Origin: a plasmid
Sequence record: NZ_CP084013.1
Reading direction: 5' to 3' (one strand)
Length of the DNA: 64,000 nt
Program-made: the position numbers and the translations under genes
Part shown: piece after piece, positions 1 to 64,000 of the stretch
How the letters are laid out: each line of letters begins with the position of its first letter
Position numbering within the stretch: position 1 is the stretch's first letter
The notes under the pieces: model-generated
The model's database searches: none
The model's input: only the letters and a program-made list of their open reading frames with translations
Told to the model about the DNA's origin: nothing

Positions 1-268
1 GCCCGTATCCCACATGACTAGGCCGTATATCCACGAAGGTGATGTGCGGCGGCAGACTACCATCCGCGCGTTGCACAAGCATGGAAGCGGCGCCGCCCAA
101 CGAAACAAGCAAGGCTCCCTCGTCGGTGATGACAGCCGGACCCGCGAGTTCGGCTCCGCTGTCATACCGGACCCGCAGCATCAGGTCTCCGTTTTTCTTC
201 GGATTGGTCAACGCTCCTCCTCTTTTTATGTGGACTTCTTCAGTATAACAACCATATTGTATTTTACA

Positions 269-292
269 TGTTATACTGAATATGTCCACATA
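269..292 (+). promoter_or_regulatory. motif-1 copy (extended -10 TGTTATACT + TATGT-CC-ACATA dyad)
   Basis: exact tgttatactgaatatgtccacata 30 bp upstream of ORF 322..807. Confidence 0.55.
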
Positions 293-321
293 AAAAGATT
301 GAAAGAGAAAACCAAAGGAAA

Positions 322-807
322 ATGCAACCCATACAAGACGTCACAGACGCACGAAAGACCTACACCCTATACGAGTGTGAAAAATGCGGAAGCCTGCGAC
401 TCGAAAGATCCGGCAAGCCCATCACCAAGTGCGCCTACTGCGACAACCTCTCCCTAAAACAGAGATTCCTCTCCGCACTGATCTCCATCGTCCACGAAGC
501 CACATATAAAATCCCAAACCCAAACAACACCGGAATCGTCCAAAACAAGGCAGACACAAAACTGCCCGGGAGTGTCGTCCAAGTCTTCGTGGATAACCCG
601 GAAACCTACTGCACAACGAAAATTCAGCTCGGAACCACATCCATCGACTACTCCTATGATTGCACATCAGGGGACATTCGTATCGTTGCGAAAAATTGGG
701 ATCCATTCGACTTGGAAAATGCCGACCTCGGTACGGGATGGCATATCCGACTGCTGGTGCAGACATGGCGCAACGAAATTGCCAAGCGAATGGAACTGAC
801 GGCGTGA
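322..807 (+). CDS. hypothetical protein with CxxC zinc-ribbon motifs
   Basis: ORF follows a motif-1 promoter; CEKCGS...CAYCDN motifs; stop overlaps next start. Confidence 0.45.
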   Translation: MQPIQDVTDARKTYTLYECEKCGSLRLERSGKPITKCAYCDNLSLKQRFLSALISIVHEATYKIPNPNNTGIVQNKADTKLPGSVVQVFVDNPETYCTTKIQLGTTSIDYSYDCTSGDIRIVAKNWDPFDLENADLGTGWHIRLLVQTWRNEIAKRMELTA

Positions 808-1589
808 ACAACATCGACAGCATCGAAAACGCACTGGAGCAATTCCCCCAGCAACGCATCATTTCCGCATGGATAGAAGGAGACTACGCGCATGGTTTAG
901 CGGCGAAGGACAACAAGCCCTCGCTTTGCGTCATCACGATGCCGCAGCCTTGGGAGATACTGCTCGGCGAAGCTCGAACGACTCAGAACATGCGTGATCT
1001 CGATATCAGAATCCTCACACCTCTTTCTTATATCGACGGACTGCTCGACGGCCATCGTAGCCTGTTGGAATCGTTGACATTGCCAACCGAATGCTTTCTG
1101 CTGGACGCCGGCTTCATTCGCGCCATCGAGCCTTTCGCCCATCGGTTGACCACCAGCAATGTCGTCAAGACGGCTTTGGATGACGCTCGCGGGAACCTGT
1201 CCGTTTTGCGGCACTGGCCGGGCATGAAGAGCGCGAAACGCAATAAATCCATGGCCGAGACCGCACGATTGCTGAACGGAGTACGTCATATCCAGTCAGG
1301 AACGGAAGCCTGGCCGTGTCTGCTGGATGCGGATGAAATCACGCTGCTCCGTCGCATCCGATTGCAGGGAATGAATCTTGCCGATCTGGAAAGAGACTAT
1401 GGCCTTCTTGCAGATACCCGCAAAACGCCCCCTCTCCCCCCGTTGGAGCCTTATGTCCGCAGACAGATCGAAGACGTAGTTCTCGGATTGAATCGTCGAA
1501 TCGTCAACCGCGAGGCGGAATCATTTTCCGTCAAGAATCTGATACATGCCCTGCATGGTTTCGGAGACGGGATTACGGCTGATGCCTAA
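804..1589 (+). CDS. hypothetical protein (GTG start overlapping upstream stop)
   Basis: in-frame GTG at 804 overlaps TGA of 322..807, consistent with translational coupling; no recognisable domain. Confidence 0.4.
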   Translation: MNNIDSIENALEQFPQQRIISAWIEGDYAHGLAAKDNKPSLCVITMPQPWEILLGEARTTQNMRDLDIRILTPLSYIDGLLDGHRSLLESLTLPTECFLLDAGFIRAIEPFAHRLTTSNVVKTALDDARGNLSVLRHWPGMKSAKRNKSMAETARLLNGVRHIQSGTEAWPCLLDADEITLLRRIRLQGMNLADLERDYGLLADTRKTPPLPPLEPYVRRQIEDVVLGLNRRIVNREAESFSVKNLIHALHGFGDGITADA

Positions 1590-1752
1590 CCGAAAAGACT
1601 GGCAGCCCGAGGACACGCAAGTGGAGACCGCGGCTATGGCGCTACGTGCCCAGCAAATGCGCCTGTGGAATCTCGTCGAGGACAGTGCGACTGTCGACCG
1701 CTGCTGGCAGCAGAAACGGATTAAGGAATCGTTGAAAGGTCAGGACAATTGA
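1582..1752 (+). CDS. small hypothetical protein
   Basis: ATG overlaps the end of the previous ORF; part of a coupled small-gene operon. Confidence 0.3.
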   Translation: MPNRKDWQPEDTQVETAAMALRAQQMRLWNLVEDSATVDRCWQQKRIKESLKGQDN

Positions 1753-1949
1753 TTGTCGAGCTGAATGATGATGTGTTGACCAAGCCCGCTGGATGCTTTC
1801 TTTGCGGAAGCACGATGGGTTTGGTGCCGAGCATGTATGGTCCGGTTTGCATGGAATGCGTGTTGTCCGACAAACAGGTTGGCCCGAATCGCGCGAGTCT
1901 GCTTTTCACGTTGTTTGGCGACGGTCGCGGTCGGAAGGTTCCTGCCTGA
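1749..1949 (+). CDS. small zinc-finger protein (CxxC...CxxC)
   Basis: CFLCGS...CMEC motifs; start overlaps upstream stop. Confidence 0.35.
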   Translation: MIVELNDDVLTKPAGCFLCGSTMGLVPSMYGPVCMECVLSDKQVGPNRASLLFTLFGDGRGRKVPA

Positions 1950-1962
1950 CATCGATTTGTCT

Positions 1963-1986
1963 GCTATACTGAATATGTCCACATAA
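1963..1986 (+). promoter_or_regulatory. motif-1 copy
   Basis: tgctatactgaatatgtccacata 25 bp upstream of the exonuclease gene. Confidence 0.55.
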
Positions 1987-2010
1987 TCTTAGAGAACACA
2001 GGAACACCCA

Positions 2011-2601
2011 ATGAGCTACTGGGACAAATACCGAAGCGACGATCCACGACGCATCCCGCCGCTGGAGGCGCCATTGCTCGACTACATCGTGCTCGACACC
2101 GAAACCACCGGCCTCAACCCGGAAGATGGCGCGAAACTCATCGAAATCGGCGCCGTGAAAGTCAAGAACGGACGAATCGTCGACACCTACAGCCAACTCA
2201 TCAACCCGCAAATGATCGTCCCGCCACACATCACGCAATTGACGGGAATCACCACTTACGACGTGAGCGGCAAACCGACTGTCAAGCATGCGATGAAAGA
2301 GTTCGAACGGTGGCTGGGATTCGAAACGCCCTTCCTCGCACACAACGCGACGTTCGATTTGAAATTCCTCGACTGGGCCACGGCGGAAACCTGGCCGAAT
2401 CGCCCCCTGTTCGACCACCCATTCCTGGATACCTTGGAAATGAGCCGTGACATCCATCCGGAAATTCGCCATCACAAGGTCGCGGATCTGATCAAACGCT
2501 ATCACGTGGCAGACGTGGAACAGCATCGAGCTCTTTCCGACGCAATGCAAGAGCAAGCCTTGTACCAGATTATGTGCAAGGAGTATTTCCTCGGAGCCTG
2601 A
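2011..2601 (+). CDS. DnaQ-like DEDDh 3'-5' exonuclease (DNA pol III epsilon-like)
   Basis: Exo I LDTETTGL, Exo II HNATFDLKFL and Exo III HRALSDA motifs. Confidence 0.8.
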   Translation: MSYWDKYRSDDPRRIPPLEAPLLDYIVLDTETTGLNPEDGAKLIEIGAVKVKNGRIVDTYSQLINPQMIVPPHITQLTGITTYDVSGKPTVKHAMKEFERWLGFETPFLAHNATFDLKFLDWATAETWPNRPLFDHPFLDTLEMSRDIHPEIRHHKVADLIKRYHVADVEQHRALSDAMQEQALYQIMCKEYFLGA

Positions 2602-2673
2602 TTTGCAGTTGTTGTGTTTGCGGTCGAATGCGGCTATAATTTATTTTACATATTATGATTGGAGGTGTTTGGT

Positions 2674-3297
2674 ATGCGCACGTATCTTCGGAGGGCCGAG
2701 GCGGCGAACCGTCTGCACATATCGACCACCGCGTTCAAAACGCTCGTAGCCGAGGGGAAAATCAAATACGAGCTGTCGCCCGGCGGGCAGAAGGTGTATG
2801 ACCCGAAGGAAATCGACCGTTTCGCCGCCCGCGTTCAGGGTAGGGAGCCGGCGGAAGGCGTTCTCGTGTTCTACGTGCGGGACAGCGAGGGCAACACGAC
2901 GCGAATGAGAAATCAGGAGGAGCGGCTAGAGAAGGCGTATGGCGCTCCGTCAAAAGTGTACCGCGACCGCGCCTCCGGATTGAATGAGAACCGCAAGGGA
3001 CTGGCACGACTGCTCGACGACGCGGAGGAGGGACGTTTCGACCGGGTGGCCGTCACCGCCAAAGACAGGTTGAGCAGGTTCGGCGCATCTTATCTACAAC
3101 GGCATCTCGCGTTCCTCGGCATCGACCTGATTGTGTTGGACGGGGAACGGGAGAAGGGGATGATGGACGAACTCATGGACGACTTCATGGCTTTGCTCGC
3201 CTCGTTCTCCGGACGGTTCTACAAGCTGCGCAGCATCGAACATGAGAAACTGCTGCTCGACCGGGCGCGCGAAAGACTGGAGGAGCGTGGAGCATGA
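2674..3297 (+). CDS. tnpA: IS607-family TnpA serine recombinase with N-terminal MerR-like HTH
   Basis: HTH followed by a resolvase core: YVRDSEG (candidate catalytic Ser), SGLNENRKGLARLL, DRVAVTAKDRLSRFG; TGA overlaps the tnpB ATG. Confidence 0.7.
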   Translation: MRTYLRRAEAANRLHISTTAFKTLVAEGKIKYELSPGGQKVYDPKEIDRFAARVQGREPAEGVLVFYVRDSEGNTTRMRNQEERLEKAYGAPSKVYRDRASGLNENRKGLARLLDDAEEGRFDRVAVTAKDRLSRFGASYLQRHLAFLGIDLIVLDGEREKGMMDELMDDFMALLASFSGRFYKLRSIEHEKLLLDRARERLEERGA

Positions 3298-4952
3298 AAA
3301 CCGGTGAAATCGCCTGCGCTGTTCCAGACCTGCACGACTACCGTCTATACGACCACAGGACAGGCGAACCGTTGGACCCGGTGGAGGCCGAAACGCTGCT
3401 CTGGCTGCACTTGGACCATTGCCGGCAATGCCAGAACCGGATGATTCACGACCCGAGGAACCGGAATCTCAAACGGGGCGGAAATGCTGGGAGAGGCAAC
3501 GAATGGGCGAGGAAGAACGTCGCCTGCACAAGCCTGCCCTCCAAGTTCAGAAACCTCTCCCATCAGAACCGCGTCAATCAGACCGAGGCCGCCCGACTGC
3601 TCCTCGCATGGCGGGAACGCGAGGACATCGCCACCGCAATCGACGCCATCGGCTGGGAGAAGGCCACCTACGGGAACGTGCAGAAACGTTTGAGCCGGGA
3701 CATCGACCGTGAACTGTTCACGAACGTGCTCAACAGCGGCGGTCATCCAAGCCTGCCCACCGTGGAGCGCACGCAGTTCCCCTACGCGTACTCGAACAAC
3801 AACTCCTGCGGCATGTACGTCATCGACCAGCCCGCCGGGGTCATCCGATACGAGCGGATGGCCGTCTACGACAGGTTCGTGGACGTTGAGATATACGCGC
3901 CGCACATCATGCGCCTGCATCCGAACCTGACGAAGGTGTCCCGGCCCACGCTACGGTGGAACGGGGACTGCGTGACATGGGATGTCATCGTCTTCGAACC
4001 AAAACCCCGCAAAGAGGATGTGAACAAGGTGAGCCACGTCGTCGGCTTCGACCTGAACGCCGACTGGCATGGTGGCATCAGCGGGGCGCGACTCTCCTAC
4101 AACGGGACGGTGAGCCGAGAACTCGTAGCCGGCATCGACACACGCCGCCAGCAAACCGTGTTGGAGGAGCTGTATGTCCAATACCAGCGGTGTTTGAAGA
4201 AGCTCGACCGGCTCATGCCATGGCAGCGGCCACACGACCCGGACGACCCGCAGCAAGTGGCAGCCCACCCCGAATGGCGGCGACTCTACGAACAGTCGCT
4301 CAACCTCCGGGATAAGATGTACCGCATCAAAACCCTGTTGGACTGGCGGTACGCGCACGACATCACCGACCATGCCAAACCCGGCGAACTCATCGCCGTG
4401 GAGAAACTTTCCCCGTTCGATGCGGCAGGACGCGTCGAGTTCCGGCACGGCAGCCAACTGGAAAAACTGGAACACGTCGCCTCCAAGACCGGACAGCGCG
4501 TGGTGCAGGTCAACCCGGCGCACACGTCCGCCACCTGCCCGTGGTGCGATACCGTCAACAAGGTCGGCAAAGCCAGACAATACCGGTGCGCAGGATGCAG
4601 ACGTGACATCCCCCGCGACTACGGGTCTGGCGTCAACATCGCCAAACGCGGCGCACGCTATCTCGGACACAAAAACGTCCGACCTACCCCGCCGAAGGGA
4701 CACGCCACACCCAAACGTCCACCGGTCAGACACAAACGACCGGACGAAAAAACACGAGAACTTCTCACACAGATAACGTCAGGAACCGGCAAGGGGCCGG
4801 AATCCTTATGGGCCAAGACCACTCCACTGGAATGGCACATCCCATCGACGGCGACTATCGAGAATACAAGGAACCGACTAGCCCTCGCAAACCAGCGAGA
4901 CCGGGCAGCAACGGGGTTACGGCAGAAACCGCAACCACCCCATTCTCGATAA
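3294..4952 (+). CDS. tnpB: TnpB (OMEGA RNA-guided nuclease family), IS607-associated
   Basis: C-terminal zinc finger CPWCDTVN...CAGCRRD and RuvC-like context; translationally coupled to the serine recombinase gene. Confidence 0.7.
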   Translation: MKTGEIACAVPDLHDYRLYDHRTGEPLDPVEAETLLWLHLDHCRQCQNRMIHDPRNRNLKRGGNAGRGNEWARKNVACTSLPSKFRNLSHQNRVNQTEAARLLLAWREREDIATAIDAIGWEKATYGNVQKRLSRDIDRELFTNVLNSGGHPSLPTVERTQFPYAYSNNNSCGMYVIDQPAGVIRYERMAVYDRFVDVEIYAPHIMRLHPNLTKVSRPTLRWNGDCVTWDVIVFEPKPRKEDVNKVSHVVGFDLNADWHGGISGARLSYNGTVSRELVAGIDTRRQQTVLEELYVQYQRCLKKLDRLMPWQRPHDPDDPQQVAAHPEWRRLYEQSLNLRDKMYRIKTLLDWRYAHDITDHAKPGELIAVEKLSPFDAAGRVEFRHGSQLEKLEHVASKTGQRVVQVNPAHTSATCPWCDTVNKVGKARQYRCAGCRRDIPRDYGSGVNIAKRGARYLGHKNVRPTPPKGHATPKRPPVRHKRPDEKTRELLTQITSGTGKGPESLWAKTTPLEWHIPSTATIENTRNRLALANQRDRAATGLRQKPQPPHSR

Positions 4953-4999
4953 CCCTAATCCCGGGCATACTGGATTCTATTCTTTCCTGATATTTTGCT

Positions 5000-5023
5000 T
5001 GTTAAACTGAATATGTCCACATA
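5000..5023 (+). promoter_or_regulatory. motif-1 copy
   Basis: tgttaaactgaatatgtccacata upstream of 5053..5382. Confidence 0.5.
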
Positions 5024-5052
5024 ACACCAGAGCAGAAAGGCATGACCTTGAA

Positions 5053-5382
5053 GTGTGCGAAAAACTAACAGTACACGTGCGACTCATTCCCTACGGTAAC
5101 CTGCGAGATGCGGCAAAGCTCCACCATTACGAGCTGCGTCGCAGAAACATGGTCAGGGATGCCGGCAAGGAGCCAAATCCATTCGTCTTGGAACGCTGGA
5201 TGGTCAATTATGCCCGGCATGCGTTGACCGATTACGACCAGCAGTGCCATGACTTGGATCAAGATAGGTATGTCGAGCTTCGGACGGCGACATTGGACGC
5301 CATAGCCGACACGTATCCGCCATTGAGACATGAATGCGAACGTCAGAAAAGAATCCAGAATCCAGAAAAGGAGCCCGAGTGA
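5053..5382 (+). CDS. hypothetical protein
   Basis: ORF downstream of a motif-1 copy. Confidence 0.4.
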   Translation: MCEKLTVHVRLIPYGNLRDAAKLHHYELRRRNMVRDAGKEPNPFVLERWMVNYARHALTDYDQQCHDLDQDRYVELRTATLDAIADTYPPLRHECERQKRIQNPEKEPE

Positions 5383-5708
5383 GTAAGGAAAACAGCGCCG
5401 GCGAAACCATCGGGGCGACTACGACGATCATTCTGGAACCGGCTCGAATCAGTGGCAGTACCGTCGAACCGTCGCGGCGCGAAATAGCGAGAAAGCGTCG
5501 GAAGGAACGACGTTTGAACTGGGCTCTCGTGCTGGGAATGCTGGTTTTCGCGGTGTTCTGGCTGTTGGGGATGCAGTTGGTTTCCTGGCTTGCGGTTGGG
5601 GTGCCTTTGATGTGGAGGCTCGTACTGACGGTGTCTTCGCTTGTTTTTGCGGCCGCGTCCATGGTCCCCTCTTTGGTATATGCGTTTCGTCGAGAAAGGA
5701 AAAATTAG
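5380..5708 (+). CDS. small membrane protein (2 predicted TM helices)
   Basis: GTG after an aaaggag RBS; hydrophobic helices LVLGMLVFAVFWLLG and LVLTVSSLVFAAASMV. Confidence 0.4.
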
Positions 5709-5978
5709 TTGGGTGTCGGGTTGGCTGATGTGGCCGCTGAATATGTCCGATTGCACCGGGTCGAGCGGCAGTCTTTGCAGATTCGCAGTGTTAATCGCGT
5801 CGAGTTGACTGTGATACAGAATTTGTGGGCGGATAGGGTCGGGAAAGCTCGATTGGATATCCGTTCCGCTCCGGAGGTGGTGATGCGTGCGATCGAGCGG
5901 TCGAAGCGTGGTCACGAGCTTTTCGGTCGGGTTCGTGAGACTCCCGTATTGGTTGTGTACGAACTGAAGACACTTACC

Positions 5979-6002
5979 TGACATACTGAATATATTCACA
6001 TG
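5979..6002 (+). promoter_or_regulatory. degenerate motif-1 copy
   Basis: tgacatactgaatatattcacatg upstream of 6018..6500. Confidence 0.4.
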
Positions 6003-6017
6003 TGGTAAGATTGTTCC

Positions 6018-6500
6018 ATGACATCGCAAACTGAACCCTTCAAGATAGACGGACTTACCTTGATGCTACGAATAGGCCACGCCCCACGAGGGCGAATCTC
6101 CTATTTTAGCCCGCAAACCACCATCGAAGAATTCCTCCGTCATGCCGCCGAGCACGAGGGAAGACTGCTGTTCGTCGGCAACTTTAAATCATTGCGAAAC
6201 AAAATAGGCTTTAATTATTTGCTGCTCTGGTCACCCCAAAGCGCAATCAAACTCGTTGGAACGGTGACCAATTTCGGAGAGGCATACAATCCAAAAACCT
6301 GGAATCCGAAATCCCACTATCAGGCACCATTCCCATGGGGAAGAACGCCTGCCAACTACTGGTTGGCGTTGGACAATGTGCAGCAATTGGGAGATTTCGA
6401 TCCGGACAAGTTCGAGAGATTGGGCTACAACGCCAAAAAGATATCGCTGGCGGATGAGATGGAAACAAATGCAGCCACGTTCATAATCCGCCCTATTTAA
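6018..6500 (+). CDS. hypothetical protein
   Basis: ORF followed by a strong GC hairpin (cccccgcct...aggcggggg) at 6512-6548. Confidence 0.45.
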   Translation: MTSQTEPFKIDGLTLMLRIGHAPRGRISYFSPQTTIEEFLRHAAEHEGRLLFVGNFKSLRNKIGFNYLLLWSPQSAIKLVGTVTNFGEAYNPKTWNPKSHYQAPFPWGRTPANYWLALDNVQQLGDFDPDKFERLGYNAKKISLADEMETNAATFIIRPI

Positions 6501-6607
6501 CCTTCCTCGCCAAGGATTCCCCCGCCTCTAAGCGAAGCGTAGGCGGGGGATGAATTGGCGTATCTATATATGTTATACTGTAATCAGTCGTATATGTTAT
6601 AAACGAG

Positions 6608-7015
6608 GTGATTGCAGTGGAATTGGAGTCGAATCATCATTCGGTGTTCCTGTTGTATTATCATCTCGTGCTCGTCGTGAAATACCGTCGCAAGGTGTTC
6701 GACGACATCGTTTCGGCGCGTGCGCGTGAGATATTCGAGTACATCGCACCCAAGTATGGGATAACCGTTGAGGAATGGAACCACGACATGGACCACGTGC
6801 ACGTATTGTTCCGTGCCCAGCCGAAGAGCGAGTTGAGCAAGTTCATCAACGCTTACAAGAGCGCGTCGAGTCGTCTGCTCAAGCAGGAGTTTCCGCAGAT
6901 TCGGCAGAAACTGTGGAAGGAGTATTTCTGGAGCCGCAGCTTCTGCCTACTGACCACAGGAGGCGCGCCAATCGAAGTCATCCGCAAATACATCGAGAAC
7001 CAAGGCAGGAAGTAA
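6608..7015 (+). CDS. tnpA: IS200-like HUH Y1 transposase TnpA
   Basis: about 135 aa; HxH-type motif HDMDHVHVLF and conserved YRRKVF-like region typical of IS200 transposases. Confidence 0.85.
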   Translation: MIAVELESNHHSVFLLYYHLVLVVKYRRKVFDDIVSARAREIFEYIAPKYGITVEEWNHDMDHVHVLFRAQPKSELSKFINAYKSASSRLLKQEFPQIRQKLWKEYFWSRSFCLLTTGGAPIEVIRKYIENQGRK

Positions 7016-7029
7016 GGAGGTGAACCATC

Positions 7030-8151
7030 ATGCAGGTGAAACGTCATTGCGCGGTCAAGTACCGCATGTACCCGAACAGGGCTCAGGCGGCATTGATTGA
7101 CCGCACCATCGGTTGTGCGAGGTTCATCTACAATCAGATGCTTGAAACCCGCATCGGCACCTATAAGGCTACGGGTAAGTCGTGCAATCCGACTCCCGCC
7201 CAGTACAAGGACAGGTATCCGTTCCTGCGTGAGGTGGACAGCCTCGCACTGTGCAACGCCCAATTGAACGTGGCGAAGGCGTACAGGAACTTCTTCCGCG
7301 ACCCCAAGCACATCGGCTTCCCGAAGTACAAGGCGAAGCATCGCAATCGTCAGACCTACACGACGAACAACAGCAATAACAACGTCACCCTCGATGAAGG
7401 AGGCAGGCATCTCAAACTACCGAAAGTAGGGATTGTGCGCGTCCGCCAGCATAAACGCATACCCGAAGACTGGAAACTGAAGAGCGTGACCATCGAGCAT
7501 TGCAAAAACGGCGAATACACGGCGACGATACTGTTCGAGTACGAGACCCAAGCACTCGAACCCGTCCGACCCGTGCATATCGTCGGATTGGATTACTCCT
7601 CCCACGGCCTGTACGTGTCCAGCGACGGCGAACGAGCCGACTATTCGCGTTTCTACCGGCGGATGGAGCCACGGCTGATGCGCGAGCAACGTAGACTCAG
7701 CCACATGGTAAAAGGGTCCGGTAATTGGGTGAAACAGAAGCGGCGCATCGCCAAGCTCGCCGCCAAGGTCGGGAACCAGCGAGCCGACTTCCTGCATAAG
7801 ACGGCCAACCGGCTCGCCGCCCGATATGATTGCGTCGGCGTGGAGGACTTGGACATGAAGAACATGAGCCAATCCCTCACACTCGGCAAAAGCACGATGG
7901 ACAACGGGTACGGCATGTTCCGCACCATGCTCGCATACAAGCTCGAACGGCAAGGCAAGCAGCTGGTCACGGTAGACAGGTTCTACCCGTCCAGTCAACT
8001 ATGCTCCGATTGCGGATACCGCAATAAGGATACGAAGGACCTGCATATCCGCGAATGGACATGCCCTGACTGTGGCGTTTGGCATGACAGGGACGTGAAC
8101 GCCGCGACCAACATCATGCACGAAACACGACGACTCATGCAGGAACGATAA
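7030..8151 (+). CDS. tnpB: IS605 OrfB/TnpB RNA-guided nuclease
   Basis: 373 aa; RuvC-like motifs and C-terminal zinc finger CSDCGY...CPDCG; directly downstream of tnpA. Confidence 0.85.
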   Translation: MQVKRHCAVKYRMYPNRAQAALIDRTIGCARFIYNQMLETRIGTYKATGKSCNPTPAQYKDRYPFLREVDSLALCNAQLNVAKAYRNFFRDPKHIGFPKYKAKHRNRQTYTTNNSNNNVTLDEGGRHLKLPKVGIVRVRQHKRIPEDWKLKSVTIEHCKNGEYTATILFEYETQALEPVRPVHIVGLDYSSHGLYVSSDGERADYSRFYRRMEPRLMREQRRLSHMVKGSGNWVKQKRRIAKLAAKVGNQRADFLHKTANRLAARYDCVGVEDLDMKNMSQSLTLGKSTMDNGYGMFRTMLAYKLERQGKQLVTVDRFYPSSQLCSDCGYRNKDTKDLHIREWTCPDCGVWHDRDVNAATNIMHETRRLMQER

Positions 8152-8288
8152 CAAAAAACTTACGAGAACCGTGGGGCGCACGGGAATAGCCTGTAGACAC
8201 TGACTCGGATACGAGCCTTGAGCAGGAAGCCCCCACCTCAGATCGCGAAGCGGTCAGGTGGCGGGAGCACGTCACCCTCTGTCGTGGC

Positions 8289-8312
8289 TGTTATACTGAA
8301 AACATCTGCATA
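8289..8312 (+). promoter_or_regulatory. degenerate motif-1 copy at the IS605 right flank
   Basis: tgttatactgaaaacatctgcata upstream of 8325..8855. Confidence 0.4.
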
Positions 8313-8324
8313 AAAGGAAGACTT

Positions 8325-8855
8325 ATGGCAACACTATACGATCGACGAGCGCTCTTCGTGCGCTACAAGAAACAGTCATCCTATCCAGGACGGCAATCGG
8401 TCAAACTCGCCGACGGAATCACCTGCCGGTATAACTGGGATCTGGATAAAACCATTCTGGATTACATAGAGGAGCATGCCGAGAAATCCGACGGGAAAGT
8501 GCTGTTCCCTCTCAAGTTCAACGTGTCCGATTTGACCGTCAACACATGTAAAAAAGCGTTCTTATGGATGACGGATGACACTTACATTGAGGCCGACATT
8601 CATGATTCAGGCGCATATTACGCTTACGGCATGAATGACTATGACGGGTTCACAGCGCCGCCAAGCCTCACCATCCCCGAAGCGCGGTGCTGGGTGAAAC
8701 TCGAGCACGTATCGAAAATAAAAACCAAGTTCCCCATCGACGATTACAGCATCCAAGCATATAAGGGCGGAGGCGTCGTCAAAGAAACCCCTCTGCGCGA
8801 AATCCTGAAAACCACTCACATGAATTGCATGTACATCACCCGAAACGAGGGTTAA
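8325..8855 (+). CDS. hypothetical protein
   Basis: ORF with good coding potential; no recognisable domain. Confidence 0.45.
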   Translation: MATLYDRRALFVRYKKQSSYPGRQSVKLADGITCRYNWDLDKTILDYIEEHAEKSDGKVLFPLKFNVSDLTVNTCKKAFLWMTDDTYIEADIHDSGAYYAYGMNDYDGFTAPPSLTIPEARCWVKLEHVSKIKTKFPIDDYSIQAYKGGGVVKETPLREILKTTHMNCMYITRNEG

Positions 8856-8857
8856 TC

Positions 8858-9184
8858 ATGTCGAAAATCATATCCAGCATCCCAAGCATCCGATACACGG
8901 CGGACGTGGCATATCAGTTGGAACCAAACATCACCGTCCAAGGGACACTGAAATATGCGGGGGGACGTCGCGAGCTGACCGCAAGGACCCTGTTCGTCCA
9001 CTTGGACCGTGACGACAAGGGCAAGATGACGGTGACCAACGTCGCGGTCAGCGCCAGTCGTAAATCCAACGGCAACTCGGCCTTCTACCGTACCGATGAC
9101 TTCGACATGACACCGGAACTGCAGCGGGCCGTCGATCACGTGCGTGAACTAGTCAACCAGGACTGCGTCGGCGTGGACGACTAA
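8858..9184 (+). CDS. hypothetical protein
   Basis: ATG after a gaggg RBS; followed by the hairpin cccgaccattgcggtcggg + T-run. Confidence 0.45.
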   Translation: MSKIISSIPSIRYTADVAYQLEPNITVQGTLKYAGGRRELTARTLFVHLDRDDKGKMTVTNVAVSASRKSNGNSAFYRTDDFDMTPELQRAVDHVRELVNQDCVGVDD

Positions 9185-9196
9185 CCGGCAACCTTT

Positions 9197-9233
9197 CCTA
9201 ATCTCCCGACCATTGCGGTCGGGATATTTTTTT
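9197..9233 (+). terminator. rho-independent terminator
   Basis: cccgac cattgc ggtcggg hairpin followed by a T8 run. Confidence 0.6.
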
Positions 9234-9276
9234 TGGATATCGCCACCAACCGAAAAACGGGTATTTTCAATAGAAT

Positions 9277-9306
9277 ATCGGTTAATAACAACATCAAAAT
9301 CTATCG
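9277..9306 (+). promoter_or_regulatory. motif-2 copy (GAATATCGGTTAATAACAA)
   Basis: shared with the upstream regions of the FtsK-like, ParA-like, rep and 53539..54207 genes. Confidence 0.5.
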
Positions 9307-9314
9307 TGGAATAT

Positions 9315-12300
9315 ATGCCACGAGGAAACTTCTACCGTCCAGAAAGCTTTATAAGCCCGGCCAGCGAATACGGGCTGCTCCGTTCTGCCACGCCGGATCG
9401 CACCGTATGGCTGTACGCGCGCATCCCCTGGAGCACTGCATTGCTGGATGGAGCCAACGACCGGAAACGCAACGATGCCGCGCAACAGCTGATGGCGTTC
9501 TTCGACGGCCTCGCCAATCAGGTCACGGTTGCCGGTATGCGCTACCGTTACATGCTTCAAAGCGAATATCGCGAATTCCATCTACTCACCGGATCCATGC
9601 CCGTCCGATACAGTCCGCCGGCCAGCATGAGGGACACCGACCTCGGACGATACCAGGCGCAGTACTACCGTAGCCAGAAGGTATGCAAGCAGTTCGCGGT
9701 CATCGGCGTTCCTTTGAAACTGGTCGGGGATCATAGCAACAATCGCAAGCCCGGCATGCTGCAACGCGCCCTGACATGGTACGACCGCATGTGCTATTCG
9801 GTGGCAAACGGATGCCCAATGTTCGAAGAGTATCTGCCAGACGCGCATAATATCGAACGAATCATGCTCAACGCCGGGCTGGAACCATTCACCATCATGG
9901 ATGAGCAGGAACGCGAACAGCTGGTCGCCATGATGGAATCATGGTGGGTGGGGCGCGCCAACTCGTCGGCCCTGCCTATCCTGGCGGAGAACGCACACGT
10001 GCATTTCTTCCCGGATAACGCGACCTGCGCCCACGCCAAAAACCTGTACGACAATGGCGTGGACTGCACCGAGTGGAATATCGACGAAGAATACCCGGCC
10101 AGCATCTGCTTCGCACGCACGGCGGATTTCAACCAAAGCAGCATCACGGATCCAAACAACCTGTGGATTGCTAGACTCATGGAAGTCGGACGAGCCGGCG
10201 GAGCCAATGCGGTCGCCACAAGCATCCGAGGCAAAGTCGAACCGGCGAAAGTCACCGCCGACCAGATTCGACGCAACAGCCGCACCATCGACGAAAGCAT
10301 TAAGGAACGGTACGAGAAAGGCCATGAAGCCCCCGGTGATATGACCGAAATCAAGGAGCGTTTGGATTATAAGAAGGCAATCTACAATACTCCGGACATG
10401 CCGCCCAGCATCATTGATCTGAGCGTCGCCACCTGCGTGGCGGGCAACGAGCAGATGGCCATCGACGCTTTGGGGTGTATCCCCAACATCGAGTTCGTCA
10501 ATCTGACGACGGCTAGCGAACAGTTGATGGCGTTCAAAAGCATGCAGGCCTGTTCGAACGTACGCATGACCCCCTATGAGATCCACTGGGCCGCAACATG
10601 CGTCGCGGGAGGAGGCGTGAGCAGTTTCGCCAAAGCAGGCGACAGGGACGGAGCTCTTGTCGGATTGTCCGAAGCCAACAGGCAACCGGTGTATATCGGG
10701 ACAACAACCGTGCAGGACAAGGACAGGCGTCCAATTTTGGCTATTATCGGAGATACAGGAAGCGGGAAGGCCGTTCACATTTCCTCCACAATTCCGGTTC
10801 CCCCTCAGGCTAGCTTCCCCCATGGAAAAATGGCTAAGATCAGCGATTTGCATGAGGGAGACCTCGTCTACGGGCGGGACGGAAAACCTTATCCACTCCT
10901 CAAGCTTCATCCGATTCACACGGAAGATCTTTACGAAGTCACCCTCAGTGACGGTCAAACGATAAAAGCCAGCGGGAACCACCAGTGGATCGTCTCCGAT
11001 TTCAAAGATCGAAACAAATTCAGAAAACCAAAACATTTGAAATCCCAACAGCGTAAGAACATGCTGTCGGAGACATACGATGAGCTATGTCGGATGTCTG
11101 ATGCGCTACCGGCCCAATCAACCATGAGCGTGAACGAGCTTGCAGAGTTTGTCCATCCAGTAACGAGTCGTTGGTGGAGCGGAGAGAGCAATGCCAAGAC
11201 CATTGCCGCAGCGCTGCGATTTATGGGAGTTGAATCTCATCAAGAACAGCGAGACCGCGCGATAGCGGATACAAAAAAACCTTTTAAGACTCGGCAGAAC
11301 TGTAGGCGCTATAACACGCAGGAAGCTCTTCGGGCTTTGATTGCACATTATGATGGCGTGGCGCAGCATGCGAAAAGATGGAACGATCTCGCCAGGGAGC
11401 GTGCGGATGTCCTAAGAAAGCATTTGGAAGATAACTATCCGAAGGGCATCAGCATCACTGACATACAGAAGATGCTCGAGGATCGTTCACCAAGCCGTTC
11501 CTCTATCGCATCTGTCATAAAAACGCTCAATCCAATCAGTGAGTGGGATACGGAAGAACGAATTCACTCCGACAGAATGCGTCATGATTCGGTATCCGTA
11601 TACAACGTTCGAGAAGCATGCAGAGCCATAGGGCAACGCATGATGCTTCGTTATGAGGGGGCCTTCAACGAGACCAATTCCCTTGGATATTGTGAACAGG
11701 TTGTGACTACGCGAGACATGCTTGCGTCTGGTCTAAAGGATTCAGGCAATCGTGCGCAATGGGCAATCCGAGCCGCGATGCCTGTTGCCAACCCGCAAGC
11801 CGACCTGCCACTTGACCCATGGGTTTTAGGGGCTTGGTTAGCCGACGGTAGTATCGGCACTGGAATCATCGCTTCAGATAACAGGAATGGTGATTTGCAG
11901 CATGTGAAGTCCTGTCTCACCTCTGCGGGATTTTCTCTAGGAAGCATCAATACGCCGATGGTCGTGAATGTGAAGGGGCTTGTCTCCATTCTTCGCGATA
12001 TGGGGATACTCCGCGAAAAACGCATTCCTGAGATCTACTTCTCGGCGAGCATCGAGCAAAGACTCTCCCTCGTGCAGGGGTTGCTGGATCAGGATGGGAC
12101 CATCTCCTCAAATGGGAATATAGAGTTCACCCAGTCCGCCGATCATCTGCCGATTGTCCGAGGAATGGTGCGCCTGCTGAGATCTCTGGGAATCGTCGTT
12201 CACGAACCCCATCTCAACAAAGCAGGATACACGGCTGATGGTGTGCGTCACGAGGCTCAGGATCGTTATCGCATCACCTTCACGACGGATCTGCCGGTAT

Positions 12301-13634
12301 TCTCTTTGCAACGCAAAGCGGCTTTAATCCCTACGACGTTGAGACAAACCCAGCAATGGCTATACGTCAAAGACATCAGGAAGATATCCAACGCGCCTCA
12401 TCGTTGTCTGACCGTTGGAAGCCCTGACCATTCGTTCCTCATCGCTGATTACGTGCCGACCCATAATACGATGGCGGCGTTCAGCCTGTTTCTGCAATGG
12501 TCGAAGATTGACGCGCGTGACGGTAAAGGCAAGACCCCGTGCATTTACATTAATCCGAAGGCCGGTAATGATTTGGAGGATGCGACCCGTTCGCAGGGTG
12601 GTACGGTCATCCGGTTGGATTCCGATGTGGCCAACGGCACGTTCGACCCGTTCAACGTGATTCCGAATGTGGAGGAGGCCAAGGAAATCGCCGTCCTGAT
12701 GATGACGAACATTCTTGGCGGTGACACAAAGATGGAATCCGCCATGACAGCCATGCTGGATTACGGCGTCAAACACGGGGCGCGTTACGTAGGCCGGGCT
12801 CTGCTTGTCGCCGCCCAAGCTGTTGCGAAGACCATCAAAGCGGGGAACACGGCGGAGTCCATTGGGTTGCCTTCCAACACCCTCGAGGTGTTTTCGACAA
12901 TCAGCATGAACCTGAAGGCGAACCAGGGACTACGTCTTATCTTCGGCACCGATAATGACACCAAGCCGTTGACGATCAGCCAAAACCTGACCCTCATCAA
13001 TGCCGGAGACCGTTCACTCATCCCCGAAGGCCAAGATGATTCCATGACCGCTCGCATCCGCCAGTGGACGTTGCGAATGGTCGTCATGGGAGCCGGCACC
13101 GCCGTTCGAGGCCGCGATGGCATGGTAGGTGTCGATGAGGCATGGGTGTTCATGGGCAAGGACAAGGGAGCTTCCCGAACCTTCGAACAATGGGTGCGTA
13201 TGGCCCGTTCGCAACGATTCACGCCTGTCATCATCAGCCAGAAAGTGCAGGAGTTCATCGATGCCGACTTGACCGGAGGTATCAGCCGCGCCCTCCTTCT
13301 GGCGTTGGACAACCCGGAAGAAGCCAATGGCACGGTCAGTCCGGCCAAATCAGCGGAACGACTCCTAGGCATCGAAGACCCCAATGGTCGGATCTTGCAG
13401 CGCATGGGAGCCGATGATACTTTGGACAACGGTCAGCCGAACCCGAACAGTCTGAAGCGCCTGGTAAGCGCATCGACGAGGAAGACCGTTCGCGGAGCCG
13501 TCGCCTATTTCAAAGACGGGTCCAAGCAGCCTATTCCAGTGGAAATCGTGATTCCTCCGGCATTGTTGAAGGAAATCAGCACCACTGCCACGGACAAGAT
13601 CGCACGAGAACAACGAAAGAACAAGGAGCAGTGA
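9315..13634 (+). CDS. VirB4/TraE-like conjugative ATPase interrupted by an intein
   Basis: Walker A GDTGSGK|...|T is split by the insertion; Walker B VDEAWVFMG downstream; the first ATG after the upstream terminator is taken as start (the ORF track opens at a TTG at 9213). Confidence 0.75.
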   Translation: MPRGNFYRPESFISPASEYGLLRSATPDRTVWLYARIPWSTALLDGANDRKRNDAAQQLMAFFDGLANQVTVAGMRYRYMLQSEYREFHLLTGSMPVRYSPPASMRDTDLGRYQAQYYRSQKVCKQFAVIGVPLKLVGDHSNNRKPGMLQRALTWYDRMCYSVANGCPMFEEYLPDAHNIERIMLNAGLEPFTIMDEQEREQLVAMMESWWVGRANSSALPILAENAHVHFFPDNATCAHAKNLYDNGVDCTEWNIDEEYPASICFARTADFNQSSITDPNNLWIARLMEVGRAGGANAVATSIRGKVEPAKVTADQIRRNSRTIDESIKERYEKGHEAPGDMTEIKERLDYKKAIYNTPDMPPSIIDLSVATCVAGNEQMAIDALGCIPNIEFVNLTTASEQLMAFKSMQACSNVRMTPYEIHWAATCVAGGGVSSFAKAGDRDGALVGLSEANRQPVYIGTTTVQDKDRRPILAIIGDTGSGKAVHISSTIPVPPQASFPHGKMAKISDLHEGDLVYGRDGKPYPLLKLHPIHTEDLYEVTLSDGQTIKASGNHQWIVSDFKDRNKFRKPKHLKSQQRKNMLSETYDELCRMSDALPAQSTMSVNELAEFVHPVTSRWWSGESNAKTIAAALRFMGVESHQEQRDRAIADTKKPFKTRQNCRRYNTQEALRALIAHYDGVAQHAKRWNDLARERADVLRKHLEDNYPKGISITDIQKMLEDRSPSRSSIASVIKTLNPISEWDTEERIHSDRMRHDSVSVYNVREACRAIGQRMMLRYEGAFNETNSLGYCEQVVTTRDMLASGLKDSGNRAQWAIRAAMPVANPQADLPLDPWVLGAWLADGSIGTGIIASDNRNGDLQHVKSCLTSAGFSLGSINTPMVVNVKGLVSILRDMGILREKRIPEIYFSASIEQRLSLVQGLLDQDGTISSNGNIEFTQSADHLPIVRGMVRLLRSLGIVVHEPHLNKAGYTADGVRHEAQDRYRITFTTDLPVFSLQRKAALIPTTLRQTQQWLYVKDIRKISNAPHRCLTVGSPDHSFLIADYVPTHNTMAAFSLFLQWSKIDARDGKGKTPCIYINPKAGNDLEDATRSQGGTVIRLDSDVANGTFDPFNVIPNVEEAKEIAVLMMTNILGGDTKMESAMTAMLDYGVKHGARYVGRALLVAAQAVAKTIKAGNTAESIGLPSNTLEVFSTISMNLKANQGLRLIFGTDNDTKPLTISQNLTLINAGDRSLIPEGQDDSMTARIRQWTLRMVVMGAGTAVRGRDGMVGVDEAWVFMGKDKGASRTFEQWVRMARSQRFTPVIISQKVQEFIDADLTGGISRALLLALDNPEEANGTVSPAKSAERLLGIEDPNGRILQRMGADDTLDNGQPNPNSLKRLVSASTRKTVRGAVAYFKDGSKQPIPVEIVIPPALLKEISTTATDKIAREQRKNKEQ
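10770..12467 (+). other. intein (566 aa) with LAGLIDADG homing-endonuclease domain inside the VirB4 P-loop
   Basis: N-extein ends GSGK and the C-extein resumes TMAAFSLF, restoring GxxGxGKT; the insert ends ...ADYVPTHN before +1 Thr; two LAGLIDADG blocks (LGAWLADGSIG, LVQGLLDQDGTIS); Hint-like N-terminal block DLVYGRDG. Confidence 0.75.
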
Positions 13635-13640
13635 CCCCTT

Positions 13641-14402
13641 ATGGGATACAAAGACATATTCGATGACTCATTTTCCACACCGGCTTCCGACAAGTCGGAG
13701 GAATCATCTGCCGTTACCCCTTTGACCCCGGAGCCGGAGGAACAGCAGCAGTCGAAACCATTGCTGTTCCCTGGTTTCGGTAGCGGACGTCCTCTCCTAT
13801 TGGAACGCCCCAGCAGATATATCCAACGTCTCAGCGATACCGCATCCAAAGTGTATGCGGTACCTGACGGAGACCCATACGGAGGAGTGGAAAACCGTAT
13901 CCTGTACTCCCCCGTGATCAGCCTCCCCGTATTTCTGCTTCAGGGGAATGAGCTGTTCGCGAATCATGACGTGCTCAAGTATCCTTTGCTGAATCCTCCA
14001 CTGAATCACGCTTGGGATGGAAGCGACATCAGCGTGTACATGCTCACCATCATCGCCGCATATACTTCAGCGGGCATCCTGCATGAGGATGTAGACGGTG
14101 ATGTGCTTGCGTACGATGTCGAATATCCCCTCTCCGTTGCAGACGAGCTTTGGAATGCGGCATCCGATTGGGCTTCCGAAGCGGCTCCGCTGTTGAAGGA
14201 TCTGAACACCGCACGGCTTTTGGGATTCGCGTTGAAGAGTCCCAACGAGGAAACCGATGCTTTGAGGGCTTTGTTTGAATCATGGGATGAGAATCGTTCT
14301 TCAGGTGAGATCATCGAGGCGGGGAAACATGCCGCGAATCTTCTTCGAGACGATTACAACGTGTTCGTCGACGTGGAATTCCGACCATTCCAAGAACGGT
14401 AA
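13641..14402 (+). CDS. hypothetical acidic protein
   Basis: ORF followed by the hairpin aaagtcggtaaa/tttaccgacttt. Confidence 0.45.
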   Translation: MGYKDIFDDSFSTPASDKSEESSAVTPLTPEPEEQQQSKPLLFPGFGSGRPLLLERPSRYIQRLSDTASKVYAVPDGDPYGGVENRILYSPVISLPVFLLQGNELFANHDVLKYPLLNPPLNHAWDGSDISVYMLTIIAAYTSAGILHEDVDGDVLAYDVEYPLSVADELWNAASDWASEAAPLLKDLNTARLLGFALKSPNEETDALRALFESWDENRSSGEIIEAGKHAANLLRDDYNVFVDVEFRPFQER

Positions 14403-14467
14403 TTCACCGAATCATTCAAAGTCGGTAAATTTTTACCGACTTTTGCCTTCCGTAAGGGGGTCATCCT

Positions 14468-15769
14468 TTGAAAACCAGTACAAAACTCATGGCTGCGGGA
14501 GCCGCATTGCTGGTGGGGTTGAACGGTCTTATCGTCATGAACGTGGTGAGTGCCGTTTCCGGCAGTGTCGCGGCCCTTACCAGCAACGTCGGAAAGTCAT
14601 TATCAGCCGCAGAATATGATTGCGGCACCTCATCAGATGATGATTCGACAACCGGGACCACATCGATAGCCCCCAACAAGGTCGCGGTGGCCATAGCCGA
14701 GGCATTCGCCAAAGCCGGGTATTCGAAAGCCAGCACGGCAGGCGCTCTTGGTGTGATCCAATTCGAATCTGGGATGAATCCGGAACAGGAGCAGATAGGA
14801 GAGACCAATCCCGCATTGCGTGGCTTCGGTCTGAATCAGTGGACACCGCGCAGCAAAATCCAAGCATGGATGGATCAGCATAACGTGTCTGGCAAAGACT
14901 CTGATGCCGACGTGCAGATAAAAATGCTGGTTGACACGTCCGAATCCGATTGGAACAACTTCTATCTGGATAACATCGAGGCCGAAGGGTACAACGTCAC
15001 CGACCATGACCTGCACAAATGGTGGCTGCATGCGGATAATCCGGAGGACGCCTCAATCGCATGGCTTGCCGGGTATGGGCGCGGAGCGTGGAACGATCGG
15101 CATGAAGAGGAACGTAAGAAATATGCGCGCTCCTACTATGATTCACCGGAGATTAGTGCGATCGAGTTCACTGGGAAGGCAAGCGACGATTCCCGTGGTT
15201 CCGACAATGTCGTTCAAGCTTCCTGCTCATCCGACGACGATGGTGATGGAGGCAGTGCCGTCGTAGGTTCTGTGGGCGGGGCTCCTATAGGCAAAACCCG
15301 TAATTTTGGCTGGCTGTGCGATACGGATGCAAAAGTGTGTCACGACGGGGACTACGGACCATTCACTTCCTTCGCCAGCGGCGGACATTACCAGTGCTAC
15401 TGGTATGCACTTGTCAGACTATGGGTGATTCACCATCATGACGTGGCAAACTGGAACACCCCCGTGGGTGGTGACGTCCATGTGCATCTCGCCTCCGACC
15501 CTGCATACACAGTCGATTCCAGTCCACACCCGGGGGATGGCGTCAGTCAGTTCGGCGGTGCTTTGGGAGGTGATATGAGCTCCGGGCATATCGCCGTGGT
15601 CGAAGAAGTCAAGCAGGACGCAAACGGATGGAGAATCCGAATCAGCGAGGGAAACTACGGCACGAACGGAAGCGGCCCATGGGAGGGGTACAACAGTCGC
15701 TGGCTCACGCAAAAGCAGTTCGATGGCGCCGGCAACGTGTTCTTCCGGAAGAAAAGCTGGAAGAACTAG
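14468..15769 (+). CDS. secreted peptidoglycan hydrolase with C-terminal CHAP domain (VirB1-like role)
   Basis: N-terminal signal/TM; CHAP Cys (QCYWYAL) and His (GHIAVVEEV); lysozyme-like central region. Confidence 0.7.
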   Translation: MKTSTKLMAAGAALLVGLNGLIVMNVVSAVSGSVAALTSNVGKSLSAAEYDCGTSSDDDSTTGTTSIAPNKVAVAIAEAFAKAGYSKASTAGALGVIQFESGMNPEQEQIGETNPALRGFGLNQWTPRSKIQAWMDQHNVSGKDSDADVQIKMLVDTSESDWNNFYLDNIEAEGYNVTDHDLHKWWLHADNPEDASIAWLAGYGRGAWNDRHEEERKKYARSYYDSPEISAIEFTGKASDDSRGSDNVVQASCSSDDDGDGGSAVVGSVGGAPIGKTRNFGWLCDTDAKVCHDGDYGPFTSFASGGHYQCYWYALVRLWVIHHHDVANWNTPVGGDVHVHLASDPAYTVDSSPHPGDGVSQFGGALGGDMSSGHIAVVEEVKQDANGWRIRISEGNYGTNGSGPWEGYNSRWLTQKQFDGAGNVFFRKKSWKN

Positions 15770-16743
15770 CCGCAGTATCCCGGATTCTGGCAGCCTCCTC
15801 CAACCGATGCCATGGGAATGCTATCCCAAAGATGCCAGTCAACCTTGCCATCCAAGTCCGACTGCGTGACAGGTCCCTTAAGGATGGGCGTCATGCTGGA
15901 ATGGGCGAGGCCCATCTCGGGATCGCCTTTCACTGGGATGGCTATTCTGGTTCCCTCGCTCAAATCGTCGGCCATGTTATTGTCCCAGCGTGTCAGCCAA
16001 GGATTAATCCACCAAGGGTTGTCGCCGTTGATGTTCATGCCGCTGATTTTCCCGTTTGCGATGGTGAGTTCATCGTTGATGTCGTAGTCTCTCCAAGCTG
16101 GAGTCAATGCCCAGATGCTCCCATTGTTGAAGGAATCACCGTCCTGCAAAAGCATGGATTCGACCTTTCCTGTGACCGTGACCGTTCGGTCTTCGTTGAC
16201 CGTCACGTGAGGTCCGTCCGTCCACCGGCTGCCGGTCGCCAACGCCTCACTGTTCCACCATGCTTTCATTGTCGGATACGCTTTACAAGCGTTTTCATAT
16301 TCCTCTTCGCATGGATAGCTGACGGCATCAGGCCCATCGTTCTTATCCGCTGGGATAGCGCTCAGAGCGGGTAGAGGATTGCTTCCGATGTCCGGTGTCC
16401 GCAACTGGTCGATTACCTGTTGAGCATCATGTTGGCTGAGTGAGTCCAAATTGATCGTGGGGTCACTCCCCCAGTTGCGGGCTGCCTGTTCGAATTGGAT
16501 GGCCAGATCCGTGTACTGTTGTTTCTCCTCATCGGTCAGCTGATTTGCGGCAGCCTCAGCGGCTTTCTTGCGTTCCTCCGACTTATGTTTTTTCAACTGT
16601 TGGGCCTGCACCTGCTGGCGTTCCTCAGCGGTGACTTTTTTACGCCACGTACTCCAAGCCAGGATGCCAGCGACGAGAACCACCACTGTAATAACACTGG
16701 CGAGTATTTTCATAGGCCTGCTGAATGTTCCGTGCATCCTCAA
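15766..16743 (-). CDS. membrane-anchored secreted protein with coiled-coil segment
   Basis: N-terminal TM, Lys/Glu/Gln-rich coiled coil, Cys-rich C-terminus GGGCQNPGYCG. Confidence 0.45.
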   Translation of the reverse strand: MRMHGTFSRPMKILASVITVVVLVAGILAWSTWRKKVTAEERQQVQAQQLKKHKSEERKKAAEAAANQLTDEEKQQYTDLAIQFEQAARNWGSDPTINLDSLSQHDAQQVIDQLRTPDIGSNPLPALSAIPADKNDGPDAVSYPCEEEYENACKAYPTMKAWWNSEALATGSRWTDGPHVTVNEDRTVTVTGKVESMLLQDGDSFNNGSIWALTPAWRDYDINDELTIANGKISGMNINGDNPWWINPWLTRWDNNMADDLSEGTRIAIPVKGDPEMGLAHSSMTPILKGPVTQSDLDGKVDWHLWDSIPMASVGGGCQNPGYCG

Positions 16744-16862
16744 CTCCTAATCCAAAAAAAACGTGTGGTTCCAGCGTATCCTTCCCAGAAAAGCGAATGC
16801 CTCCGATTATCCGAATCGGAGGCATTCTGTCCACTGAGAGATAGTTTTTTTCGGGCGAAGGA

Positions 16863-17330
16863 TCAATCAACCTTCGAATTCTTGTTTTCCTTGATCTCCT
16901 CAAGCTTGACGTACACGTTCAAACCCAGGTTGTACAAGGCCGGCAATGCGAAGATAAGAACACACAGGACACCAGCCCACCGATACTCCAAGCCCCAGGC
17001 CGTGAAGAAGAACGCAGGAATCGGGATGAGAACAATCAGTTCGATGATCATTTGGACGATCAACGGGAGCGCAGATTCCAACATCCTCTCGCTGACGAAG
17101 AACCAGATAACGGCTTGTACTGCGAAAGCCGCAAACAGGATGATGAGCATGACCCCAACGGTCACCAGATCAGCGATCCCAGTGGAAGTCGCATAGTTGA
17201 ACACGTTCACGAACATGCCGCCCATGTCGCTGCTGAAGAACATTCCCATCAACAGGACTATCACCAATCCCAGAACGAGAAGAAAAAGTCCAATCATTGC
17301 CAGCAAGGTAAGCATTGCGACCACCTCCAA
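16863..17330 (-). CDS. polytopic small membrane protein
   Basis: four hydrophobic helices; terminator hairpin downstream at 16797-16830 on the minus strand. Confidence 0.4.
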   Translation of the reverse strand: MEVVAMLTLLAMIGLFLLVLGLVIVLLMGMFFSSDMGGMFVNVFNYATSTGIADLVTVGVMLIILFAAFAVQAVIWFFVSERMLESALPLIVQMIIELIVLIPIPAFFFTAWGLEYRWAGVLCVLIFALPALYNLGLNVYVKLEEIKENKNSKVD

Positions 17331-17440
17331 TCCATGCTCAGCGTTCTGTTATATGCAGTTGCATTGCTTCGTTTGCCTGACCTTATTCTGTGACAGAATT
17401 CATCGACAAGCAAATCAACACCAGCAGTGGCCGCATTGTC

Positions 17441-18751
17441 CTATCTGGATGGTTTGCGCCGCCAATAGTCATGCACCGGATGCCCATCACGATCGTGGGA
17501 GACGACATGCACCATGCCATTGTCGGGAAGGACGAAGCGTTGAGGACTTGGCATGCCACTGTTCGCGACACGAATCTTGTCCAACAGCTTGGCCTGCAGT
17601 TCCGGGGCCAGATCCATATACGCAGTATGCGCATTCAACCGGACCAAGTCGCTGATGCGGATAGCCTCGTCTCGTGCAGTGTCGGAATCGAATCCACAAT
17701 AATCAGCCAACCTCGCATAATGGTCCGGCGTCACTTCACTGGCATGCTCCGCTCCTGAGAATGGCATCGCGAGCTTGTCCGTCAACCCCGGCCATACAGT
17801 CGTGGTCATCACATCGTATGCTGGGCTTAGTTTCCAGGACTCACCATCCAGCGAAGTAGGCATGACTGAATAGTTACGGGCATGCGCATCGCAATTATCG
17901 ACAGCCACGTTGAAGGCCAATCGTCGCAGCCACTCCTCCCCCAGTCTGCCGGACGGATCCATCTTCCGTAGGGTGGTCAGCGTATCGACGGCACTCACCT
18001 TGTACTTCTCGGATGATGGTAGGCCCAATGCCTGCACCATATCCTCCATCGGCAGACGAACCGGCATACCATTTTCGATACGACGATCGAACCGTTCCAC
18101 GATATAGGTCTGCTGGCCGTTGAATTCCTGGATATCCGACTCCGGGGTTTCGATGCCGACCATCTTGGAAAGCATCATGGTCGCATGTTCTACTTCATCA
18201 GCGTCATAAATGCCGGCCGGTTTAAGAATATGAGTCGACGGAACGGCGCCATTGGGCCACACCCATTCATCGCCTACACGGGACAAGGAGAATTTGCCTT
18301 GAGCTCCTGCCAAGGAAAATCTGGCACCTTTGTTCCTGACGAACCATGAATCAGGCGTCCGTTTGACGGCGGCAATACGTGTCGCGATTTCGTCATCGGT
18401 TGCTTCTGCAGGAGGCACACTGGCAATAGTCGGCATCTCATCGTTCCGAGAGAACACCAGCGCACCAGCTGAATCCACGTTTTCCAGCAAGTCGAAGGAT
18501 TCCTGAGATTTCGCGCCGACTGCCTGCATCATGGCATACTTGGCGGCACCTGATTCCGGGAGTAAATTTTCTAGAAAATTCTCCGGTGCATCCTCGCGCC
18601 ACTCTCCATCTTTCGGGAGGCTGAAACTTATCCGTGGAGCATTCCAATCATACTCAAACGCGACTCCTCGTTTGAGAGAGGTGAACACGCCAACGTGGGA
18701 GCCGTTCATCCAGACGTTTAGCCGATCACCTTTTCTCATGCCACCACGCAT
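17441..18751 (-). CDS. hipA: HipA-family Ser/Thr kinase toxin
   Basis: HipA N-terminal region followed by the catalytic motif VDNCDAHARNYS and SPAYDV. Confidence 0.75.
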   Translation of the reverse strand: MRGGMRKGDRLNVWMNGSHVGVFTSLKRGVAFEYDWNAPRISFSLPKDGEWREDAPENFLENLLPESGAAKYAMMQAVGAKSQESFDLLENVDSAGALVFSRNDEMPTIASVPPAEATDDEIATRIAAVKRTPDSWFVRNKGARFSLAGAQGKFSLSRVGDEWVWPNGAVPSTHILKPAGIYDADEVEHATMMLSKMVGIETPESDIQEFNGQQTYIVERFDRRIENGMPVRLPMEDMVQALGLPSSEKYKVSAVDTLTTLRKMDPSGRLGEEWLRRLAFNVAVDNCDAHARNYSVMPTSLDGESWKLSPAYDVMTTTVWPGLTDKLAMPFSGAEHASEVTPDHYARLADYCGFDSDTARDEAIRISDLVRLNAHTAYMDLAPELQAKLLDKIRVANSGMPSPQRFVLPDNGMVHVVSHDRDGHPVHDYWRRKPSR

Positions 18752-19032
18752 TCCGCAGGCAAGGCAGTGGCATCCACTCCAAGAACCTTCATTATCCGTC
18801 GAGTCGGAAGATATGGTGCAACGCCGGTGTCAATCAGCCGTTGCACCACGCTTGAATCGACTCGTGCTTTCTCGGCCACTTCATCGACGGTACGGTGCTG
18901 CATGAACTCGGCCATGACCCTGCGCATACGTTCCGGTGATTCGATGAATCTCACGTTGCTGGCGGTTTTCGGCATGGCCTGCTTGATGCGCTGACGGTAC
19001 TCGTCGCTAACCTGCCATTTCTCGTATATCAT
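18736..19032 (-). CDS. hipB: HipB-like HTH (XRE) antitoxin
   Basis: HTH TVDEVAEKARVDSSVVQRLIDTG; overlaps the hipA start by 16 nt. Confidence 0.55.
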   Translation of the reverse strand: MIYEKWQVSDEYRQRIKQAMPKTASNVRFIESPERMRRVMAEFMQHRTVDEVAEKARVDSSVVQRLIDTGVAPYLPTRRIMKVLGVDATALPAECVVA

Positions 19033-19040
19033 TTTTTTGC

Positions 19041-19322
19041 CTATGCATTAGTAAGGTGTCTGCGAATGTATTCGCTACGACTGATGTGGTACCGCTTCGC
19101 GGCGGCAGTGACCTGTTCGAGCTGGCTTTCGGGCATCTTTATGGTGACGGTGACCATGCGCTCGTCCCGTTTCGGCAGCATGTGGAGACCGTAGTAGATA
19201 GGGCCGGTGATACCGTGGCCGGCGTCCTCGCTTTCCATTCGTTCCACGTCACTGCTGACCTGCTCCTCGGTCATTCCGAATTTCTCCAGCAGTTCCTTGT
19301 CTCGTTCGTTGAAATCGCTCAT
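19041..19322 (-). CDS. BrnA-like ribbon-helix-helix antitoxin
   Basis: C-terminal RHH VTVTIKMPESQLEQVTAAAKRYHISRSEYIRRHL; start overlaps the upstream toxin stop. Confidence 0.5.
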   Translation of the reverse strand: MSDFNERDKELLEKFGMTEEQVSSDVERMESEDAGHGITGPIYYGLHMLPKRDERMVTVTIKMPESQLEQVTAAAKRYHISRSEYIRRHLTNA

Positions 19323-19588
19323 CGTTCACCTCTTTTGCCTTCCAGCTGATTAATTTCCTTTAGTGTTTTCTTCGTCGGAGGTGTCATCACGTGGTAGATC
19401 AGTACGCTGTCGTTCAACTGCTTGTAGACCATCTCCACGTCACGGCCATGTCCGTCAAGACCTATTGCCACCCAAGTGCCATCCGCCCTACGCGCGTCTT
19501 TCATGACACTTCGAAAGGCCGTCAGCACGTCCTCTGATGTCAGCTCCGGATGCCGTTCATGCACGCGCGACAGCACGTAGATTTTCAA
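19319..19588 (-). CDS. BrnT-like (DUF497) ribonuclease toxin; true start probably the internal TTG after a GGAGG RBS
   Basis: WVAIGLDGHGRDVEMVY...IYHVMTPPTKK resembles the BrnT core; the ORF-track N-terminal extension (to 19681) is hydrophobic and implausible. Confidence 0.45.
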   Translation of the reverse strand: MKIYVLSRVHERHPELTSEDVLTAFRSVMKDARRADGTWVAIGLDGHGRDVEMVYKQLNDSVLIYHVMTPPTKKTLKEINQLEGKRGER

Positions 19589-19701
19589 AAAGCAACCTCC
19601 ACTCCTCTTGACGAAACTATTATAACACGCAGGTAATACCAATAGAATACCGCAGAAATGATACATGCCAGCAGAAGCCACAAAAAAACCGAGCCGCCTA
19701 A

Positions 19702-20751
19702 TCAGCCCAACAAAACCCGCGACACCGCCCCCTCATCAGGCAACCCGGAATCCAACAATTCAGCCAAACGCGACGCAACACGATCGGCATCAACACCGGT
19801 GAACATGCCACCCATCCATTCGGACATCAGCGTCCGGACATGCTCGCAGTCGGCGGAATGCACGTGACGTGCGGGACCTTTGCTCTCATCCACTACTTCA
19901 GCCTCAAGGGGAATATCAGCCGACTCGCTCTGCGCAGTCTGTCGCGTTGGAGCATCGGTGCGAGGATAATACTTGATCCCATGCCTGAACGGTTCGGCCC
20001 TCAAATTCGGAGCCGCCTCCAAGACATTCGACAACGCCTGTTTGAACCTGCGCCGGAAGTCCTTCATCGGCAGGCCGGTGCCCTCGAACTGGTCATACAG
20101 TTGACGCCATGAAACGTAGGCGACGTGGTCGAGCCGGTATGTGCGGTACGTCAACCATATATAGACGTCCAACGCCCGCGCCGATTTGCCCAGACGCGAG
20201 ATGACATCCATGCTGAGTGGGACGCTTGGCTTCGACAGCTCGGCCCACATCTCGTCCGTGAACTGGATTGACGCGATGATGTCCTGTTCTGGCCTGAACT
20301 GTGTACGGCCTTTTCTGGCGACGGTGAACGGCGTGCATTCGCCTTTGTTCTCACGACTCTCGTCGGTGTTCATGATGGAGATCGAGGTTCGCGCCAAGTT
20401 CATCAGCGTGTCCTCCGTCTCTTTCTGACAGCCGGAGTGGTTGGATATTCCGGTGTTGTCGCAGAATTCCTGGAAGCTGCCACGAAAGACAACAGTGTGG
20501 GTGTCCTGATCCACGTCGGGATTGTTCTTCATGCGAATCATGGACTGCACGTAGAGGAATATCAGTCGCGGGGTTTTCCCGTAGACCCATTCCTCGGGGC
20601 GACTGGGGGTTATGCGGACTGTTTCCCGACCGTTCGTTCTCTCTATGTAGGATGAGCTTGGTTTCGACACGGGGAAGAGGGCGAGTTTCGCCATGAGCGG
20701 CGGTGCGCCCGTGTTCATTTTCGTTGTGGCGATGGCGTTATTATTGGTCAT
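19702..20751 (-). CDS. RepA-like iteron-type replication initiator (paralog 1)
   Basis: paralogous to 42011..42991 (shared MTNN start and DVYIWLTYRTYRL / DVYVWLTGTFRNL blocks); an iteron array lies immediately 5'; family assignment not verified. Confidence 0.5.
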   Translation of the reverse strand: MTNNNAIATTKMNTGAPPLMAKLALFPVSKPSSSYIERTNGRETVRITPSRPEEWVYGKTPRLIFLYVQSMIRMKNNPDVDQDTHTVVFRGSFQEFCDNTGISNHSGCQKETEDTLMNLARTSISIMNTDESRENKGECTPFTVARKGRTQFRPEQDIIASIQFTDEMWAELSKPSVPLSMDVISRLGKSARALDVYIWLTYRTYRLDHVAYVSWRQLYDQFEGTGLPMKDFRRRFKQALSNVLEAAPNLRAEPFRHGIKYYPRTDAPTRQTAQSESADIPLEAEVVDESKGPARHVHSADCEHVRTLMSEWMGGMFTGVDADRVASRLAELLDSGLPDEGAVSRVLLG

Positions 20752-20845
20752 GTGGTCGCTCCGTTTCAGCGATTGCCAGATACCCGGCCGGTACGAACGG
20801 TGCGGGTATCTTTTTTCTTTTCGTCGTTATTTTATCGCGTTTTTC

Positions 20846-21090
20846 TTAGAATTTTGACACCTTTCTTAGAATTCTGACACCAAATTTAGAATTTGGACAC
20901 CATTTTTAGAATTATGACACCTTTCTTAGAATTTTGACACCATCTCTGCGAATGCCATCGAACCACACCCCGATTGCCTACGATCAGAGCGGTCACAGCC
21001 TTAGAATTTTGACACCCTCGCTTAGAATTTTGACACCGACTCTTAGAATTTTGACACCCGTTCTTAGAATTTTGACACCGACATGGCCTC
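20846..21090. repeat. iteron array: about 9 direct repeats of TTCTTAGAATTTTGACACC (period about 22 bp) in two clusters
   Basis: five copies at 20846-20945 and four at 20999-21085, directly upstream of the rep gene. Confidence 0.75.
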
Positions 21091-21124
21091 TCAGCCCTTA
21101 TGGCAGTAGGGCTAAGCGGCACCC

Positions 21125-21163
21125 CCAAGTGATATTACAAGTGATATTACAAGTGAATATACA
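21125..21163. repeat. 3 tandem 13-bp repeats (AAGTGATATTACA)
   Basis: agtgatattaca agtgatattaca agtgaatataca, followed by the CT-rich ctctctcttaatctctctc. Confidence 0.5.
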
Positions 21164-21365
21164 AACTCTCTCTTAATCTCTCTCCACTTCGACCCGCGAT
21201 CCACCGGGATGCCGCTGACGCGGCAAATGCCACACGCTCTCCTGCACCTGTTTCGACCTCGGAAAAGAAGAATCCAGTCGGTTCGCTTGGCAGCGAACCT
21301 CAGAGCAAACAAAAAAAAAGACTGAATCTCGGACGAACAGGATTGCCGTACTCGTTCTTTCTAGT

Positions 21366-21404
21366 ATCGGTTAATTTCAATAAATCTTCGGTTAATAACA
21401 AAAC
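21366..21404 (+). promoter_or_regulatory. motif-2 copy with two CGGTTAAT half-sites
   Basis: atcggttaatttcaataaatcttcggttaataacaaaac upstream of the FtsK-like gene. Confidence 0.5.
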
Positions 21405-21415
21405 TCGAAGATAGA

Positions 21416-24400
21416 TTGACAATCATGGCAAGCAGAAACAGCAGGAGCAGAACACAGACCCGTCCTATATCGAGTGGCGTCTGGTTTTCGCTGTTTCTTG
21501 TCTTTGGAATTATCCTCTGGTTCTTTTGGCGCCTGCCCTTGGTCCCGTTCCTTTGGCTTGGCATGCTCGCCGGAGGAATCACACAACAGTATCCGGTCAA
21601 CGCTTCCGGAAGCCGCAAGGATCCCCCATCCGACAAGCAGATGATGGTCTACCACCGTTGGAAGGACATGCTTGCCGGTCTTATTCCGAATGCGGATTGG
21701 CTGGAGATTCGTCGTGTTTCCTGGTGGATGGGCTGGATGGGCGGCATGCTGCTGGGATTGAACGGTGCCGTCTGGATTGCCCTGGTGGATGGCCTGTTCG
21801 GTTTCATGCTCGCCCAAGGCTGGTCGCATTACAGGAATCGGCGCGTTGACCGTAGGCATGTCTACAAGGGCGTCAGTATTCCGGCGTTCCTGACCAAATC
21901 GCCCGCCTGGGCGCGGCTTTTGTCCGTCTCCATGGCGTTGCTGGTTTTCGCCGGGGTCCTGGTTTTCGTGTTGGCGGGATACATGAGCTGGCTGAGCGCT
22001 GTGACGCTTCCGGGGTTCGTGTTCCTGCTACTCGTATGGATGTTGGGGCGCAAACCGCAGTCCCGGTACTGGCGTGAGCTGGTCGAAGGGCAACAGCTGC
22101 TTGATGGTTGGCTTGCCGGGGACGATTTGCAGAAGGCATGGTCGGGAGCCTATCTGACGCAGGTCAACAAAATCGGTTCTTCGGATAATCCTCTGATCGT
22201 CTACCGGATTCGTCTGCAGGGGTCGGACGGTAAGCCTCGCTCGAACGAAGGAGTTTTCAAGCTCGGCGTGGAAGCGTTGCGGGCGCCGGCATTGGCGGAC
22301 GGATACCGTTTCGTGTGTCTACTGTCCGCCAAGCAGAAGAAGAAAGGGGCGGAACAGTTCGACCCGTCCAGTGTCCGTCTGGCGCTTGGCATGGACGAAT
22401 CCTGCATCCCCTCCATCGCGGAGAGAAAGGCCGGCGAAGGTCTTGCCTCTCTCGTCGCCGACATCGCCTATGCGCAAACCGCTTTCATCTGGCATAAACG
22501 CGCCCCGTTGACGTTGGCTCATGATGTGAGCGCCGACGAGAGCAAAGCCGCCTGGCTGTTGGAGATCATCACTCCCCCGCAGGGCGGGGATTCCATCGAC
22601 CGCATCAGCTTCGACTGGCTGGAGGGAGAAGGATCTCCTGCCGAGACTCTGCGGATGCCGGTGTTCGCCGACCTGCAGGACAAGTTCCACCTGGTTGCAT
22701 TCGACGATGCGAAACTATCCGACAAGGGCAACAAGTGGCGGCCGGACGGCATGACCCACAAGAAAGCCTTTGACGATTACATCACCATTTCCAAACGGTT
22801 CAAAAGCGACCAGTCCGCTTGGGTCAAATGCCTCCCGTCGAAACTCAATCCACCGGCACCCATCTACGACTATGAGAAAACCCAGGACTGCGACGGCTGG
22901 CAACTGCATTACCTGCCATTGGTACTCACCGCACCAGCCACGCCGTCCGACTACGAGCGTTGCGACCTTGGCCCATTGCAGCCGGAGGCACGGTTCATCG
23001 GACTCGTGGACGAAGGCTCCGACATGGCCGGACTGATCTGGTCCACCGGAAGCGCGCCCGTACGCATCGACCAGCTGACCGGCAACACCCCCCTTCACCG
23101 CAAGTATGCGGAAGCGTTGATATTCAAAACCCTTATCGACGTGCTTCCCGCAAAAGCGTCCGTGAACATCACGGCCTGCACTCCGCAAAGCAAAGACAAG
23201 CCGATTTGGAGCATCCAATTCCAATTAGGCAACGGCGCGACCGTGGAAGACGCCCGCAAACAGTCCGCCAGAATCCAATCGTCGGTCGGGGCGAAACATA
23301 TTTACTGGGAATGGCGGTCAGCCGACAGTGCGACCGTATGGCTGTGCGACGACCCGTGCCTGGATGTCAGGGACATCAGCCACTGGAATCGCAGATCAAA
23401 GCAAAAGCATCTCATCGAACTCGCCTTAAGCGACTCGTGGGGCGTGGCCGGAGTCAGCGATCCCAGCGGACGCACCCCCGATGTGGTCAGTCTCGGCGCG
23501 TTGCCAAGCAACCATGACGTGTTGTTGGCACGATTCCAGATTCCGGCCGGGTTGGATGTGGACAAGCCCTCACGGAACATAGGCAAGTTCCTGACCAGCG
23601 CAGACTACGCCTACGGGCGTATCCTCCCGCGCGGTGAGGAACACGGTTCGAACCTGTACGACATGGTGCTGGCGAAACGCAGCCCGTTCCCCACCATGGT
23701 CAACGCGGACTGGGATTTCGCCCGCCAGTCGAAACCACGCATGTTCCCGTTGGGCGTGGACGATATGGGCAAACCGGTCTACTGGAGCATGAAGGACACG
23801 TTCCACCTGCTCATCAGCGGCAAATCCGGAACCGGTAAATCCTCCATCGCGCAGATCGTGGTCGCCGAAGCGCTGCTCAAAGGCCATGACATCATCCTCA
23901 TCGACCCATCCAAAGGTTGCATCGACTTCACTCAATGGGCGAAACCGTTGGCGTTGGCGTTCGTCGGCTTGGGCCAGATGCGCGAAACCGAAGCCGTCAT
24001 CGCCTGGCTGCGCAACGAGATGGCACAACGGGTGAAACTGTTCAGCCGGTATGGTGTCGGCAGCATCTACGACCTCGACAAAAGCCAGCTCAATGAGGAA
24101 GAGCTTGCCCACACGAAACCCATCGACATCGTGTTCGACGAATTCAACAGCTACCTGCAAGAGGCCGGCAAGACCACGCAGAACCCGAACAGGGACATCC
24201 AGCTGGCCAACGACAATGCGGCCGTCAGCGCGACGAACAATTCGATACGACGCACCATGAGCGCTCTCGGCAAAATCGTCGTGCAGGGGCGTACCGCAGG
24301 CATCAGCGTCATCCTCGGCGCCCAGCGTCTGACCATGGACGACATGAAGCCGTACAACGCGAACGCCTTCTTCCGTTCGCTCGGCCGAATCCTGTTGGGT

Positions 24401-24823
24401 ATGGACTCCACGGCGGGCATCATCAGCGCGCAGAACCTCAGAGAGGCGAACCGGCTCCAACAGTCGTTGAAGGGCGAAGGCGGGAAAATCCCGCAGGGCC
24501 GCGGAATCTTCGAAACCGCGCAAGGCGAACTGCTGGCCGTCCAAACATGGTGGTCGGGAGGCCAAGAAAAGTTGGCGGAACTGTTCGCCGACCGCACTCC
24601 CCCGCAACCCATCGACTATTCGCGGTTCATGCCATCCGAAGCGGAAACCTACGGCGAAGTGTCCGAAGACGAACTTTCCAAGCTGCTCAGCCAAGGAACG
24701 GATCCACAGACAGCCGGCGAGGAAATCAACGACATGGACGAACTCCACGACATGCTCCACCACCCAGACAACAACGATGCCGATTCCGAAGACGGGGACG
24801 ACATCGAAGAAGTCGACTGGTAG
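21416..24823 (+). CDS. FtsK/SpoIIIE-like DNA translocase with N-terminal polytopic membrane domain (TraB/TcpA-like)
   Basis: about 6 TM helices; Walker A GKSGTGKS, Walker B IVFDEF, motor motif VILGAQRL. Confidence 0.7.
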   Translation: MTIMASRNSRSRTQTRPISSGVWFSLFLVFGIILWFFWRLPLVPFLWLGMLAGGITQQYPVNASGSRKDPPSDKQMMVYHRWKDMLAGLIPNADWLEIRRVSWWMGWMGGMLLGLNGAVWIALVDGLFGFMLAQGWSHYRNRRVDRRHVYKGVSIPAFLTKSPAWARLLSVSMALLVFAGVLVFVLAGYMSWLSAVTLPGFVFLLLVWMLGRKPQSRYWRELVEGQQLLDGWLAGDDLQKAWSGAYLTQVNKIGSSDNPLIVYRIRLQGSDGKPRSNEGVFKLGVEALRAPALADGYRFVCLLSAKQKKKGAEQFDPSSVRLALGMDESCIPSIAERKAGEGLASLVADIAYAQTAFIWHKRAPLTLAHDVSADESKAAWLLEIITPPQGGDSIDRISFDWLEGEGSPAETLRMPVFADLQDKFHLVAFDDAKLSDKGNKWRPDGMTHKKAFDDYITISKRFKSDQSAWVKCLPSKLNPPAPIYDYEKTQDCDGWQLHYLPLVLTAPATPSDYERCDLGPLQPEARFIGLVDEGSDMAGLIWSTGSAPVRIDQLTGNTPLHRKYAEALIFKTLIDVLPAKASVNITACTPQSKDKPIWSIQFQLGNGATVEDARKQSARIQSSVGAKHIYWEWRSADSATVWLCDDPCLDVRDISHWNRRSKQKHLIELALSDSWGVAGVSDPSGRTPDVVSLGALPSNHDVLLARFQIPAGLDVDKPSRNIGKFLTSADYAYGRILPRGEEHGSNLYDMVLAKRSPFPTMVNADWDFARQSKPRMFPLGVDDMGKPVYWSMKDTFHLLISGKSGTGKSSIAQIVVAEALLKGHDIILIDPSKGCIDFTQWAKPLALAFVGLGQMRETEAVIAWLRNEMAQRVKLFSRYGVGSIYDLDKSQLNEEELAHTKPIDIVFDEFNSYLQEAGKTTQNPNRDIQLANDNAAVSATNNSIRRTMSALGKIVVQGRTAGISVILGAQRLTMDDMKPYNANAFFRSLGRILLGMDSTAGIISAQNLREANRLQQSLKGEGGKIPQGRGIFETAQGELLAVQTWWSGGQEKLAELFADRTPPQPIDYSRFMPSEAETYGEVSEDELSKLLSQGTDPQTAGEEINDMDELHDMLHHPDNNDADSEDGDDIEEVDW

Positions 24824-24847
24824 CCAAACACAAAAAGGGGAAACAAC

Positions 24848-25567
24848 ATGCTCATCAACCTAGGAACAGACGTTCACGGGAAAAACCTTGGATGGGACAC
24901 GTCCACGGGAACGTCACTCACCATCACCGGGCCCGACGGAAGCGGGAAAACCATACTGCTTGACAGCATCATCCGACAGGCAGATCAGGACGGCACGCTC
25001 GTAACCTTCACCGACCAGCGGGACAGCATCCCACCCTCCCCCACCATCATGTGCGGACGCTACCGGCAACCCTATGAGCTACTGGAAATAGTGCAACGGG
25101 TCAGCATGGAACAGCGACGGCGCATCAAGGGCGAACCCGAGCCGATCAAGCCGATCAAGCCGATACTGCTCGCCTTCGATGACTATGACGTACACAACGG
25201 CTCCCCGGACATGAATCTGCTAAACGTCGGCAGTCAAATCTCCGACGAACTCAGCCGAATCATCGAAATGGCACCCGGAACGAACGTCAACGTGGTCATG
25301 GTCCGCAGCAGCATTCACCCATCCACAGTGGGTCAAAAGCTCTACGACCGGCTTATCGCCGGCAACCATGTGCTATTCCATCCGGCCGGACAGCTCGGCC
25401 CGCACACGCAACCTCTTTTCCACGCCGAAAACACCCGTGAAGCCGAAACCCTCACCTATCTCAACCGGCATTTGGACTTCAAACAGGCCCGCAATTGCCT
25501 GTACGAAACATCAGACAGGCCACTCCGGGCTTTCCATACCCCCATCTACAAGAGAAAGGAAAACTGA
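24848..25567 (+). CDS. small P-loop ATPase (degenerate FtsK-like domain)
   Basis: GPDGSGKT Walker A and LLAFDDYD Walker B. Confidence 0.45.
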   Translation: MLINLGTDVHGKNLGWDTSTGTSLTITGPDGSGKTILLDSIIRQADQDGTLVTFTDQRDSIPPSPTIMCGRYRQPYELLEIVQRVSMEQRRRIKGEPEPIKPIKPILLAFDDYDVHNGSPDMNLLNVGSQISDELSRIIEMAPGTNVNVVMVRSSIHPSTVGQKLYDRLIAGNHVLFHPAGQLGPHTQPLFHAENTREAETLTYLNRHLDFKQARNCLYETSDRPLRAFHTPIYKRKEN

Positions 25568-27414
25568 TGGCCGACCGTCGAAAGAAAATCCCTCTCGAAA
25601 AATTCTTCCCCAATGGTTTTGATAAAACCAATCCGGACGACATGATCAAACTCACCGTCCTCATCCAAGAGAAAGCCGCAAAGAACCCTGAGTTTGAAGG
25701 CTACAGCGTATTCAGCGTCGATTCCGACAACCGGTACGCGATCATCGCGCCGATGGATATGGATTCCGATGATATCAACAACGGAATCAAAGCCGTCAGA
25801 CTCAGCAACAGCGAATGCGCGGACACGGCTTCCCAGAAGAAGACGGTGCAGAACCTGGAAAGCCAACCCCAGTACGAAGGCTATTCCGTCGTCGATTTCG
25901 TTCGAATCAGTTCCAGCGAATTCCTTGTGTTGCTCCAACAGTTGGACGAGAAGGCCGCAGCCACCCGGCGTATATTCGCGAACGTTCTCAAGGTCAAGCC
26001 TTGGGAAATTCGTATCTCACGTACTCCTGAGAACGGTTGGAAAATCCGCATCAAGGAGAACACCGTCACCTATCAGGCCTCCGTATACGACAAGCGAATG
26101 CAGGAAGCCGTCGAAGTGGTCGGCAAAAAAGGCTGGTTCTTCAAGGCCGACCCCGAAAAAGGCGTCATCATGGTGTATCCCGGCACTCCCCCGACTTTTC
26201 CTGCGATGATAACCTGCCCGAAACAGCTGATCGGTAAAAACGACCTACGTCACGCCTATCTGGGCATGAAGCTGCCCGAACGAGGCCGCGAAACCGGCGA
26301 CTGGCTGTCACTCGACTGGAAGTCCGGCCCGGGAATCATGGTCGCCGCCGCAGCCAACAGCGGGAAAAGCGTTGTCATCAACACGCTCATCGCCGCCGCA
26401 CTGGAAGCCGGATTCCAGCTTGCCATCTGCGACGACGAGGACAAGAGCGTCGATTTTCAATGGTGCCGCCCATGGGTCATCACCCACGGCTGGGGTTGTG
26501 ACAGTCCCGAATCGGCTGCCGCGACGTTGATTCATGTGCTTGAGATCTGCTCCTACCGGTCGAAACTCATCAAACAGTACGGTGTCGAAAACTGGTGGGG
26601 GCTTCCCAAGGAAGAACAGGAAAAGAACCCCCTGCTGCTGCTTGTGTGCGATGAGGTGGCCCAATGGGCCGGAAGCGTCACCATTCCAAAGGTCAGCAAG
26701 GACAATCCGATGCGCATCCGAGCCGAGTATGAGGCAAGCATCCATGCGGCGAATATCACGTACGCGATGAAGATCACCCAGAAAGCCCGGTTCTCCGGTG
26801 TCTGCTTCCTGTTCTGCGGACAATCGACCCGCCTGCAGGACGGTTTCGACCCCGGTATGCGAGTCAATCTGACCACGGTCATCTCCCCTACCCTGCAACC
26901 CTCCACCGCTGTCGAAGAGCTGCTGGGAGGAGCGAAGGACTTCCCCGAGATACCGGAAAACATCATGCAACCGGGAATCTCCAGAGGAGCCGGCCTTATC
27001 AGGCTTCCCGGCATGAAACCCGTCATCTACAAGGGCTTCTACGAGGAGAACCAGAAGCAAAGGAAATCATACAGCGATCTGCTGCGTGAACGTCTGACCG
27101 CAATCCGACCGCCGGAAGGCGACATGAACTCGGGACACTGGTCATGGGATGAAATCGTAAATGCCCTGCCAACCGCCGCAGAAAAACCAGATGACGGCAT
27201 GATTGACCCCGGCGGGGATGAGGACGACGGGTTCCCCACAGACGGTTTCGGCGAGGACGGGCGTGATGTCGCAGACCGTGACAAGCCGTTGAAGGGTGCC
27301 GCCGCTGCGGCGCATGCGAGCAAACTGTATGCGGCTGGCGTTGATGTGCCGCACATGAGCGCCATCGATGCCGCTATGAATATCGGGCGCCTATCTGCCG
27401 AAAAAGGTCTATGA
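25566..27414 (+). CDS. FtsK/HerA-superfamily ATPase (soluble)
   Basis: Walker A AAANSGKS and Walker B LLLVCDEV; start taken at MADRRKK after a ggaaa RBS. Confidence 0.65.
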
Positions 27415-27422
27415 CATAGGAT

Positions 27423-29690
27423 GTGTTGATGTTGGCGAAGGATGATGATTGGCTGACGGCGGGGAATCAGTTGGATGATTCCCTGTTGATGGATGATTTG
27501 TGGGATGATGATGCAGCTCCACAGGATGACAAAGGCACAGCGTCACATTCCACTGGTTCCACATTCCCACAGGACAATGCGGAAACGCTTCCACAGAAAG
27601 GCGATGGTGCAGGAAGTAGTTCCAATGTACCCACAGTTCCGCAATCCAACAGGGAATCCATTCCCGGTGAAAATGCGAACACGTTTCCACAGTATTTTGA
27701 TGACTCATTTCCACAGTCTGACGAAAGCACAACCCATCAGTCCGACAGCAACCCATTTCAACAGGAAGACGTAGACCCATTCCAACAGGATGACAGTCAA
27801 TTGTCTACACAGGAGAAAGAGGAATCGTTTTCACGTTCCAATGATTCCACTGTTTCACGTTCCAACAGCGCATCACTTTCACAGGAAGACGCGGAAACGA
27901 TTCCTCATTCCACTGAACACACAGTTCCACAGTCCGACAAAACGACAGATTCGCAGGACAGCAAAGGCACAGCTTCACGTCCCATCAGGACGACAGCCCC
28001 CCAGAACACTGTCGACCCAGTTCAACAGGACACTGCGGATACGACTCCACAGGAGAATGCGAAAAACCCCGATCAGATAGACCTACTCGCCAACGGCTAC
28101 GACCCGTTCAAGGAATTCATCGACTCAGCAGAAGACCATAACGACAAGAAATCAGAAGAACAGTCTGCTGTTTCCGCATTTCCGCAGAACAATGAGGAAA
28201 CACGGGAACAAGGAAAAGGCCCGGAGGAATACGACCCGTTCGAGCAATTCGACCTGCAATCGGACGATTCCAGCGAACCGACAACGGAACAGAACGAACG
28301 TCGAGACGACAACATCATACAAGACAGTTCCGCAGATTCAAAGAAAAACGTTGATATGCAGGAACAGGGAGACATTGAAACTGTTTTCCCATCCAATGTT
28401 CCTATGCAAAATCAATGGAACAGCGAAACAGAAGAACAGTATGACAGTTCGTCCTTCCAACAGGAAGACAGTTCCCCAGTAAGACAGGACACTGGCGAAA
28501 CATACCCGAAGGACACGGACTCTGCGGATCCATTCGACCTTTGGGATGACCCATCCGAACCTCCGGAGGGGGGACCACAAACATCGTCCCCATCCGCCGG
28601 AAGCCTTGGCGCGGATGATTACCCAACGCAAACATTCCAGACGGGAGATGACTTTTGGAGCCAGACGGACGACGAATCGAACGATCAGTGGAATACAGGC
28701 CAGCAAACGAATGGCATGCCCCCGCAACAATTCGACAATCCGCCATTCCCACAGGTAAATGTCTTCCCAGTTGAACACCAGTATGATTCCCCATTCCCAC
28801 AGGAAAACACTGATACAGAAAATAGGGGAAATGGTGGAACGCTGATAAAGATTATCGCAGTCGCGGCCGCCATACTCATAGGCCTCGGAGCACTGATAGG
28901 CGGGGGAGCGTACACCTATCACGCATACACCACTCACGTCGCGGAACAGCAGGCCGAAGCCGACCGCAAACAGCGCCAACAATCCCTGGTGAAGGCACAG
29001 AACAAATGGGACGGGAGGAAACGGAAGGCCGATGACCTGGTCTCCACGATCAAAGCCAGTCCCGTCGCGGAAAACAGCGACGTGCAAAAAGCCATGGAAG
29101 CCCTCCAGAAAACAACCACAGGGAATCCGATGACTGAAAAAGACATCACATCGGCCCTGGAAAAACTGGACGGCGAATATGAGAAAACCAACAGAACCTA
29201 CACGGATGCAATGCAGGCAAAAGCCAAGGAAACCAGAACGACACTCGACGGTCTGGTACAGCAGGCAAATGGTCTTGCTGACGCTCCTGACGGCAACGAC
29301 AAGAAGCAGATGCAAAGCCTCGCATCCCAGTGGAAAAGCACGGAAATAACGTCTGACAACCTGTCCGACGCTATTTCGGCTTCGACCGAGCTGAAGAACC
29401 TCATCTCCAAAGTGGATAAAGCCAAGAAGGATGCGGACGCGAAGAAGAAAGCCGAGGAAGAGGCCAAGGCAAAAGCGGAAGCGGAACGACAGGCCCAAGC
29501 CCAACAGGAGCAGCAGCAGGCGCAGCAGCCTCAGCAGAATCCATACGGGAACATGTACTACTGGGGCGGGGGATATGGTTCGACTGGTGGATCAACCGGC
29601 GGATCAACCGGCAACAGTGGGGGAGGGGTATCCCCGCAACCGCAGCAGGAGATGCCACCCAAGGGCAACAGTGGCGGCAACGTCGGCTGA
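27423..29690 (+). CDS. repetitive acidic low-complexity protein (FPQ/FQQ repeats), single TM, C-terminal coiled-coil and Gly-rich tail
   Basis: about 20 repeats of short (F/V)PQ/Q-containing acidic units; TM LIKIIAVAAAILIGLGALIGG; Lys/Ala/Glu coiled coil; GGSTGGSTG tail. Confidence 0.55.
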   Translation: MLMLAKDDDWLTAGNQLDDSLLMDDLWDDDAAPQDDKGTASHSTGSTFPQDNAETLPQKGDGAGSSSNVPTVPQSNRESIPGENANTFPQYFDDSFPQSDESTTHQSDSNPFQQEDVDPFQQDDSQLSTQEKEESFSRSNDSTVSRSNSASLSQEDAETIPHSTEHTVPQSDKTTDSQDSKGTASRPIRTTAPQNTVDPVQQDTADTTPQENAKNPDQIDLLANGYDPFKEFIDSAEDHNDKKSEEQSAVSAFPQNNEETREQGKGPEEYDPFEQFDLQSDDSSEPTTEQNERRDDNIIQDSSADSKKNVDMQEQGDIETVFPSNVPMQNQWNSETEEQYDSSSFQQEDSSPVRQDTGETYPKDTDSADPFDLWDDPSEPPEGGPQTSSPSAGSLGADDYPTQTFQTGDDFWSQTDDESNDQWNTGQQTNGMPPQQFDNPPFPQVNVFPVEHQYDSPFPQENTDTENRGNGGTLIKIIAVAAAILIGLGALIGGGAYTYHAYTTHVAEQQAEADRKQRQQSLVKAQNKWDGRKRKADDLVSTIKASPVAENSDVQKAMEALQKTTTGNPMTEKDITSALEKLDGEYEKTNRTYTDAMQAKAKETRTTLDGLVQQANGLADAPDGNDKKQMQSLASQWKSTEITSDNLSDAISASTELKNLISKVDKAKKDADAKKKAEEEAKAKAEAERQAQAQQEQQQAQQPQQNPYGNMYYWGGGYGSTGGSTGGSTGNSGGGVSPQPQQEMPPKGNSGGNVG

Positions 29691-29793
29691 AAAAAACGGG
29701 AAAGCCGAGGCAATTGACCTCGGCTTTCCCGTTAATCCCATCGTTTTGCCGTGAGGGTGCCCCCGCCTTTAGGCGTGGGGAGGACGTCAAACA

Positions 29794-30969
29794 TCAGAAC
29801 ATGTCGGGATAATCCTCATCGTCCACGTCATCATCTTCAACCTCGACAGGAGCCGGCTTACGACGGCCCCACGAAGAGGTCTTCTTCGGACGATGGCGCG
29901 GAGCTTCCTCCTCGTCCTCGTCCTCGTCCACGTCATCATCTTCAACCTCGACAGGCTTCGGACGACGACGGGAAACGGCAGCCTTGCGACGTGGCTTGAC
30001 CGCGATTTCACCGGTATCCTCGTCCACCTCATCATCGGAATCAGCCTCATCGAAGTCAGTATCCGCAAGAAGGGCCGCCTCATCATCGGCCTTGGAAGGC
30101 TTTGCGTTCACATGCTTGTCTCGCCAAGCGATAAGAGCCTCGATATCCTCATCGGTGAAGTCCTCATCGTATTCGAAGCTTCCATCTCGCACGCCTCCGC
30201 CAACAATCGTGAGATTATCCAAACGATAGCTGACACCGCTACCGGTCTGAGTCTTCCACGCACGTGCCGTAACCGAAGCCTGCACGTTCTGACCGGGATA
30301 CACCAGCTTATCCCATAAGACCTTGACTTCCTTGGCCTTGGCATCACGCTCCTGAGCCTCCTCAAGATTGCGCGTCGCCTCCAGAACGAGCGTCTTCGCC
30401 TCCTCCCGAGCGTCTTCATCAGCCGTAGCGTAAGCGGCTCGGGCATCATTAAGATTGGCTTGAGCGGCCTGAATGTCCTCCTTTGTCCCGAGAATCGGTT
30501 CGGGGAGCTCACGCAGGATTCCTTCATCGTCGATGTAGCGGATTCCGGGACGACCAGCCTTGGAGCTACGACTGAAGTTCACATAAAAATGGTTGGCTCG
30601 ATTCGGATATTTATCGGTCATGAGGACGGTTTTATCACCGTCAAGGATTTCATCCTCGTCGGCATCCTTGAGACCGTCATTGGAAACGATACGATCCTTC
30701 TTGCCCCATTTCTTCAAGGCGATGGCGTTGGCTTCCGCATTCTTGCTCAGCTTCTGAAGGATTCGGACGGTTCGCATGTGATCGGGGTCATCCTTGTCGA
30801 GAAGCACAGGGAACCCGTATGCAGGCGTGCTTTCGTTTTTCTTCTTATCGTCCTTCTTGGCGGACTTGTCATCGTCCTTGTTTCCCTTGAATGCGACCGC
30901 CTCGTAGAGCTTGGGCCATCCCATCTGGATGACTCCGGTTTTCGCGTGAGTTAGCAGTTCTGTTGCCAT
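29794..30969 (-). CDS. hypothetical protein with SSB-like acidic C-terminal tail (ends DDEDYPDMF)
   Basis: a 30-nt direct repeat within the gene encodes the duplicated PVEVEDDDVD unit; start taken at MATELL. Confidence 0.45.
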   Translation of the reverse strand: MATELLTHAKTGVIQMGWPKLYEAVAFKGNKDDDKSAKKDDKKKNESTPAYGFPVLLDKDDPDHMRTVRILQKLSKNAEANAIALKKWGKKDRIVSNDGLKDADEDEILDGDKTVLMTDKYPNRANHFYVNFSRSSKAGRPGIRYIDDEGILRELPEPILGTKEDIQAAQANLNDARAAYATADEDAREEAKTLVLEATRNLEEAQERDAKAKEVKVLWDKLVYPGQNVQASVTARAWKTQTGSGVSYRLDNLTIVGGGVRDGSFEYDEDFTDEDIEALIAWRDKHVNAKPSKADDEAALLADTDFDEADSDDEVDEDTGEIAVKPRRKAAVSRRRPKPVEVEDDDVDEDEDEEEAPRHRPKKTSSWGRRKPAPVEVEDDDVDDEDYPDMF

Positions 30970-31047
30970 GATGGTTCCTCCTTGACGATTTGACGATCGC
31001 TCCACAGTGCATTGAGGATGGGAGTTTTCGTCTTCTCTTCTTTTTTC

Positions 31048-31073
31048 TATGTGGACATATTCAAATATACGCA
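31048..31073 (-). promoter_or_regulatory. motif-1 copy (minus-strand orientation)
   Basis: reverse complement tgcgtatatttgaatatgtccacata drives 29794..30969; lies in the divergent region shared with the XRE gene. Confidence 0.5.
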
Positions 31074-31241
31074 GTTATCTGAACATGTATATTATTCGGC
31101 GTGTTGCCTTTATTTCCAAGGCGTTTCTCCTTGTTAGAGAATGCTGAAAAACGCAGTTTTCTGCATGTTGTACAATGGGAGCGTGAACACAACCAGAAGA
31201 CTGGACGACACCAGTCCGACCACTGCATCCAGGAGAGGCGA

Positions 31242-31889
31242 ATGAACCAGCTATCAATCAGACGCCTGCGCCAGCTAGCAGGAAAAACCAAAAACGAGAT
31301 AGCCGACCTGCTGGGCATGAGCGTCAACACGTACAGCAAGTACGAGGACAACCCCATGAGCCTGTCCTACGCCGCATACCATCAGCTCATCGAATATCTC
31401 GAAACAGCAATCCAAATCAGGAAAAAACTGGAAAAGGAGCAACCTATGAACACCCCCATCAAAGCGAAAGTCCGATTCGTCGCACCCGACGAAGACGACG
31501 AGGACCGTCTCAGCGACTACACAGTGCCGATCCCCGAAGGACTGACCGAGGAATTCCACCCCTCGCAACCCGTCACACCGAAGCAGCTCCTCGACTGGGA
31601 AACCAAGAACAAGGAACCATACCCGGGTTATTCGGAGGAATTCTTCAACTGGGAGAACGCTTGGGAAGAGGTCAACCGCGCCCAGCAGAAAGCCGATGGC
31701 GGATATCTCCACCTCTCCGACCCGGTGCCCGTCAGCCCGGAGTTCGACGAGACGACCGGAGAACCCATCACCTACGACGAGCCTCACGTCGTCGTGGATC
31801 CGGAAAGCGGCAACACCAGCGTGTACGTCGACGAGGCTGACATGTCAGCCCAGGAAATCGCCGAATCCGATCCAGTGAACAACAAGTAG
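31242..31889 (+). CDS. XRE-family HTH transcriptional regulator
   Basis: HTH LRQLAGKTKNEIADLLGMSVNTYSKYE; aggagaggcg RBS. Confidence 0.6.
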   Translation: MNQLSIRRLRQLAGKTKNEIADLLGMSVNTYSKYEDNPMSLSYAAYHQLIEYLETAIQIRKKLEKEQPMNTPIKAKVRFVAPDEDDEDRLSDYTVPIPEGLTEEFHPSQPVTPKQLLDWETKNKEPYPGYSEEFFNWENAWEEVNRAQQKADGGYLHLSDPVPVSPEFDETTGEPITYDEPHVVVDPESGNTSVYVDEADMSAQEIAESDPVNNK

Positions 31890-31964
31890 CCTCCCCACAT
31901 ACCGTTCCGGCATGCTCCGTCCATAGGCATGCCCGGAACTTGAATCCAAGAAGGAAAGACACCA

Positions 31965-32894
31965 ATGGCCTACGCGAAAATCATCGACATCGACGACCCC
32001 GGCTACTTCCGGTTGAAATCAATCGACCAAAGCCAATTGAAACAATTCCTGAAAAACCCGGCCGACTGGGCATATCACCGTCTCAACGACGACCACAAGC
32101 CCACCGACGCCATGAAGTTCGGTACGGCGTTCCACGCTTACCTGCTCGGCACCAGCGACGTTGTCAGCCTGCCTGAGGGAGAGAGCTTCAGGAGCAAAGA
32201 CAACCAGAAGTGGCGAGCAGACCAGCTGGAAGCAGGAAACATCATCGTCTCCTACAATGACATGCAACTGCTCAAACGCATGAAAGAAGGCATCGAACAG
32301 ACCAGTCTCATGCCCGAATACCCCGATTACATGGAAATCATCGAACAGGGAACCAAGGAACAGTGCATCGAATGGAAGGACCGTCAAACCGGTCTGATGC
32401 TCAAGGCGAAGCCTGATCTGATTCCTGCCGGCACCGATTACCTGGTCGATTTGAAAACCGCCCAGAAGGCCGACGCGGAATCATTCGCCAAGGAAGTCAT
32501 CAACTACGGTTATCACATTCAGACCGTTTTCTACCGTGCCGCGGTAGCCGCATGCAAGCCGGACGCCTTCGACCGTGGATCCAAGGCTCCCAGCACCATG
32601 CAATTCTGGGTGTTCGAGAAATCCGATGCCTGCGACTGGCAGCCTTTCAGCATCAGCGATGACAATCCGATCACGAATCTTGCCGCGACCAGCATCCGCC
32701 AAGCACTCTTGGGCATCGCCTTGATGGTCAAGAAAGCCAAGGAGGAAGGCTACGCAGAGAACACTCCAGACCCCGTGGACGCCGCCGCGAAGTATGCGCT
32801 CCGACATGGTTTCAACAAGAAGGTCAAGGAGGTTTCGTTCCAGAACTGGCAGCTGCTGACTGCGGAAAACATGCTCTGCGATCTCGCCAGCTGA
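31965..32894 (+). CDS. PD-(D/E)XK (RecB/Cas4-like) nuclease
   Basis: motifs GTAFHAYLL, D...DYLVDLKT and QxxxY (YHIQTVFY). Confidence 0.6.
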   Translation: MAYAKIIDIDDPGYFRLKSIDQSQLKQFLKNPADWAYHRLNDDHKPTDAMKFGTAFHAYLLGTSDVVSLPEGESFRSKDNQKWRADQLEAGNIIVSYNDMQLLKRMKEGIEQTSLMPEYPDYMEIIEQGTKEQCIEWKDRQTGLMLKAKPDLIPAGTDYLVDLKTAQKADAESFAKEVINYGYHIQTVFYRAAVAACKPDAFDRGSKAPSTMQFWVFEKSDACDWQPFSISDDNPITNLAATSIRQALLGIALMVKKAKEEGYAENTPDPVDAAAKYALRHGFNKKVKEVSFQNWQLLTAENMLCDLAS

Positions 32895-32962
32895 TTGCCT
32901 GAGGGTTGACGGAGAGGACCATCCAGCACGATGATCCTCTCTTCTTTTTTTTATCGTTTGCT

Positions 32963-32986
32963 CGTTATACTGAATATGTCCACATA
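32963..32986 (+). promoter_or_regulatory. motif-1 copy
   Basis: cgttatactgaatatgtccacata upstream of 33013..34059. Confidence 0.55.
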
Positions 32987-33012
32987 CAGTAAAGACGACA
33001 GAACCAACGCCA

Positions 33013-34059
33013 ATGCCATCAGCACCTCGAACACGCCGGACAACATCCAGCAATCCAAGAAAACCAGCCAACTACAAACGCAGAGGCTACGCCCACGAGT
33101 TCACCATCCCAATCGAATGGTGGAGTACGACCGACACCATACAGACGGAACGCATGCGAGCCAGACGAAGGGCATGGGTGAGGGACTACGCGAAAAACGA
33201 ATGGCGCAACCTCAAGAAAACAGGAAAAGCCTGGAAAGTGGAACGGTTCATCGCCCTTATAGGCGTAGCCTGTCCAAGCCAGAAAAACATTTTCCCGGCG
33301 AGAGCGGCCGAAACCATCAAACCCATCATCGACGGTGGCAGTGATGCCCGACTCTGGGACGACGATGACAGCCAGCACCGGCACAGCACCGTATACATCC
33401 AACTGCCAACACCGGCACCAGTCAACCATTACAGGCTGAGCGTGCTCATCATCCCGGTGCCGGAATCAATGCCGAAATACCAGATCACCTCACGTCTCGC
33501 ATCGAACATCGACCAGCATTGGCGAAATAATCCCAATCCGCCGGCATGGCACGACGGGTACTCGGTGTCATTCACGATTCCCGACAAACAGTGGATAACC
33601 AGCAACTATACGGATAGTGACCTCATCGCCAGACAGAACGGCGAACGGAAATCAGCCACATGGGGGAGGGGAGGCAGCTTCGGCATTCGGGAACGAGTAC
33701 GCGCACAACTCATCGAACTGGCCTTCCAACAGTGGAAAAGACAAGCCTACCGTCCGTATGAAAGATTCGCCATCATCGCCGGAATCGCATACCCGTACGG
33801 GGTGAAAACCGCCGACCCTGACAATGCGGCGGAAACGGTGAACACCATACTGCATTCGGGAACCCGCATCGGAGCCTGGCCGGATGTGAACAGCCAGCAT
33901 TGCAGGGGAGTGGCTTTCGTACGTCTGCCGAATCTCATGACGGGAAACCATATGGTCAGACTTTTTGTTTTCCCGGTGCCCGAGAATTTTCAGATGGCGC
34001 AGAGCATAGCCGAAAGCTCCATCGACGCTTGGGGCGAACATGATCGGAGGATGCGTTGA
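33013..34059 (+). CDS. tandem-duplicated RusA-like Holliday-junction resolvase (single-chain pseudo-dimer)
   Basis: two homologous halves; the second keeps DPDN...WPDVNSQ, matching RusA D-x-D-N...W-L-D-D; the first half is degenerate. Confidence 0.5.
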   Translation: MPSAPRTRRTTSSNPRKPANYKRRGYAHEFTIPIEWWSTTDTIQTERMRARRRAWVRDYAKNEWRNLKKTGKAWKVERFIALIGVACPSQKNIFPARAAETIKPIIDGGSDARLWDDDDSQHRHSTVYIQLPTPAPVNHYRLSVLIIPVPESMPKYQITSRLASNIDQHWRNNPNPPAWHDGYSVSFTIPDKQWITSNYTDSDLIARQNGERKSATWGRGGSFGIRERVRAQLIELAFQQWKRQAYRPYERFAIIAGIAYPYGVKTADPDNAAETVNTILHSGTRIGAWPDVNSQHCRGVAFVRLPNLMTGNHMVRLFVFPVPENFQMAQSIAESSIDAWGEHDRRMR

Positions 34060-34403
34060 ACCTGAGACAAGTGCTAGTCCAGACCGTGATAGGACTCATC
34101 GCTATCCTCATAGCCGTCCTATATGCGATGTTCATCGTCCCGCAGGACTGGTTCATCGACTCCAGGGAATCAGTCGTCACCATATCGGTCATAATCTGCG
34201 CGACCGGATACATCATCACGGTCTGGGCCCGTTATATCCGTCATCTCACACGCCGGAGAATCGATCAACGAATCATCCGCGACGCCGAATCCGAGATGAA
34301 AAAAGGTCTTTGGCAAAAACCGAAAATTCTTCGAAATGAACCGACCGCAACCATACGATTGGACAGGAAGCACATCCGACAATCTCAGAGAAAGAGCCGA
34401 TAA
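34056..34403 (+). CDS. small membrane protein
   Basis: two hydrophobic helices; start overlaps upstream stop. Confidence 0.4.
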   Translation: MNLRQVLVQTVIGLIAILIAVLYAMFIVPQDWFIDSRESVVTISVIICATGYIITVWARYIRHLTRRRIDQRIIRDAESEMKKGLWQKPKILRNEPTATIRLDRKHIRQSQRKSR

Positions 34404-35935
34404 TGGTATGGACTCCAGCAACACAGCCGCGTGACCCCCTTGGCAGATTCCGTAAAACCAATCTCGTCCCCGGCGAATACACGTACACCACGCGCAGCGG
34501 CATCGTCAAGAAATACTATGTCAACGATATGAACCAGCTGGCAGACGGGTCCACCATCCTGCACATGAGCGCCCAAGGCAAGGTGTTCGGCAGTTTCAAG
34601 ACCCAGAACCCCATCGAACGCATCCACATCATCGGCAACAGCGATATGGAACAGATGGCCGTCGCGGCGTCCGGGGAAACCACATTCGGCGTGATCAACC
34701 ACAGCAAGGCCGCCCCACCGGACGTGTTCAGCCTCAACCGCGGACACGATTTCCAACCGGTCGGCTCCAACCTGCCGGACGGGGAAACATCCTTTGGGGG
34801 AAGAGCGGCTCAAATCACCGGCCGTCCGGACGGGAAAACCTATGACACGTTGAACGCCCAGAAAGCCGAACAAGCCAACCTCGCGGCGTTCGCAGACCCA
34901 AGCAACCGCGTCTATTCCGCTGACCCCGGCGACTTCGCCGAAGCTGCGGTCCAGGCACGTCATTACTACGAGAAGGAGTTCGGGCTCAGCGAATCCCAAG
35001 CCCGGGAAATGCCGGTCTACGTGTATGCGGACAAGAACGGCAACGTCACCGTGAAACCCGCATACAAGCCTGAAAGCGTTCCCATGAGCGAACTGGGAAT
35101 GCAGCCAGGCGACCCGGTGCCGGAAGGCTTCCATGTGAACGGGGACAATCTCGTCGCCATGGTGCCCCAGCGGAGCCCCAACACGCATGGAGGCAGCGGC
35201 AGCGTCCGTCTCCGTGGCCGTGACCTCACTCGCATGACCAGGGCCATGCAGAAGGATGGTCTCAAGAGCGTCGACTTCACCGTGAGCGGAGGCACCAAGG
35301 TCTCGGCAAAAAGCGGCAAACCGTTGCAGAACGCCTTGCATTTCCGCACCGACTACATGAACCCCCACAGCGGAGACGACATCACCGTATGGGGTTCCAT
35401 CGAAGCGAAACAGTACGGGACGCAGCCGGTCAAGGCACGCAGGGAGTTCACCACCAACGAGGAATTCCAAGACTATACGCGCAAGGTGCAAGCAGTCCGC
35501 GAACGGGCGGCCGCACCATACGTGGATCCGCAATCCCCACAGGCAGCCGCGAAACTGCTGCGAGCCAAGTATGGAACGAATCGGTTCTACAGCAGCGACA
35601 TCCAGATGCGCGACGGCAAAGAGGGAGTGGCCTTTGCCGTCAATACTCCCGGCGGACACGCCCGCATGCTGTCCAACGGGAACGGTGTCTGCATCGGCAA
35701 GGAGCCGGCCGACGCGGAGGGCTTCGCATCCATGTTCAATAACGGCAAGAGTCCGGCCAATCGTATCACCGCCGACAACGTGAAGGTCTTGTCGGATGGT
35801 AATTTCCGCGTCCGGAAAAACGGTCAGGAAACGTTCTACACGCCATCCCTGTCCACTACCCGCGGGACTCGTAGCCGCAACGGAAAACTTTACGGCTACA
35901 ACGAGGCCGGAGATTTCGTCAACTTACCGCGATGA
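34403..35935 (+). CDS. hypothetical protein (510 aa)
   Basis: long ORF with good coding bias; an IS1341-like element is inserted directly after its stop. Confidence 0.45.
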   Translation: MVWTPATQPRDPLGRFRKTNLVPGEYTYTTRSGIVKKYYVNDMNQLADGSTILHMSAQGKVFGSFKTQNPIERIHIIGNSDMEQMAVAASGETTFGVINHSKAAPPDVFSLNRGHDFQPVGSNLPDGETSFGGRAAQITGRPDGKTYDTLNAQKAEQANLAAFADPSNRVYSADPGDFAEAAVQARHYYEKEFGLSESQAREMPVYVYADKNGNVTVKPAYKPESVPMSELGMQPGDPVPEGFHVNGDNLVAMVPQRSPNTHGGSGSVRLRGRDLTRMTRAMQKDGLKSVDFTVSGGTKVSAKSGKPLQNALHFRTDYMNPHSGDDITVWGSIEAKQYGTQPVKARREFTTNEEFQDYTRKVQAVRERAAAPYVDPQSPQAAAKLLRAKYGTNRFYSSDIQMRDGKEGVAFAVNTPGGHARMLSNGNGVCIGKEPADAEGFASMFNNGKSPANRITADNVKVLSDGNFRVRKNGQETFYTPSLSTTRGTRSRNGKLYGYNEAGDFVNLPR

Positions 35936-36041
35936 CGAGCATCGCGGCTTGTCCCTGTCCAGCGGTAAAAGCGAGACATTCGTGATGATTGTCTCTCCCG
36001 CCTTTGATTCCGTTTCCCCGAGGGGTTGCGGTGACGGAACA

Positions 36042-37268
36042 TCATGGGATGGTTGGCTGCACCCCTGCGACGTCAAGCGTGTTGGCGTCGCACTGCATCA
36101 CGGTAAGGTCGTAGCCTTTGTGACGCAGGTTCATCGCGGCTATCCGGTCGTCGTTCGACCGGTAGCCGCAGTTGCGGCAGCGGAACGTGTGCGTTTCCTT
36201 GTTGCGGTTCTTGCGGGACACGTATCCGCATCGGGGGCATGTCTGGCTCGTGTACGCTGGGTCCACTGCTATCGTGGCCTGCCCGTTGCGGGCGGCCTTG
36301 TATTCGATGAACGAGCGGAGTTGGCTGAACGCCCACGAGACTTGCACGTAACGTTGTTGGACTTTCACGGTTTCCGCCGTATTGCGGATGCCTGTGAGGT
36401 CTTCGAGCGTGAAGAGCGTGTCCTTGCCGTACTGGTTGACGAGTGCCTTAGAGACCTGATGGTTGATGTCGGTCATCCAACGGTTTTCTCGACTGCCTAT
36501 GGCTTTGAGACGTTTTCTCGCGCTGCGCGTGCCCCTGTGTTGCAACTGTTTGCGGAGTTCCTTGTATTTGCCGCGCCGGTGTTTCACCTCCTTCCCATCG
36601 TAGAAAACGGTGCGCTCCCCGTCGTAGGAGGTAGCAAGGAACCGGATACCCAGGTCGATGCCGACGATGGTCTTCGGATGTTCCGTGGCATCCGGCGTTG
36701 GGATGGTGACGGGGATGAGCAGATGCCATTTGTCCCGCTTGCGGATGAGGCGTGCGGTTCCGAACCTCCCATGCCGGTATTGGTCGGGAATGCTGGCCCA
36801 TTCGGCTTTCACTTTGATGCGCCCATCCATGACGGGGAGGCTGAACAGGCCTGTCTTGGTGGAGTACGAGTAGTCCCTGTTCCACAACAGGTCGGCACCG
36901 TCCGGCGCATACTGGGGTTTGATACTGTAATATGCTGGGATTTTCCTCCTCTTGCGCCTCTTCCCGTTCTTCTTACCTTTGCTCTCCTCGCGGAGGTTAG
37001 CGATTCGCGTGTGGATGGCCTTGTAGTTGGCGATGACCCGGCGTATCGCCGATTGGGTCATCTGCGCGAGCAGCCCATGGGTTTCGCGCAACTGGTGGTA
37101 GATGGCCTTGTTGATTTTCTTCTGGCTGAGCGTGTGCGTGGAGTCCACGTAGTCAGCCACGTCGTTGCAGCAGTCGGCGAACGTCGAACACAACGCTGCG
37201 AGAGCGTCCGCTTGCCGCCGTGTGGGCGATAGACGGACGCACATCGTCAACGTCAACTCAGCCATCAA
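36042..37268 (-). CDS. tnpB: solo TnpB (IS1341-like, IS605 OrfB family)
   Basis: 408 aa; zinc finger CPRCGY...CRNCGY; no adjacent tnpA. Confidence 0.8.
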   Translation of the reverse strand: MMAELTLTMCVRLSPTRRQADALAALCSTFADCCNDVADYVDSTHTLSQKKINKAIYHQLRETHGLLAQMTQSAIRRVIANYKAIHTRIANLREESKGKKNGKRRKRRKIPAYYSIKPQYAPDGADLLWNRDYSYSTKTGLFSLPVMDGRIKVKAEWASIPDQYRHGRFGTARLIRKRDKWHLLIPVTIPTPDATEHPKTIVGIDLGIRFLATSYDGERTVFYDGKEVKHRRGKYKELRKQLQHRGTRSARKRLKAIGSRENRWMTDINHQVSKALVNQYGKDTLFTLEDLTGIRNTAETVKVQQRYVQVSWAFSQLRSFIEYKAARNGQATIAVDPAYTSQTCPRCGYVSRKNRNKETHTFRCRNCGYRSNDDRIAAMNLRHKGYDLTVMQCDANTLDVAGVQPTIP

Positions 37269-37383
37269 ACCTCCAATAAGACAAATAATATCATAAACTT
37301 AGTGGAAAGAAAAGTGGCGTTCACCCGCGACGACAAGCATCGCGGTACCCCGCCATAAACACTCATGGAATTGCCGAATCGCT

Positions 37384-37417
37384 GACTCTAGGAAAATGCC
37401 GGGTGGTTTTTACTTCC
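37384..37417. terminator. bidirectional hairpin terminator
   Basis: aaaatgccgggtggtttttacttcccggcatttt. Confidence 0.5.
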
Positions 37418-37429
37418 CGGCATTTTACC

Positions 37430-37453
37430 TGTTATACTGAATCTGTCCACATA
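37430..37453 (+). promoter_or_regulatory. motif-1 copy
   Basis: tgttatactgaatctgtccacata upstream of the DivIVA-like gene. Confidence 0.55.
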
Positions 37454-37486
37454 GAAAAAAGTGAAGTCAGGAGACCCAAATCCACC

Positions 37487-38311
37487 ATGCCCATCATCGA
37501 ATTCGACACGAAGATGCGAGGCTACGATCCCCAACAAGTCAATGACGCCGTAACCAATTTCCAGGACACCATCAACAAGTATGCGCAAGCAAACACTGAT
37601 CTGAAGAGAACCCTGGATACGGTCAACAACCAGTTCACCCAGGCAAACCAAGACATCGATCAGCTGCAAGCCGAAAACAAGAAGCTCTCCGAACGGATCG
37701 AAGAACTCGAAAAGCAGAACGACGATCTGGAAGCAAAACTCAAGAACAAGTACACGAGCGTGGGCGACGATGTGAGGAAACTCCTCGAAGACACCCAGAC
37801 CGTTTATCATGCTGCGGAAAAGAACGCAGCCGACATCAAGAACAAGGCGCTGCAGGAAGCTGAAAACATTCGCAAGCAGAGCCAGTCCGCCGCGGAGAAA
37901 GCGATAGTGGACGCGCGGCAGGTCGCCGAAAAGAACGTGAAGGAATCCCAAGCGAAGTCGAAGCAGATCATCGAATCCGCGCAGCAGTCCGCCGCACAGT
38001 TGCGTAAGGAAGCCGACTCGTATGCCACTGGACGGCAAAACATCGCGGAGCAGGCCGATGCAAGGGTTCGTGCGATTCTCGGCCGTCTTGAGGAGGCAAG
38101 CAAAGTGCTTGACAACGCCTACCAGTCCGGACGCAAGCCTAACGCCACTACAGTCCAGTCAGCTCCGAAGGATGCGCCAACACCGGTCATCGCCGGCCAG
38201 GCCACTAATCCGAACGAGGCGGATCTTGAAGACGATAGGACCATCGCCTTCGCTCAAATCCATGCGAAGAACACCGCATCCGCACCCGCGACCCCTGTTG
38301 ACGCCCAATAA
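37487..38311 (+). CDS. DivIVA-domain coiled-coil protein
   Basis: N-terminal DivIVA signature FDTKMRGYDPQQVNDAV followed by a long coiled coil. Confidence 0.65.
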   Translation: MPIIEFDTKMRGYDPQQVNDAVTNFQDTINKYAQANTDLKRTLDTVNNQFTQANQDIDQLQAENKKLSERIEELEKQNDDLEAKLKNKYTSVGDDVRKLLEDTQTVYHAAEKNAADIKNKALQEAENIRKQSQSAAEKAIVDARQVAEKNVKESQAKSKQIIESAQQSAAQLRKEADSYATGRQNIAEQADARVRAILGRLEEASKVLDNAYQSGRKPNATTVQSAPKDAPTPVIAGQATNPNEADLEDDRTIAFAQIHAKNTASAPATPVDAQ

Positions 38312-38326
38312 GACCATTCCCGGAAC

Positions 38327-38569
38327 GTGAGAATCTTGATCCTCCAATACGTAATGGTTATGACCGGAGGATATGCCAGTTCATGGCTTATCCTCCATGT
38401 CGGCATGCTGTTCGGGCAAGGCGCGAAGAACGCCGCTTCTCTGGACCGAATCAAGGAAGCCCGCTGTTGGAACATCGCATATTATCTGTGCGTCATCCTG
38501 ACGTTCCTGTGCGTCATTGCCGGATCATTGGGTCTCATGCTCCTGTTCAAGAAGCTGATCATTGACTGA
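38327..38569 (+). CDS. small membrane protein
   Basis: two hydrophobic helices. Confidence 0.3.
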   Translation: MRILILQYVMVMTGGYASSWLILHVGMLFGQGAKNAASLDRIKEARCWNIAYYLCVILTFLCVIAGSLGLMLLFKKLIID

Positions 38570-38783
38570 AAAAACATCCCTCAAGCAGTCCCGTAATCCT
38601 TTCCTGACCATCGGACGCTATGTCCGGCAGGTAATCGATGAAACCCGTAAGACGGTGACTCCAACCGCCCGCGAATGGATGGCCTGGAGTATTGCCGCAT
38701 TCGTGTTCGTCATCCTGCTCATGATATTGGTCACGGGCATGGATTTCGGGCTCGGCAAACTCACTCTCATGGTGTTCGGGTGA
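38562..38783 (+). CDS. secE: SecE-like preprotein translocase subunit paralog
   Basis: 73 aa; FLTIGRYVRQVIDETRKTVTPTAREWMAWSIAAFVFVILLMILVTGMDFGLGKLTLMVFG matches the SecE C-terminal TM pattern. Confidence 0.65.
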   Translation: MTEKTSLKQSRNPFLTIGRYVRQVIDETRKTVTPTAREWMAWSIAAFVFVILLMILVTGMDFGLGKLTLMVFG

Positions 38784-38964
38784 CGGTCACACATCCCGTG
38801 ACCCTTGCCATGCTGCTATGGATGGGTATCGCCCTGCTCACGTTTCTTCTCATGAGCGTATGGACGGATAATCCACAGCATCGCAGCACCTATCGCCATT
38901 GGGCTGTCGCATACCTGACAGCCCTGATCATCTTCATCGCCATCTTCTATTCCGAAGGAACCCT

Positions 38965-39207
38965 ATGGCCGTTCTCATCATCGTTTTGAAAACCATCGTC
39001 GCCGTCCTGAGCGTCCTGCTATCCCTGCTGATTCTTCTGCACAAAGGCAAGGGCGGGGGATTGTCCGACATGTTCGGCGGCGGCTTGACCGCAAACGCAG
39101 GCACATCCGGGGTCGCGGAGAAGAACCTCAACCGTTGGACGGTCGGCATCGCGATCCTATGGGTTTTGCTGATCGTCTCGATCAGCCTCATCGCAAAAAC
39201 CATCTGA
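38965..39207 (+). CDS. secG: SecG-like preprotein translocase subunit paralog
   Basis: LLILLHKGKGGGLSDMFGGG...AEKNLNRWTVGIAILWVLLIV is the SecG signature. Confidence 0.65.
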   Translation: MAVLIIVLKTIVAVLSVLLSLLILLHKGKGGGLSDMFGGGLTANAGTSGVAEKNLNRWTVGIAILWVLLIVSISLIAKTI

Positions 39208-39330
39208 CGAAACAGGAGACCTCATGCTAATTGCCATCATCTGCCTATTTACGGGCTTCACCCTTGGCTTCTTCACCGCAGCCCTATGCCAAGCAGCATC
39301 ACACTCAGATTCTGACAGAAAGGACAACCA

Positions 39331-39513
39331 ATGAAAAACAACTGGTTCTGCCCCAACTGCGGGCAGCCGATGGAAGCGCAACGCCACGTGGACAATCCCA
39401 CCGGCCGTATCACATGGACAATCGGCTGCCTCAACCCGAAACACTTCCACACGCGCGGCTACATGAACGCCGCCATCGCCGAAATCCAACTCGAAAAACT
39501 CCTCCACCAGTGA
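39331..39513 (+). CDS. small zinc-ribbon protein
   Basis: CPNCGQ...; stop overlaps the GTG start of the methyltransferase. Confidence 0.35.
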   Translation: MKNNWFCPNCGQPMEAQRHVDNPTGRITWTIGCLNPKHFHTRGYMNAAIAEIQLEKLLHQ

Positions 39514-41210
39514 AATACGTCAGCATCTTCAGCGGCATTGAAGCCGCCACCGTCGCATGGCATCCACTGGGATGGGAGCCGCTGGCCTTCAGCGAAATCG
39601 ACCCATTCCCCTCAACCGTCCTGCAACACCATTACCCGGATATCCCGAATCTTGGAGATATCACGAAAATCGATTGGAGCCCGTATGTGGGAGCAGCAGA
39701 CATTGTTGTCGGAGGTAGCCCCTGTCAAAGCTTCTCTGTCGCAGGCAAGAGGGAAGGACTCGCAGGAGCTTCCGGACTCATGTTCGAATACATTCGAGCG
39801 GTACGTGAACTCCGTCCACGTTGGTTTGTCTGGGAGAACGTCCCAGGAGCGTTCACAAGCGAGCGGGGGGAGGCTTACCGCCAGCTCCTGTCAGAGATGG
39901 ATGCGCTCGGGTATGGTCTGGCATGGCGAGTATTGGATGCGCAGTTTTTCGGTGTGGCCCAAAGACGCGAGCGTGTGTTCCTTGTTGGAAGTCTTGGAAC
40001 CATGCGTTGCGCGGAAGTACTTTTTGAGCGCGAAAGCCTGTCGTGGAATCATCAGTCGAGCCGACAGAAGAGGCAAGCCCTTACCGAAGAGGCTCAGGAA
40101 CGCGTTGGAGAAGCAGATCATGATTCTGGCTGCCTGAATCCCGGCGAAACCCAGAGTCGAAGGGTTTATCCGGCTTCCGGCGTATATCCGACGTTGTCCA
40201 CGAGAGAAAAGTCAGGGCAAAATCAGGAAAGCGTTTTCACCCAGTTCGGTGATGATGTCGCCGGCACTCTCACCTCACGATACGATAGTTCCCCCTGCGT
40301 TGACCGTGGAGCAAACGTCGTCGTTGACGAACGGGATAAAGTATTCCTTTGCCAGACGGCGCAAACCGGCAGCAACGGGAAACTCGTCAAACAGGACGAT
40401 GTAATGAACACGTTGGATCGGACGAACAGCACCGCAGTGGCCGCATTGGACTTCAATCCGACCGATGCCAGACTCCGGTATGCGAATGATGACGTCAGCC
40501 AGACATTGACCGCACGGGCCGGAACCGGAGGCAACCAAGTCCCATTGGTGCAGGTGCAGCCGCTCGCGTTCCTGTATAACCAAGGTGCGAAGGCCCGGAG
40601 TCTAGGGATAAGTGAAATAAGCCCTACGTTAAAAACCGACCATAATCCGGTTGCAGCATTCGCTTCAAATCAGCGTGACGAGGTTCGTGAACTGGAAGTC
40701 GCAGGCGCATTGGCCGCGCAGCCTGGCATCAAACAGCAGACGTACATCTGCCGGGCCGACGGACAGACGAACGCGATGGAAGGCGAAAATCTCGCTCCCA
40801 CGTTGACCTCGCACGCGAAGAAGGATCCACCGCTCATCTATCCTGCTGAAGATTCAACCGGGGAAGATGAGCCTGTCACCTCGCAGATTCACGGCGGGAA
40901 ACCCGGCGGCGGGAAAGGTGCCTTAATCCAACGGGATATGAGCGCCACATTGTCCACTCATAACACCCAGACGCCGATAACAGGCGACCACGAGAAGAGA
41001 GATCTCACCGTCCGTCGGCTGACACCACGAGAATGCGAACGCTTGCAAGGCTTCCCCGACGATTACACCGATATCCCATACCGCAACAAGGAACACGCTC
41101 CGGACGGTCCCCGTTACAAGGCGTTGGGCAACAGCATGGCCGTACCGGTCATGCGATGGATCGGAGAACGCATTCGGACGGTCGAAGAAGCCGCCGAAAC
41201 AACCGATTAG
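39510..41210 (+). CDS. DNA (cytosine-5)-methyltransferase, orphan
   Basis: motif I FSGIEA, motif IV GGSPCQSFS, motif VI ENVPG, C-terminal motifs RECERLQGFPDDY...NSMAVPV; no adjacent restriction endonuclease. Confidence 0.8.
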   Translation: MKYVSIFSGIEAATVAWHPLGWEPLAFSEIDPFPSTVLQHHYPDIPNLGDITKIDWSPYVGAADIVVGGSPCQSFSVAGKREGLAGASGLMFEYIRAVRELRPRWFVWENVPGAFTSERGEAYRQLLSEMDALGYGLAWRVLDAQFFGVAQRRERVFLVGSLGTMRCAEVLFERESLSWNHQSSRQKRQALTEEAQERVGEADHDSGCLNPGETQSRRVYPASGVYPTLSTREKSGQNQESVFTQFGDDVAGTLTSRYDSSPCVDRGANVVVDERDKVFLCQTAQTGSNGKLVKQDDVMNTLDRTNSTAVAALDFNPTDARLRYANDDVSQTLTARAGTGGNQVPLVQVQPLAFLYNQGAKARSLGISEISPTLKTDHNPVAAFASNQRDEVRELEVAGALAAQPGIKQQTYICRADGQTNAMEGENLAPTLTSHAKKDPPLIYPAEDSTGEDEPVTSQIHGGKPGGGKGALIQRDMSATLSTHNTQTPITGDHEKRDLTVRRLTPRECERLQGFPDDYTDIPYRNKEHAPDGPRYKALGNSMAVPVMRWIGERIRTVEEAAETTD

Positions 41211-41269
41211 ACAACAGAAACAGGTGGATCGTCGCAGAAGAGGGGGCGACGTTCCTCAAAAAAACAATA

Positions 41270-42020
41270 CAGCGATAGGCCACGATCTTGTTCAGGATTT
41301 CCTTTTGTTCGGCGAAATCACCAGAAGCAAGAAGAATCATGGCCGTCGCTCGACTCCGCAAGGAAAATCAAGTGGACAACACCCTCCTAGGAGATCAAGA
41401 TCGTGGCCTATCGGTGTAAATGTATTCACCGATAGGCCACTATCGTTCGTTCTCGTTCTTACTGCTATAAAAGAGTATGTCCAGTATGTAGTATGACTAT
41501 AAGCACTGCCCGTCAGCCCTTATAGGAGAAGCGGTTTGAGCAGGTTCGTTACACCGATAGTCCACGGATTCGGCAGTGATATTCCACGGAAACGACACTG
41601 ATAGGTCACTAAAACAGCAGCGATAGTCCACTATCATTGCATGGATACTCCACGTTGCAAGACCATCGTCAAAGGCGATTGCACCGATAGTCCATCATTG
41701 GATGCACCGATAGGCCACTATCCGCGAAAAGTGCCGGATAGTGGCAGTATACAAGGCATGGAACCGTCGGATAAGCAACGCAGTAATACTGCGGAAGAAA
41801 GGTTTTTGCACCGATAGGCCATCAACAGAGACAAGAAAACAGCATCGATAGGCCACTACGTGTGGGATGAAATCCACGAATCAACTTCAAAAAAATTGGG
41901 AAACTGCACCGATAGGCCACGTGTCGATACAGCGATATGCCATCAGCATCAAAAACCGACTGCATTAAGCACTGATCTGCATCAGCGAATAAGGTGGGAC
42001 GATTAGTGGCCTATCGCTGC
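41270..42020. repeat. array of at least 12 copies of CACCGATAGGCCAC-like 14-mers (both orientations)
   Basis: copies near 41276, 41403, 41428, 41551, 41596, 41620, 41685, 41708, 41738, 41810, 41848, 41901, 41926 and 42005; about 750 bp without a credible ORF. Confidence 0.7.
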
Positions 42021-42991
42021 CAATCGCCCCGCCCCTCGTCCAAAGCACGCCGTTCCGCCTTGGGTGGGACGGACGTTGGCGACGGGTGCAGGATGATGCC
42101 GTCCCGGGTGGTTTCCACGTTCGCGGCGGGATACACGTCGTGAATCTTCTTCAATGCTTCACGGAACTTGGCTTTGAACACGCGGCGTTCCTTGATGCTG
42201 TCGCCGAAACGTCCGTGCAGCCAATCCCAATCCAATGTGAGGTCGTGATGCAGGTTGCGGAATGTTCCGGTCAGCCACACGTACACGTCGTAGGGGAGCA
42301 CTGATTTGCCGGACAGCAGGTAGTTGGTGGCACGAGTGTCGAATGGTGCCGACTCCTGGGCGAGCCTGTCCCACACTTCATCGGTGAGGATGAACTTGGC
42401 GCCGCTGAAATCCTGATTATTGTTATCGTTCAGGAAGCTGACGGCCTTCACCATCTGCATGTTCACGGAGTCGAACCGATCCCGGTTGCCCGCAAACCCG
42501 GTTTTCTGCCTGATGCTGATATGACAGTACAGGAGACGGCGCAACTGTTCCTGCAAACGTTTCGATGACTGTCCTCCACGGGGTATGCCGAGCTCTTCGG
42601 ACAACTGGTACATGCTGGGAATCGTGATGGTGTGCTGCGACGGGTCAACGGTCGGGGTTTTCCTTGTTCCCGCAGAGCGAATCTGCTTTGCCATCCACGC
42701 CATCAACAGTCGGGGATATTTCCCGTAGGGGAAGTCCCTTGACCTGGTGAGGCTATCGATACCGGCTTCGAGGATGTATTCGACGGTACTGTTGTCTTTG
42801 CTGACGAAGTCGGTGCCTTCCGCCGGGGGAGTGGCGGGGAAAAGGGTGCTGGTGAGGATGCTGTGCCCGTACCAGATTTCCTTACTGTCCGGCAAACGGT
42901 TTTCGATGTCTGAGATCGTGGCTACCCGGTCGAGCACGAGGTCGGTTGAATGGGTAGCTGGTTTCGTGTTGTCCGGACTGTTGTTGGTCAT
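42011..42991 (-). CDS. RepA-like replication initiator (paralog 2)
   Basis: paralog of 19702..20751; 14-mer array at its 3' side; motif-2 copy about 110 bp upstream. Confidence 0.5.
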   Translation of the reverse strand: MTNNSPDNTKPATHSTDLVLDRVATISDIENRLPDSKEIWYGHSILTSTLFPATPPAEGTDFVSKDNSTVEYILEAGIDSLTRSRDFPYGKYPRLLMAWMAKQIRSAGTRKTPTVDPSQHTITIPSMYQLSEELGIPRGGQSSKRLQEQLRRLLYCHISIRQKTGFAGNRDRFDSVNMQMVKAVSFLNDNNNQDFSGAKFILTDEVWDRLAQESAPFDTRATNYLLSGKSVLPYDVYVWLTGTFRNLHHDLTLDWDWLHGRFGDSIKERRVFKAKFREALKKIHDVYPAANVETTRDGIILHPSPTSVPPKAERRALDEGRGDWQR

Positions 42992-43097
42992 GGTTCTCTA
43001 TGGTAGCGGCAATCAGCGGAATACGAAAAAACGATGTTTGGTGGCGCTTGTCCGGGTTTTCCCCGGTGCGACACGCCGTATATCAAACATATTTTTT

Positions 43098-43124
43098 TGT
43101 TATTAACCGTTGATATTTCAACAT
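43098..43124 (-). promoter_or_regulatory. motif-2 copy (minus-strand orientation)
   Basis: reverse complement gaaatatcaacggttaataacaa upstream of paralog-2 rep. Confidence 0.45.
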
Positions 43125-43171
43125 TATGGCTTGTTTATAGGGTTTCTCTTTTTTGACAGCATCAAAATACT

Positions 43172-43195
43172 TGTTATACTGAATGTGTCCACATA
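43172..43195 (+). promoter_or_regulatory. motif-1 copy heading the RNA-gene region
   Basis: tgttatactgaatgtgtccacata; the next credible features downstream are a structured noncoding stretch, the tmRNA and the tRNA array. Confidence 0.5.
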
Positions 43196-43750
43196 GAAAT
43201 GAAAGAGGTTCAAGGATCCATCAAATCGGATCATTTCTTCGACTTCTCTCAAGACTGCAATCCGACAAAAGCGGATCATCCCGGAGCAAGACCGGGGCAG
43301 TCGCGAAGCATCCTGCGTAGGAAGCCAACCACTACACCACGCACGTGATGCGGACGCTTGAAAACCGAAGAGAGACACCAAAAACATTCGTGTCCAAGGC
43401 AACTCTAGCCCGCATGGGCGTGAGGACAAGACCTTGGACCATACGCCACCCTTGCAAGGTGGCAGCAGTAAAGACATGGGTTGAACGGCTGAAGTTCACG
43501 CCGTTCAACCCATATCACCTGTTCAGTTCGGCCGGTTCTGGTTTCGGATGTACCGCGACTACAATGCGGCCCTGAACATTCTCGACGCGGCAGGGCTTGC
43601 CGAGTCGTTAAACGCGCATGGAGACGGTATAAGACTGCGCTTGGCTTCGGCCAAGCGCAGCAGCCGTCAGGGAAGTGCGAACCCTACAGGCGGAACGCTT
43701 GCGCGTTCCGCGCTGGGAATCCCGGTGCTAAAGCACCGGGAGGAAGTCAA

Positions 43751-44136
43751 TGGGGCTGACAGGCTTTCGATAGCCTGCCGGAAACCATTTGCTACGTGCC
43801 GGAGGCCGGTAAGGACAACCGTCATCAACCTTGCCACAAGAATAGACGCCAACACCGTTTCTTCTTCCCGTTTCACCCTCGTAGCGTGAAACCCGACTTT
43901 GATCCCATTGCCGATTAACGGGTCAAAGCCGGAAAACTTTGAATCGGACTGGTCGGACAGTCGGACGATGGATTCGCCCGACCAGTACATGAACATCGTC
44001 TACAAGCCGTGCGGGTTCGCCGAACGCACCCGTCCACGGATGATCTTCCCCACGCAAGTGGGGATAAACCTACGCACGTGACAGCAAGCAAAGGCTGACA
44101 GCAGGCCAGATCCGAGTTCGATTCTCGGCAGCTCCA
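43751..44136 (+). ncRNA. ssrA: tmRNA (ssrA-like), tag reading frame (A)NTVSSSRFTLVA
   Basis: 5' GGGGCUGACAGGCUUUCGAUAGCC matches the tmRNA P1/P2 consensus; 3' GAGUUCGAUUCUCGG CAGCUCC A forms a T-arm with an acceptor strand complementary to the 5' GGGGCUG; tag ORF GCC AAC ACC ... GTA GCG TGA at about +95. Confidence 0.6.
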
Positions 44137-44244
44137 CGACCCTGATCCATCTCCCATGAGCTTGTGCAGACTCACGGTCTGCGGGTACAGATGAATCGGG
44201 CACGGTACGCATCGCACCGTGACGGACGACAGAAGCGATGCACC

Positions 44245-44326
44245 GGTGGTGTGGCCCAGCGGCGACGGCAGCAGACTGTAAATCTGCGACAAGGAAACAC
44301 CGGAGGTTCGAGTCCTCCCGCCACCA
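44245..44326 (+). tRNA. tRNA-Tyr(GTA), long variable arm
   Basis: acceptor GGUGGUG/CGCCACC, anticodon loop cuGUAaa, T-loop UUCGAGU. Confidence 0.65.
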
Positions 44327-44525
44327 CTATCCGCCTGGTTGCAAACAGGCGGATTAACAGGTAGCGGCGCCTTCAAGGCCGTGCTGTGGTTTTCGTTTGC
44401 ACACAGTATCTAAACAACAAACGGATTTTATCCGCTGTCAGGCCAGTCTCATTAGTCTGACAGCGAACGGTAAAAGCCGGAATGATACGCGCCATGAGAC
44501 GACGCGTTCCGGCCGGCTTCGTAGC

Positions 44526-44585
44526 TCAAACGGCGGAGCATGCATGGTTGGTGGTTCGAATCCACCCGGAGCCACGTTTTTGACA
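44526..44585 (+). pseudogene. tRNA-like element lacking the anticodon arm (60 nt)
   Basis: acceptor, D-arm and T-arm (GGUGG UUCGAAU CCACC) present but only 10 nt between D and T arms. Confidence 0.35.
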
Positions 44586-44821
44586 GGTCTTACAACCGGA
44601 GAGTCGAGGACTGTGAAGAAAAACTGGAAGAGCGTGCAAATCCTAGGTCGCACGCTTGGAAGGGGAGGTTTCGCAGGAGGTTAGGAAAACCGGTGGAGAC
44701 AGTCTAAACACGCGAAAGAATCAAGATGAAAGCATCGTGGTACTGGCTTAAGACGGTGCCAGAATCTGAGGAAATCGCGTTTAATAGGGCACGTACGTAG
44801 CTGGTAAGCCACGGAGTCCTG

Positions 44822-44895
44822 TCAAAAATATCGGATTGTGGCGCAGTTTGGTAGCGCACGTGCTTTGGGAGCATGGGGTCGCAGGTTCGAATCCT
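44822..44895 (+). tRNA. tRNA-Pro(TGG)
   Basis: cloverleaf with anticodon loop uuUGGga. Confidence 0.65.
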
Positions 44896-44975
44896 GTCAA
44901 TCCGACTCGGAGACCAGCCATCCCTCTTTCGGCTGGCGGACTATACGTCACCGCCGTGCGACGTATCCGAAAAAA

Positions 44976-45050
44976 GCACGGCAATGCGGATGTGGTGCAG
45001 TGGCAGCACGCCTGCTTCCCAAGCAGGAAACCGCGGGTTCGAACCCCGTC
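44976..45050 (+). tRNA. tRNA-Gly(CCC), CCA encoded
   Basis: acceptor GCGGAUG/CAUCCGC, loop uuCCCaa. Confidence 0.7.
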
Positions 45051-45185
45051 ATCCGCTCCATCCGGAAAACCAAAACAATGGATCTGATCCAACAATGGGA
45101 CTCGTAACCGTCCTTTCCATGGGACGTTTCCGGAGAAACATGGACGAACAGCCTCGGCATGGGCGCACATCGTCTAGGAAGAAAA

Positions 45186-45257
45186 CATGCCAGTCGCCCC
45201 GGTAGCTCAGAGGAAGAGCAGGTGCCTTTTAAGCACTGGGTCCGGATATCGTAATTC
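45186..45257 (+). tRNA. tRNA-Lys(TTT), atypical T-loop AUCGUAA
   Basis: acceptor GCCCCGG/UCGGGGC, loop cuUUUaa. Confidence 0.55.
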
Positions 45258-45431
45258 CGTCGGGGCACGATGCTTGGTACATCGCCGAGCATAAGCGCAT
45301 CAATCTATTATCGGATAGGCTGCGGCAACTTCTTCTTCCGGCCGCGCGCGAAACAAGGGAAGGAAAACACACAGTGCGACGGACCAGGGAAGGGCCTATA
45401 ACCCAGATCCCATAACAGTCCGTCGTACGGT

Positions 45432-45503
45432 GCCTCTGTAGCTTAAATGGTAGAGCAACGGTCTGAAGCACCGTGGATGCTGGTTCGATTCCAGACGGAG
45501 GCA
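45432..45503 (+). tRNA. tRNA-Phe(GAA)
   Basis: loop cuGAAgc, T-loop UUCGAUU. Confidence 0.6.
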
Positions 45504-45831
45504 CGAAGCAATCCATCCGATCAATGGACTGCTTTCAGGGAGTGATCGAACAATCGCATCGGAAACGAGGCGATAAGATGAGCCGGGCCCGGCAGGGTGG
45601 TTTGCGACCGAACCGGCGGCACGTCCAGAGGGGATCTGACATGATCTCGTTTGTCCTCGACGTTGCTGGTAAAACCCAATCCAGTCTCCCGATTCCCCTC
45701 CATCTGTCATTCAGGACGGATGGGGAGGACGCTCTTTTTGCAGCGATGGTCTCCGGAGCGACATCAATGAGGACCATGCCGAACACGGCCCGGCACAGGC
45801 GTACGTCGTTAAAGGAACGAAATGTGCCATC

Positions 45832-45907
45832 GCCCTCGTAGCTCAATCGGATTCAGAGCGTTGGTCTACGGAACCGGAGGTTGCGGGTTCGAACCCCGCC
45901 GAGGGCA
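45832..45907 (+). tRNA. tRNA-Arg(ACG)
   Basis: acceptor GCCCUCG/CGAGGGC, loop cuACGga. Confidence 0.7.
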
Positions 45908-45958
45908 CTCGGAGCAGGAAGCTATTCCGCTGCCTATCTTCGGCTTCCTGCTCCACAT

Positions 45959-46033
45959 GCGTCGGTAGCTTAACGGCAGAGTACCGGTCTCCAAAACCGG
46001 TGGGTGTGAGGTCGAGACTCACCCGACGTGCCA
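45959..46033 (+). tRNA. tRNA-Trp(CCA), CCA encoded
   Basis: anticodon stem CCGGU/ACCGG, loop cuCCAaa. Confidence 0.6.
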
Positions 46034-46157
46034 GGACGGTATTGTTTGGCTCCTTACTCACTCACGGATTCGTCAAGCCGAATGATACCGTTCCACCCGG
46101 TTCCGATCGTCGTTTGAAGGATTTCCTATTCTCTTCGGCTGTTCGACCGGAACCATC

Positions 46158-46239
46158 GCCCCGTTGGCGGAACTGGTAGACGCATCCGGCTCAAACCCGG
46201 ATTCCTGACGGAGTGAGGGTTCAACTCCCTCATGGGGCA
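46158..46239 (+). tRNA. tRNA-Leu(CAA), long variable arm
   Basis: loop cuCAAac, T-loop UUCAACU. Confidence 0.65.
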
Positions 46240-46493
46240 CTATCCGTTGGAACCTTTTCGCACTCGCTTTGAAAAGATTTCAACGGATATTCTTCCGATT
46301 GGCGTGCCTAGTTTCTTTCTTCTTTCATTGACAGGTACGGCATGTTCCAGCTGCCTTGGAGTCGGACAGTGGAAGAAAAAAACGACTCCAAATAATCTTG
46401 GATGGCCGGTTTGAAAACAGATAACCAATGCGAAATTACTCCTTTGGAAAAGGGTTGTCGCTTTTTCTTGAACCACCCGGCCATCCACCATCC

Positions 46494-46568
46494 GCTTCCG
46501 TAGCTCAGTGGAATCAGAGCAGACGGCTTCTAATCGTCCGGTCGTGGGTTCGAATCCCACCGGGAGCA
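46494..46568 (+). tRNA. tRNA-Arg(TCT)
   Basis: loop cuUCUaa, T-loop UUCGAAU. Confidence 0.7.
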
Positions 46569-46618
46569 CGAGATCCACACGAATACGTCAACCAGTTTGT
46601 TCCTTCGTGCGGATCGGT

Positions 46619-46703
46619 GGAGTAGTGGCAGAGCGGTCGAATGCGACTGTCCCGAAAGCAGCAGGGGCGCAAGCCCCCGGAGGTTCGAATCCTCCCTACT
46701 CCG
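46619..46703 (+). tRNA. tRNA-Ser-type (long variable arm), anticodon tentatively CGA
   Basis: acceptor GGAGUAG/CUACUCC, T-arm GGAGG UUCGAAU CCUCC; anticodon loop parse ambiguous (C33). Confidence 0.45.
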
Positions 46704-46782
46704 CGAACCCCGCATGAAAATCGTTCCCATGAGGGGTTTATCGAGGTTTGGCCGGTGTGCCCCGTACTGAAAACACTGGCAT

Positions 46783-46868
46783 GGATGGTGGGCCGTGCGG
46801 CAAAGGCGCAGTCCTGCTAAGACTGTTGGGGCGGAAGTCCCTGGCGAGTTCGACTCTCGCACCATCCG
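46783..46868 (+). tRNA. tRNA-Ser(GCT), long variable arm
   Basis: anticodon stem CAGUC/GACUG, loop cuGCUaa. Confidence 0.65.
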
Positions 46869-46985
46869 CTAGCCGATCTGCAGTGATAGGCCACGGGATA
46901 GGACCTGGAATCCAGTCAGCAAAACGGGTTGGATCGGCATGGCGGAACGCAGTCGGGCATACGTGTCCGATGCGTTCGCGCACAT

Positions 46986-47056
46986 TCCTCCTTGGTGTAA
47001 CGGCAGCACACGGGTCTTTGGAACCCATAGTCCTGGTTCGAAACCAGGAGGAGGAG
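46986..47056 (+). tRNA. tRNA-Gln(TTG)
   Basis: U1-A72, loop cuUUGga, T-loop UUCGAAA. Confidence 0.6.
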
Positions 47057-47164
47057 CTTAGCGGCAGCACCTCGAATTGATTTTCCCTCTACACTCGATT
47101 CGACGTTTGTTGTACCGGACATACAGGAGGTCAGGCGCCAACCCAAGCCGCGAAACGACGCCAC

Positions 47165-47237
47165 GCCCTTGTAGCTCAGTGGATAGAGCGTCCGTCTCCG
47201 GAACGGAAGGCCACGAGTCCGATTCTCGTTGAGGGCA
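47165..47237 (+). tRNA. tRNA-Arg(CCG)
   Basis: loop cuCCGga. Confidence 0.65.
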
Positions 47238-47332
47238 CGCACGAAAACTCCGCCAACCATAATGCACGGAGCCCTTCTTCTCTTCTCTCTCAAACCGTCG
47301 CGCCTCGTACGGCTCGTGCATCACGAGGCAAC

Positions 47333-47405
47333 GCCCTTGTAGCTCAACGGATAGAGCGCCGGTTTCCTAAACCGGGCGCAGCCGGTCCGACTCCGGCCAT
47401 GGGCA
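47333..47405 (+). tRNA. tRNA-Arg(CCT)
   Basis: anticodon stem CCGGU/ACCGG, loop uuCCUaa. Confidence 0.65.
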
Positions 47406-47409
47406 CGAT

Positions 47410-47483
47410 GCCTTGTTAGCTCAGTCGGTTAGAGCGCGGAGCTCATAACTCCATGGTCGTTGGTTCAAGCCCAACACGAGGCA
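47410..47483 (+). tRNA. tRNA-Met/Ile2 (CAT) copy 1
   Basis: loop cuCAUaa, T-loop UUCAAGC. Confidence 0.6.
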
Positions 47484-47615
47484 CTAGGATACCGTCGTCA
47501 ACGTCACCGCCTGTTCTCTCGATCCATGGGGAATGGGGATGGAGCGATGGATGGCATTGCAGCTTTTAGTCCTTTCAGCTTAGGCTAAGCCGTTCAGCGT
47601 CGGCATCCGATAATC

Positions 47616-47689
47616 GCATTGCTAGCTCAGTCGGTTAGATCACCCTGCTCATAACGGGGAGGTCGTTGGTTCGATTCCAGCGCAATGCA
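47616..47689 (+). tRNA. tRNA-Met/Ile2 (CAT) copy 2
   Basis: acceptor GCAUUGC/GCAAUGC, loop cuCAUaa. Confidence 0.6.
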
Positions 47690-47820
47690 CGAGTGCCGTA
47701 TTTTGACGGTTCCCGCACTCGGTAAAAACGGAACCGTTGGAGTCCCGACCGGCCTCCGTCGTGATAAATCCCCGGTCAGGCAAACGCATGGGTCGTACGA
47801 TCATGACGCGCAACCGTGCG

Positions 47821-47890
47821 GGGCGTTGGTGTAATGGCAGCACGCCACCCCCTGTGGGTGGAGATCCGGGTTCGAATCCCGTGGCGTCCG
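47821..47890 (+). tRNA. tRNA, anticodon uncertain (possibly CTG, Gln)
   Basis: T-arm CCGGG UUCGAAU CCCGU; anticodon stem CCACC/GGUGG; short, G-U-rich acceptor. Confidence 0.4.
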
Positions 47891-47931
47891 CTAAGGAATC
47901 CGCTTCTGATACGGTGTGCGGATTCCTGTTT

Positions 47932-48003
47932 GCGGTGTTAGCACAACGGTTAGTGCCTCAGTCTTCCAAACTGATTACGCGGGTTCGATTCCCGTACACC
48001 GCT
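47932..48003 (+). tRNA. tRNA-Gly(TCC)
   Basis: acceptor GCGGUGU/ACACCGC, loop cuUCCaa. Confidence 0.7.
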
Positions 48004-48421
48004 CGATACGATTCCATGCCCGTTGGGAGTTCCCGGCGGGGAAGCCATGACCATGCGACTCGTGTCCGATGATCCGCGCCTCCGTTTGTTCGACGGACAC
48101 GCGGATATCGCCGGCGCCCATCATTCCAGGATGATGCGAACAGCCCCCGTCGGAGGGGTCGGCGCGAATCCGATCTGCCCATCCGCCAAGTGCGGACAGG
48201 GTTTCCTGAGTCGTAATCGATTACGCCTCTTGTCAGCCGATCCACATGATGTGGAAACGGTCTCGGTGGAGCATGGGCGTCATAGCCCGTGATCCTCGTC
48301 ATGCCTCATGCCGTAGTATGCGCGTCCACCGCAAGCATGAGTGCAAGGATCCGGCACGAGTGGCCGGATCGATTGTGGACTGTGCGGATATTGCGACCTC
48401 GCAAGGGTGGTATCCGCACAT

Positions 48422-48495
48422 GCTTTCGTAGCCCAACCGGTAGAGGCAACAGTCTAAGGAACTGTCCAGTCCGGGTTCGAACCCCGGCGAAAGCA
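48422..48495 (+). tRNA. tRNA with anticodon AAG (class I, atypical)
   Basis: acceptor GCUUUCG/CGAAAGC, anticodon stem ACAGU/ACUGU, loop cuAAGga, short variable arm. Confidence 0.45.
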
Positions 48496-48756
48496 CCAGC
48501 GGAAGCAACGGCGTCAACGCCACCCGATCCGGTTCGAACGTCTGACGGAACGGGAACGATGCTACGGTAGGTTCTCTCCATAACTGGGACCCGTAACCGT
48601 TGCAGCGCCCACTTCCGCTCATATTCTTGCGGAATATGATGTCAACGCCACCACCCGCCCGCTGCCATATTGGGGCGGAGTGGAACGATGGTCAAGGCGC
48701 AGGCCTGCACCTCAGTGGCCTGAACAGAACCGCCTCTCCAGCATCGTATCCGCAAC

Positions 48757-48831
48757 ACCGCTTCGTCCTTTAACGGTAGGATGCTCTGTTTTTTTTTGGA
48801 GTAATGCGGGTTCGAATCCCGTCGAAGCACG
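48757..48831 (+). pseudogene. degenerate tRNA-like sequence with T9 run in anticodon region
   Basis: T-arm GCGGG UUCGAAU CCCGU present but the anticodon arm is disrupted. Confidence 0.3.
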
Positions 48832-48968
48832 ATGGGCCCAGTGGCCACATGCGAAAAAACTGGGTTCCCGAATGGGAGCAGTCTGTGGCCGATGGCATGA
48901 ACCGGCCGCAGGACAAGCATCCCTGCCTCGCATGGCCCATCCGCCGTTCCTCATGCCGGAACGGTTCC

Positions 48969-49041
48969 GCCGTCGTAGCTCAGCTGGCAGAGCAGCGCCC
49001 TCGTAATGCGCAGGTCACCGGTCCGAATCCGGTCGATGGCT
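48969..49041 (+). tRNA. tRNA-Thr(CGT)
   Basis: acceptor GCCGUCG/CGAUGGC, loop cuCGUaa. Confidence 0.65.
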
Positions 49042-49066
49042 CTTTCTCCACTAAAAACCGACCTGT

Positions 49067-50409
49067 TTGGCCTTTCGCTGTTTGGTGTGGGTGGGTCTGT
49101 CAGGTGGTGACGGTGCTGAGGTCGAGTTTGCCGCAGGTCAGGTAGATCATGGTGCTGAAGTAGCCCATGTTCTTGAATCCGCGGGCTCGGGTCTTGACGT
49201 TCTGGATGACGCTGTTGAGTCCTTCGAGGATCGCGTTGGTGTAGGGGTGGTCGAAGTAGGCGAGGATGTCCCGCCAGTGGCGGCGTATCTGGCGGGCGAA
49301 CTCTTTCATGGGTTCGAGTCGGGAGCGCGTCATCCACGAGCACAGACGCTTGAGGGCCGTCTCGGCCTCGGCTCGATCGGCGCTGGTGTCGTAGATGTCC
49401 TGGAGGGTCTCGCGCATCTGACAGGCGCGTCCGGTTTTCAATCGTCGCCGTTGCAGGCTGCGCTTGGTTTCCAATTGCAGGCCGGTCAGGTTCGATTCGT
49501 TCCTCAACCACAGGTACTTGGTCCGCTTGAGCAGCGCGTTGCCGCGGGCCTCCTGTTTGCGGACCTTGTCGACGGCCTCGTTGGCGTGTTTGATCACGTG
49601 GAACTTGTCGATGATTCTCGCCGCGTTGGGCAGCCGCTCGCGGATGCCCTTGGCGAACCCCAGGCTCATGTCGCAGGTAACCAGACGCACCCGGTCGGGA
49701 TCGCCGTTGTGATCCATGAAATCCCGCGCGAACCGTTTGATCGTGGTCGAGTCCTTGCCCGGGACCACGCAGATTACGTTGCGCTCCACCAGGTCGGCGA
49801 CCACGGTGATGTACCGGTGGCCCTTCCGGCTGGTCTCGTCGATGCCTATGGCCTCCACGCCCGTGTAGTCCTCGTAAAGCCTCGCCTCGTCCACGTAATG
49901 GCGGATGAACCGCCACAGGCGGGTGTCATGTTCGCCGACCTGCTCGGCGATGTCCGCGACCGGCTGGCTTTTGGCCAGCTCCACGACCATCGCCTCGAAC
50001 AGGAGCGTGAACCCGCTTCCCGGCCTCGCCCACGGCACCGGGACCGCGTGCACGCCGTGGGCGGGGCACGTCACGCGCGGCACGCCCGCGTGAATGAACG
50101 CCTTGTACTGGAAGAAGTTCAGATGCCGCCACACGCGCTCCCTCGCGTCATGCACCGGACACGCGGCCTCGCCGCACCCCGGTTCCGGGCAGGGGAACCG
50201 CGAACCCGCCGCGAACCCGATCGCGATATGCAGTTCCCGTCTGCCGTCCTCCTCGTCACGGAACTCCACGCCCGACACCCTCCACGGGTCAGGCAGTTGC
50301 AGAGCGGCGGTGAACAACGACGTGGTATCCATACCCCCCAAACTACCCGACCAGCACCACCACCCCCCGACCCACTCACCCACACCAAACAGCGAAAGGC
50401 CAAAAAATA
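49067..50409 (-). mobile_element. ISL3-family insertion sequence
   Basis: about 32-bp terminal inverted repeats TTTGGCCTTTCGCTGTTTGGTGTGGGTG at 49067-49097 and 50361-50397 (inverted), flanking a transposase gene. Confidence 0.65.
49100..50332 (-). CDS. ISL3-family transposase
   Basis: MDTTSLFTAALQLPDPWRV N-terminus and overall ISL3 transposase architecture (410 aa). Confidence 0.8.
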   Translation of the reverse strand: MDTTSLFTAALQLPDPWRVSGVEFRDEEDGRRELHIAIGFAAGSRFPCPEPGCGEAACPVHDARERVWRHLNFFQYKAFIHAGVPRVTCPAHGVHAVPVPWARPGSGFTLLFEAMVVELAKSQPVADIAEQVGEHDTRLWRFIRHYVDEARLYEDYTGVEAIGIDETSRKGHRYITVVADLVERNVICVVPGKDSTTIKRFARDFMDHNGDPDRVRLVTCDMSLGFAKGIRERLPNAARIIDKFHVIKHANEAVDKVRKQEARGNALLKRTKYLWLRNESNLTGLQLETKRSLQRRRLKTGRACQMRETLQDIYDTSADRAEAETALKRLCSWMTRSRLEPMKEFARQIRRHWRDILAYFDHPYTNAILEGLNSVIQNVKTRARGFKNMGYFSTMIYLTCGKLDLSTVTT

Positions 50410-50445
50410 CTCATCGGTTTCCTTGTCGTTCTGAATTACGGTCTC

Positions 50446-50640
50446 TTATCGGCCCGCCATCGGCTGATATCCGTCGAGTTCTCGAAGCAGTTCCTCCTGC
50501 CAGTCCTTGTCATCAAGGGACTGCTTCTTCTCCTTTTCGAACCAGCAGGAAGAGCAGAGTCCGGTCTGTCTCTCATCTGCCGACAGGAGGGTTCCACATC
50601 CTCGGCAGAAGTGGTTCAGGATTTTCGTTCGGAACCGCAT
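50446..50640 (-). CDS. small zinc-ribbon protein
   Basis: CRGCG...CSSC. Confidence 0.35.
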   Translation of the reverse strand: MRFRTKILNHFCRGCGTLLSADERQTGLCSSCWFEKEKKQSLDDKDWQEELLRELDGYQPMAGR

Positions 50641-50897
50641 TTCATTTCCTTTCGCGCATCGTTGAAGGCTTTGAACGCTTCGTTGATGTACCGGTTCTGA
50701 TCTCGTTTCGGGAGTTGCCCGAAGTCGAGAATCTGACGGCCACTACGACCTTCGACGAGCCGGTATAGGGCTTTCGTCGCGGCAAGAACCTCGGCGGTGG
50801 TGCCAAGATCCGCAGCGTCAACCGTTCTCTTGTGCAGTGGTCCAGGAATAGGCGGAGAGAGACGCAGTTGGTCGAAAATGTTGGTGACGGATTGCAT
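50616..50897 (-). CDS. hypothetical protein
   Basis: ORF in a three-gene minus-strand operon. Confidence 0.35.
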   Translation of the reverse strand: MQSVTNIFDQLRLSPPIPGPLHKRTVDAADLGTTAEVLAATKALYRLVEGRSGRQILDFGQLPKRDQNRYINEAFKAFNDARKEMKCGSERKS

Positions 50898-50906
50898 TCT
50901 CTCCCC

Positions 50907-51575
50907 TCACAGTTCTTCATCATGGAATCGGAATGGAGCTTTCGAGGACAGATCCTTTGTCGTTGAATCGTTGACGTTTTCTCCCGTCTTGCCGATTAGC
51001 AGCGCAGGGCCGTTCATCCAACGCCCATCGGACTCGCGTATCTGCATGATCCAAAGCTCCTGACCGTTTTTCCACACGGTGTACAGGCCGTCTGACTTGT
51101 CCTCCCACAGTCCGGGGCGATCCGGAATTCGTGCGGGTGCCGGTCGCAAAGCATGGTCGAATGCGTCGTCATCAATCCGATAGGTGTTGGAGTCAATCAG
51201 GACTAGACAATGGCCGTCATCGGTGATTTCCTGTACTGGATATTTGTTCCCGTTCGTTTGCACGAAGACGTCTCTGGGTTGCACGCCGGTGATGTCTTCG
51301 ATGATTTTGTATTCGGGTTCGTCGGGTAGCAGCTTGATGCTGACGGGTGCTTTCTGCCGGGTGAGTTCCATGAATCCGTCATGGCCTTCGTGGAACAGTT
51401 CGCCGATGTCGAAGCCGTTGACAGTGTATTGCCGGGCTCCGAGCGTGTGTCCGATTCCGGGAGTGAGTCGGAATTCGAGGATCATGTCGCCGCCGTATGC
51501 GGAGACTCGTACCCGTCGGTTTCTGAGCTGGGCGAATGTCATGTTTCGCCAGAAGCGTTTGTCGTGTTCTTCCAT
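50907..51575 (-). CDS. hypothetical protein
   Basis: first gene downstream of the minus-strand motif-1 copy. Confidence 0.45.
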   Translation of the reverse strand: MEEHDKRFWRNMTFAQLRNRRVRVSAYGGDMILEFRLTPGIGHTLGARQYTVNGFDIGELFHEGHDGFMELTRQKAPVSIKLLPDEPEYKIIEDITGVQPRDVFVQTNGNKYPVQEITDDGHCLVLIDSNTYRIDDDAFDHALRPAPARIPDRPGLWEDKSDGLYTVWKNGQELWIMQIRESDGRWMNGPALLIGKTGENVNDSTTKDLSSKAPFRFHDEEL

Positions 51576-51600
51576 TGGTTGTCGTTGTTTTCTTTCGATT

Positions 51601-51624
51601 TATGTGGACGTATTTAGTATAACA
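51601..51624 (-). promoter_or_regulatory. motif-1 copy (minus-strand orientation)
   Basis: reverse complement cttgttatactaaatacgtccacata. Confidence 0.5.
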
Positions 51625-51671
51625 AGTAAAAGAGAATTAAGGGGAGGGGGTGAATCTTCGGAGTGTCGCGA

Positions 51672-51692
51672 TATGCTGAACGCGTCCACATA
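51672..51692 (+). promoter_or_regulatory. degenerate motif-1 copy
   Basis: atatgctgaacgcgtccacata upstream of 51841..52251. Confidence 0.35.
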
Positions 51693-51840
51693 AAAAAACA
51701 AAAGATACACACCGAGAAAACAGCGGAACCCCCAACGCAATTACCTCAGGGCCACCACAAGCGATGCCGAAGACGGCGATTGCGGTTCCCCCAAAACGAC
51801 AAAACGTAATCGGTTGATATCAAAAAAAACAGGAGCCAAC

Positions 51841-52251
51841 ATGACCTTCACGGCAGAACCGAACATCGGATCGCACCTCGTCGAAGCGACACCACCAAAC
51901 CTCTTGGAGCGCTTCGACGAACACATCAAATTTCTCCGGGAATGCAAAATCACCTTCACGAGAAGCATCGGAAGAGGGGACATCCCGTACACGAAAAGCG
52001 CGATGACATTGCTCAACAACATCGACGTGCTGATCGCCGGCGAGGAAGCCGACAAGGAAGTCCTCCGATTCAACAGCGGGGACATGATGGGCATGATACC
52101 GCCAGCCACCAAGCACTATAGGCCCGACCTCGACCTCAGGACCCAGAGTCTCATGGACGGCGGATACACCGAAGCGATGATCAATTCAGACAGGCAGATG
52201 TGGGGCGGCTCGCCCATCTCATTCCCGAACGGCCCGCAGTGGAACAAATAA
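51841..52251 (+). CDS. hypothetical protein
   Basis: ORF downstream of the degenerate motif; exact start uncertain. Confidence 0.4.
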   Translation: MTFTAEPNIGSHLVEATPPNLLERFDEHIKFLRECKITFTRSIGRGDIPYTKSAMTLLNNIDVLIAGEEADKEVLRFNSGDMMGMIPPATKHYRPDLDLRTQSLMDGGYTEAMINSDRQMWGGSPISFPNGPQWNK

Positions 52252-52707
52252 GAACCACGACCGGCGGGCATGCCGAGTGACGACCCCAACGCCTCCAGCA
52301 TGCCCGCCTTTTTTTTGACCAACTTGGACGGCGCGTCGGCCGTCGAATCCGGATGCGAATCGGTGTGAATCGGAGGTTGTTTTTTCTGATGGCGAGGCAT
52401 AAGTCTCACGAGGAGGAACCATTGGGTTGGAGTGTCGGTGATTTCGCTTTGTCGGATCCGGGGTGTCGACTGTATATCGACATGGCCCGGAATGCGTATG
52501 GGAAACTCGACCCGAAACTGGTGTCCTGCAGAATTCATTACCGGCTGCAGTGTCTGAACCTCAGTCCCAGGAAGAAAGGCCAGTAGGTCTTCGGTTCGAC
52601 GGTGTAAAACAAGCATCTGCCTTACTGGGTATGTTGGCATGTCGCGTATGAAAAACCGTAAAATTGTTGGTATCAACCGAAAAAGCAAAAACAGGGGAAG
52701 AGTCGGG

Positions 52708-53472
52708 ATGCTCAACAAAATACACAGGCTGAGAAGCGTCGGGATGGACAACGGCATAGCCACAGGATTCGGAATTCTTTACGTCGCGGAAGAGGCATAC
52801 CCGCTCATCCCATACGTGCGCGGCAACGAACATCCGCTCGCATTCGGCAGGACGCCTCGACTCCTAAGCATCCTGTTCACGACATTCGTGAACACACAAA
52901 ACGCGGATTACAACGGCAAGACCAGGACGCTGACCATCGGCAAGGACGTACGGCAAGTGGCCCGCAGAATGGGCATGCTGACGGGAGGCTGCGGCCGACA
53001 GAATACGGTCACCAGCATCATCGGCTATCAGGACATCACGTTCACTTCAAGGGACGGCAAAGAAATAAAACCGATCGAAGAGACGAACATCGTCCAAGGC
53101 GAAAGCTGGAACGAAAAAACCATTACCTTCACTTGGGAATACGTCCGATTGATGTCGCGCGAACCGAAGGAGATTCCTCTTTCCGCCGTCGTCGGAACCA
53201 GTGGCGGAAGCCTGTCCTTGGATCTGCTGGTGTTCGCGACGCTCTACTGTCCGGAGCAGAAGGAACTGTATATCAGTCGAAATAATCTATACAAGATCGT
53301 CCCCGGTACGAGCACGGAGACGGTGTCCACCAAGCACCTCACCGTCAGCCTCACAAAGCTCAACCAGATTCAGAAAATCTGGGTATTCTCGTTGACGAGG
53401 GCGGGCCTCGTGATCAGACCATACGGGATGCCGCCAAAGGCGGAGAACCGTGTGCAGCTCATCGCGGAATAA
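52708..53472 (+). CDS. hypothetical protein
   Basis: internal ATG after a ggggaagag RBS; ORF extends from 52639. Confidence 0.4.
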   Translation: MLNKIHRLRSVGMDNGIATGFGILYVAEEAYPLIPYVRGNEHPLAFGRTPRLLSILFTTFVNTQNADYNGKTRTLTIGKDVRQVARRMGMLTGGCGRQNTVTSIIGYQDITFTSRDGKEIKPIEETNIVQGESWNEKTITFTWEYVRLMSREPKEIPLSAVVGTSGGSLSLDLLVFATLYCPEQKELYISRNNLYKIVPGTSTETVSTKHLTVSLTKLNQIQKIWVFSLTRAGLVIRPYGMPPKAENRVQLIAE

Positions 53473-53477
53473 TAAAA

Positions 53478-53516
53478 AACGGTTGGATACGGATCCATGT
53501 TCGTATCCAACCGTTC
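53478..53516. terminator. bidirectional terminator
   Basis: aacggttggatacg...cgtatccaaccgtt hairpin between convergent genes. Confidence 0.55.
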
Positions 53517-53538
53517 AAGCATCCCGAGATGCCGGCCG

Positions 53539-54207
53539 TCAGATTTTCAGCTTCTCAACCACACTGAGATCAACGCCGTCACCCCAGTGTTCAGCCACCG
53601 CATTGACATCCTTCATCGGCTCACCGGACGCGCGGCCGAAACCACGATCCGGTTCGGCGGCATTCAAAACAGCGAACAGAGTCTTGGACAGAGTCTTGTC
53701 TTCCATGAACGCGAAAGCAAGCCTCATCTTCAGGTCGGACGGTTGAGCGCCAGCCAGTTCCTTGACGAACTTGGAGAATTCGGCGACCCGCTTCCGCGTC
53801 TTGGTTTCCGTCAACACCTCAAGCAGAACCGGAGCGTCGGTCTTGCTGGTCTCGCACAGAATCTTGGCGATGTTCGCGGTACGGTCATCGGAAAGAACGT
53901 CGAGCATGTCCTTGATCTTCGCGTACGAGGCGGCTTCCAAATGAGGGAAGGACGAGTTTTTCTTCGCGGTCTTGCGCCGCGTGGTCTTGGCACCCTTGAC
54001 GGAGGTTTCTTCCTCACGGTCGGGCGTTGTCTCATCGACGGAATCCGTCTCTTCCGGCTGGACGTCAGGCTGAGAATCCTCGCCCGATGCCGACCAGTTC
54101 TCAGAATCGTCCGCTTGCCCGGCTTCGTTCACCGGCTTGGAATCGTCGACCGGCGCCGGGGCTGGGGTCGGGGTGCCGAAATTGTTGTTCCATGGAAAAT
54201 CTGCCAT
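53539..54207 (-). CDS. hypothetical acidic protein
   Basis: Pro/Asp/Glu-rich N-terminus; motif-2 copy upstream on the minus strand. Confidence 0.45.
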   Translation of the reverse strand: MADFPWNNNFGTPTPAPAPVDDSKPVNEAGQADDSENWSASGEDSQPDVQPEETDSVDETTPDREEETSVKGAKTTRRKTAKKNSSFPHLEAASYAKIKDMLDVLSDDRTANIAKILCETSKTDAPVLLEVLTETKTRKRVAEFSKFVKELAGAQPSDLKMRLAFAFMEDKTLSKTLFAVLNAAEPDRGFGRASGEPMKDVNAVAEHWGDGVDLSVVEKLKI

Positions 54208-54283
54208 CGTTAACTCCCTTCGTCAAGGCAGGACCGTTCGAGTGAACCGTCTTCAACGACTGTATCCGAGCAAACAACGAATA

Positions 54284-54309
54284 ACCGAAAAAATATTGAA
54301 ATTAACCGT
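54284..54309 (-). promoter_or_regulatory. motif-2 copy (minus-strand orientation, two CGGTTA half-sites)
   Basis: reverse complement cggttaatttcaatattttttcggtt. Confidence 0.45.
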
Positions 54310-54647
54310 TTTGACTTCGGCGCGGCGTCGCGCGGCCGCCGTTTCTCATGCAAACTAGCGGACCAGAAAAATCACGGACAAAAACAAAAGAGCAGACAGG
54401 CAACCAAGAAAAGTCAGAAAAAAAGAAGAGAAGAAAAAATAAGAAAAAGACAATCCGAGAACAAGAGAAAGAAGCCAACCCGCAACACATCACACAAACA
54501 CCAAGACACCATTACCACATCACAGCAGGGTAAAACCAGAGCAACGAACCGCAACATTGCCAACAAAGCAACGAACCTACGGAACGAAAACGCAACAAAG
54601 CAACGAACCGCAACAACCCATACATCAGCAAAGTCATCATCCTGAAT

Positions 54648-54680
54648 GGTTAATTTCAACAAATATTCGGCACATAACAA
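54648..54680 (+). promoter_or_regulatory. motif-2 copy
   Basis: ggttaatttcaacaaatattcggcacataacaa, followed by GATTGAC as in the 21366 copy. Confidence 0.45.
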
Positions 54681-54844
54681 GATATGACGTAATATCAAGA
54701 AATGAACAGACAGGACGATTGACGAACAAGCAACAAAAAACAGTCAATAAAACTAAATCAGTGTTGTTTCGTCAAAAATGGTCTCTTTCCGGAGCAAACC
54801 CCCGGAACAAGCAAAAAAACAGTTCAAAGGAACTTGGAGAAAAG

Positions 54845-56002
54845 ATGGCAAGTCTGATAATCGGACATGGAGGCATCCTCGACGTGCTGCGATCCAAGGT
54901 CCCCGAACAGCGTTGGAGGGTGCCCGCAGGAGAGGATTTCGCAGCCCAGGCAGACTTCCTGACAAGGCACCCGGTGCGTCCAGGCCGTCAGGGAATCGTG
55001 TTCACGAACCTCCCGGGAAACTGGATGCCGGTCGCCGATGCAGGCTGGACAATCTACTGGATCGACCGCGGACAGATACCCATCGGAGCGCAGGCCCTCC
55101 CCGAATATTTCATGGACCGAAGCATCACGGATTTCGTCCACGAGTTCTGGCGGATACAGACAATCGACAAGCGTCTGGTAGGCGATATCATCCTGAACAG
55201 GACCCGCCAGACGGCACCCATGATCATTGTCACATCGAACACTGGAGGCGTGGGAAAGACGGTTTCCTCACGCAGATTATGCGAGCGGGCAAAAGAAAAA
55301 GGACTACGCCCCCTCCTTATCGACGGCAACATGAGACAGTCATCGCAACGTTCCTTCTTCGACCCTGGGCAGCGTATGCCGGCGCGCACCATAGCCGACT
55401 GGCGTCCCGGCATGGCGGCACAATACGGCGCCAATTCGGGACGAATGTTCAACATCGGTTACGATGTTTCGTTCGCTCCACCGGCCGGTGCGATGGTGTC
55501 GTGGGACCACTACCGCGCATACATCGAGGAAGCACGCAAGCTCTGGGACTTCGTCGTCTTGGATCTCGACCGTATCAGCGCAGATGATCTGCAGGACAGC
55601 ACCACAGCCGCCGGAGGAATGGTCGTCCCCTACGTTCTCGCCGGCGACCTTTGCCTGGTCATCGTCAAAGCCGGCGTGCAAACGCAAGGAGATGCGTTGA
55701 ATCTGCTCAGCGCGTTTCCCCGTTACGGTTTGCCCCGAGAATGTATCGGAATAAAAGACACGGTCCCGGTCGGAATGACAGACTACCGGCCACTTGATTA
55801 TTCAAGATACGGGATTTTTCTCGGAGTCGAGTACCAGACGGTCGAGGCCGGCAATCTGATCGCATCCGGTAAATCGAATTGGGCTGACTCGAATCTGGAC
55901 TTGGCGAGAGAGCAGACCCTTGAATGGGTTCTGCCCGATAAAGGATTCGAACCGGCCAAGTTCGAAGTGAAAAAGAAAAAAGGGTGGTTCCATCGTGGTT
56001 GA
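54845..56002 (+). CDS. ParA/MinD-family ATPase with about 110-aa N-terminal extension
   Basis: deviant Walker A SNTGGVGKT. Confidence 0.65.
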   Translation: MASLIIGHGGILDVLRSKVPEQRWRVPAGEDFAAQADFLTRHPVRPGRQGIVFTNLPGNWMPVADAGWTIYWIDRGQIPIGAQALPEYFMDRSITDFVHEFWRIQTIDKRLVGDIILNRTRQTAPMIIVTSNTGGVGKTVSSRRLCERAKEKGLRPLLIDGNMRQSSQRSFFDPGQRMPARTIADWRPGMAAQYGANSGRMFNIGYDVSFAPPAGAMVSWDHYRAYIEEARKLWDFVVLDLDRISADDLQDSTTAAGGMVVPYVLAGDLCLVIVKAGVQTQGDALNLLSAFPRYGLPRECIGIKDTVPVGMTDYRPLDYSRYGIFLGVEYQTVEAGNLIASGKSNWADSNLDLAREQTLEWVLPDKGFEPAKFEVKKKKGWFHRG

Positions 56003-57197
56003 TCTCTCACTCACACCGAATCCCGATGACCGTGCTCTATGGCCGATGGGTAGCGACGCCGATTGGATTCGCGGAAGCGACGTGGCGAACAACGAACACC
56101 CCGGAGTGTTGGCGCAACGTCATCAGTGGATCGTCCCGAACCGATTGTTCGCGGAAAGCATGGTCAAGGCAAACAGTGAATTGGTTACGAGCATCATCGG
56201 CGCATTGCTTTCATGGAGGACATGCACCGTCGACCAGCTTCGGGCGGGACTCTCCGTGAAAGGAGCTCCCGAATTCCATCGCGACGAACCGAACCTGTAC
56301 GGCGCGTTGTGTCGGCTGGGAGTCATCGACATCGGCTTCAGTCCTTACGAAAGATTTTCCGGGCAGATAATCCCGCAAACCTGGTTGTCGTTGAGCTCCG
56401 ACAAGAAACTCATCCGAAACACGCTCGGCCTGTTTAATTCAGCAACTTGGCTTCGTAGAATGCTTTCGGACAAGCAGTTGATCGGAATGAGACGCCACGT
56501 GCGCCACAATACGTATGCGGCGCACGTCGGACTGCATCTCGGTGTCAATCCGGACATCAAACTCGTCGGCGGCGACGGTTGGGGAGCGTTCCGGCTCATC
56601 GACCCGCAGGCGGTCAGCGAAGCCGGACTGCCTCACAGCTGTTCGACGGACATCACCGCACTCGCATCGAACAACGTGCTTGCGGGAATCGAAGTGCAGG
56701 TCCACCCAAATAACATGAGCCAGAAAATCTCCAATTGGTCGAAGCTGCTCGCCTACTCGCCGATGCAACGACGTGGACTCATCTGTATCTGGCTGCTCAT
56801 ACGCGACACCAGCCAATGGCAGTACCCGGCATTGGGCAGCATCATCGAAACGGCAAGCCATGCCGACGAGATGTTGGTCGGCGACCCATCCGTGGCGTCG
56901 CGTATGGGATTCGCGTTATGGGACGACTGGTTCGACGAGCAAGGCAACCCGACCGGCGGGATCGGAACATACCGGGACATGCTGAACGTCGAACGCAGCA
57001 TGTTCTCACCGGACTGGAGCCGATGCGCCCCATCAACAAAACCTGTGACGACAATCCGTGACTGGGGATGGACAGTCATGGATGAAACAATCAGACACCA
57101 ATGGGGCTGGGATGTCAGTGGATGGCGGAAGCCGGAAGCATACCGGGGAGGATTCTACGGGTATATCGGAGGTGAAAGCGTTGAACTCTCTTCCTGA
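55995..57197 (+). CDS. hypothetical protein with putative winged-helix region
   Basis: GTG overlaps the ParA stop; wHTH-like TSIIGALLSWRTCTVDQLRAGL. Confidence 0.4.
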   Translation: MVDLSLTPNPDDRALWPMGSDADWIRGSDVANNEHPGVLAQRHQWIVPNRLFAESMVKANSELVTSIIGALLSWRTCTVDQLRAGLSVKGAPEFHRDEPNLYGALCRLGVIDIGFSPYERFSGQIIPQTWLSLSSDKKLIRNTLGLFNSATWLRRMLSDKQLIGMRRHVRHNTYAAHVGLHLGVNPDIKLVGGDGWGAFRLIDPQAVSEAGLPHSCSTDITALASNNVLAGIEVQVHPNNMSQKISNWSKLLAYSPMQRRGLICIWLLIRDTSQWQYPALGSIIETASHADEMLVGDPSVASRMGFALWDDWFDEQGNPTGGIGTYRDMLNVERSMFSPDWSRCAPSTKPVTTIRDWGWTVMDETIRHQWGWDVSGWRKPEAYRGGFYGYIGGESVELSS

Positions 57198-57636
57198 AAA
57201 TTTCGCAACCAACCAGCAGCGTTTGGAGGAAGCCAAGACCGAACGCTACCGTGCATTGCAGAAGATACGGACGCTTTGCGAAACAGGACGCCGTTCGCTG
57301 GTGGTCCCGTTCCTCATGGTCAACCTGCAACGCAATCCGGCTTTGAAAAAAATACGACTCTGGCAATTGGATGCGATCATGTTCGACGTTTCCAAATACA
57401 TTGCGGTGAAGACCATACGACGGATGAGGGAAACCATCGGCGACCAGAGCACCGTCAAGGACGGGTATGCGGATTTGGGATGGGCGTTGGCAGACAAGGA
57501 TGCGACGGTCCGTATGACCACATGGCTATATCAACTGTTGGAAAGAGAGAAGCTGACCAAGTTCGACTTGCCGGAAGGATTCCCCTTGGCCATGCTCTAC
57601 TCCACCGAACCGGCAACCGCAGAACAATCGAATTGA
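57058..57636 (+). CDS. hypothetical protein (start uncertain, possibly GTG near 57174)
   Basis: ORF overlaps the preceding gene in another frame. Confidence 0.3.
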   Translation: MTGDGQSWMKQSDTNGAGMSVDGGSRKHTGEDSTGISEVKALNSLPENFATNQQRLEEAKTERYRALQKIRTLCETGRRSLVVPFLMVNLQRNPALKKIRLWQLDAIMFDVSKYIAVKTIRRMRETIGDQSTVKDGYADLGWALADKDATVRMTTWLYQLLEREKLTKFDLPEGFPLAMLYSTEPATAEQSN

Positions 57637-57651
57637 CAGGAGGGCATCGGA

Positions 57652-60267
57652 ATGAGAGAAAAAGAAAAAGCATGGTACGAGGTGACTCGCAGCATCAGCC
57701 AACTCGATGGCGACCAGTTGAGATCCATCGCGGATGATGTCCCAGGAAATCTGGAGGACTGCACGCTGCTGCTCGTCAGAGTGAGAAACGAGCCGGTCCG
57801 TGAATATGTGCATGGCGATGGCGAAGGCATACGCAAGGCGGGTGATCTCGCCGGCTTTTCCATCAGCCCACTGCCAGGGAACGGCGAACCCGAACTGCCG
57901 GAAGGAATCAGCAGATCAGCTCACTCTCTTGTGCCATGGCGGGCCCGCTTGAATTCAAAGGCGACGATGGAGAAGATGCGCACCGATTCCGCCGGCATTC
58001 GGAAAAGCGTCGAAGCATTGATGCCGGCAGACAGTTATGTCAGCGTAACGCTCCGCAGGCAAGGATATTTCGAACAGGCCCGAATTCGAGATTGGGTTGC
58101 CGACGAGCATTCCACCGTCGAGGACGGCAACGAATTTGTCGCCGCTCACACGCTCTGCGCGCGAGTCACCGCAGCATGCGCCGACAGCCGCCGGAACGCA
58201 GAACTCGCACAACGGGCTGGACAGGCCATGTTCCCGCTGCTCTCCAACATGAGCAGTCATCCCAGCTACCCAAAGTTGGGCGGACTCATCGTGACCTTGG
58301 CTGTCACCCTGTTGACGATGGTATTGTCCGTCATCACTCCGATTCGTCTTGCCACATTCTTCTGGCTGGCGGGAACGGTAGCGGCGATGCTGCTGGTGCC
58401 TTGGGTTTTGAGTGGACTACTCTCCGCAAACGCGAAAGCCATGCTGAACGACGACAACAGCACTCGAATGTACTTCCGAGTACCGCCGCACTACAAATTC
58501 GCATGTCTTGGACTGTTGGCGTACTGCTCTTTGATGCTGTTGCCGATACCGTCATGGTTGTGGATCGTTCCTCTTGCCTTCACTGTTGCAGCTGGAATCA
58601 GATGGTGGAGGAACACTCTATGGGATGATATTCTCCAACGCCCACGCCGATACTGGTGGCTTCGCCGCAAACGCAAGGCGAATCTCAGTGACACCGAAAC
58701 AAAACTCGGCATGAAAGACAAACGAGTGTATGCGACGGGATATGGCCCGCAACGCACCACTTTGATCTTCAGCCCAATGACCACGACCACACTGTTCATG
58801 CCGGTGCAGAAATCCACGGCGGTGAAACAGGACCTTCACCCGGTGCCCGAACCATTGTCCCATGGAGGCGTCCTGATCGGATTGGACGATTCCGGACGTC
58901 CCGGATACTTGGATCCGACACAGCTCTATGGCGGAATCGCAATCAGCGGTGAAGCCGGATCAGGAAAAACCGTTCTGACCCACGGCATCAGCCAATGGGC
59001 CATCAGCCATCGCAATGATACCGGCCGTGACGTGTGGGGGACGGATTCACGACTCATCCACTTCTGGATGAAGGACGACACCGGAGTGGAAGTGCTGGAC
59101 CGGTATCGGCAAACGCAGGGGATTGACTCCCATCCACGTGTCATATACCTCACCGACCCTTCCAGCATCGGTCTCGATTTGCTCGGAATGCAGGAGGGAA
59201 GGAACGCCCAGGAGACGGCGGAAAGCGTCGCCAAAACCATGAGATACGCATTCAATGCCGGCGACATTCAGAACGACTCCCAAAACATCATCACCCAATC
59301 CATGACCATCGGCGTGGCCGCAAGCCGATACGACCAACACAAGCCAGGGGACATCCTAAGAAGATGCAGACAACTCGAGCAACAGTATCCCGGGGCCGGT
59401 CAACTCAGGCAACAGCAGTCACCCATCGGCTGGGCCGTGGTCGCATTGTGTGGGTCGGATGGTCAAACCGGATCAGCCAGAGCGCTTGGACAGGTATGCA
59501 GGGCTCTCGCATTGGAGTTGAAGGACGATCCTCTCGGAATAGACATGACGTTGGCCGCGCGTGCCGCAGAACAACTGTACGGACGACCGGATCAGAAGGG
59601 GCAGGCGGCGCGAAGCGATCGTGAAATACTGCAGCGTACCAACGCCTCGGTGAACAAGGTCAACCAGTTCCTCGCCATCGAACACATGTTCACACCGCGA
59701 CGCAGCACCGTCACATGGAAGTGGATATTGGATCACCCGGGCGACTATCACATCGTGCTCGCCCCGCACAATGGCCACTCGCTTCCCGAACTCATGGACA
59801 AGATTCTGGGCTCGTGGCTCATGTACCGGTTCTGGAACACGGTGTTCGCACACTGCAAGGACTGGTTAACGCTTGGCAAACACACGATGCTCGTCTGCGA
59901 CGAGCTGAGCCTGCTGGCGAACGGGTCGGACGACGTGTTGAAGAATCTGAGGGAGCAGGGGCGTTCGTTCGGATTGATTCTCGTGTTTGCCACCCAATAC
60001 CCGACCCAGTTGTCCGACACGTTGTTGGATTCGTTCCTGGGGTACACGACGTTCATCAGCTACAACACGTCGATTCCGCGCATAGCCACGCTGACCGCGG
60101 CACGTCTGACCGACAATGAGGGATTGGATGGGTGGACTGGAGGAGCGGTGACGAACCTCCCCAAATACCATGCCGCTGTAAGAACCAGAAACATGGAACA
60201 GATCCAGCCGGCGTTCATCGTGAGCGTGAAAGACTTCGACGACGGTTATCGCCCCGGCGACAAGTAG
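57652..60267 (+). CDS. VirD4/TraG-like type IV coupling protein
   Basis: TM helices after a about 190-aa N-domain; Walker A GEAGSGKT, Walker B MLVCDELS, motif ILVFATQYPTQL. Confidence 0.7.
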   Translation: MREKEKAWYEVTRSISQLDGDQLRSIADDVPGNLEDCTLLLVRVRNEPVREYVHGDGEGIRKAGDLAGFSISPLPGNGEPELPEGISRSAHSLVPWRARLNSKATMEKMRTDSAGIRKSVEALMPADSYVSVTLRRQGYFEQARIRDWVADEHSTVEDGNEFVAAHTLCARVTAACADSRRNAELAQRAGQAMFPLLSNMSSHPSYPKLGGLIVTLAVTLLTMVLSVITPIRLATFFWLAGTVAAMLLVPWVLSGLLSANAKAMLNDDNSTRMYFRVPPHYKFACLGLLAYCSLMLLPIPSWLWIVPLAFTVAAGIRWWRNTLWDDILQRPRRYWWLRRKRKANLSDTETKLGMKDKRVYATGYGPQRTTLIFSPMTTTTLFMPVQKSTAVKQDLHPVPEPLSHGGVLIGLDDSGRPGYLDPTQLYGGIAISGEAGSGKTVLTHGISQWAISHRNDTGRDVWGTDSRLIHFWMKDDTGVEVLDRYRQTQGIDSHPRVIYLTDPSSIGLDLLGMQEGRNAQETAESVAKTMRYAFNAGDIQNDSQNIITQSMTIGVAASRYDQHKPGDILRRCRQLEQQYPGAGQLRQQQSPIGWAVVALCGSDGQTGSARALGQVCRALALELKDDPLGIDMTLAARAAEQLYGRPDQKGQAARSDREILQRTNASVNKVNQFLAIEHMFTPRRSTVTWKWILDHPGDYHIVLAPHNGHSLPELMDKILGSWLMYRFWNTVFAHCKDWLTLGKHTMLVCDELSLLANGSDDVLKNLREQGRSFGLILVFATQYPTQLSDTLLDSFLGYTTFISYNTSIPRIATLTAARLTDNEGLDGWTGGAVTNLPKYHAAVRTRNMEQIQPAFIVSVKDFDDGYRPGDK

Positions 60268-60287
60268 GACCGCAAAAAAACATGCCA

Positions 60288-60325
60288 ACCCATCCGGCTT
60301 CCATTGACGCCGGATGGGTTTTTCT
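60288..60325 (+). terminator. rho-independent terminator
   Basis: cccatccggc...gccggatggg hairpin followed by TTTTT. Confidence 0.6.
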
Positions 60326-60465
60326 TAATCTGCGTCCTCCGTGTTGTCTGAGAATGCAAGAAACTTTGTTAAAAACCGAAAACCTATCGTTATCAACCGA
60401 TTCCGTTGATACACTCGGGAAACGCAGGAGGGTTCCTTCAAACCAAATTCGAAGGGAATCCAATA

Positions 60466-60813
60466 ATGGGCAACACCATAGAAATCGCCGCTTCCAGCAA
60501 TCTTGTCGGAAGCTATCACGCCATGTTTGACGGCATCCTCAACTCGACCGCCGGACAGCTCATCACCAAGGTGGGCGCCGCTGCCGCAGTGATCTTGGCC
60601 TTGGGGCTTATCCTGGGAGGAATCAGCAAGGCGATGGGGCGAAGCAACCAGCTGGTCTCCATGTTCTGTCCAAGCGTCACACGAGTCATCGTCGTTCTCG
60701 CCGTCATCTTCATCTTCGCTGGCCCGACCATAACCATCCCGGCATTGCTGACAGCTCTTGACTGGATCGTCAACGCCGTGGGCAGTCAGGGCAAAGACTA
60801 CCTCGGAATCTGA
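60466..60813 (+). CDS. small two-TM membrane protein (pilin/VirB2-like candidate)
   Basis: two hydrophobic helices; start at MGNTIEIA. Confidence 0.45.
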   Translation: MGNTIEIAASSNLVGSYHAMFDGILNSTAGQLITKVGAAAAVILALGLILGGISKAMGRSNQLVSMFCPSVTRVIVVLAVIFIFAGPTITIPALLTALDWIVNAVGSQGKDYLGI

Positions 60814-60828
60814 TCGGGGAACATATTC

Positions 60829-61233
60829 ATGGGCGAGCAAAGACAATTGCATCCAAGGGAAACCATGGATGACATCACCGAGGTCTCATCCACCGCATCA
60901 ATCGAACGTAAGAACACGTTCATGATCACGAAAAGCACGGAAGCCCGATCCAAGACCGTGTTCTCGACAATCATCGGCGGTGTTATAGGACTGTTGATCT
61001 GTCTTATGCTCGCCCCGATCATCGGCATCACATTCGGCGTGGTGTTCATTCTCATCGGCTTGGTCGCCGCACCATTCCTCATGGTCGGCCAAGTCAAAGA
61101 CCGGACCCAGCAGGTCCGATGGAAAAGACTCCTCAGGAGATTGCAGAGCCGGAACATCGCCGGAGAGGTTTTCTACCCCAATTCGAATCAGCCAGAGCAT
61201 CTAAGCAGTCTGAAGGAGATGTGGATACTGTGA
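60829..61233 (+). CDS. small two-TM membrane protein (VirB3/TcpE-like candidate)
   Basis: helices IIGGVIGLLICLMLAPIIGITFGVVFILIGLVAAPFLMV. Confidence 0.45.
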   Translation: MGEQRQLHPRETMDDITEVSSTASIERKNTFMITKSTEARSKTVFSTIIGGVIGLLICLMLAPIIGITFGVVFILIGLVAAPFLMVGQVKDRTQQVRWKRLLRRLQSRNIAGEVFYPNSNQPEHLSSLKEMWIL

Positions 61234-61271
61234 GCGCTTCAACCCAGATGCAGCCCAGCCTCCCGGTCAGG

Positions 61272-64000
61272 ATGAAAGCGCGACGGAACATGCTGTTCAT
61301 TGTTCTGCTCGTCGTTCTGATGACAGTGGCCGTACTGCCCTCCCAAGCATTCGCCATGGTCGAGAACGATGGCGGTGCGAGTGCGCCGGCATGCGCTACG
61401 ACCACAAGCACCCAAGTCGATTACACGACATGTCTTCCGTCCGGCCGATGGGGAAGCAATGTCGGCAGCATAACCAGCCGCATCGAACCATCGAGCGGCA
61501 TCCTTGGTTTCATCGCCAACGTGCCCGCCATGATCAGCCATACGACGAGGGACATCCTGCCGAACATGCTGATGCAGATCACGCAGCTCTGCTGGTCGTG
61601 CGCCTTGTCGCTAAGCCAGTTCGCGGCAAGCTTCACCCCATTGAAGACCGCCGGAGCGTCGGTCGACCACGCCACGGCGAACCTTATCGACAGTGTCATG
61701 GCCGGCGGCATTCCCGCGGCGTTGATGGTGACCGCCATCGTCGTATGGCTTCTCGCGGCGGGATTCGACATCGGGACCACGAAAGAGGCGAGCAAACGAC
61801 TGCTTGCCACGGTATTGTGTCTTGCGGCTCTCATCGTGTTGGGGACAGGAGCCTCGAAAACCGCGGAGAATGCGACCGAACCGGCGACCGGCAGTCCCTG
61901 GTGGGTCGTCAACACCATCAACGGCGCAGTCAACAAGCTCACCGTCGGACTTGATCTGGACGGGTTGAACGACGGCGAATCGAACATGATGGCGTTCAGC
62001 AACAAAGCACTCAACCGTAATACGAACTGCCAGGATTACCTGTATGCCATGCACCAGCAGTACGACACCGCGACCAGCGGCAACGGGGGAGACACATCCT
62101 CTATCACCAAGGCCGTGAACCGCATGTGGGAGGAAACGGCTCTCCGATCGTGGGTGACGATGCAATGGGGTAATCCGTCAGCGGGGCCGAACACGCCGTC
62201 AGGTGTGGCCGACAACGCACAGCAAGCGTACTGCCATGTGCTTGACATGAACACGAACACCGATCCTGCGGTGCAAATGACATTGACGAATGCGGCAACC
62301 GGTTTGAGTATCGATTCCAGCACAGCGGAATGGTTGTTCAGCGAACACGGTTGGATCGACCCTCAGGACAGTTCCGTCAATGACAAGGAAAAGGAGCAGA
62401 ACGACCGGGATAAATATGTTCGACTGACCAGAGCGGGGATCTTTTGGGAGACCTGCGGTATCGACGGCAGTGGGAAGGTGTACGGCCGTGACGGCTGGAA
62501 CATCCTCGTCAAAAACATGGGGGACAAGGATACAGGAGCCATCAAAAACGGGAAGCTCACCGTCAGATTGAAGAAGGATGGATTCAGCGACATCTCAGGC
62601 GGGAACGGGGCCCACTTCTACGGGGACGATGTCAAGGTAGACCAGAACATACTCCAATTGTGCAATGTGGCTTTGGGCACAAAGCAATTCAAAGGCGACC
62701 AGTATCAGGCCTTCCACAACGACAATGACTTCCGTGATTCGAGCGGCAACGTCCAGAACACGGACATCGCCGATGCCGCGAACCTGGGCTGGCGTTTCGA
62801 TATCCCCAACGTCGGCGGAACCTGGCGTGAAGCCAACCTTGGTAACACGCAGGATTCTTCGACCGGAGAAGGAGCGATGCGAATCACCCTGGACAACCTG
62901 TACGGCAATTCAGCGCCTGACAATCTGGGTGCATTCGGTTCCGTGCTCGGTGGCATCTGCAACATGATCGTCTGGGGATTGCTCAGCGTCATCCTCATCA
63001 TGACCAAGCTCATGCTCGTCCTGATGGTGCTGTTCCTCGTCGTAGCGTTCCTCGTGAGAGCTTTCCCCATAGGCGAAGCTCCGAAGAACGTGTTGAAGAA
63101 CTGGGTGAAATACACGTGCAACCTGAGCATGACCGGCGGATTGTATTCGGCTTTGGGAGCCATCGCCACATTCATCTGCCAGCTTATGTTGAAGTTCTGT
63201 TCCGAAATGAGCAGCAGCTTCATGTACAACGTGATCAGCGGTTTCAGTCCGGTGCTTGCAATCGCGGCCATCAGCCTGTTTTGTACCAGCGTGCTCAAAG
63301 TCGGCAACCCGTTCAGTTTCAAAGCGATGATGGGAATCGCCACCGGTGGAGCCATGGCAGGCGGAGTGCTGGCCGGCCTCAGGAGAATCGGCGGAGGAAT
63401 AAGCAGCGGTCTCCTCATGGGACGGCTCCTCACAAGCCGAAACCACGGCGGCATGTCCAGTCGCAACGCCGGACCGCGCCACAGGATGTTCGGTCCCACC
63501 GCCGGCGAAAGCAAACTCGACTCCATGCTCGATTCGGAGAGGAAGAATCTTGACCTCGACGGCGGCGACCGCAACCTGTACGGACGCAACGCGAAAGAAT
63601 ACGATGCGATCGCAGCCCGTGGAGCAGACTCCCTCAGTTATAGATGGGGGCGCATGAACGAAGGCACCGTACGCGGGTCCCTCGCAGGAGTCGCCGCACG
63701 TTTCGCCAACCAAGCCGACAGAGCTCAGGCGTTCATGACGGGCGGCATGTCCTACGATGATCGCGTCAAGAACTATATGGCCCGCCATCCCGGCGCATCG
63801 CTCGGCCGCGCCCGTACCATGGCAAAAGGTGCAAGCCTGCTTAATCAGACCGCACGCGGCCTGGGCGGAGGAGCTATGCTGTTGGGCGCGACAGGCAAGG
63901 CAGCCCTAGGTGTCATGCAATCCCAACCGTTGCGTGACGTGGTCAAGCGTGGCGCCAAAGTCGCGGCGACCGGTATCGCCGCTGCCGCACTCACATCCAA
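61272..64000 (+). CDS. large polytopic membrane protein, partial (VirB6/TcpH-like), open at window end
   Basis: manual translation shows no stop from 61272 to 64000; signal peptide MKARRNMLFIVLLVVLMTVAVLPSQAFA; several TM helices around 62950-63400. Confidence 0.5.
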   Translation, partial: MKARRNMLFIVLLVVLMTVAVLPSQAFAMVENDGGASAPACATTTSTQVDYTTCLPSGRWGSNVGSITSRIEPSSGILGFIANVPAMISHTTRDILPNMLMQITQLCWSCALSLSQFAASFTPLKTAGASVDHATANLIDSVMAGGIPAALMVTAIVVWLLAAGFDIGTTKEASKRLLATVLCLAALIVLGTGASKTAENATEPATGSPWWVVNTINGAVNKLTVGLDLDGLNDGESNMMAFSNKALNRNTNCQDYLYAMHQQYDTATSGNGGDTSSITKAVNRMWEETALRSWVTMQWGNPSAGPNTPSGVADNAQQAYCHVLDMNTNTDPAVQMTLTNAATGLSIDSSTAEWLFSEHGWIDPQDSSVNDKEKEQNDRDKYVRLTRAGIFWETCGIDGSGKVYGRDGWNILVKNMGDKDTGAIKNGKLTVRLKKDGFSDISGGNGAHFYGDDVKVDQNILQLCNVALGTKQFKGDQYQAFHNDNDFRDSSGNVQNTDIADAANLGWRFDIPNVGGTWREANLGNTQDSSTGEGAMRITLDNLYGNSAPDNLGAFGSVLGGICNMIVWGLLSVILIMTKLMLVLMVLFLVVAFLVRAFPIGEAPKNVLKNWVKYTCNLSMTGGLYSALGAIATFICQLMLKFCSEMSSSFMYNVISGFSPVLAIAAISLFCTSVLKVGNPFSFKAMMGIATGGAMAGGVLAGLRRIGGGISSGLLMGRLLTSRNHGGMSSRNAGPRHRMFGPTAGESKLDSMLDSERKNLDLDGGDRNLYGRNAKEYDAIAARGADSLSYRWGRMNEGTVRGSLAGVAARFANQADRAQAFMTGGMSYDDRVKNYMARHPGASLGRARTMAKGASLLNQTARGLGGGAMLLGATGKAALGVMQSQPLRDVVKRGAKVAATGIAAAALTS

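Follow-up and report, generated by a model that had tools for sequence, protein, structure and literature searches.

The window, i.e., the whole analyzed stretch of 64,000 nucleotides of the plasmid record NZ_CP084013.1, encodes two RepA-like proteins, each beside its own array of short repeats. Which of the two loci starts replication, and what is the other one kept for? The initial annotation, whose interpretation as a whole was partly supported by our analysis, proposed either a cointegrate or dual-replicon element or one initiator accompanied by a centromere array. In our opinion the window very probably carries the two-Rep backbone of a conjugative megaplasmid of the pMP7017 family, in which RepB would act as the vegetative initiator and RepA as an auxiliary protein.

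The element and its two Rep proteins

The window represents a megaplasmid of Bifidobacterium longum that belongs to the pMP7017 family, and is 96–98% identical at the DNA level to RefSeq B. longum plasmids. Both rep regions are homologous and syntenic with those of pMP7017 (85–87% DNA identity) and of the B. longum megaplasmids. In pMP7017-type Bifidobacterium megaplasmids the two rep genes with their repeat arrays make up the replication backbone, which is already known and was previously dissected experimentally (PMC8313286, Dineen et al. 2021). All functions assigned to the present plasmid are predictions carried over by homology from this relative of 85–90% identity.

The two paralogous genes had been delimited correctly by the initial annotation (Table 1). 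RepA and RepB are homologous, with 26% identity over 286 aa (E = 5e-21), and the Pfam check proposed at that time placed both of them in RepA_C (PF04796; 44.0 bits, E = 3.9e-11 for RepA and 41.4 bits, E = 2.3e-10 for RepB), above the gathering cut-off of 26 bits. NCBIfam gave no model for either protein, and searches of their sequences against the PDB chains returned noise only, so a fold comparison was needed. The AF2 models (pLDDT 82 for RepA; pLDDT 89.4 and pTM 0.86 for RepB) both matched RepE54 and RctB domains 2–3 in Foldseek at a probability of 1.0. The best E-values to RctB domains 2–3 were 3e-8 and 3e-6 for the two models, and the target TM-scores to RepE54 chains were in the range of 0.52–0.66, as expected for two tandem winged-helix domains. 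The RepA model additionally matched 8ac8, a complex of a Rep protein with single-stranded DNA of the DNA-unwinding element (DUE). Each Rep protein is accompanied by cognate direct repeats adjoining an AT-rich region. No Pfam or NCBIfam match to relaxase (HUH, Rep_trans) or primase domains was detected in either of them, the two classes of proteins that would have contradicted the initial annotation. The sequence matches and the models thus support the classification of RepA and RepB as RepA-type iteron initiators with a predicted double winged-helix fold.

Table 1. Positions of the features of the two rep loci in the window (L004 and L005, contigs of two distant lineages with related repA loci)
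Feature	Position	Strand	Basis or remark
repA (paralog 1), 349 aa, orthologue of pMP7017 RepA	19702..20751	-	PF04796; 90% protein identity to pMP7017 RepA; AF2/Foldseek
repA leader and promoter	20752..20845	-	Sequence; transcription start by homology
RepA iteron cluster 1, five units, 20-bp spacing	20842..20941	+	One unit more than in pMP7017
RepA iteron cluster 2, four units, 21-bp spacing	21000..21079	+	Repeat scan
35-bp imperfect palindrome, core AGCCCT...AGGGCT	21086..21120	.	Alignment with pMP7017
Three tandem AT-rich 12-mers (CAAGTGATATTA twice, CAAGTGAATATA)	21126..21161	+	Candidate DNA-unwinding element
CT-rich tract CTCTCTCTTAATCTCTCTCC	21166..21185	+	Kept in pMP7017, not in L004/L005
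FtsK/SpoIIIE ATPase (1135 aa), small P-loop ATPase (239 aa), second FtsK-like protein (639 aa)	21416..27414	+	Divergent from repA
Outlying RepB iteron, B18 equivalent	41266..41285	-	Alignment/motif
Inverted RepB iteron pair, B17 and B16 equivalents	41401..41442	.	Alignment/motif
AT-rich stretch, candidate unwinding site	41443..41547	.	Alignment to pMP7017
Tandem RepB iteron core, exact 22-bp spacing, starts 41548, 41570, 41592, 41614, 41636	41548..41655	-	Alignment
Irregularly spaced RepB iterons, starts 41678, 41701, 41805, 41839, 41903, 41926	41678..41945	-	B11–B2 zone
RepB iteron over the repB stop codon, B1 equivalent	42004..42023	+	Motif/alignment
repB (paralog 2), 326 aa, orthologue of the experimentally verified pMP7017 initiator	42011..42991	-	PF04796; 89% protein identity to pMP7017 RepB; AF2/Foldseek
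Isolated RepB-type 20-mer in the tRNA array	46877..46896	-	Motif scan

The repeat array behind repB

About 13 repeats spread over 750 bp in both orientations had been noted at paralog 2, and this description was confirmed. With up to three mismatches allowed, CACCGATAGGCCAC occurs there in 13 copies (41270–42019, 750 bp), of which 11 share one orientation and 2 have the opposite one, and a looser scan added two degenerate units at 41570 and 41636. Across the whole window 22 matches were found versus 5.6 expected, and none of 100 shuffles reached 22. The position of the array relative to repB had to be corrected: it lies downstream, not upstream, filling the gap between the 3' end of the gene and a convergent methylase gene, with its last copy on the stop codon. 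The published B-repeat consensus, hvrTGGmCTATCrsTGhmdh, fits the array, whose CACCGATAGGCCAC sites form the cores of the RepB 20-mer iterons. The critical bases GGnCnAnnR of this consensus are all intact in 11 of the 13 copies, so that at least 11 such 20-mers stand downstream of the RepB orthologue together with the two degenerate units. The equivalents of B18, B17, B16, the AT-rich stretch, B15–B9, and B1 were placed on the window by alignment to pMP7017. An isolated RepB-type 20-mer was also seen inside the tRNA array.

The experiments described for pMP7017 give these elements their meaning. There, repB with the downstream iterons replicated autonomously and a repA fragment did not; repA could be disrupted and repB could not. 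The construct pBif_repA yielded zero transformants, a failure which the study reports for B. breve UCC2003 only. EMSA showed binding of the 20-mers by RepB, which was lost upon point mutation; B12–B15 and the AT-rich stretch were essential, whereas B2–B4 conferred segregational stability, their deletion destabilizing the mini-replicons at an unchanged copy number (PMC8313286). The same replicon is also the basis of the Bifidobacterium shuttle vector pRD1.3.

The AT-rich stretch of the window (55% A+T vs. 45% in the whole window) is near-identical to the one described as essential in pMP7017 (PMC8313286) and contains TCAGCCCTTAT at 41513. The first four units of the tandem core are the equivalents of the essential B15–B12, and the fifth, at 41636, is degenerate here and in pMP7017. 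Two of these four equivalents bear a substitution at a base whose change abolished RepB binding in pMP7017 (PMC8313286), namely C8>A in the unit at 41570 and G6>A in that at 41592; hence, the origin core may work with fewer sites, or the RepB variant may tolerate the changes. The irregular iterons match the variable B11–B2 zone, the bearer of the stability repeats in pMP7017 (PMC8313286). The gene hptX is absent from the repB region of the window, and the same study reports its absence from all B. longum megaplasmids (PMC8313286). A scan for TTTTACACC, a DnaA-box-like motif of Bifidobacterium, found none in the repA and repB regions, which agrees with what is reported for pMP7017 (PMC8313286). 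Read from left to right, the GC skew of the window switches from negative to positive at 41.5 kb, with the cumulative minimum at 39.6–42 kb; this change of sign falls at the repB array, and no switch accompanies repA (21 kb).

By homology to these experiments, RepB would be the vegetative initiator binding asymmetric 20-mers with CACCGATAGGCCAC cores, and the origin proper would comprise the 22-bp tandem iterons, the AT-rich stretch, and the inverted pair. The DNA is expected to open at the AT-rich stretch and to replicate by the theta mode at about one copy per chromosome. The irregular iterons nearer repB would be dispensable for initiation and help stable inheritance.

The site upstream of repA and its neighbors

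Nine copies of TTAGAATTTTGACACC (up to one mismatch, single strand, 20846–21079) were found upstream of repA, versus 0.33 expected by chance, and none of 100 shuffles reached nine; the published A-repeat motif RGYGTCARWATTCTA had seven exact fits there. The number and position of the iterons had been given correctly in the initial annotation, but not their period of 22 bp: the units form one cluster of five at 20-bp and one of four at 21-bp spacing, 75 bp apart from start to start, hence the period is 20/21 bp. The supposed tandem 13-mer proved to be a tandem 12-mer with two exact copies and a diverged third, and the CT-rich tract was found as described. The A+T content peaks at 75% at the 12-mers, which are a candidate DNA-unwinding element. 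Tandem 20/21-bp iterons followed by three AT-rich 12-mers make up the complete textbook layout of an origin (here oriA).

The first iteron overlaps the -35 position of the repA promoter, of which a -10-like TAAAAT was read from the sequence at 20834..20829. Transcription would start near 20822; in pMP7017 the start lies 71 nt upstream of the ATG (PMC8313286). A consensus promoter scan gave weak sites only, located inside the iterons, and was discarded as evidence. The 35-bp palindrome carries the box TCAGCCCTTAT...AAGCGG, of which a copy also occurs in the repB origin; it is near-identical in pMP7017 and partly kept in L004 and L005. Its predicted hairpin in single-stranded DNA was no more stable than that of shuffled sequence (z = -0.19), so the hairpin was rejected and the palindrome was treated as a duplex binding site.

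The repA-side non-coding elements are almost unchanged relative to pMP7017 while the flanking spacers diverge, and repA itself is under purifying selection (dN/dS 0.108 at dS 0.50 vs. pMP7017). In gut-metagenome loci, the 349-aa reading frame was intact in 40 of 48 cases and the two iteron clusters with three 12-mers were kept in 38 of 45; the number of iterons varied from 5 to 11 among related metagenome contigs. L004 and L005, with RepA only 40–47% identical, have the same succession of iterons, palindrome, three 12-mers, and divergent FtsK operon, although their iteron sequences are unrelated to those of the window. Their FtsK1 and FtsK2 retain 62–64% identity to the proteins of the window; thus, RepA and its iterons diverged faster than the adjoining transfer genes. 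Both contigs end too soon to span any RepB. Three further loci (L071, L073, and L075; RepA 49–73%) were rejected as intermediate lineages: they are contigs of 1–2x coverage with broken frames, their iterons are of the A type found in the window, and their divergence is probably due to assembly errors. A RepA-clade profile scan of species-representative genomes found no bifidobacterial loci and only remote homologues (29–30%) in Hyphomicrobiaceae and Nitrospirae MAGs. The short contigs of the distant homologues P0011 and P0013 (L014 and L015) were set aside because their flanks are too small to be informative; L015 had three 21-bp repeats and L014 had none. The clade of RepB spans 99 clusters versus 15 for RepA.

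The FtsK-like and P-loop ATPase genes divergent from repA are candidate conjugative-transfer genes, i.e., context rather than parts of the origin. The other flank of repA codes for a CHAP lysozyme and for a large ATP-binding protein, which in L005 is an AAA_10 protein. In three metagenome loci IS200/IS605 insertions split the iterons from repA, and one RefSeq plasmid has IS elements between repA and ftsK, which indicates that tight linkage of the parts is not obligatory. pMP7017 is described as conjugative in published work; in all five sequenced relatives, however, MOB-suite failed to recognize a relaxase.

In pMP7017, RepA bound the repeats of its own promoter with a Hill coefficient of about 6, and the repA promoter was repressed 3.7-fold by the megaplasmid (PMC8313286). 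By homology, the RepA of the window, a diverged paralogue of RepB, would bind its nine iterons cooperatively and, since they overlap the repA promoter, repress its own gene. It would be unnecessary for vegetative replication. Judged from pMP7017, the textbook-looking origin beside repA appears not to be the working one; that part would be played by the irregular array behind repB. Purifying selection, mostly intact metagenome copies, and a layout recurring in two distant lineages suggest that the repA unit is probably functional and not a dead remnant. The selection on repA, its intactness in metagenomes, and the recurrent iteron–palindrome–12-mer layout by FtsK-like genes are new here.

Roles of the two loci and related systems

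How firmly can a replicative role of the repA locus be dismissed? The dual replicon of the initial annotation was not upheld in its plain form, as only the repB region was autonomous in pMP7017, in which repA was disruptable (PMC8313286). Both origins might still fire, oriA being used in B. longum, in other hosts, or in the recipient just after conjugation. We regard this as rather unlikely: pBif_repA gave no transformants and repA disruption was viable (PMC8313286), the skew has no switch at 21 kb, and TTTTACACC is absent near both origins. Nevertheless, oriA is textbook-complete, its layout outlived the change of iterons at 40–47% RepA identity, and repA is under purifying selection. RepA and its iterons outpace the transfer genes in divergence, as expected of an incompatibility determinant, the RepA model resembles the Rep protein of 8ac8, and the replication test of repA is reported for B. 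breve only (PMC8313286). Recruitment of RepA as a transcription factor without a replication role, its coat on the iterons controlling the repA promoter as well as the divergent operon of FtsK-like transfer genes, is an explanation that we consider unlikely. It would agree with cooperative binding and repression in pMP7017 (PMC8313286), with the divergent arrangement kept in L004 and L005, and with the location of repA inside a transfer-gene cluster (the ATP-binding protein and CHAP lysozyme on its other side). It leaves the conserved 12-mers and palindrome unexplained, however; ftsK starts 250–350 bp past the last iteron, and IS elements that inserted naturally on the ftsK side or the repA side of the iterons are tolerated.

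That repA and its iterons are the inert remnant of an old two-plasmid cointegrate was raised by Dineen et al. and partly by the initial annotation. Dispensability of repA and its inability to support replication in pMP7017 (PMC8313286), the mere 26% identity of the two proteins, and the far broader RepB clade would fit this view. It is very improbable given the dN/dS of 0.11 at dS 0.5, the largely intact reading frames, non-coding elements that stay near-unchanged among diverged spacers, the layout kept in distant lineages, and the finding of Dineen et al. that RepA is more conserved than RepB (PMC8313286). The backbone as such may have originated as an ancient cointegrate. The remaining proposal, a partition centromere formed by the 14-mers and bound by a ParB-like protein, with paralog 1 as the real initiator, has a next to negligible probability. 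The guess had some basis in the irregular spacing and both orientations of the 14-mers and in the B2–B4 repeats, whose deletion destabilized the mini-replicons at the same copy number (PMC8313286). However, the 14-mers are the cores of sites that in pMP7017 are bound specifically by RepB itself, as established by EMSA and mutagenesis, and the repB region of pMP7017 suffices for replication (PMC8313286). The 14-mer and 20-mer sites are asymmetric, without palindrome or self-complementarity, and the annotation of the corresponding 40-kb stretches in two RefSeq relatives lists neither ParA nor ParB (the PLSDB gene tables being incomplete); thus, neither the palindromic sites nor the adjacent parA–parB operon of a ParB/parS system were found. 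For pMP7017 the ParB-bound centromere is refuted by the mini-replicon and EMSA data (PMC8313286).

We therefore prefer the two-Rep backbone with RepB as the initiator, and infer that RepA, its iterons, the palindrome, and the 12-mers form an auxiliary origin-like module kept by selection and travelling with the conjugation genes rather than a decaying relic. In every megaplasmid of the pMP7017 family a second, highly conserved Rep is kept along with its complete origin-like site, although replication does not depend on them, and purifying selection on repA, the conserved layout with co-varying iterons, and the fixed place by FtsK-like genes argue for a functional unit. A more daring and rather doubtful possibility is that this unit works as a second origin or incompatibility module of the conjugation cluster, e.g., in recipient establishment or host-specific firing. 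If so, initiation for maintenance and for transfer/establishment would be divided between two paralogous Rep proteins in such megaplasmids.

Relatives of these proteins are found in simpler settings. Small Bifidobacterium plasmids such as NC_010908 (2.1 kb), NZ_CP084021 (4 kb), and NC_004252 (10 kb), which are not megaplasmids, have a gene of the same Pfam family annotated as a replication protein, about 30% identical to RepA, and no second Rep. RctB of Vibrio cholerae chromosome 2 was the top structural match of both models (domains 2–3; PDB 5tbf, 5ubf), a likeness of fold only: RctB is a four-domain protein of 658 aa acting on methylation-dependent 12-mers and 39-mers, none of which were seen in the window. 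The double winged-helix fold is common to the Rep proteins of the window and mini-F RepE, R6K pi, pPS10 RepA, and RK2 TrfA, although the structural alignments with the classical iteron initiators have 9–14% sequence identity. The classical iteron plasmids and the window also share tandem iterons, each spanning about two helical turns, beside an AT-rich repeated unwinding element, and the autoregulated rep promoter of the former is matched by that of RepA. RepB departs from them, its iterons being downstream, irregular, and in both orientations; according to the pMP7017 data it forms dimers in solution and shows no binding to the repB promoter (PMC8313286), and no DnaA box was found in the window origins by the TTTTACACC scan.

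The closest counterpart, the RepB replicon of pMP7017 from B. breve JCM 7017, has the same 20-mer consensus downstream of repB, the inverted pair, the AT-rich stretch, the 22-bp tandem core, the iteron on the stop codon, and a tmRNA gene and tRNA array on the promoter side. The window, one more natural variant of this published replicon, differs in having 13–15 repeats instead of 17+1, two core units with critical-base changes, and neither hptX nor the TTTTACACC motif. Since the MmeI-type restriction-modification insertion is lacking, the equivalents of B18 and B17 are 116 bp apart, compared with 2.9 kb in pMP7017. The A1–A8 site of pMP7017 repA likewise has the same 15/16-bp repeat in two clusters, the 35-bp palindrome, the AT-rich 12-mers, and the divergent FtsK/SpoIIIE gene; the window has nine repeats there versus eight, the extra unit being promoter-proximal.

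Two RepA_C proteins on a known backbone

The window very probably carries the known two-Rep backbone of the pMP7017 family, with RepB and its downstream array forming the vegetative theta origin and RepA being an autoregulated, non-essential paralogue. The DNA of both rep regions was 96–98% identical to Bifidobacterium longum megaplasmids and 85–87% identical to pMP7017 (B. breve JCM 7017), whose proteins shared 90% (RepA) and 89% (RepB) identity with those encoded here. The repA locus was also found, at 86–100% identity, on more than 40 human-gut metagenome contigs. The initial annotation had described two paralogous RepA-like genes; both ORFs proved exact, the products are distant homologues (26% identity across 286 residues, E 5e-21), and the Pfam search it had proposed placed each above the curated threshold of RepA_C (PF04796).

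Confident AlphaFold models with 54–55 homologues as input (RepB: pLDDT 89.4, pTM 0.86; RepA: pLDDT 82, pTM 0.72) were compared with the PDB using Foldseek. Both matched RctB domains 2–3 and many RepE54 chains with probability 1.0, and the RepA model also retrieved the Rep–DUE ssDNA complex 8ac8. Because of the RctB and RepE54 matches, both proteins are double winged-helix iteron initiators rather than the relaxases or primases that would have refuted the initial reading. On Bifidobacterium plasmids of very small size, the shortest being 2.1 kb, a RepA_C protein is annotated as the replication protein. The RepA_C family overall appears to comprise real initiators.

The repB array and the probable origin in use

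Exactly these two loci were examined in pMP7017, and the data in this paragraph come from Dineen et al. 2021 (PMC8313286). Autonomous replication, at about one copy for each chromosome, was obtained in both B. breve and B. longum with fragments of 2.4–3.3 kb containing repB and 17 downstream 20-mers (consensus hvrTGGmCTATCrsTGhmdh). Iterons B12–B15 (numbered as in pMP7017) and the flanking AT-rich stretch were essential, and B2–B4 increased segregational stability with copy number unchanged. RepB bound the 20-mers specifically, the critical bases being GGnCnAnnR. Disruption of repB was not obtainable; disruption of repA was obtained, and a repA fragment gave zero transformants. RepA bound eight repeats of its own promoter with strong cooperativity, and the repA promoter was repressed 3.7-fold with the megaplasmid present. 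According to the authors, both rep genes occur in all bifidobacterial megaplasmids, RepA being, if anything, more conserved than RepB, and the B. longum plasmids lack hptX.

In the window, CACCGATAGGCCAC with at most 3 mismatches was present in 13 copies over 41270–42019, 2 of which run opposite to the other 11, and a looser scan of the array added two further degenerate units. About 13 repeats spread over 750 bp in both orientations and abutting the gene had been noted initially, all of which holds; the array lies downstream of repB, its last unit overlapping the stop codon. The published A and B repeat consensus motifs matched both arrays of the window, and the repB layout was obtained by alignment with pMP7017 and a motif scan.

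Features of the two rep loci and their surroundings in the window
Feature	Position	Strand	Remark
repA	19702..20751	-	ORF, 349 aa
Imperfect palindrome, 35-bp	21086-21120		beyond RepA iterons
Three tandem 12-mers	21126-21161		beyond RepA iterons
Tract CTCTCTCTTAATCTCTCTCC			beyond RepA iterons, after palindrome and 12-mers
Enc34-type ssDNA-binding protein	29794-31005	-	
PD-(D/E)XK DUF3799 nuclease	31965-32894	+	
348-aa protein	within 29794-34059		no Pfam match; part of phage-like recombination set
C5 cytosine DNA methyltransferase	39231-41210	+	659 aa; ends 56 bp short of B18-like iteron
RepB iteron	41266		B18-like outlier
RepB iteron inverted pair	41401 / 41423	+ / -	B17/B16
AT-rich stretch	41443-41547		conserved counterpart in pMP7017
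RepB iterons, exact 22-bp ladder	41548, 41570, 41592, 41614, 41636		first four are B15-B12
RepB iterons	41678, 41701, 41805, 41839, 41903, 41926		variable B11-B2 zone
RepB iteron	42004	+	B1, on repB stop codon
repB	42011..42991	-	ORF, 326 aa

The fifth ladder unit is degenerate in the window and pMP7017 alike. All critical bases were kept in 11 of the 13 copies; one was lost at 41570 (C8>A) and another at 41592 (G6>A), and 41926 also lacks the full set. Units 41570 and 41592 (41570–41611) are the counterparts of the essential B14 and B13, and substitution at the positions changed in them abolished RepB binding in pMP7017 (PMC8313286). Both changes are common to the window and plasmid CP143940 and absent from pMP7017 and CP146883.

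GC skew changes sign at about 41.5 kb, from negative on the left to positive on the right; its cumulative minimum falls at 39.6–42 kb, and there is no change at 21 kb on the repA side. This pattern is consistent with repB providing the origin that is used. The initial annotation had alternatively suggested that the 14-mers, the cores of the 20-mers, form a centromere array. Some of these repeats do act in stability, but the pMP7017 data essentially rule out this reading, and by analogy a partition centromere would be an extremely improbable role for them.

The exact 11-mer TCAGCCCTTAT has just two occurrences in 64 kb (21091–21101 and 41513–41523), one in each origin, where it separates the iterons from the AT-rich element, with AAGCGG a few bases after it at both sites; its repB-side counterpart in pMP7017 is TCAGACCTTAC. 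A host factor may use it as a site in both origins, or it may be left over from an ancestor that the two origins had in common.

RepA iterons and the role of RepA

Upstream of repA, TTAGAATTTTGACACC occurs in nine copies of a single orientation (0.33 expected by chance), five promoter-proximal at 20-bp spacing and four distal at 21-bp spacing. Hence the initially reported number and location of the iterons stand, but not their 22-bp period; similarly, the reported tandem 13-mer is a tandem repeat of 12-mers, and the CT-rich tract is present as CTCTCTCTTAATCTCTCTCC. The block of distal iterons, palindrome, 12-mers and CT tract is near-identical to that of pMP7017, the adjacent spacers having diverged. 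Iteron number is polymorphic (5 to 11, mode 9; window 20842–21079 against 45 metagenome loci, L016–L075), and the clusters both gain and lose units at a constant inter-cluster gap of 73–75 bp. In three independent contigs (L025, about 8500–9920; L057; L042) an IS200/IS605-type element separates the -10 box of repA from the first iteron, shifting the iterons ~1.5 kb from an intact repA; the recurrence at one spot, equivalent to about 20835 of the window, suggests an insertion hot spot.

Several observations together argue against the repA locus being a decaying remnant. The gene is under purifying selection (dN/dS 0.108, dS 0.50 versus pMP7017), with a dN/dS of 0.112 between two distant RepA homologues. 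The intact 349-aa ORF was found in 40 of 48 gut-metagenome loci, several of the broken ORFs coming from contigs at only 1–3x coverage, and both iteron clusters with the three 12-mers in 38 of the 45 with sufficient flank. RepA forms a narrow clade of 15 clusters, versus 99 for RepB. At loci L004 and L005, RepA homologues (40–47% identity) are placed as in the window, divergent from an operon for an FtsK/SpoIIIE protein (1102 aa), a small ATPase and an FtsK-like protein (621 aa). The intergenic order is also the same: iterons (21–22 bp spacing), an AGCC(C/T)T...AAGGG(C/T)T element and three AT-rich 12-mers starting CAAG/CAAA; these iterons have no sequence kinship to those of the window. On the other side of RepA, L005 and the more distant L007 carry CHAP-lysozyme genes and, beyond them, a large ATPase candidate (880 aa with a faint AAA_10 match in L005; 1378 aa with no Pfam match on record in L007). 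Since the FtsK-like neighbours are 62–64% identical to those of the window, versus 40–47% for RepA, the joint diversification of RepA and its sites has outpaced that of their surroundings, as is usual for incompatibility determinants. Among the roles considered, a transfer-linked module serving as an auxiliary or conditional origin, or in incompatibility, ranks first, as a doubtful possibility, ahead of regulation of the divergent transfer operon, which is unlikely, and of an inert relic of repA and iterons, which is very unlikely.

Neighbouring genes and comparison with pMP7017

The operon-like block at 21416–29690 (+) encodes two FtsK/SpoIIIE-type ATPases, a small P-loop ATPase and a 755-aa protein without known domains. 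MOB-suite recognised no relaxase in five sequenced relatives, all typed 'non-mobilizable'; pMP7017 has been called conjugative in published work, and DNA-transfer initiation looks uncharacterised. A phage-like recombination set (29794–34059) lies between repA and repB. Just beyond the repB promoter, about 43540–43750, a putative C-terminal TnpB remnant and an IS200/IS605-type right end were seen by eye. They precede a plasmid-borne tmRNA gene (43752–44139, +; Rfam RF00023, 84.5 bits; ARAGORN tag peptide ANTVSSSRFTLVA), adjoined by 20 tRNA genes on one strand (44245–49042, +; ARAGORN), with one weak additional Rfam match at 48759–48830. A tmRNA gene was reported earlier on pMP7017, and the tRNA array is a known trait of its family (PMC10832533).

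The replication backbone of the window is already known, and its own differences are only in detail. Compared with pMP7017, its repeat numbers differ, with one extra promoter-proximal iteron upstream of repA, hptX is missing, two of the core iterons are altered, and the B18 equivalent is adjacent. At the position of the C5 methyltransferase pMP7017 carries an MmeI-type restriction-modification system, so restriction-modification genes appear to be exchanged at this flank of the origin.

Follow-up and report, generated by a model that had tools for sequence, protein, structure and literature searches.

The stretch of DNA analysed here (64,000 nucleotides of the plasmid record NZ_CP084013.1, referred to as the window) contains a plus-strand operon in the order DivIVA-domain gene, TM1, SecE, TM2, SecG, a 36-aa membrane ORF, a 60-aa zinc-ribbon ORF and an orphan Dcm. 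Its features are:

37409..37438, + strand: promoter-like site upstream of the operon, TTTACT-18-TATACT with a TG extension (consensus match only)
about 37470, + strand: ribosome-binding site AGGAGA before the DivIVA-domain gene, read from the sequence
37487..38311, + strand: DivIVA-domain coiled-coil protein, 274 aa, first gene of the operon (PF05103)
38360..38569, + strand: small membrane ORF TM1, 69 aa, with a stop overlapping the SecE start by 8 nt
38562..38783, + strand: SecE paralog, 73 aa, TTG start, amphipathic N-terminal helix and one TM segment
38780..38989, + strand: small membrane ORF TM2, 69 aa, two TM segments, GTGA overlap with the SecE stop and 25-nt overlap with the SecG start
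38965..39207, + strand: SecG paralog, 80 aa, two TM segments, loop HKGKGGGLSDMFGGG
39224..39334, + strand: unannotated single-TM ORF, 36 aa, ribosome-binding site AGGAGA, ATGA overlap with the next gene
39331..39513, + strand: zinc-ribbon protein, 60 aa, accompanying SecE-SecG
39510..41210, + strand: orphan C5 cytosine DNA methyltransferase (Dcm), last gene of the operon (PF00145, TIGR00675, PADLOC MTase_II and oMTase), starting in a GTGA overlap with the zinc-ribbon ORF
41430-41445, + strand: the sole plus-strand terminator-like site of the sequence scan

The operon genes overlap by 8, 4, 25, 4 and 4 nt, which indicates co-expression. The number of sites found in the consensus promoter scan was not above shuffled expectation. 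A preliminary description of this DNA placed the SecE and SecG genes between a DivIVA-like coiled-coil gene and an orphan methyltransferase, and both flanking genes were recovered (PF05103, 41.5 bits against a gathering cut-off of 28, residues 6-62; PF00145, 196 bits). The three small membrane ORFs and the zinc-ribbon ORF interleaved with them were missing from that description, as were the RefSeq gene names and the secY of sister plasmids. The DivIVA-domain protein is not a full-length Wag31 equivalent (NF050102, 31.1 bits against a cut-off of 260). No restriction enzyme was found adjoining Dcm.

The intervals 38562-38783 and 38965-39207 encode canonical-type SecE and SecG paralogs of Bifidobacteriaceae origin. 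The signatures previously called near-canonical hold up, as both proteins pass the curated thresholds of the Pfam and NCBIfam equivalog models (SecE: PF00584 44.4 against 22.7 bits, TIGR00964 50.3 against 27.55; SecG: PF03840 54.5 against 29.2 bits, TIGR00810 57.1 against 30.85). In NCBIfam only SecE and SecG models match them, and RefSeq has already assigned the names secE and secG. Hydropathy gives a single hydrophobic segment in SecE at residues 36-69, a C-terminal TM, and TM segments at residues 1-30 and 55-80 in SecG with a Gly-rich loop between them. The SecE core pattern R/K-Q..(D/E)E..K.V.P...E ... FG aligns with chromosomal and outgroup SecE, and the SecG loop is identical in chromosomal Bifidobacterium SecG. 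Plasmid SecE is 45-48% identical to named chromosomal Bifidobacteriaceae SecE, and plasmid SecG is 59-71% identical to its chromosomal counterparts in that family. Outside the elements, Bifidobacteriaceae chromosomal proteins are the closest relatives of both. The SecE and SecG trees are weakly supported because the proteins are short, and for the same reason a sequence search of solved structures returned weak matches only (SecE: E 0.4-0.9; SecG: E 0.006-0.04).

Both genes are under purifying selection. Between the window and pMP7017 the two proteins are 78-90% identical. For SecE dN/dS ranges from 0.15 to 0.32 (0.15 against pMP7017, 0.26 against the B. breve integrated element) and for SecG from 0.12 to 0.15 (0.15 and 0.13, respectively), with dS in these comparisons of 0.35-1.4. 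The GC3 values of SecE (0.68) and SecG (0.79) are plasmid-like (plasmid genes: 0.60-0.79).

The small neighbours of the pair are conserved to different degrees. TM1, annotated as hypothetical in RefSeq relatives, is 46-47% identical to its pMP7017 counterpart (dN/dS 0.36), and TM2 is 68% identical in pMP7017 and 79% in the related element L015 (dN/dS about 0.35). Neither had a match in Pfam, NCBIfam or PHROGs above threshold, nor in PADLOC. The 36-aa ORF is kept, with amino-acid changes, in the B. longum-type plasmids L001, L011, L012 and L015 and is absent from pMP7017 and the B. breve element. SecG is also followed by a zinc-ribbon copy, 64-100% identical to that of the window, in the B. breve integrated element, L015 and pMP7017. 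For this protein Pfam gives only weak Zn-ribbon matches, none above threshold, and NCBIfam and PHROGs likewise yield nothing above threshold.

The window is part of a pMP7017-family conjugative megaplasmid of Bifidobacterium longum and is plasmid rather than chromosomal DNA. At the nucleotide level it matches B. longum megaplasmids with 96-99% identity and pMP7017 with about 86%, and it shares with the family the replicon, the tmRNA and tRNA array, and the T4SS genes. The features outside the operon that bear on this are:

9213..27414, + strand: conjugation gene region (Pfam)
9213-13634, + strand: VirB4-like AAA_10 ATPase (Pfam)
14468-15769, + strand: secreted lysozyme/CHAP hydrolase (Pfam)
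21416-24823 and 25495-27414, + strand: two FtsK/SpoIIIE proteins (Pfam)
42011..42991, - strand: RepA_C-type replicase (PF04796), ortholog of the replicase gene adjoining the pMP7017 tmRNA/tRNA region
43752-44139, + strand: tmRNA (ARAGORN, Rfam)
43752..49042, + strand: tmRNA with an array of 20-21 tRNA genes (ARAGORN, Rfam)

The T4SS is of the Gram-positive type. Signal or anchor and TM segments are predicted in the hydrolase (an N-terminal anchor), in g15766 and in FtsK1, and the FtsK-like proteins are multi-TM. The window contains two RepA_C replicases. The listed one is 89-92% identical to its pMP7017 ortholog and 56% to that of the IMG/VR group-2 elements, which retain the SecE-SecG / Rep / tmRNA / tRNA order of the window. 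A tmRNA and tRNA array has been reported for pMP7017 (PMC10832533). The genes had been proposed as extra paralogs on a mobile element carrying a T4SS, in a non-chromosomal context, and both points are borne out by the Pfam domains and the megaplasmid identity: nusG is missing after secE, as is pgk-tpiA before secG. A phage origin was rejected. There were 0 DNA or protein matches in 50,697 phage records, SecE, SecG, TM1, TM2 and the zinc-ribbon ORF belong to no PHROG family, and the 'viral' IMG/VR contigs bearing these genes are the same megaplasmids.

A SecE-then-SecG tandem was found in at least five types of mobile element. Its carriers are pMP7017-type plasmids, the IMG/VR contig 2687453622, the B. 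breve integrated element, IMG/VR group-2 contigs of 110-217 kb (RepA 56% identical), the B. adolescentis-type element L030 and a low-GC element with SecE-SecG-SecY-CrgA. The SecE and SecG copies on four other element types also exceed the equivalog cut-offs. Among chromosomal secG loci, secE lay within 6 kb in 0/80; in the five Bifidobacteriaceae-type loci inspected secG comes after pgk-tpiA, and on the Gardnerella chromosome nusG comes after secE. The tandem arrangement is specific to mobile elements. In four element types the pair has a tmRNA, a tRNA array or both only a few kb away. In the 10-kb flanks of the pair on the group-2 contigs no T4SS gene was found, and a scan for VirB4-like proteins matched only close B. 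longum-type relatives. The elements are widely represented: window-type SecG and SecE sequences each occur on >1000 contigs, and B. breve-type SecG occurs in 829 index blocks.

Four complete B. longum relatives also possess a canonical secY, 20-31 kb from secE and secG, and thus carry a full SecYEG set. The plasmid SecY scores 404.6 on the SecY model TIGR00967 (cut-off 253.6). Its assignment to SecY2 was rejected, as it scored 162 against 353 and 149.9 against 249.6 on SecY2 models. No secY was found in pMP7017, the B. breve element or the 64-kb window. In the window an ISL3 transposase stands where the relatives have their secY-bearing segment. In the B. longum plasmids secY seems to be a recent capture: it has a GC3 of 0.947 (plasmid genes: 0.60-0.79), the copy on CP146883 has IS200/IS605 copies on both flanks, and the protein is 88-89% identical to chromosomal SecY, with a 90% cluster that includes the chromosomal SecY of B. 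angulatum and B. merycicum.

Exported or membrane cargo is encoded on these elements. In the window it comprises the anchored hydrolase and the multi-TM FtsK-like proteins. The 184-kb CP143940 encodes a 2564-aa FctA-domain protein distant from the Sec genes, and in the B. breve element an FctA/SdrD_B protein lies 7.5 kb from SecE-SecG. The link of the pair to exported cargo is circumstantial, since the annotation of CP143940 over 1-175 kb lists neither SecA nor a trigger factor, sortase or signal peptidase.

The plasmid pair shares families, sizes, topologies and core motifs with the chromosomal SecE and SecG of Bifidobacteriaceae. Unlike the chromosomal genes, of which secE stands before nusG and secG after pgk-tpiA, the plasmid genes form a tandem with small membrane ORFs peculiar to the elements interleaved. 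The preliminary description compared the pair with Asp4 and Asp5 of the streptococcal accessory Sec system. That system consists of SecA2-SecY2-Asp1-5, in which Asp4 is SecE-like and Asp5 SecG-like, each ~20% identical to the canonical subunits (PMC5076819). The comparison stands for gene order, an extra SecE-like gene directly before a SecG-like one, and the accessory system is likewise associated with export of a large surface adhesin (PMC5076819). As to membership it fails: the plasmid subunits fit the canonical equivalog models, and their identity to the chromosomal proteins is 45-71%, against about 20% for Asp4/Asp5. Accessory Sec is also a chromosomal island in which Asp4/Asp5 act with SecY2, SecA2, Asp1-3 and glycosyltransferases (PMC5076819), and none of these partners is annotated on 1-175 kb of CP143940. 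Likewise, no Asp1-3, glycosyltransferases or serine-rich-repeat substrate were present in the window operon or in the annotation of the relatives examined.

An independent precedent is provided by the Hodor conjugative megaplasmids of Bacillota, which carry a SecY-SecG-SecE operon beside giant secreted proteins (bioRxiv 2026, PMC12934698). Both groups are large gut conjugative megaplasmids with a T4SS, canonical-type Sec subunits and very large surface proteins, and both have been labeled viral, the bifidobacterial contigs in IMG/VR and the Hodors by virus-identification pipelines (PMC12934698). The bifidobacterial elements belong to another phylum and have another replicon. Their core is SecE-SecG without SecY in the operon (secY being elsewhere on the plasmid or absent), the partner genes are DivIVA, the small membrane ORFs, the zinc-ribbon ORF and Dcm, and the pair is linked to a tmRNA and tRNA array. 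On 1-175 kb of CP143940 the annotation shows neither the trigger factor nor the sortase B that adjoin giant secreted proteins in Hodors. Micrococcaceae megaplasmids, for example pACHL01 of Pseudarthrobacter chlorophenolicus (427 kb), similarly carry secY, secG and secE among hypotheticals, outside ribosomal-operon contexts. In pACHL01 DUF2637, secG and secY are adjacent and secE is 38 kb off; DUF2637 also adjoins the pair in the B. breve element. The pACHL01 SecY is 47% identical to the bifidobacterial plasmid SecY. No discussion of the Micrococcaceae plasmid secG-secY and secE genes was found in the searchable literature. The searchable pMP7017 papers do not mention plasmid secE or secG either, and in the pMP7017 transcriptome paper, main text and supplement alike, there is no mention of SecE, SecG, DivIVA or a translocase and no row for the relevant locus tags.

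The reading that best accommodates these data, to which we assign a probability of roughly 55%, is that plasmid SecE and SecG are extra functional translocon subunits that pair with SecY and secure export capacity for the element. The two genes have probably been resident for a long time on a lineage of Bifidobacteriaceae conjugative elements and would be transcribed as one operon, translationally coupled to the small membrane proteins. The two proteins most likely associate with SecY, either the host copy or, in most B. longum megaplasmids, that of the plasmid, to form additional or hybrid SecYEG channels. For pMP7017, the B. breve element and the window, which lack secY, hybrid complexes with host SecY must be assumed. 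Such channels could raise or secure the insertion and export of the membrane and surface proteins that the element encodes (T4SS components, the cell-wall hydrolase and large FctA-type adhesins), and the benefit may lie in capacity, in establishment in new hosts or in a reduced burden. SecG is dispensable in model bacteria, so the selective benefit of a plasmid copy is less evident. Together with the tmRNA and the tRNA array, SecE-SecG may form part of a 'self-sufficiency' cargo beside the replicon. The earlier proposal of dedicated translocon subunits is plausible. A more far-reaching version, which we hold to be speculative and rather improbable, is a 'portable translocon kit'. Here SecE and SecG, together with small membrane partners peculiar to the element and in some cases DivIVA, CrgA or SecY, would turn host SecY into a channel specific to the element, which the element would require to establish itself or to mate in new hosts. 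With the tmRNA and tRNA array this would amount to a strategy general to very large plasmids for independence from host protein synthesis and export.

The other role envisaged in the preliminary description was polar targeting for the T4SS. Here the DivIVA-domain protein would recruit SecE, SecG and the small membrane partners to the pole, forming a private channel for assembling the conjugation machinery. Such a scheme agrees with the overlapping operon shared by DivIVA, TM1, SecE, TM2 and SecG, with the T4SS genes of the same element, with the distance of only 1.4-8 kb between the pair and the conjugative lysozyme/CHAP hydrolase and a g15766 homolog in the B. breve element and L030, and with the position of CrgA, an actinobacterial division protein, after SecY in the low-GC element. 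It is nevertheless unlikely. Within the operon the DivIVA-domain gene shows the lowest conservation (39-42% identity between the window and pMP7017), its pMP7017 ortholog falls below the Pfam cut-off (27.2 against 28 bits), and no copy adjoins SecE-SecG in L015, L030, the low-GC element or the B. breve integrated element. TM1 and TM2 are not universal either, and SecE and SecG are of canonical rather than specialised type. The replicon, the tmRNA and the tRNA array are more consistent neighbours of the pair than DivIVA. The putative link to DivIVA or polar T4SS targeting is not conserved across elements, and nothing beyond adjacency speaks for it.

A role in interference or protection is less probable still. 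In this case the plasmid subunits would displace those of the host and alter the translocon, excluding rival elements or phages or giving insensitivity to a Sec-targeting agent, as part of an establishment or anti-restriction region. The co-transcribed orphan Dcm would suit this, as would the zinc-ribbon protein, which one source names a Lar family restriction alleviation protein; Pfam does not reproduce that name. Genes upstream of the operon encode an Enc34-type ssDNA-binding protein and a PD-(D/E)XK nuclease, an arrangement that resembles a leading or establishment region, and SecE has clearly diverged from the host copy (45-48% identity). However, no toxin or inhibitor partner was identified, none of the small operon proteins matches a PADLOC model (the DivIVA matches there are coiled-coil noise, and membership in a defence system was rejected), and the conserved core motifs of SecE and SecG favour normal function. 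The remaining alternative, housekeeping duplicates gained by chance without a selected function on the element, is already disfavoured and strikes us as barely tenable. The plasmid secY does resemble such a recent pick-up in its GC3, IS flanks, 88-89% identity and absence from pMP7017 and the window. For SecE and SecG, dN/dS of 0.12-0.32 at dS up to 1.4, plasmid-like codon usage, an invariant gene order and retention across elements whose RepA is 56% and whose backbone proteins are 27-41% identical all argue against it.

It is commonly taken for granted that the host supplies essential housekeeping machines. These widespread human-gut bifidobacterial elements keep their own SecE-SecG. Alongside the Bacillota Hodor plasmids and the Arthrobacter-group megaplasmids, this suggests a recurrent strategy of very large conjugative plasmids. 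It may be relevant to plasmid host range and fitness cost, the display of surface adhesins and secretion engineering in probiotic bifidobacteria. For the SecE-SecG question, pMP7017 in B. breve UCC2003 is a genetically tractable system.

The window SecE and SecG are unremarkable members of their families; what is unusual is the element that carries them. In profile searches, SecE scored above the curated cut-offs of PF00584 (44.4 vs 22.7) and TIGR00964 (50.3 vs 27.55) and SecG above those of PF03840 (54.5 vs 29.2) and TIGR00810 (57.1 vs 30.85), and both topologies are as expected (one transmembrane segment, TM, in SecE and two in SecG). The SecE- and SecG-like proteins of the preliminary description are therefore real and precisely placed. 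The carrier is a pMP7017-family megaplasmid from Bifidobacterium longum: the window shares 96-99% nucleotide identity with four complete B. longum plasmids (184-198 kb) and ~86% with B. breve pMP7017. Two RepA_C replicases are present on it along with a tmRNA and 20-21 tRNA genes (the pMP7017 tmRNA and tRNA array are described in PMC10832533), and its Gram-positive conjugation genes encode a VirB4-like AAA_10 ATPase, a lysozyme/CHAP hydrolase and FtsK/SpoIIIE proteins. On each of the five deposited plasmids the two genes already bear the RefSeq (PGAP) names secE and secG, and the searchable pMP7017 papers mention neither SecE, SecG, DivIVA nor a translocase; as far as could be searched, the plasmid genes are annotated in databases without discussion in the literature.

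Both genes lie in a single compact operon of eight ORFs (37487-41210, +), which opens with a DivIVA-domain gene.

Operon features in the window
37409-37438, +, promoter-like site upstream of the DivIVA-domain gene
~37470, +, ribosome-binding site AGGAGA upstream of the same gene
37487-38311, +, DivIVA-domain protein, 274 aa (Pfam PF05103 41.5 vs cut-off 28)
38360-38569, +, TM1, membrane ORF, 69 aa; stop overlaps SecE start
38562-38783, +, SecE; TTG start, 8-nt overlap with TM1
38780-38989, +, TM2, two-TM ORF, 69 aa; GTGA overlap with SecE
38965-39207, +, SecG; 25-nt overlap with TM2
39224-39334, +, single-TM ORF, 36 aa, without annotation, 3' of SecG
39331-39513, +, zinc-ribbon ORF, 60 aa; ATGA overlap with the 36-aa ORF
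39510-41210, +, C5 cytosine methyltransferase (Dcm); GTGA overlap with the zinc-ribbon ORF
41430-41445, +, terminator-like site, the sole one on this strand

The DivIVA-domain protein is far under the Wag31 equivalog cut-off (31 vs 260). A solo TnpB gene (IS605 OrfB / Cas12f-like TNB domains; 36042-37268, -) lies between a 510-aa gene and the DivIVA-domain gene; this insertion is missing from the relative CP143940, where the two genes are ~100 bp apart. Additional TnpB copies are found at 3294-4952 and 7030-8151.

The non-chromosomal setting proposed earlier holds. In Gardnerella nusG follows secE, and pgk-tpiA precedes secG in all Bifidobacteriaceae-type loci with inspected flanks (5/5); at the window locus neither nusG 3' of secE nor pgk-tpiA 5' of secG is present, so the locus is not a chromosomal one. 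Among 80 secG loci from species-representative genomes, none had SecE within 6 kb. Comparison with the host-family copies, suggested in the preliminary description, gave 59-71% identity between window SecG and chromosomal Bifidobacteriaceae SecG, among which it is nested in a neighbour-joining tree; there the megaplasmid and B. breve-element SecG form a clade with 100% bootstrap. A word-indexed search with SecE returned element-type SecE only. In an exhaustive profile search covering 1.84 billion representatives, the best non-element SecE matches were chromosomal Bifidobacteriaceae proteins (B. primatium, Gardnerella and Scardovia), to which window SecE is 45-48% identical and from which it clusters separately. 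Both genes are old paralogs of Bifidobacteriaceae origin and not foreign. The likeness drawn to Asp4/Asp5 fails as family membership; the window genes do not encode divergent Asp4/Asp5-type proteins.

The SecE-SecG pair is under purifying selection, and its codon usage is plasmid-like (GC3: SecE 0.68, SecG 0.79).

dN/dS (Nei-Gojobori) of window genes against three other elements
pMP7017: SecE 0.154 (dS 0.93); SecG 0.154 (dS 0.35); RepA_C replicase (42011-42991) 0.07; DivIVA 0.20; TM1 0.36; TM2 0.35; zinc ribbon 0.28
B. breve integrated element: SecE 0.26; SecG 0.13; zinc ribbon 0.24
IMG/VR contig 2687453622: SecE 0.32; SecG 0.12; TM2 0.37; zinc ribbon 0.09

The SecE-SecG tandem is a conserved mobile-element signature across several Bifidobacteriaceae elements. 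SecE stands directly or closely 5' of SecG in several element types, and each of the copies scores above the cut-offs of the canonical equivalog models.

Element types carrying the tandem
1, pMP7017-type plasmids
2, IMG/VR contig, 187 kb; tRNA array immediately 5' of the pair
3, IMG/VR group-2, 14 contigs, 32-217 kb (12/14 >109 kb); RepA only 56% identical
4, B. adolescentis-type element; CHAP hydrolase also present
5, B. breve integrated element; contigs to 2.59 Mb, 829 index blocks
6, lower-GC (~50%) element; SecE-SecG-SecY-CrgA beside an intein-bearing NrdD

The order SecE-SecG / Rep / tmRNA / tRNA array is kept in all four group-2 contigs checked for RNA genes. In the B. breve integrated element the pair is flanked on one side by FtsK-like and DnaN-like proteins and on the other by the zinc-ribbon ORF, DUF2637 and a lysozyme/CHAP hydrolase, with a tRNA array and an FctA/SdrD_B surface protein nearby. 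The zinc-ribbon ORF is common to three element types; partners that do not accompany the pair everywhere are the DivIVA-domain gene, TM1, TM2 and the 36-aa ORF. What the tandem is linked to is the region of the replicon, tmRNA and tRNA genes, not DivIVA. Between the megaplasmid and the B. breve element, backbone proteins are only 27-41% identical, while SecG is 84-85% identical, which indicates either very strong constraint or module exchange between elements.

The sister plasmids completed the Sec set with a captured SecY. A secY gene (456 aa) lies 20-31 kb away from secE/secG on the four complete B. longum relatives and is absent from pMP7017. The protein is canonical (TIGR00967 404.6 vs 253.6, under both SecY2 cut-offs) and shares 88-89% identity with chromosomal Bifidobacterium SecY, roughly the level seen among those proteins themselves; its 90% cluster takes in the chromosomal SecY of B. 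angulatum and B. merycicum. The GC3 of 0.947 is unlike that of plasmid genes. IS200/IS605 tnpA and tnpB copies bracket secY in CP146883 (NZ_CP146883.1, 20587-25460), and in CP143940 (NZ_CP143940.1, 29767-33065) it is followed by whiB and IS200/IS605. Given this chromosome-like identity, GC3 and flanking IS copies, the gene looks like a recent chromosomal capture. In the window, an ISL3-family transposase (49100-50383, -) sits exactly at the site of the relatives' ~30-43 kb secY segment (dnaB, type I-E CRISPR-Cas, secY, whiB, FemAB, IspD-like and a second DivIVA-domain gene), indicating IS-associated deletion or rearrangement. Across the 175 kb inspected of the 184-kb CP143940, the annotation contains no secA, signal peptidase, sortase or trigger factor.

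Among published systems, the SecY-SecG-SecE operon carried by Hodor megaplasmids of Bacillota comes closest; its authors propose that it exports giant surface proteins (PMC12934698). The streptococcal accessory Sec system (PMC5076819) has only the idea of an extra SecE-like/SecG-like pair in common with the window, and its defining features are missing from the window plasmid. On Pseudarthrobacter chlorophenolicus pACHL01 (NC_011879.1, 427 kb), DUF2637-secG-secY stand together with secE 38 kb off, amid hypothetical genes; DUF2637 likewise adjoins SecE-SecG in the B. breve integrated element (locus L005, 8544-9269). Related Arthrobacter and Paenarthrobacter plasmids have SecY and SecE. No discussion of Micrococcaceae megaplasmid sec genes was found in the searchable literature.

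As judged from sequence, the SecE and SecG genes are intact, selected, co-transcribed according to the operon layout, and specific to a conjugative-element lineage. Their products would assemble with SecY, the host's or the plasmid's own, giving additional SecYEG channels or hybrid ones. E. coli SecE shields SecY from degradation, so an extra SecE could raise channel number. The element encodes many membrane and exported proteins and carries the pair beside tmRNA and tRNA genes. Most economically, the pair would be cargo supporting protein synthesis and export, which secures the expression of element functions and lessens dependence on the host (probability roughly 0.55). A DivIVA-targeted channel dedicated to the T4SS, as first suggested, is unlikely, as adjacency to the DivIVA gene is not conserved. 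A role in interference or protection, hinted at only because Dcm and a putative Lar-like protein are co-transcribed with the pair, is more doubtful still, and neutral hitch-hiking, contradicted by selection and conservation, is very improbable; the rest of the probability falls to no named reading.

The window tmRNA and the tRNA genes that follow it occupy 43752-49042; the tmRNA tag, ANTVSSSRFTLVA, differs by one residue from the published pMP7017 tag, ANTVSSSRFTLAA. In the IMG/VR group-2 relatives, the tmRNA found at this position behind the replicase is a different one, with tag AKTNSSRNFQLAA. A Hom_end homing-endonuclease segment (residues 938-1031) in the VirB4-like ATPase (1473 aa, 9213-13634) suggests an intein within the T4SS ATPase. 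A HipA-family toxin kinase adjoins the plasmid's second RepA_C replicase (17441-18751 and 19702-20751, both -). In the lower-GC element (loci L008/L009, contigs to 111 kb), the SecE-SecG-SecY-CrgA row (4771-7141) lies near a dCMP deaminase and an anaerobic ribonucleotide reductase; the reductase is split by an intein that includes a LAGLIDADG endonuclease. IMG/VR lists the pMP7017-type contigs and related 110-217 kb contigs (L011-L034, L118-L130) among its viral genomes, for which their phage-like genes are probably responsible (tail lysozyme, Enc34 ssDNA-binding protein, DUF2815, PD-(D/E)XK nuclease). In the metagenomic ORFs P0142, P0143 and P0094, TM1 is fused in frame to the SecE C-terminus, or TM2 to SecG; such ORFs could have arisen by natural deletion or as chimeras during assembly.

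Follow-up and report, generated by a model that had tools for sequence, protein, structure and literature searches.

The locus analyzed here raises the question of why a mobile element should bring a ribosome-rescue RNA of its own. Accessory tmRNAs are rare on conjugative plasmids, and the plasmid family described below suits asking this question, although its use as a natural system for such an RNA has already been pointed out in the literature. The plasmid tmRNA itself is also known, having been published for pMP7017 in 2024 (PMC10832533). We studied a stretch of 64,000 nucleotides of plasmid DNA (sequence record NZ_CP084013.1, hereafter the window), for which a preliminary description made from the nucleotide sequence had proposed a tmRNA with a tag ending in LVA.

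Plasmid context of the locus

The window matches megaplasmids of the pMP7017 family from Bifidobacterium longum at 99% identity. Comparison of the segment 43172-44400 with plasmid records by blastn gave identities of 99.2% to two plasmid records of B. longum K2-21-4, 98.8% to the DFI.7.60 plasmid, 97.7% to DS1566 p1 and 93.8% to B. breve pMP7017. The sizes of these plasmids range from 184 to 198 kb, and every one belongs to rep_cluster_329. Among phage records, the same segment matched nothing beyond a tRNA. The window is thus part of a conjugative megaplasmid of the pMP7017 family of B. longum, and with this degree of identity and a repA gene next to it, the tmRNA is element-borne, as originally claimed. 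Plasmids of this family are present in about 10% of human gut metagenomes, mostly those of infants and mothers (PMC10832533). The following features were assigned:

42011-42991, minus strand: repA, plasmid RepA_C family (Pfam PF04796 RepA_C, E = 2.3e-10)
43153-43180, plus strand: sigma-70-type promoter TTGACA-16-TATACT with TG extension, 11 of 12 consensus positions; presumed tmRNA promoter
43167-43200, plus strand: 34-bp regulon motif of the pMP7017 family ("motif-1"), overlapping the -10 box
43188-43518, plus strand: structured non-coding 5' leader, assigned by near-substitution-free alignment, indels and folding
43519-43750, plus strand: putative 232-nt miniature IS200/IS605-family element, with a short left end, a tnpB 3' end and a right end (omegaRNA-type region)
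43752-44136, plus strand: tmRNA (ssrA) gene, 5' end to discriminator A (ARAGORN, Rfam RF00023)
43848-43889, plus strand: tag reading frame, with resume codon GCC, (A)NTVSSSRFTLVA and stop codon TGA at 43887-43889
44245-49042, plus strand: array of 20-21 tRNA genes directly 3' of the tmRNA on the same strand (ARAGORN and Rfam)
45522-45695, plus strand: manA-like RNA motif (RF01745; 48.2 bits, below the gathering score of 55.2; E = 2.9e-10)

The repA gene is divergent from the presumed tmRNA promoter, and a RepA annotation is also found in K2-21-4 p1, DFI.7.60, DS1566 p1 and pMP7017. On the other side of the tmRNA, none of the 20 tRNA genes encodes CCA, many of them sharing a CGA or CTA trailer instead, and the manA-like motif sits inside the array. 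A transcribed array of 20 tRNAs together with a manA motif has been described at the equivalent place of pMP7017 (PMC10832533).

The tmRNA gene is full length and structurally conserved

The two programs named in the preliminary description for verifying the gene, ARAGORN and the Rfam model RF00023, both call a full-length tmRNA. ARAGORN reports a single tmRNA in the window at 43752-44137 (plus strand) with the tag ANTVSSSRFTLVA*, whose coding part occupies gene positions 97-138, while RF00023 matches 43752-44139 over model positions 1-374 of 374 with 84.5 bits (E = 2.5e-31; gathering score 47). The gene had originally been placed at 43751-44136, one base off its true start at 43752, and the in-frame tag with an LVA ending had been correctly located about 95 nt into it. 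The proposed pairing of the two ends can be read directly in the sequence: the acceptor stem consists of 7 bp formed by 5' GGGGCUG and 3' CAGCUCC, in which G3 lies opposite U, the wobble pair that is an alanine identity element, and the T-arm is GAGUUCGAUUCUC (also written CCGAGUUCGAUUCUCGG) with a loop of the GUUCGAnUC type. CCA is not encoded at the 3' end, where CUCCA is directly followed by CGA. The resume codon GCC at 43848 is preceded by AAUAGAC, and the tag frame ends with GUA-GCG-UGA at 43881-43889, the penultimate codon GTA being located at 43881-43883. The stop codon lies within helix 5, in the 3' strand of the GUUUCAC/GUGAAAC stem.

Copies of this gene in the same flanking context were found on 5 sequenced plasmids, on 9 contigs of IMG/VR and on 84 contigs from gut metagenomes. 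To describe its evolution, 40 distinct haplotypes were surveyed over 397 alignment columns and 109 predicted base pairs. Although 95 of the 397 columns are variable, only 6 of the 109 pairs contain any mismatch. A one-sided change to another standard pair, mostly a G-U wobble, was observed in 21 pairs, and compensatory double changes occurred in 4 pairs, which belong to helix 2, to the stem following the tag and to the T-stem. The T-stem shows one such change, from A-U to G-C, and the stem 3' of the tag shows two (pairs 146-177 and 148-175). Pseudoknots, of which a tmRNA has four (PK1-PK4) around the reading frame, are represented neither in the covariance model nor in RNAalifold. The pseudoknot regions align poorly to RF00023, and the match is poor in the stretch assigned by Rfam to the last of them. 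ARAGORN makes no call on family variants of 394 and 373 nt. These results confirm that the tmRNA is real and full length, and the structure-preserving changes together with published RNA-seq data (PMC10832533) argue for a functional RNA.

The plasmid tmRNA differs from chromosomal ssrA and depends on host partners

The preliminary description had also proposed a comparison with the host chromosomal ssrA. We used a degenerate search pattern based on (A)KSNRTEFALAA, which we take to be the ssrA tag of B. longum, and obtained matches at at least 120 chromosomal loci in Bifidobacterium, Gardnerella, Alloscardovia, Aeriscardovia and their relatives. The chromosomal tag of the Bifidobacteriaceae is AKSNRTEFALAA, and ARAGORN confirmed a tmRNA with the tag in 25 of 25 sampled loci, the presence of AKSNRTEFALAA in every sampled copy being partly circular because the pattern selected for it. 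These 25 loci come from Bifidobacteriaceae other than B. longum and B. breve, among them species closely related to B. longum. The global identity of the plasmid tmRNA to them is 38.8-45.0%, whereas the chromosomal copies are 75-94% identical among themselves. The plasmid RNA is therefore of a foreign, horizontally acquired lineage and no recent duplicate of the host gene. With a tag other than AKSNRTEFALAA and an identity below about 75%, the plasmid gene is not a chromosomal Bifidobacteriaceae ssrA.

Searches for more distant relatives, using 3'-end, 5'-end and tag patterns in IMG/VR and blastn against phages and plasmids, returned the same plasmid family only, and among the phages and plasmids searched no DNA similarity to the tmRNA was found outside this Bifidobacterium family. 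The remaining matches, a tRNA-Asp, a permuted tmRNA and an 80-nt stretch recognised by RF00023 (51.9 bits), are unrelated RNAs that share the T-arm with it.

In many actinobacteria, smpB adjoins the chromosomal ssrA. We searched for SmpB with the E. coli protein as a probe, whose suitability is shown by its 100% matches to smpB genes with an annotation and by its detection of SmpB of Curtobacterium, Nocardia and Collinsella at E-values of 1e-22 to 1e-27. No match was obtained by tblastn in the window. In the whole 198-kb K2-21-4 p1, SmpB was found neither by tblastn (best E = 0.9) nor by annotation, and the 70 plasmid records matched by the SmpB probe included none from Bifidobacterium. Nor is smpB adjacent to the chromosomal ssrA loci examined by tblastn, which gave no matches; at one of them (L018), ssrA is flanked by a large glycosidase-like ORF and other ORFs. 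Since the plasmid carries no smpB, its tmRNA must use the SmpB of the host, along with the host AlaRS, RNase P and CCA-adding enzyme. With a divergence this large from host ssrA (39-45% identity), the compatibility of the plasmid tmRNA with host SmpB is an assumption.

A regulon-motif promoter lies upstream of a structured leader

According to the preliminary description, a motif-1 promoter drives the tmRNA. A scan of 42900-44400 for sigma-70-like hexamers identified the site at 43153-43180 as the sole promoter-like site on the plus strand. Its -35 and -10 boxes are kept in related loci, including pMP7017, where the promoter reads TTGCCA-17-TATACT at the same place in contrast to TTGACA and a 16-nt spacer in the window. 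The 21-nt core of the motif, TATACTGAATGTGTCCACATA, has an exact match at 43175-43195 and occurs 9 times in the window, with 0 copies expected by chance. The published 34-bp consensus is AWAYATGYTATACTGAATATGTCCACATAAAAWA, and in 19 plasmid promoters the motif overlaps with the -10 box (PMC10832533). In that study, the motif was searched only upstream of translation start sites and was not explicitly linked to the tmRNA, which in the supplement (Dineen et al. 2024) is found in the RNA table only, with an RNAcentral match and without a start site or a comparison with the host.

The distance from the motif to the 5' end of the tmRNA is fixed in 64 of the 74 related loci with enough upstream sequence. 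It amounts to about 346 nt without the miniature element and to about 578 nt with the 232-nt insertion, by which the -10 box and the tmRNA are moved correspondingly further apart. Between promoter and tmRNA, neither an intact ORF nor an intrinsic terminator (stem-loop with U-run) was found, apart from a weak 5-bp terminator candidate. The leader has almost no substitutions relative to pMP7017 over 43300-43518 and is conserved to the same degree as the tmRNA; it differs by 1-nt indels between related plasmids and is thus non-coding. Its predicted fold has an energy of -122.7 kcal/mol (z = -7.6). The leader also contains a 12-bp hairpin (43478-43511) immediately 5' of the site where the element is inserted, and it has no Rfam family match.

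The site at 43153-43180 is the best-supported candidate for the tmRNA promoter, and the proposal that it drives the gene is consistent with the fixed spacing and with the lack of another promoter-like site. It is nevertheless possible, if unlikely, that this promoter makes a separate structured RNA and that the tmRNA starts at an unrecognised promoter in the leader or in the miniature element. A leader of 346-578 nt is unusually long for ssrA, its strong fold and its tmRNA-like conservation would suit an independent RNA, and a consensus scan sees sigma-70-like hexamers only. However, no second promoter-like site is present in the scanned region, no terminator with a U-run separates the promoter from the tmRNA, their spacing is kept across the family, and the highly expressed transcription units of pMP7017 tend towards long 5' UTRs (PMC10832533). 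Assuming that the promoter at 43153-43180 serves the tmRNA, its link to the regulon motif would be a small addition to the published work on this motif.

A probable role in translation support

Taken together, our results suggest that the gene is very likely a functional second tmRNA of the pMP7017-family conjugative megaplasmid of B. longum with a role in translation support. In this arrangement, the tmRNA, about 20 tRNAs and the manA-like RNA would form a "translation support" block located by repA. Starting from the identity, structural conservation, plasmid location and foreign ancestry of the gene and from the absence of smpB on the plasmid, the following course of events can be proposed. 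Transcription would start at TTGACA-16-TATACT, whose -10 box lies inside the plasmid-specific, operator-like 34-bp motif, and the transcript would cross the structured leader of about 330 nt and, in this variant, the 232-nt miniature element. After cleavage by host RNase P at G43752, the 3' end would be completed by the processing machinery of the host together with its CCA-adding enzyme, the latter being needed because CCA is encoded neither in the tmRNA nor in the plasmid tRNAs. The RNA would be charged by host AlaRS via the G3:U pair and brought to stalled ribosomes by EF-Tu and SmpB of the host, since the plasmid is without smpB. There, translation would resume on GCC and append ANTVSSSRFTLVA, and the product would be passed to host proteases that recognise C-terminal tags (ClpXP-type). 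The likely benefit is extra ribosome rescue for a host that carries about 190 kb of foreign genes with a different codon bias and high levels of transcription.

The tmRNA and the tRNAs might alternatively serve as spare parts for counter-defence, replacing those host translation RNAs which anticodon nucleases, toxins or further host defences cleave or deplete upon conjugative entry, with general rescue being secondary. The same has been proposed for phage tRNA arrays, and this explanation overlaps with the one preferred here. Both the tmRNA and all of the tRNAs diverge from their host copies (for the tRNAs, PMC10832533 Table S5) and would consequently escape sequence-specific nucleases. In addition, an RNA ligase family gene is located a few kb downstream of the tmRNA locus in a near-identical plasmid, the plasmid carries several toxin systems (RelE/HigB/HipA/GNAT), and several of the tmRNA-bearing contigs are classed as viral by IMG/VR. 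On the other hand, analysis of codon usage favours a role of the array in tRNA supply (PMC10832533), and the sequence holds nothing that would separate counter-defence from a simple supplementation of capacity. We regard counter-defence as a minor candidate for the main function. To our knowledge, no nuclease is known to target the tmRNA of Bifidobacterium, which also counts against it.

The penultimate residue of the tag is polymorphic

To place the LVA ending in the context of the family, we compared 98 copies of the tmRNA, 84 of them from gut-metagenome contigs and the others from the window, 4 plasmids and the contigs of IMG/VR. At the penultimate position of the tag, the residue is Val in 70 copies (GTA in 68, GTG in 2), Ala in 22 (GCA in 16, GCG in 6) and Thr in 6 (ACA in all 6), while the final GCG-TGA is invariant in 98 of 98 copies. 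This is the only variable position of the tag, a statement that is partly circular since the first 33 nt (11 codons) were fixed by the metagenome search pattern. Most of the 98 copies thus have the LVA allele, the published LAA being a minority form. All 54 copies with the miniature element have the GTA codon. In E. coli at 37°C, LacI tagged with LVA has a half-life of about 13 min as compared to about 8 min with LAA (Purcell et al. 2012, PMC3511798). In E. coli, LVA thus works as a ClpXP degron that is slightly weaker than LAA but not different in kind. The ending noted in the preliminary description is real, but its interpretation as a different degron was overstated, given that LVA is an ssrA variant in wide use and that ClpXP of E. 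coli degrades it almost as fast as LAA (PMC3511798).

In full, the idea of a different degron is that the plasmid tmRNA competes with that of the host and that its tags, ending in FTLVA, FTLTA or FTLAA, are handled differently by host proteases, so that the plasmid would benefit from tuning whether truncated proteins are degraded or survive. Such a function would be in line with a tag body that is unlike the host AKSNRTEFALAA at most positions, with five codons for V, A or T at a single polymorphic position next to an invariant last codon and stop, and with the somewhat slower degradation of LVA in E. coli (PMC3511798). Yet all three endings are of the Leu-small-Ala type and close to the canonical ClpX signal, the difference in E. 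coli is under two-fold (PMC3511798), the variable codon sits in an RNA hairpin loop where a substitution is structurally free, and the restriction of variation to this position is affected by the circularity mentioned above. We therefore consider altered fates of the tagged proteins rather improbable and favor translation support.

A miniature IS605-type element adjoins the tmRNA

The preliminary description stated that no protein gene intervenes between promoter and tmRNA. While this is correct as far as intact ORFs are concerned, the tnpB-derived element at 43519-43750 had been overlooked. Positions 34-232 of this element are 75-77% identical to the 3' ends of annotated TnpB genes, which are parts of full tnpA-tnpB (IS605-type) elements on sister plasmids, and the nearest full-length relatives of the element reach only 73-77% identity. 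The homology to tnpB stops exactly at GGAGGAAGTCAA in all three sequences aligned. The element holds the last ~55 codons of a tnpB gene, and its translation YRDYNAALNILDAAGLAESLNA... matches the TnpB C-terminus ...DRDYNAALNILDAAGLAESLNA; a Pfam search with this translation gave no match, the fragment being too short. It folds with a z of -5.25 and contains weak Rfam matches to Transposase-2 and HgcC. No convincing alignment was obtained between its first 33 nt and the left ends of the full elements. A similarity to the full element at TGTTCAG was rejected, as it falls outside the boundary of the latter. In TnpB systems, the right-end region specifies the omegaRNA, and the sequence at 43519-43750 is best described as a deletion derivative of an IS605-type element that has retained this right end.

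The element ends 1 nt before the 5' end of the tmRNA. The window, K2-21-4 and DFI.7.60 all carry it, whereas DS1566 p1 and pMP7017 cleanly lack it and have an empty site that reads CCCATATCA(C/T)|TGGGG; the corresponding sequence without the insertion is CCCATATCAC-TGGGGCTGACAGGCTTTCGA. No further copies were found in the window, a sister plasmid or IMG/VR, leaving one insertion site only. Due to its position upstream, the element could alter the expression or the 5' processing of the tmRNA in this variant.

Two more speculative proposals, which even jointly are improbable, concern the tag and this element. First, the penultimate tag residue (V/A/T, five codons) may be under diversifying selection, in which case the degradation strength of plasmid-rescued proteins would be tuned to different Bifidobacterium hosts. 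Second, the miniature element may still produce an omegaRNA and act as a device for homing or plasmid competition at the tmRNA gene. In the latter case, the guide would be the first ~16-20 nt of the tmRNA gene, and TnpB, which the element itself lacks, would be provided in trans from one of the roughly 14 tnpB genes of the plasmid and would cut sister plasmids with an empty site.

Genes for tmRNAs are common integration sites. That the gene is a non-functional relic or a mere target for recombination or attachment is nonetheless extremely improbable, since, despite a mobile element 1 nt from its 5' end and family variants that ARAGORN does not recognise, it is full length with both ends intact, evolves in a structure-preserving manner with an invariant tag frame and stop in 98 copies, and is highly transcribed in pMP7017 (PMC10832533).

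Comparison with known systems

The closest known system is pMP7017 of B. breve JCM 7017, whose tmRNA, encoded at 120,876-121,272 with the replicase gene on one side and the tRNA region on the other, was reported from RNA-seq as a highly transcribed RNA of 397 bp; its tag is ANTVSSSRFTLAA, also given as A-NTVSSSRFTLAA (Dineen et al. 2024, PMC10832533). Our independent extraction starts exactly at 120,876, as published. The order of the locus is the same in both plasmids, from repA via the promoter with the 34-bp motif, the leader and the tmRNA to tRNA-Tyr and onward. The two tmRNAs are 91.4% identical, use the same resume codon and agree in the first 11 residues of the tag, but they differ in length (385 nt in the window and 394 nt in pMP7017), in the tag end (LVA encoded with GTA in contrast to LAA with GCA) and in the context of the resume codon (AAUAGAC in contrast to AACGAAC). 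In addition, the 232-nt element is found in the window but not in pMP7017, so that the published RNA-seq data refer to the form without it. The form that is common in gut metagenomes, with an LVA tag and an IS remnant at the 5' end, is therefore unlike the reference that has been studied. What the present analysis adds to the published work is incremental and comprises the foreign ancestry, the LVA majority in an A/V/T polymorphism, the dependence on host SmpB, the presumed link to the motif promoter and the miniature element.

Similar to the plasmid copy, the chromosomal ssrA of Bifidobacteriaceae is a one-piece tmRNA (393-400 nt) with the G3:U pair, an Ala resume codon about 96 nt in and an L-x-A end, while its tag body and genomic context are different. 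Moreover, CCA is encoded in the one chromosomal ssrA that was extracted to its 3' end (L052), unlike in the plasmid tmRNA. The miniature element resembles the PATE/MITE-like miniatures of the IS200/IS605 family that keep the omegaRNA region of TnpB. It has the tnpB 3' end and right end, has the terminal hairpin and the ...GGAGGAAGTCAA end in common with full tnpA-tnpB elements on sister plasmids, and shows a clean presence/absence polymorphism, the difference being its single insertion site. Large actinophages carry a tmRNA together with tRNA arrays, and accessory tmRNAs on mobile replicons are often located beside tRNA genes. Among plasmids, pCPAA3 of Curtobacterium pusillum is a further megaplasmid with an accessory tmRNA. 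In contrast to the plasmid described here, it carries smpB, which is also present on a related Curtobacterium plasmid.

Leader and IS605-family remnant upstream of the tmRNA gene

Two features directly precede the tmRNA gene in the window.

43188-43518, plus strand: tmRNA leader, non-coding and conserved, with a very stable fold
43519-43750: inserted tnpB-less IS605-family derivative of 232 nt, with a single nucleotide between it and the tmRNA 5' end

The leader is conserved to the same degree as the tmRNA itself, and the 1-nt indels found in it indicate that it is non-coding. Its fold is very stable (z = -7.6), and a 12-bp hairpin within it (43478-43511) lies 7 nt 5' of the IS insertion point. 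The insertion is present in 54 of the 84 family copies that could be scored, and all 54 carriers have the GTA allele, which yields a tag ending in LVA. If the 232-nt derivative still makes an omegaRNA, the start of the tmRNA gene would be the adjacent 'guide'. The density of IS605-family elements on the sister plasmid K2-21-4 p1 is unusually high, with approximately 14 annotated TnpB genes and 8 IS200/IS605 tnpA genes on the whole 198-kb plasmid (L224-L227), which likewise carries a type I-E Cascade gene set.

tmRNA variants in the plasmid family

ARAGORN returned no call for the 394-nt (pMP7017-type) and 373-nt tmRNA variants (related loci L129, L131, L133, L192, L194, L144, L168, and L217); annotation that relies on ARAGORN alone would miss such copies. 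The Rfam score of the 394-nt form is 82.8 bits. The plasmid-type tmRNA and tRNA array were also found on two metagenome contigs that are much larger than the ~190-kb plasmid, namely PVML01016918.1 (L192, 1.58 Mb) and OKVT01000001.1 (L194, 549 kb). Integration into a chromosome, a replicon of larger size, or an assembly error could account for this.

Unusual members and 3' boundary of the tRNA array

The following elements of the array region deserve separate mention.

44515-44574, plus strand: tRNA-like element of 60 nt (Rfam tRNA, 44.8 bits)
46494-46569: ordinary tRNA-Arg(UCU)
47821-47891, plus strand: marginal tRNA match (Rfam, 30.4 bits; threshold 29)
48759-48830, plus strand: marginal tRNA match (Rfam, 29.6 bits; threshold 29)
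49100-50383, minus strand: ORF of 427 aa, directly after tRNA-Thr (48969-49042) and abutting the array end

The 60-nt element, for which ARAGORN gave no call, has an acceptor stem, a D-arm, and a T-arm and is devoid of the anticodon arm, with 13 positions of the Rfam tRNA model deleted. It is almost unchanged across 89 related loci, a degree of conservation above that of the tmRNA. The tRNA-Arg(UCU) slot holds, in several family members, a tRNA with a remodelled anticodon stem-loop, whose anticodon is read by ARAGORN as CUA (L127 3529-3603, L130 8527-8601, L136 6579-6653, L168 3417-3491, and L192 3061-3135); by this reading, it would be amber-suppressor-like. The two marginal matches, the one at 48759-48830 without an ARAGORN call, may be degenerate array members. 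A further tRNA-Ala(CGC) follows tRNA-Thr in the relatives L130, L133, and L194, while no such call was obtained in the window. The 427-aa ORF is taken to be a putative transposase.

Other plasmid genes, and elements known from pMP7017

Besides a DivIVA-like protein, the plasmid encodes subunits of the Sec translocon of its own (window 37403-39207, plus strand; L226, part of the sister plasmid, 45184-46554).

~37403-38311, plus strand: DivIVA-like protein
38562-38783, plus strand: SecE
within 38899-39207, plus strand: SecG

SecY and WhiB are additionally encoded on the sister plasmid.

The plasmid-specific motif TATACTGAATRTGTCCACATA, which overlaps the -10 element, occurs in nine copies in the window, while none is expected by chance.

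Copies 1-5: 227-247(-), 272-292, 1965-1985, 5003-5023, 32966-32986
Copies 6-9: 37433-37453, 43175-43195, 51601-51621(-), 51672-51692

This is the already published regulon motif of pMP7017 (Dineen et al., 2024, PMC10832533). A manA-like RNA motif (RF01745; 45522-45695, plus strand; 48.2 bits, under the threshold of 55.2) is located between tRNA-Phe and tRNA-Arg and is the counterpart of the manA motif reported in pMP7017.
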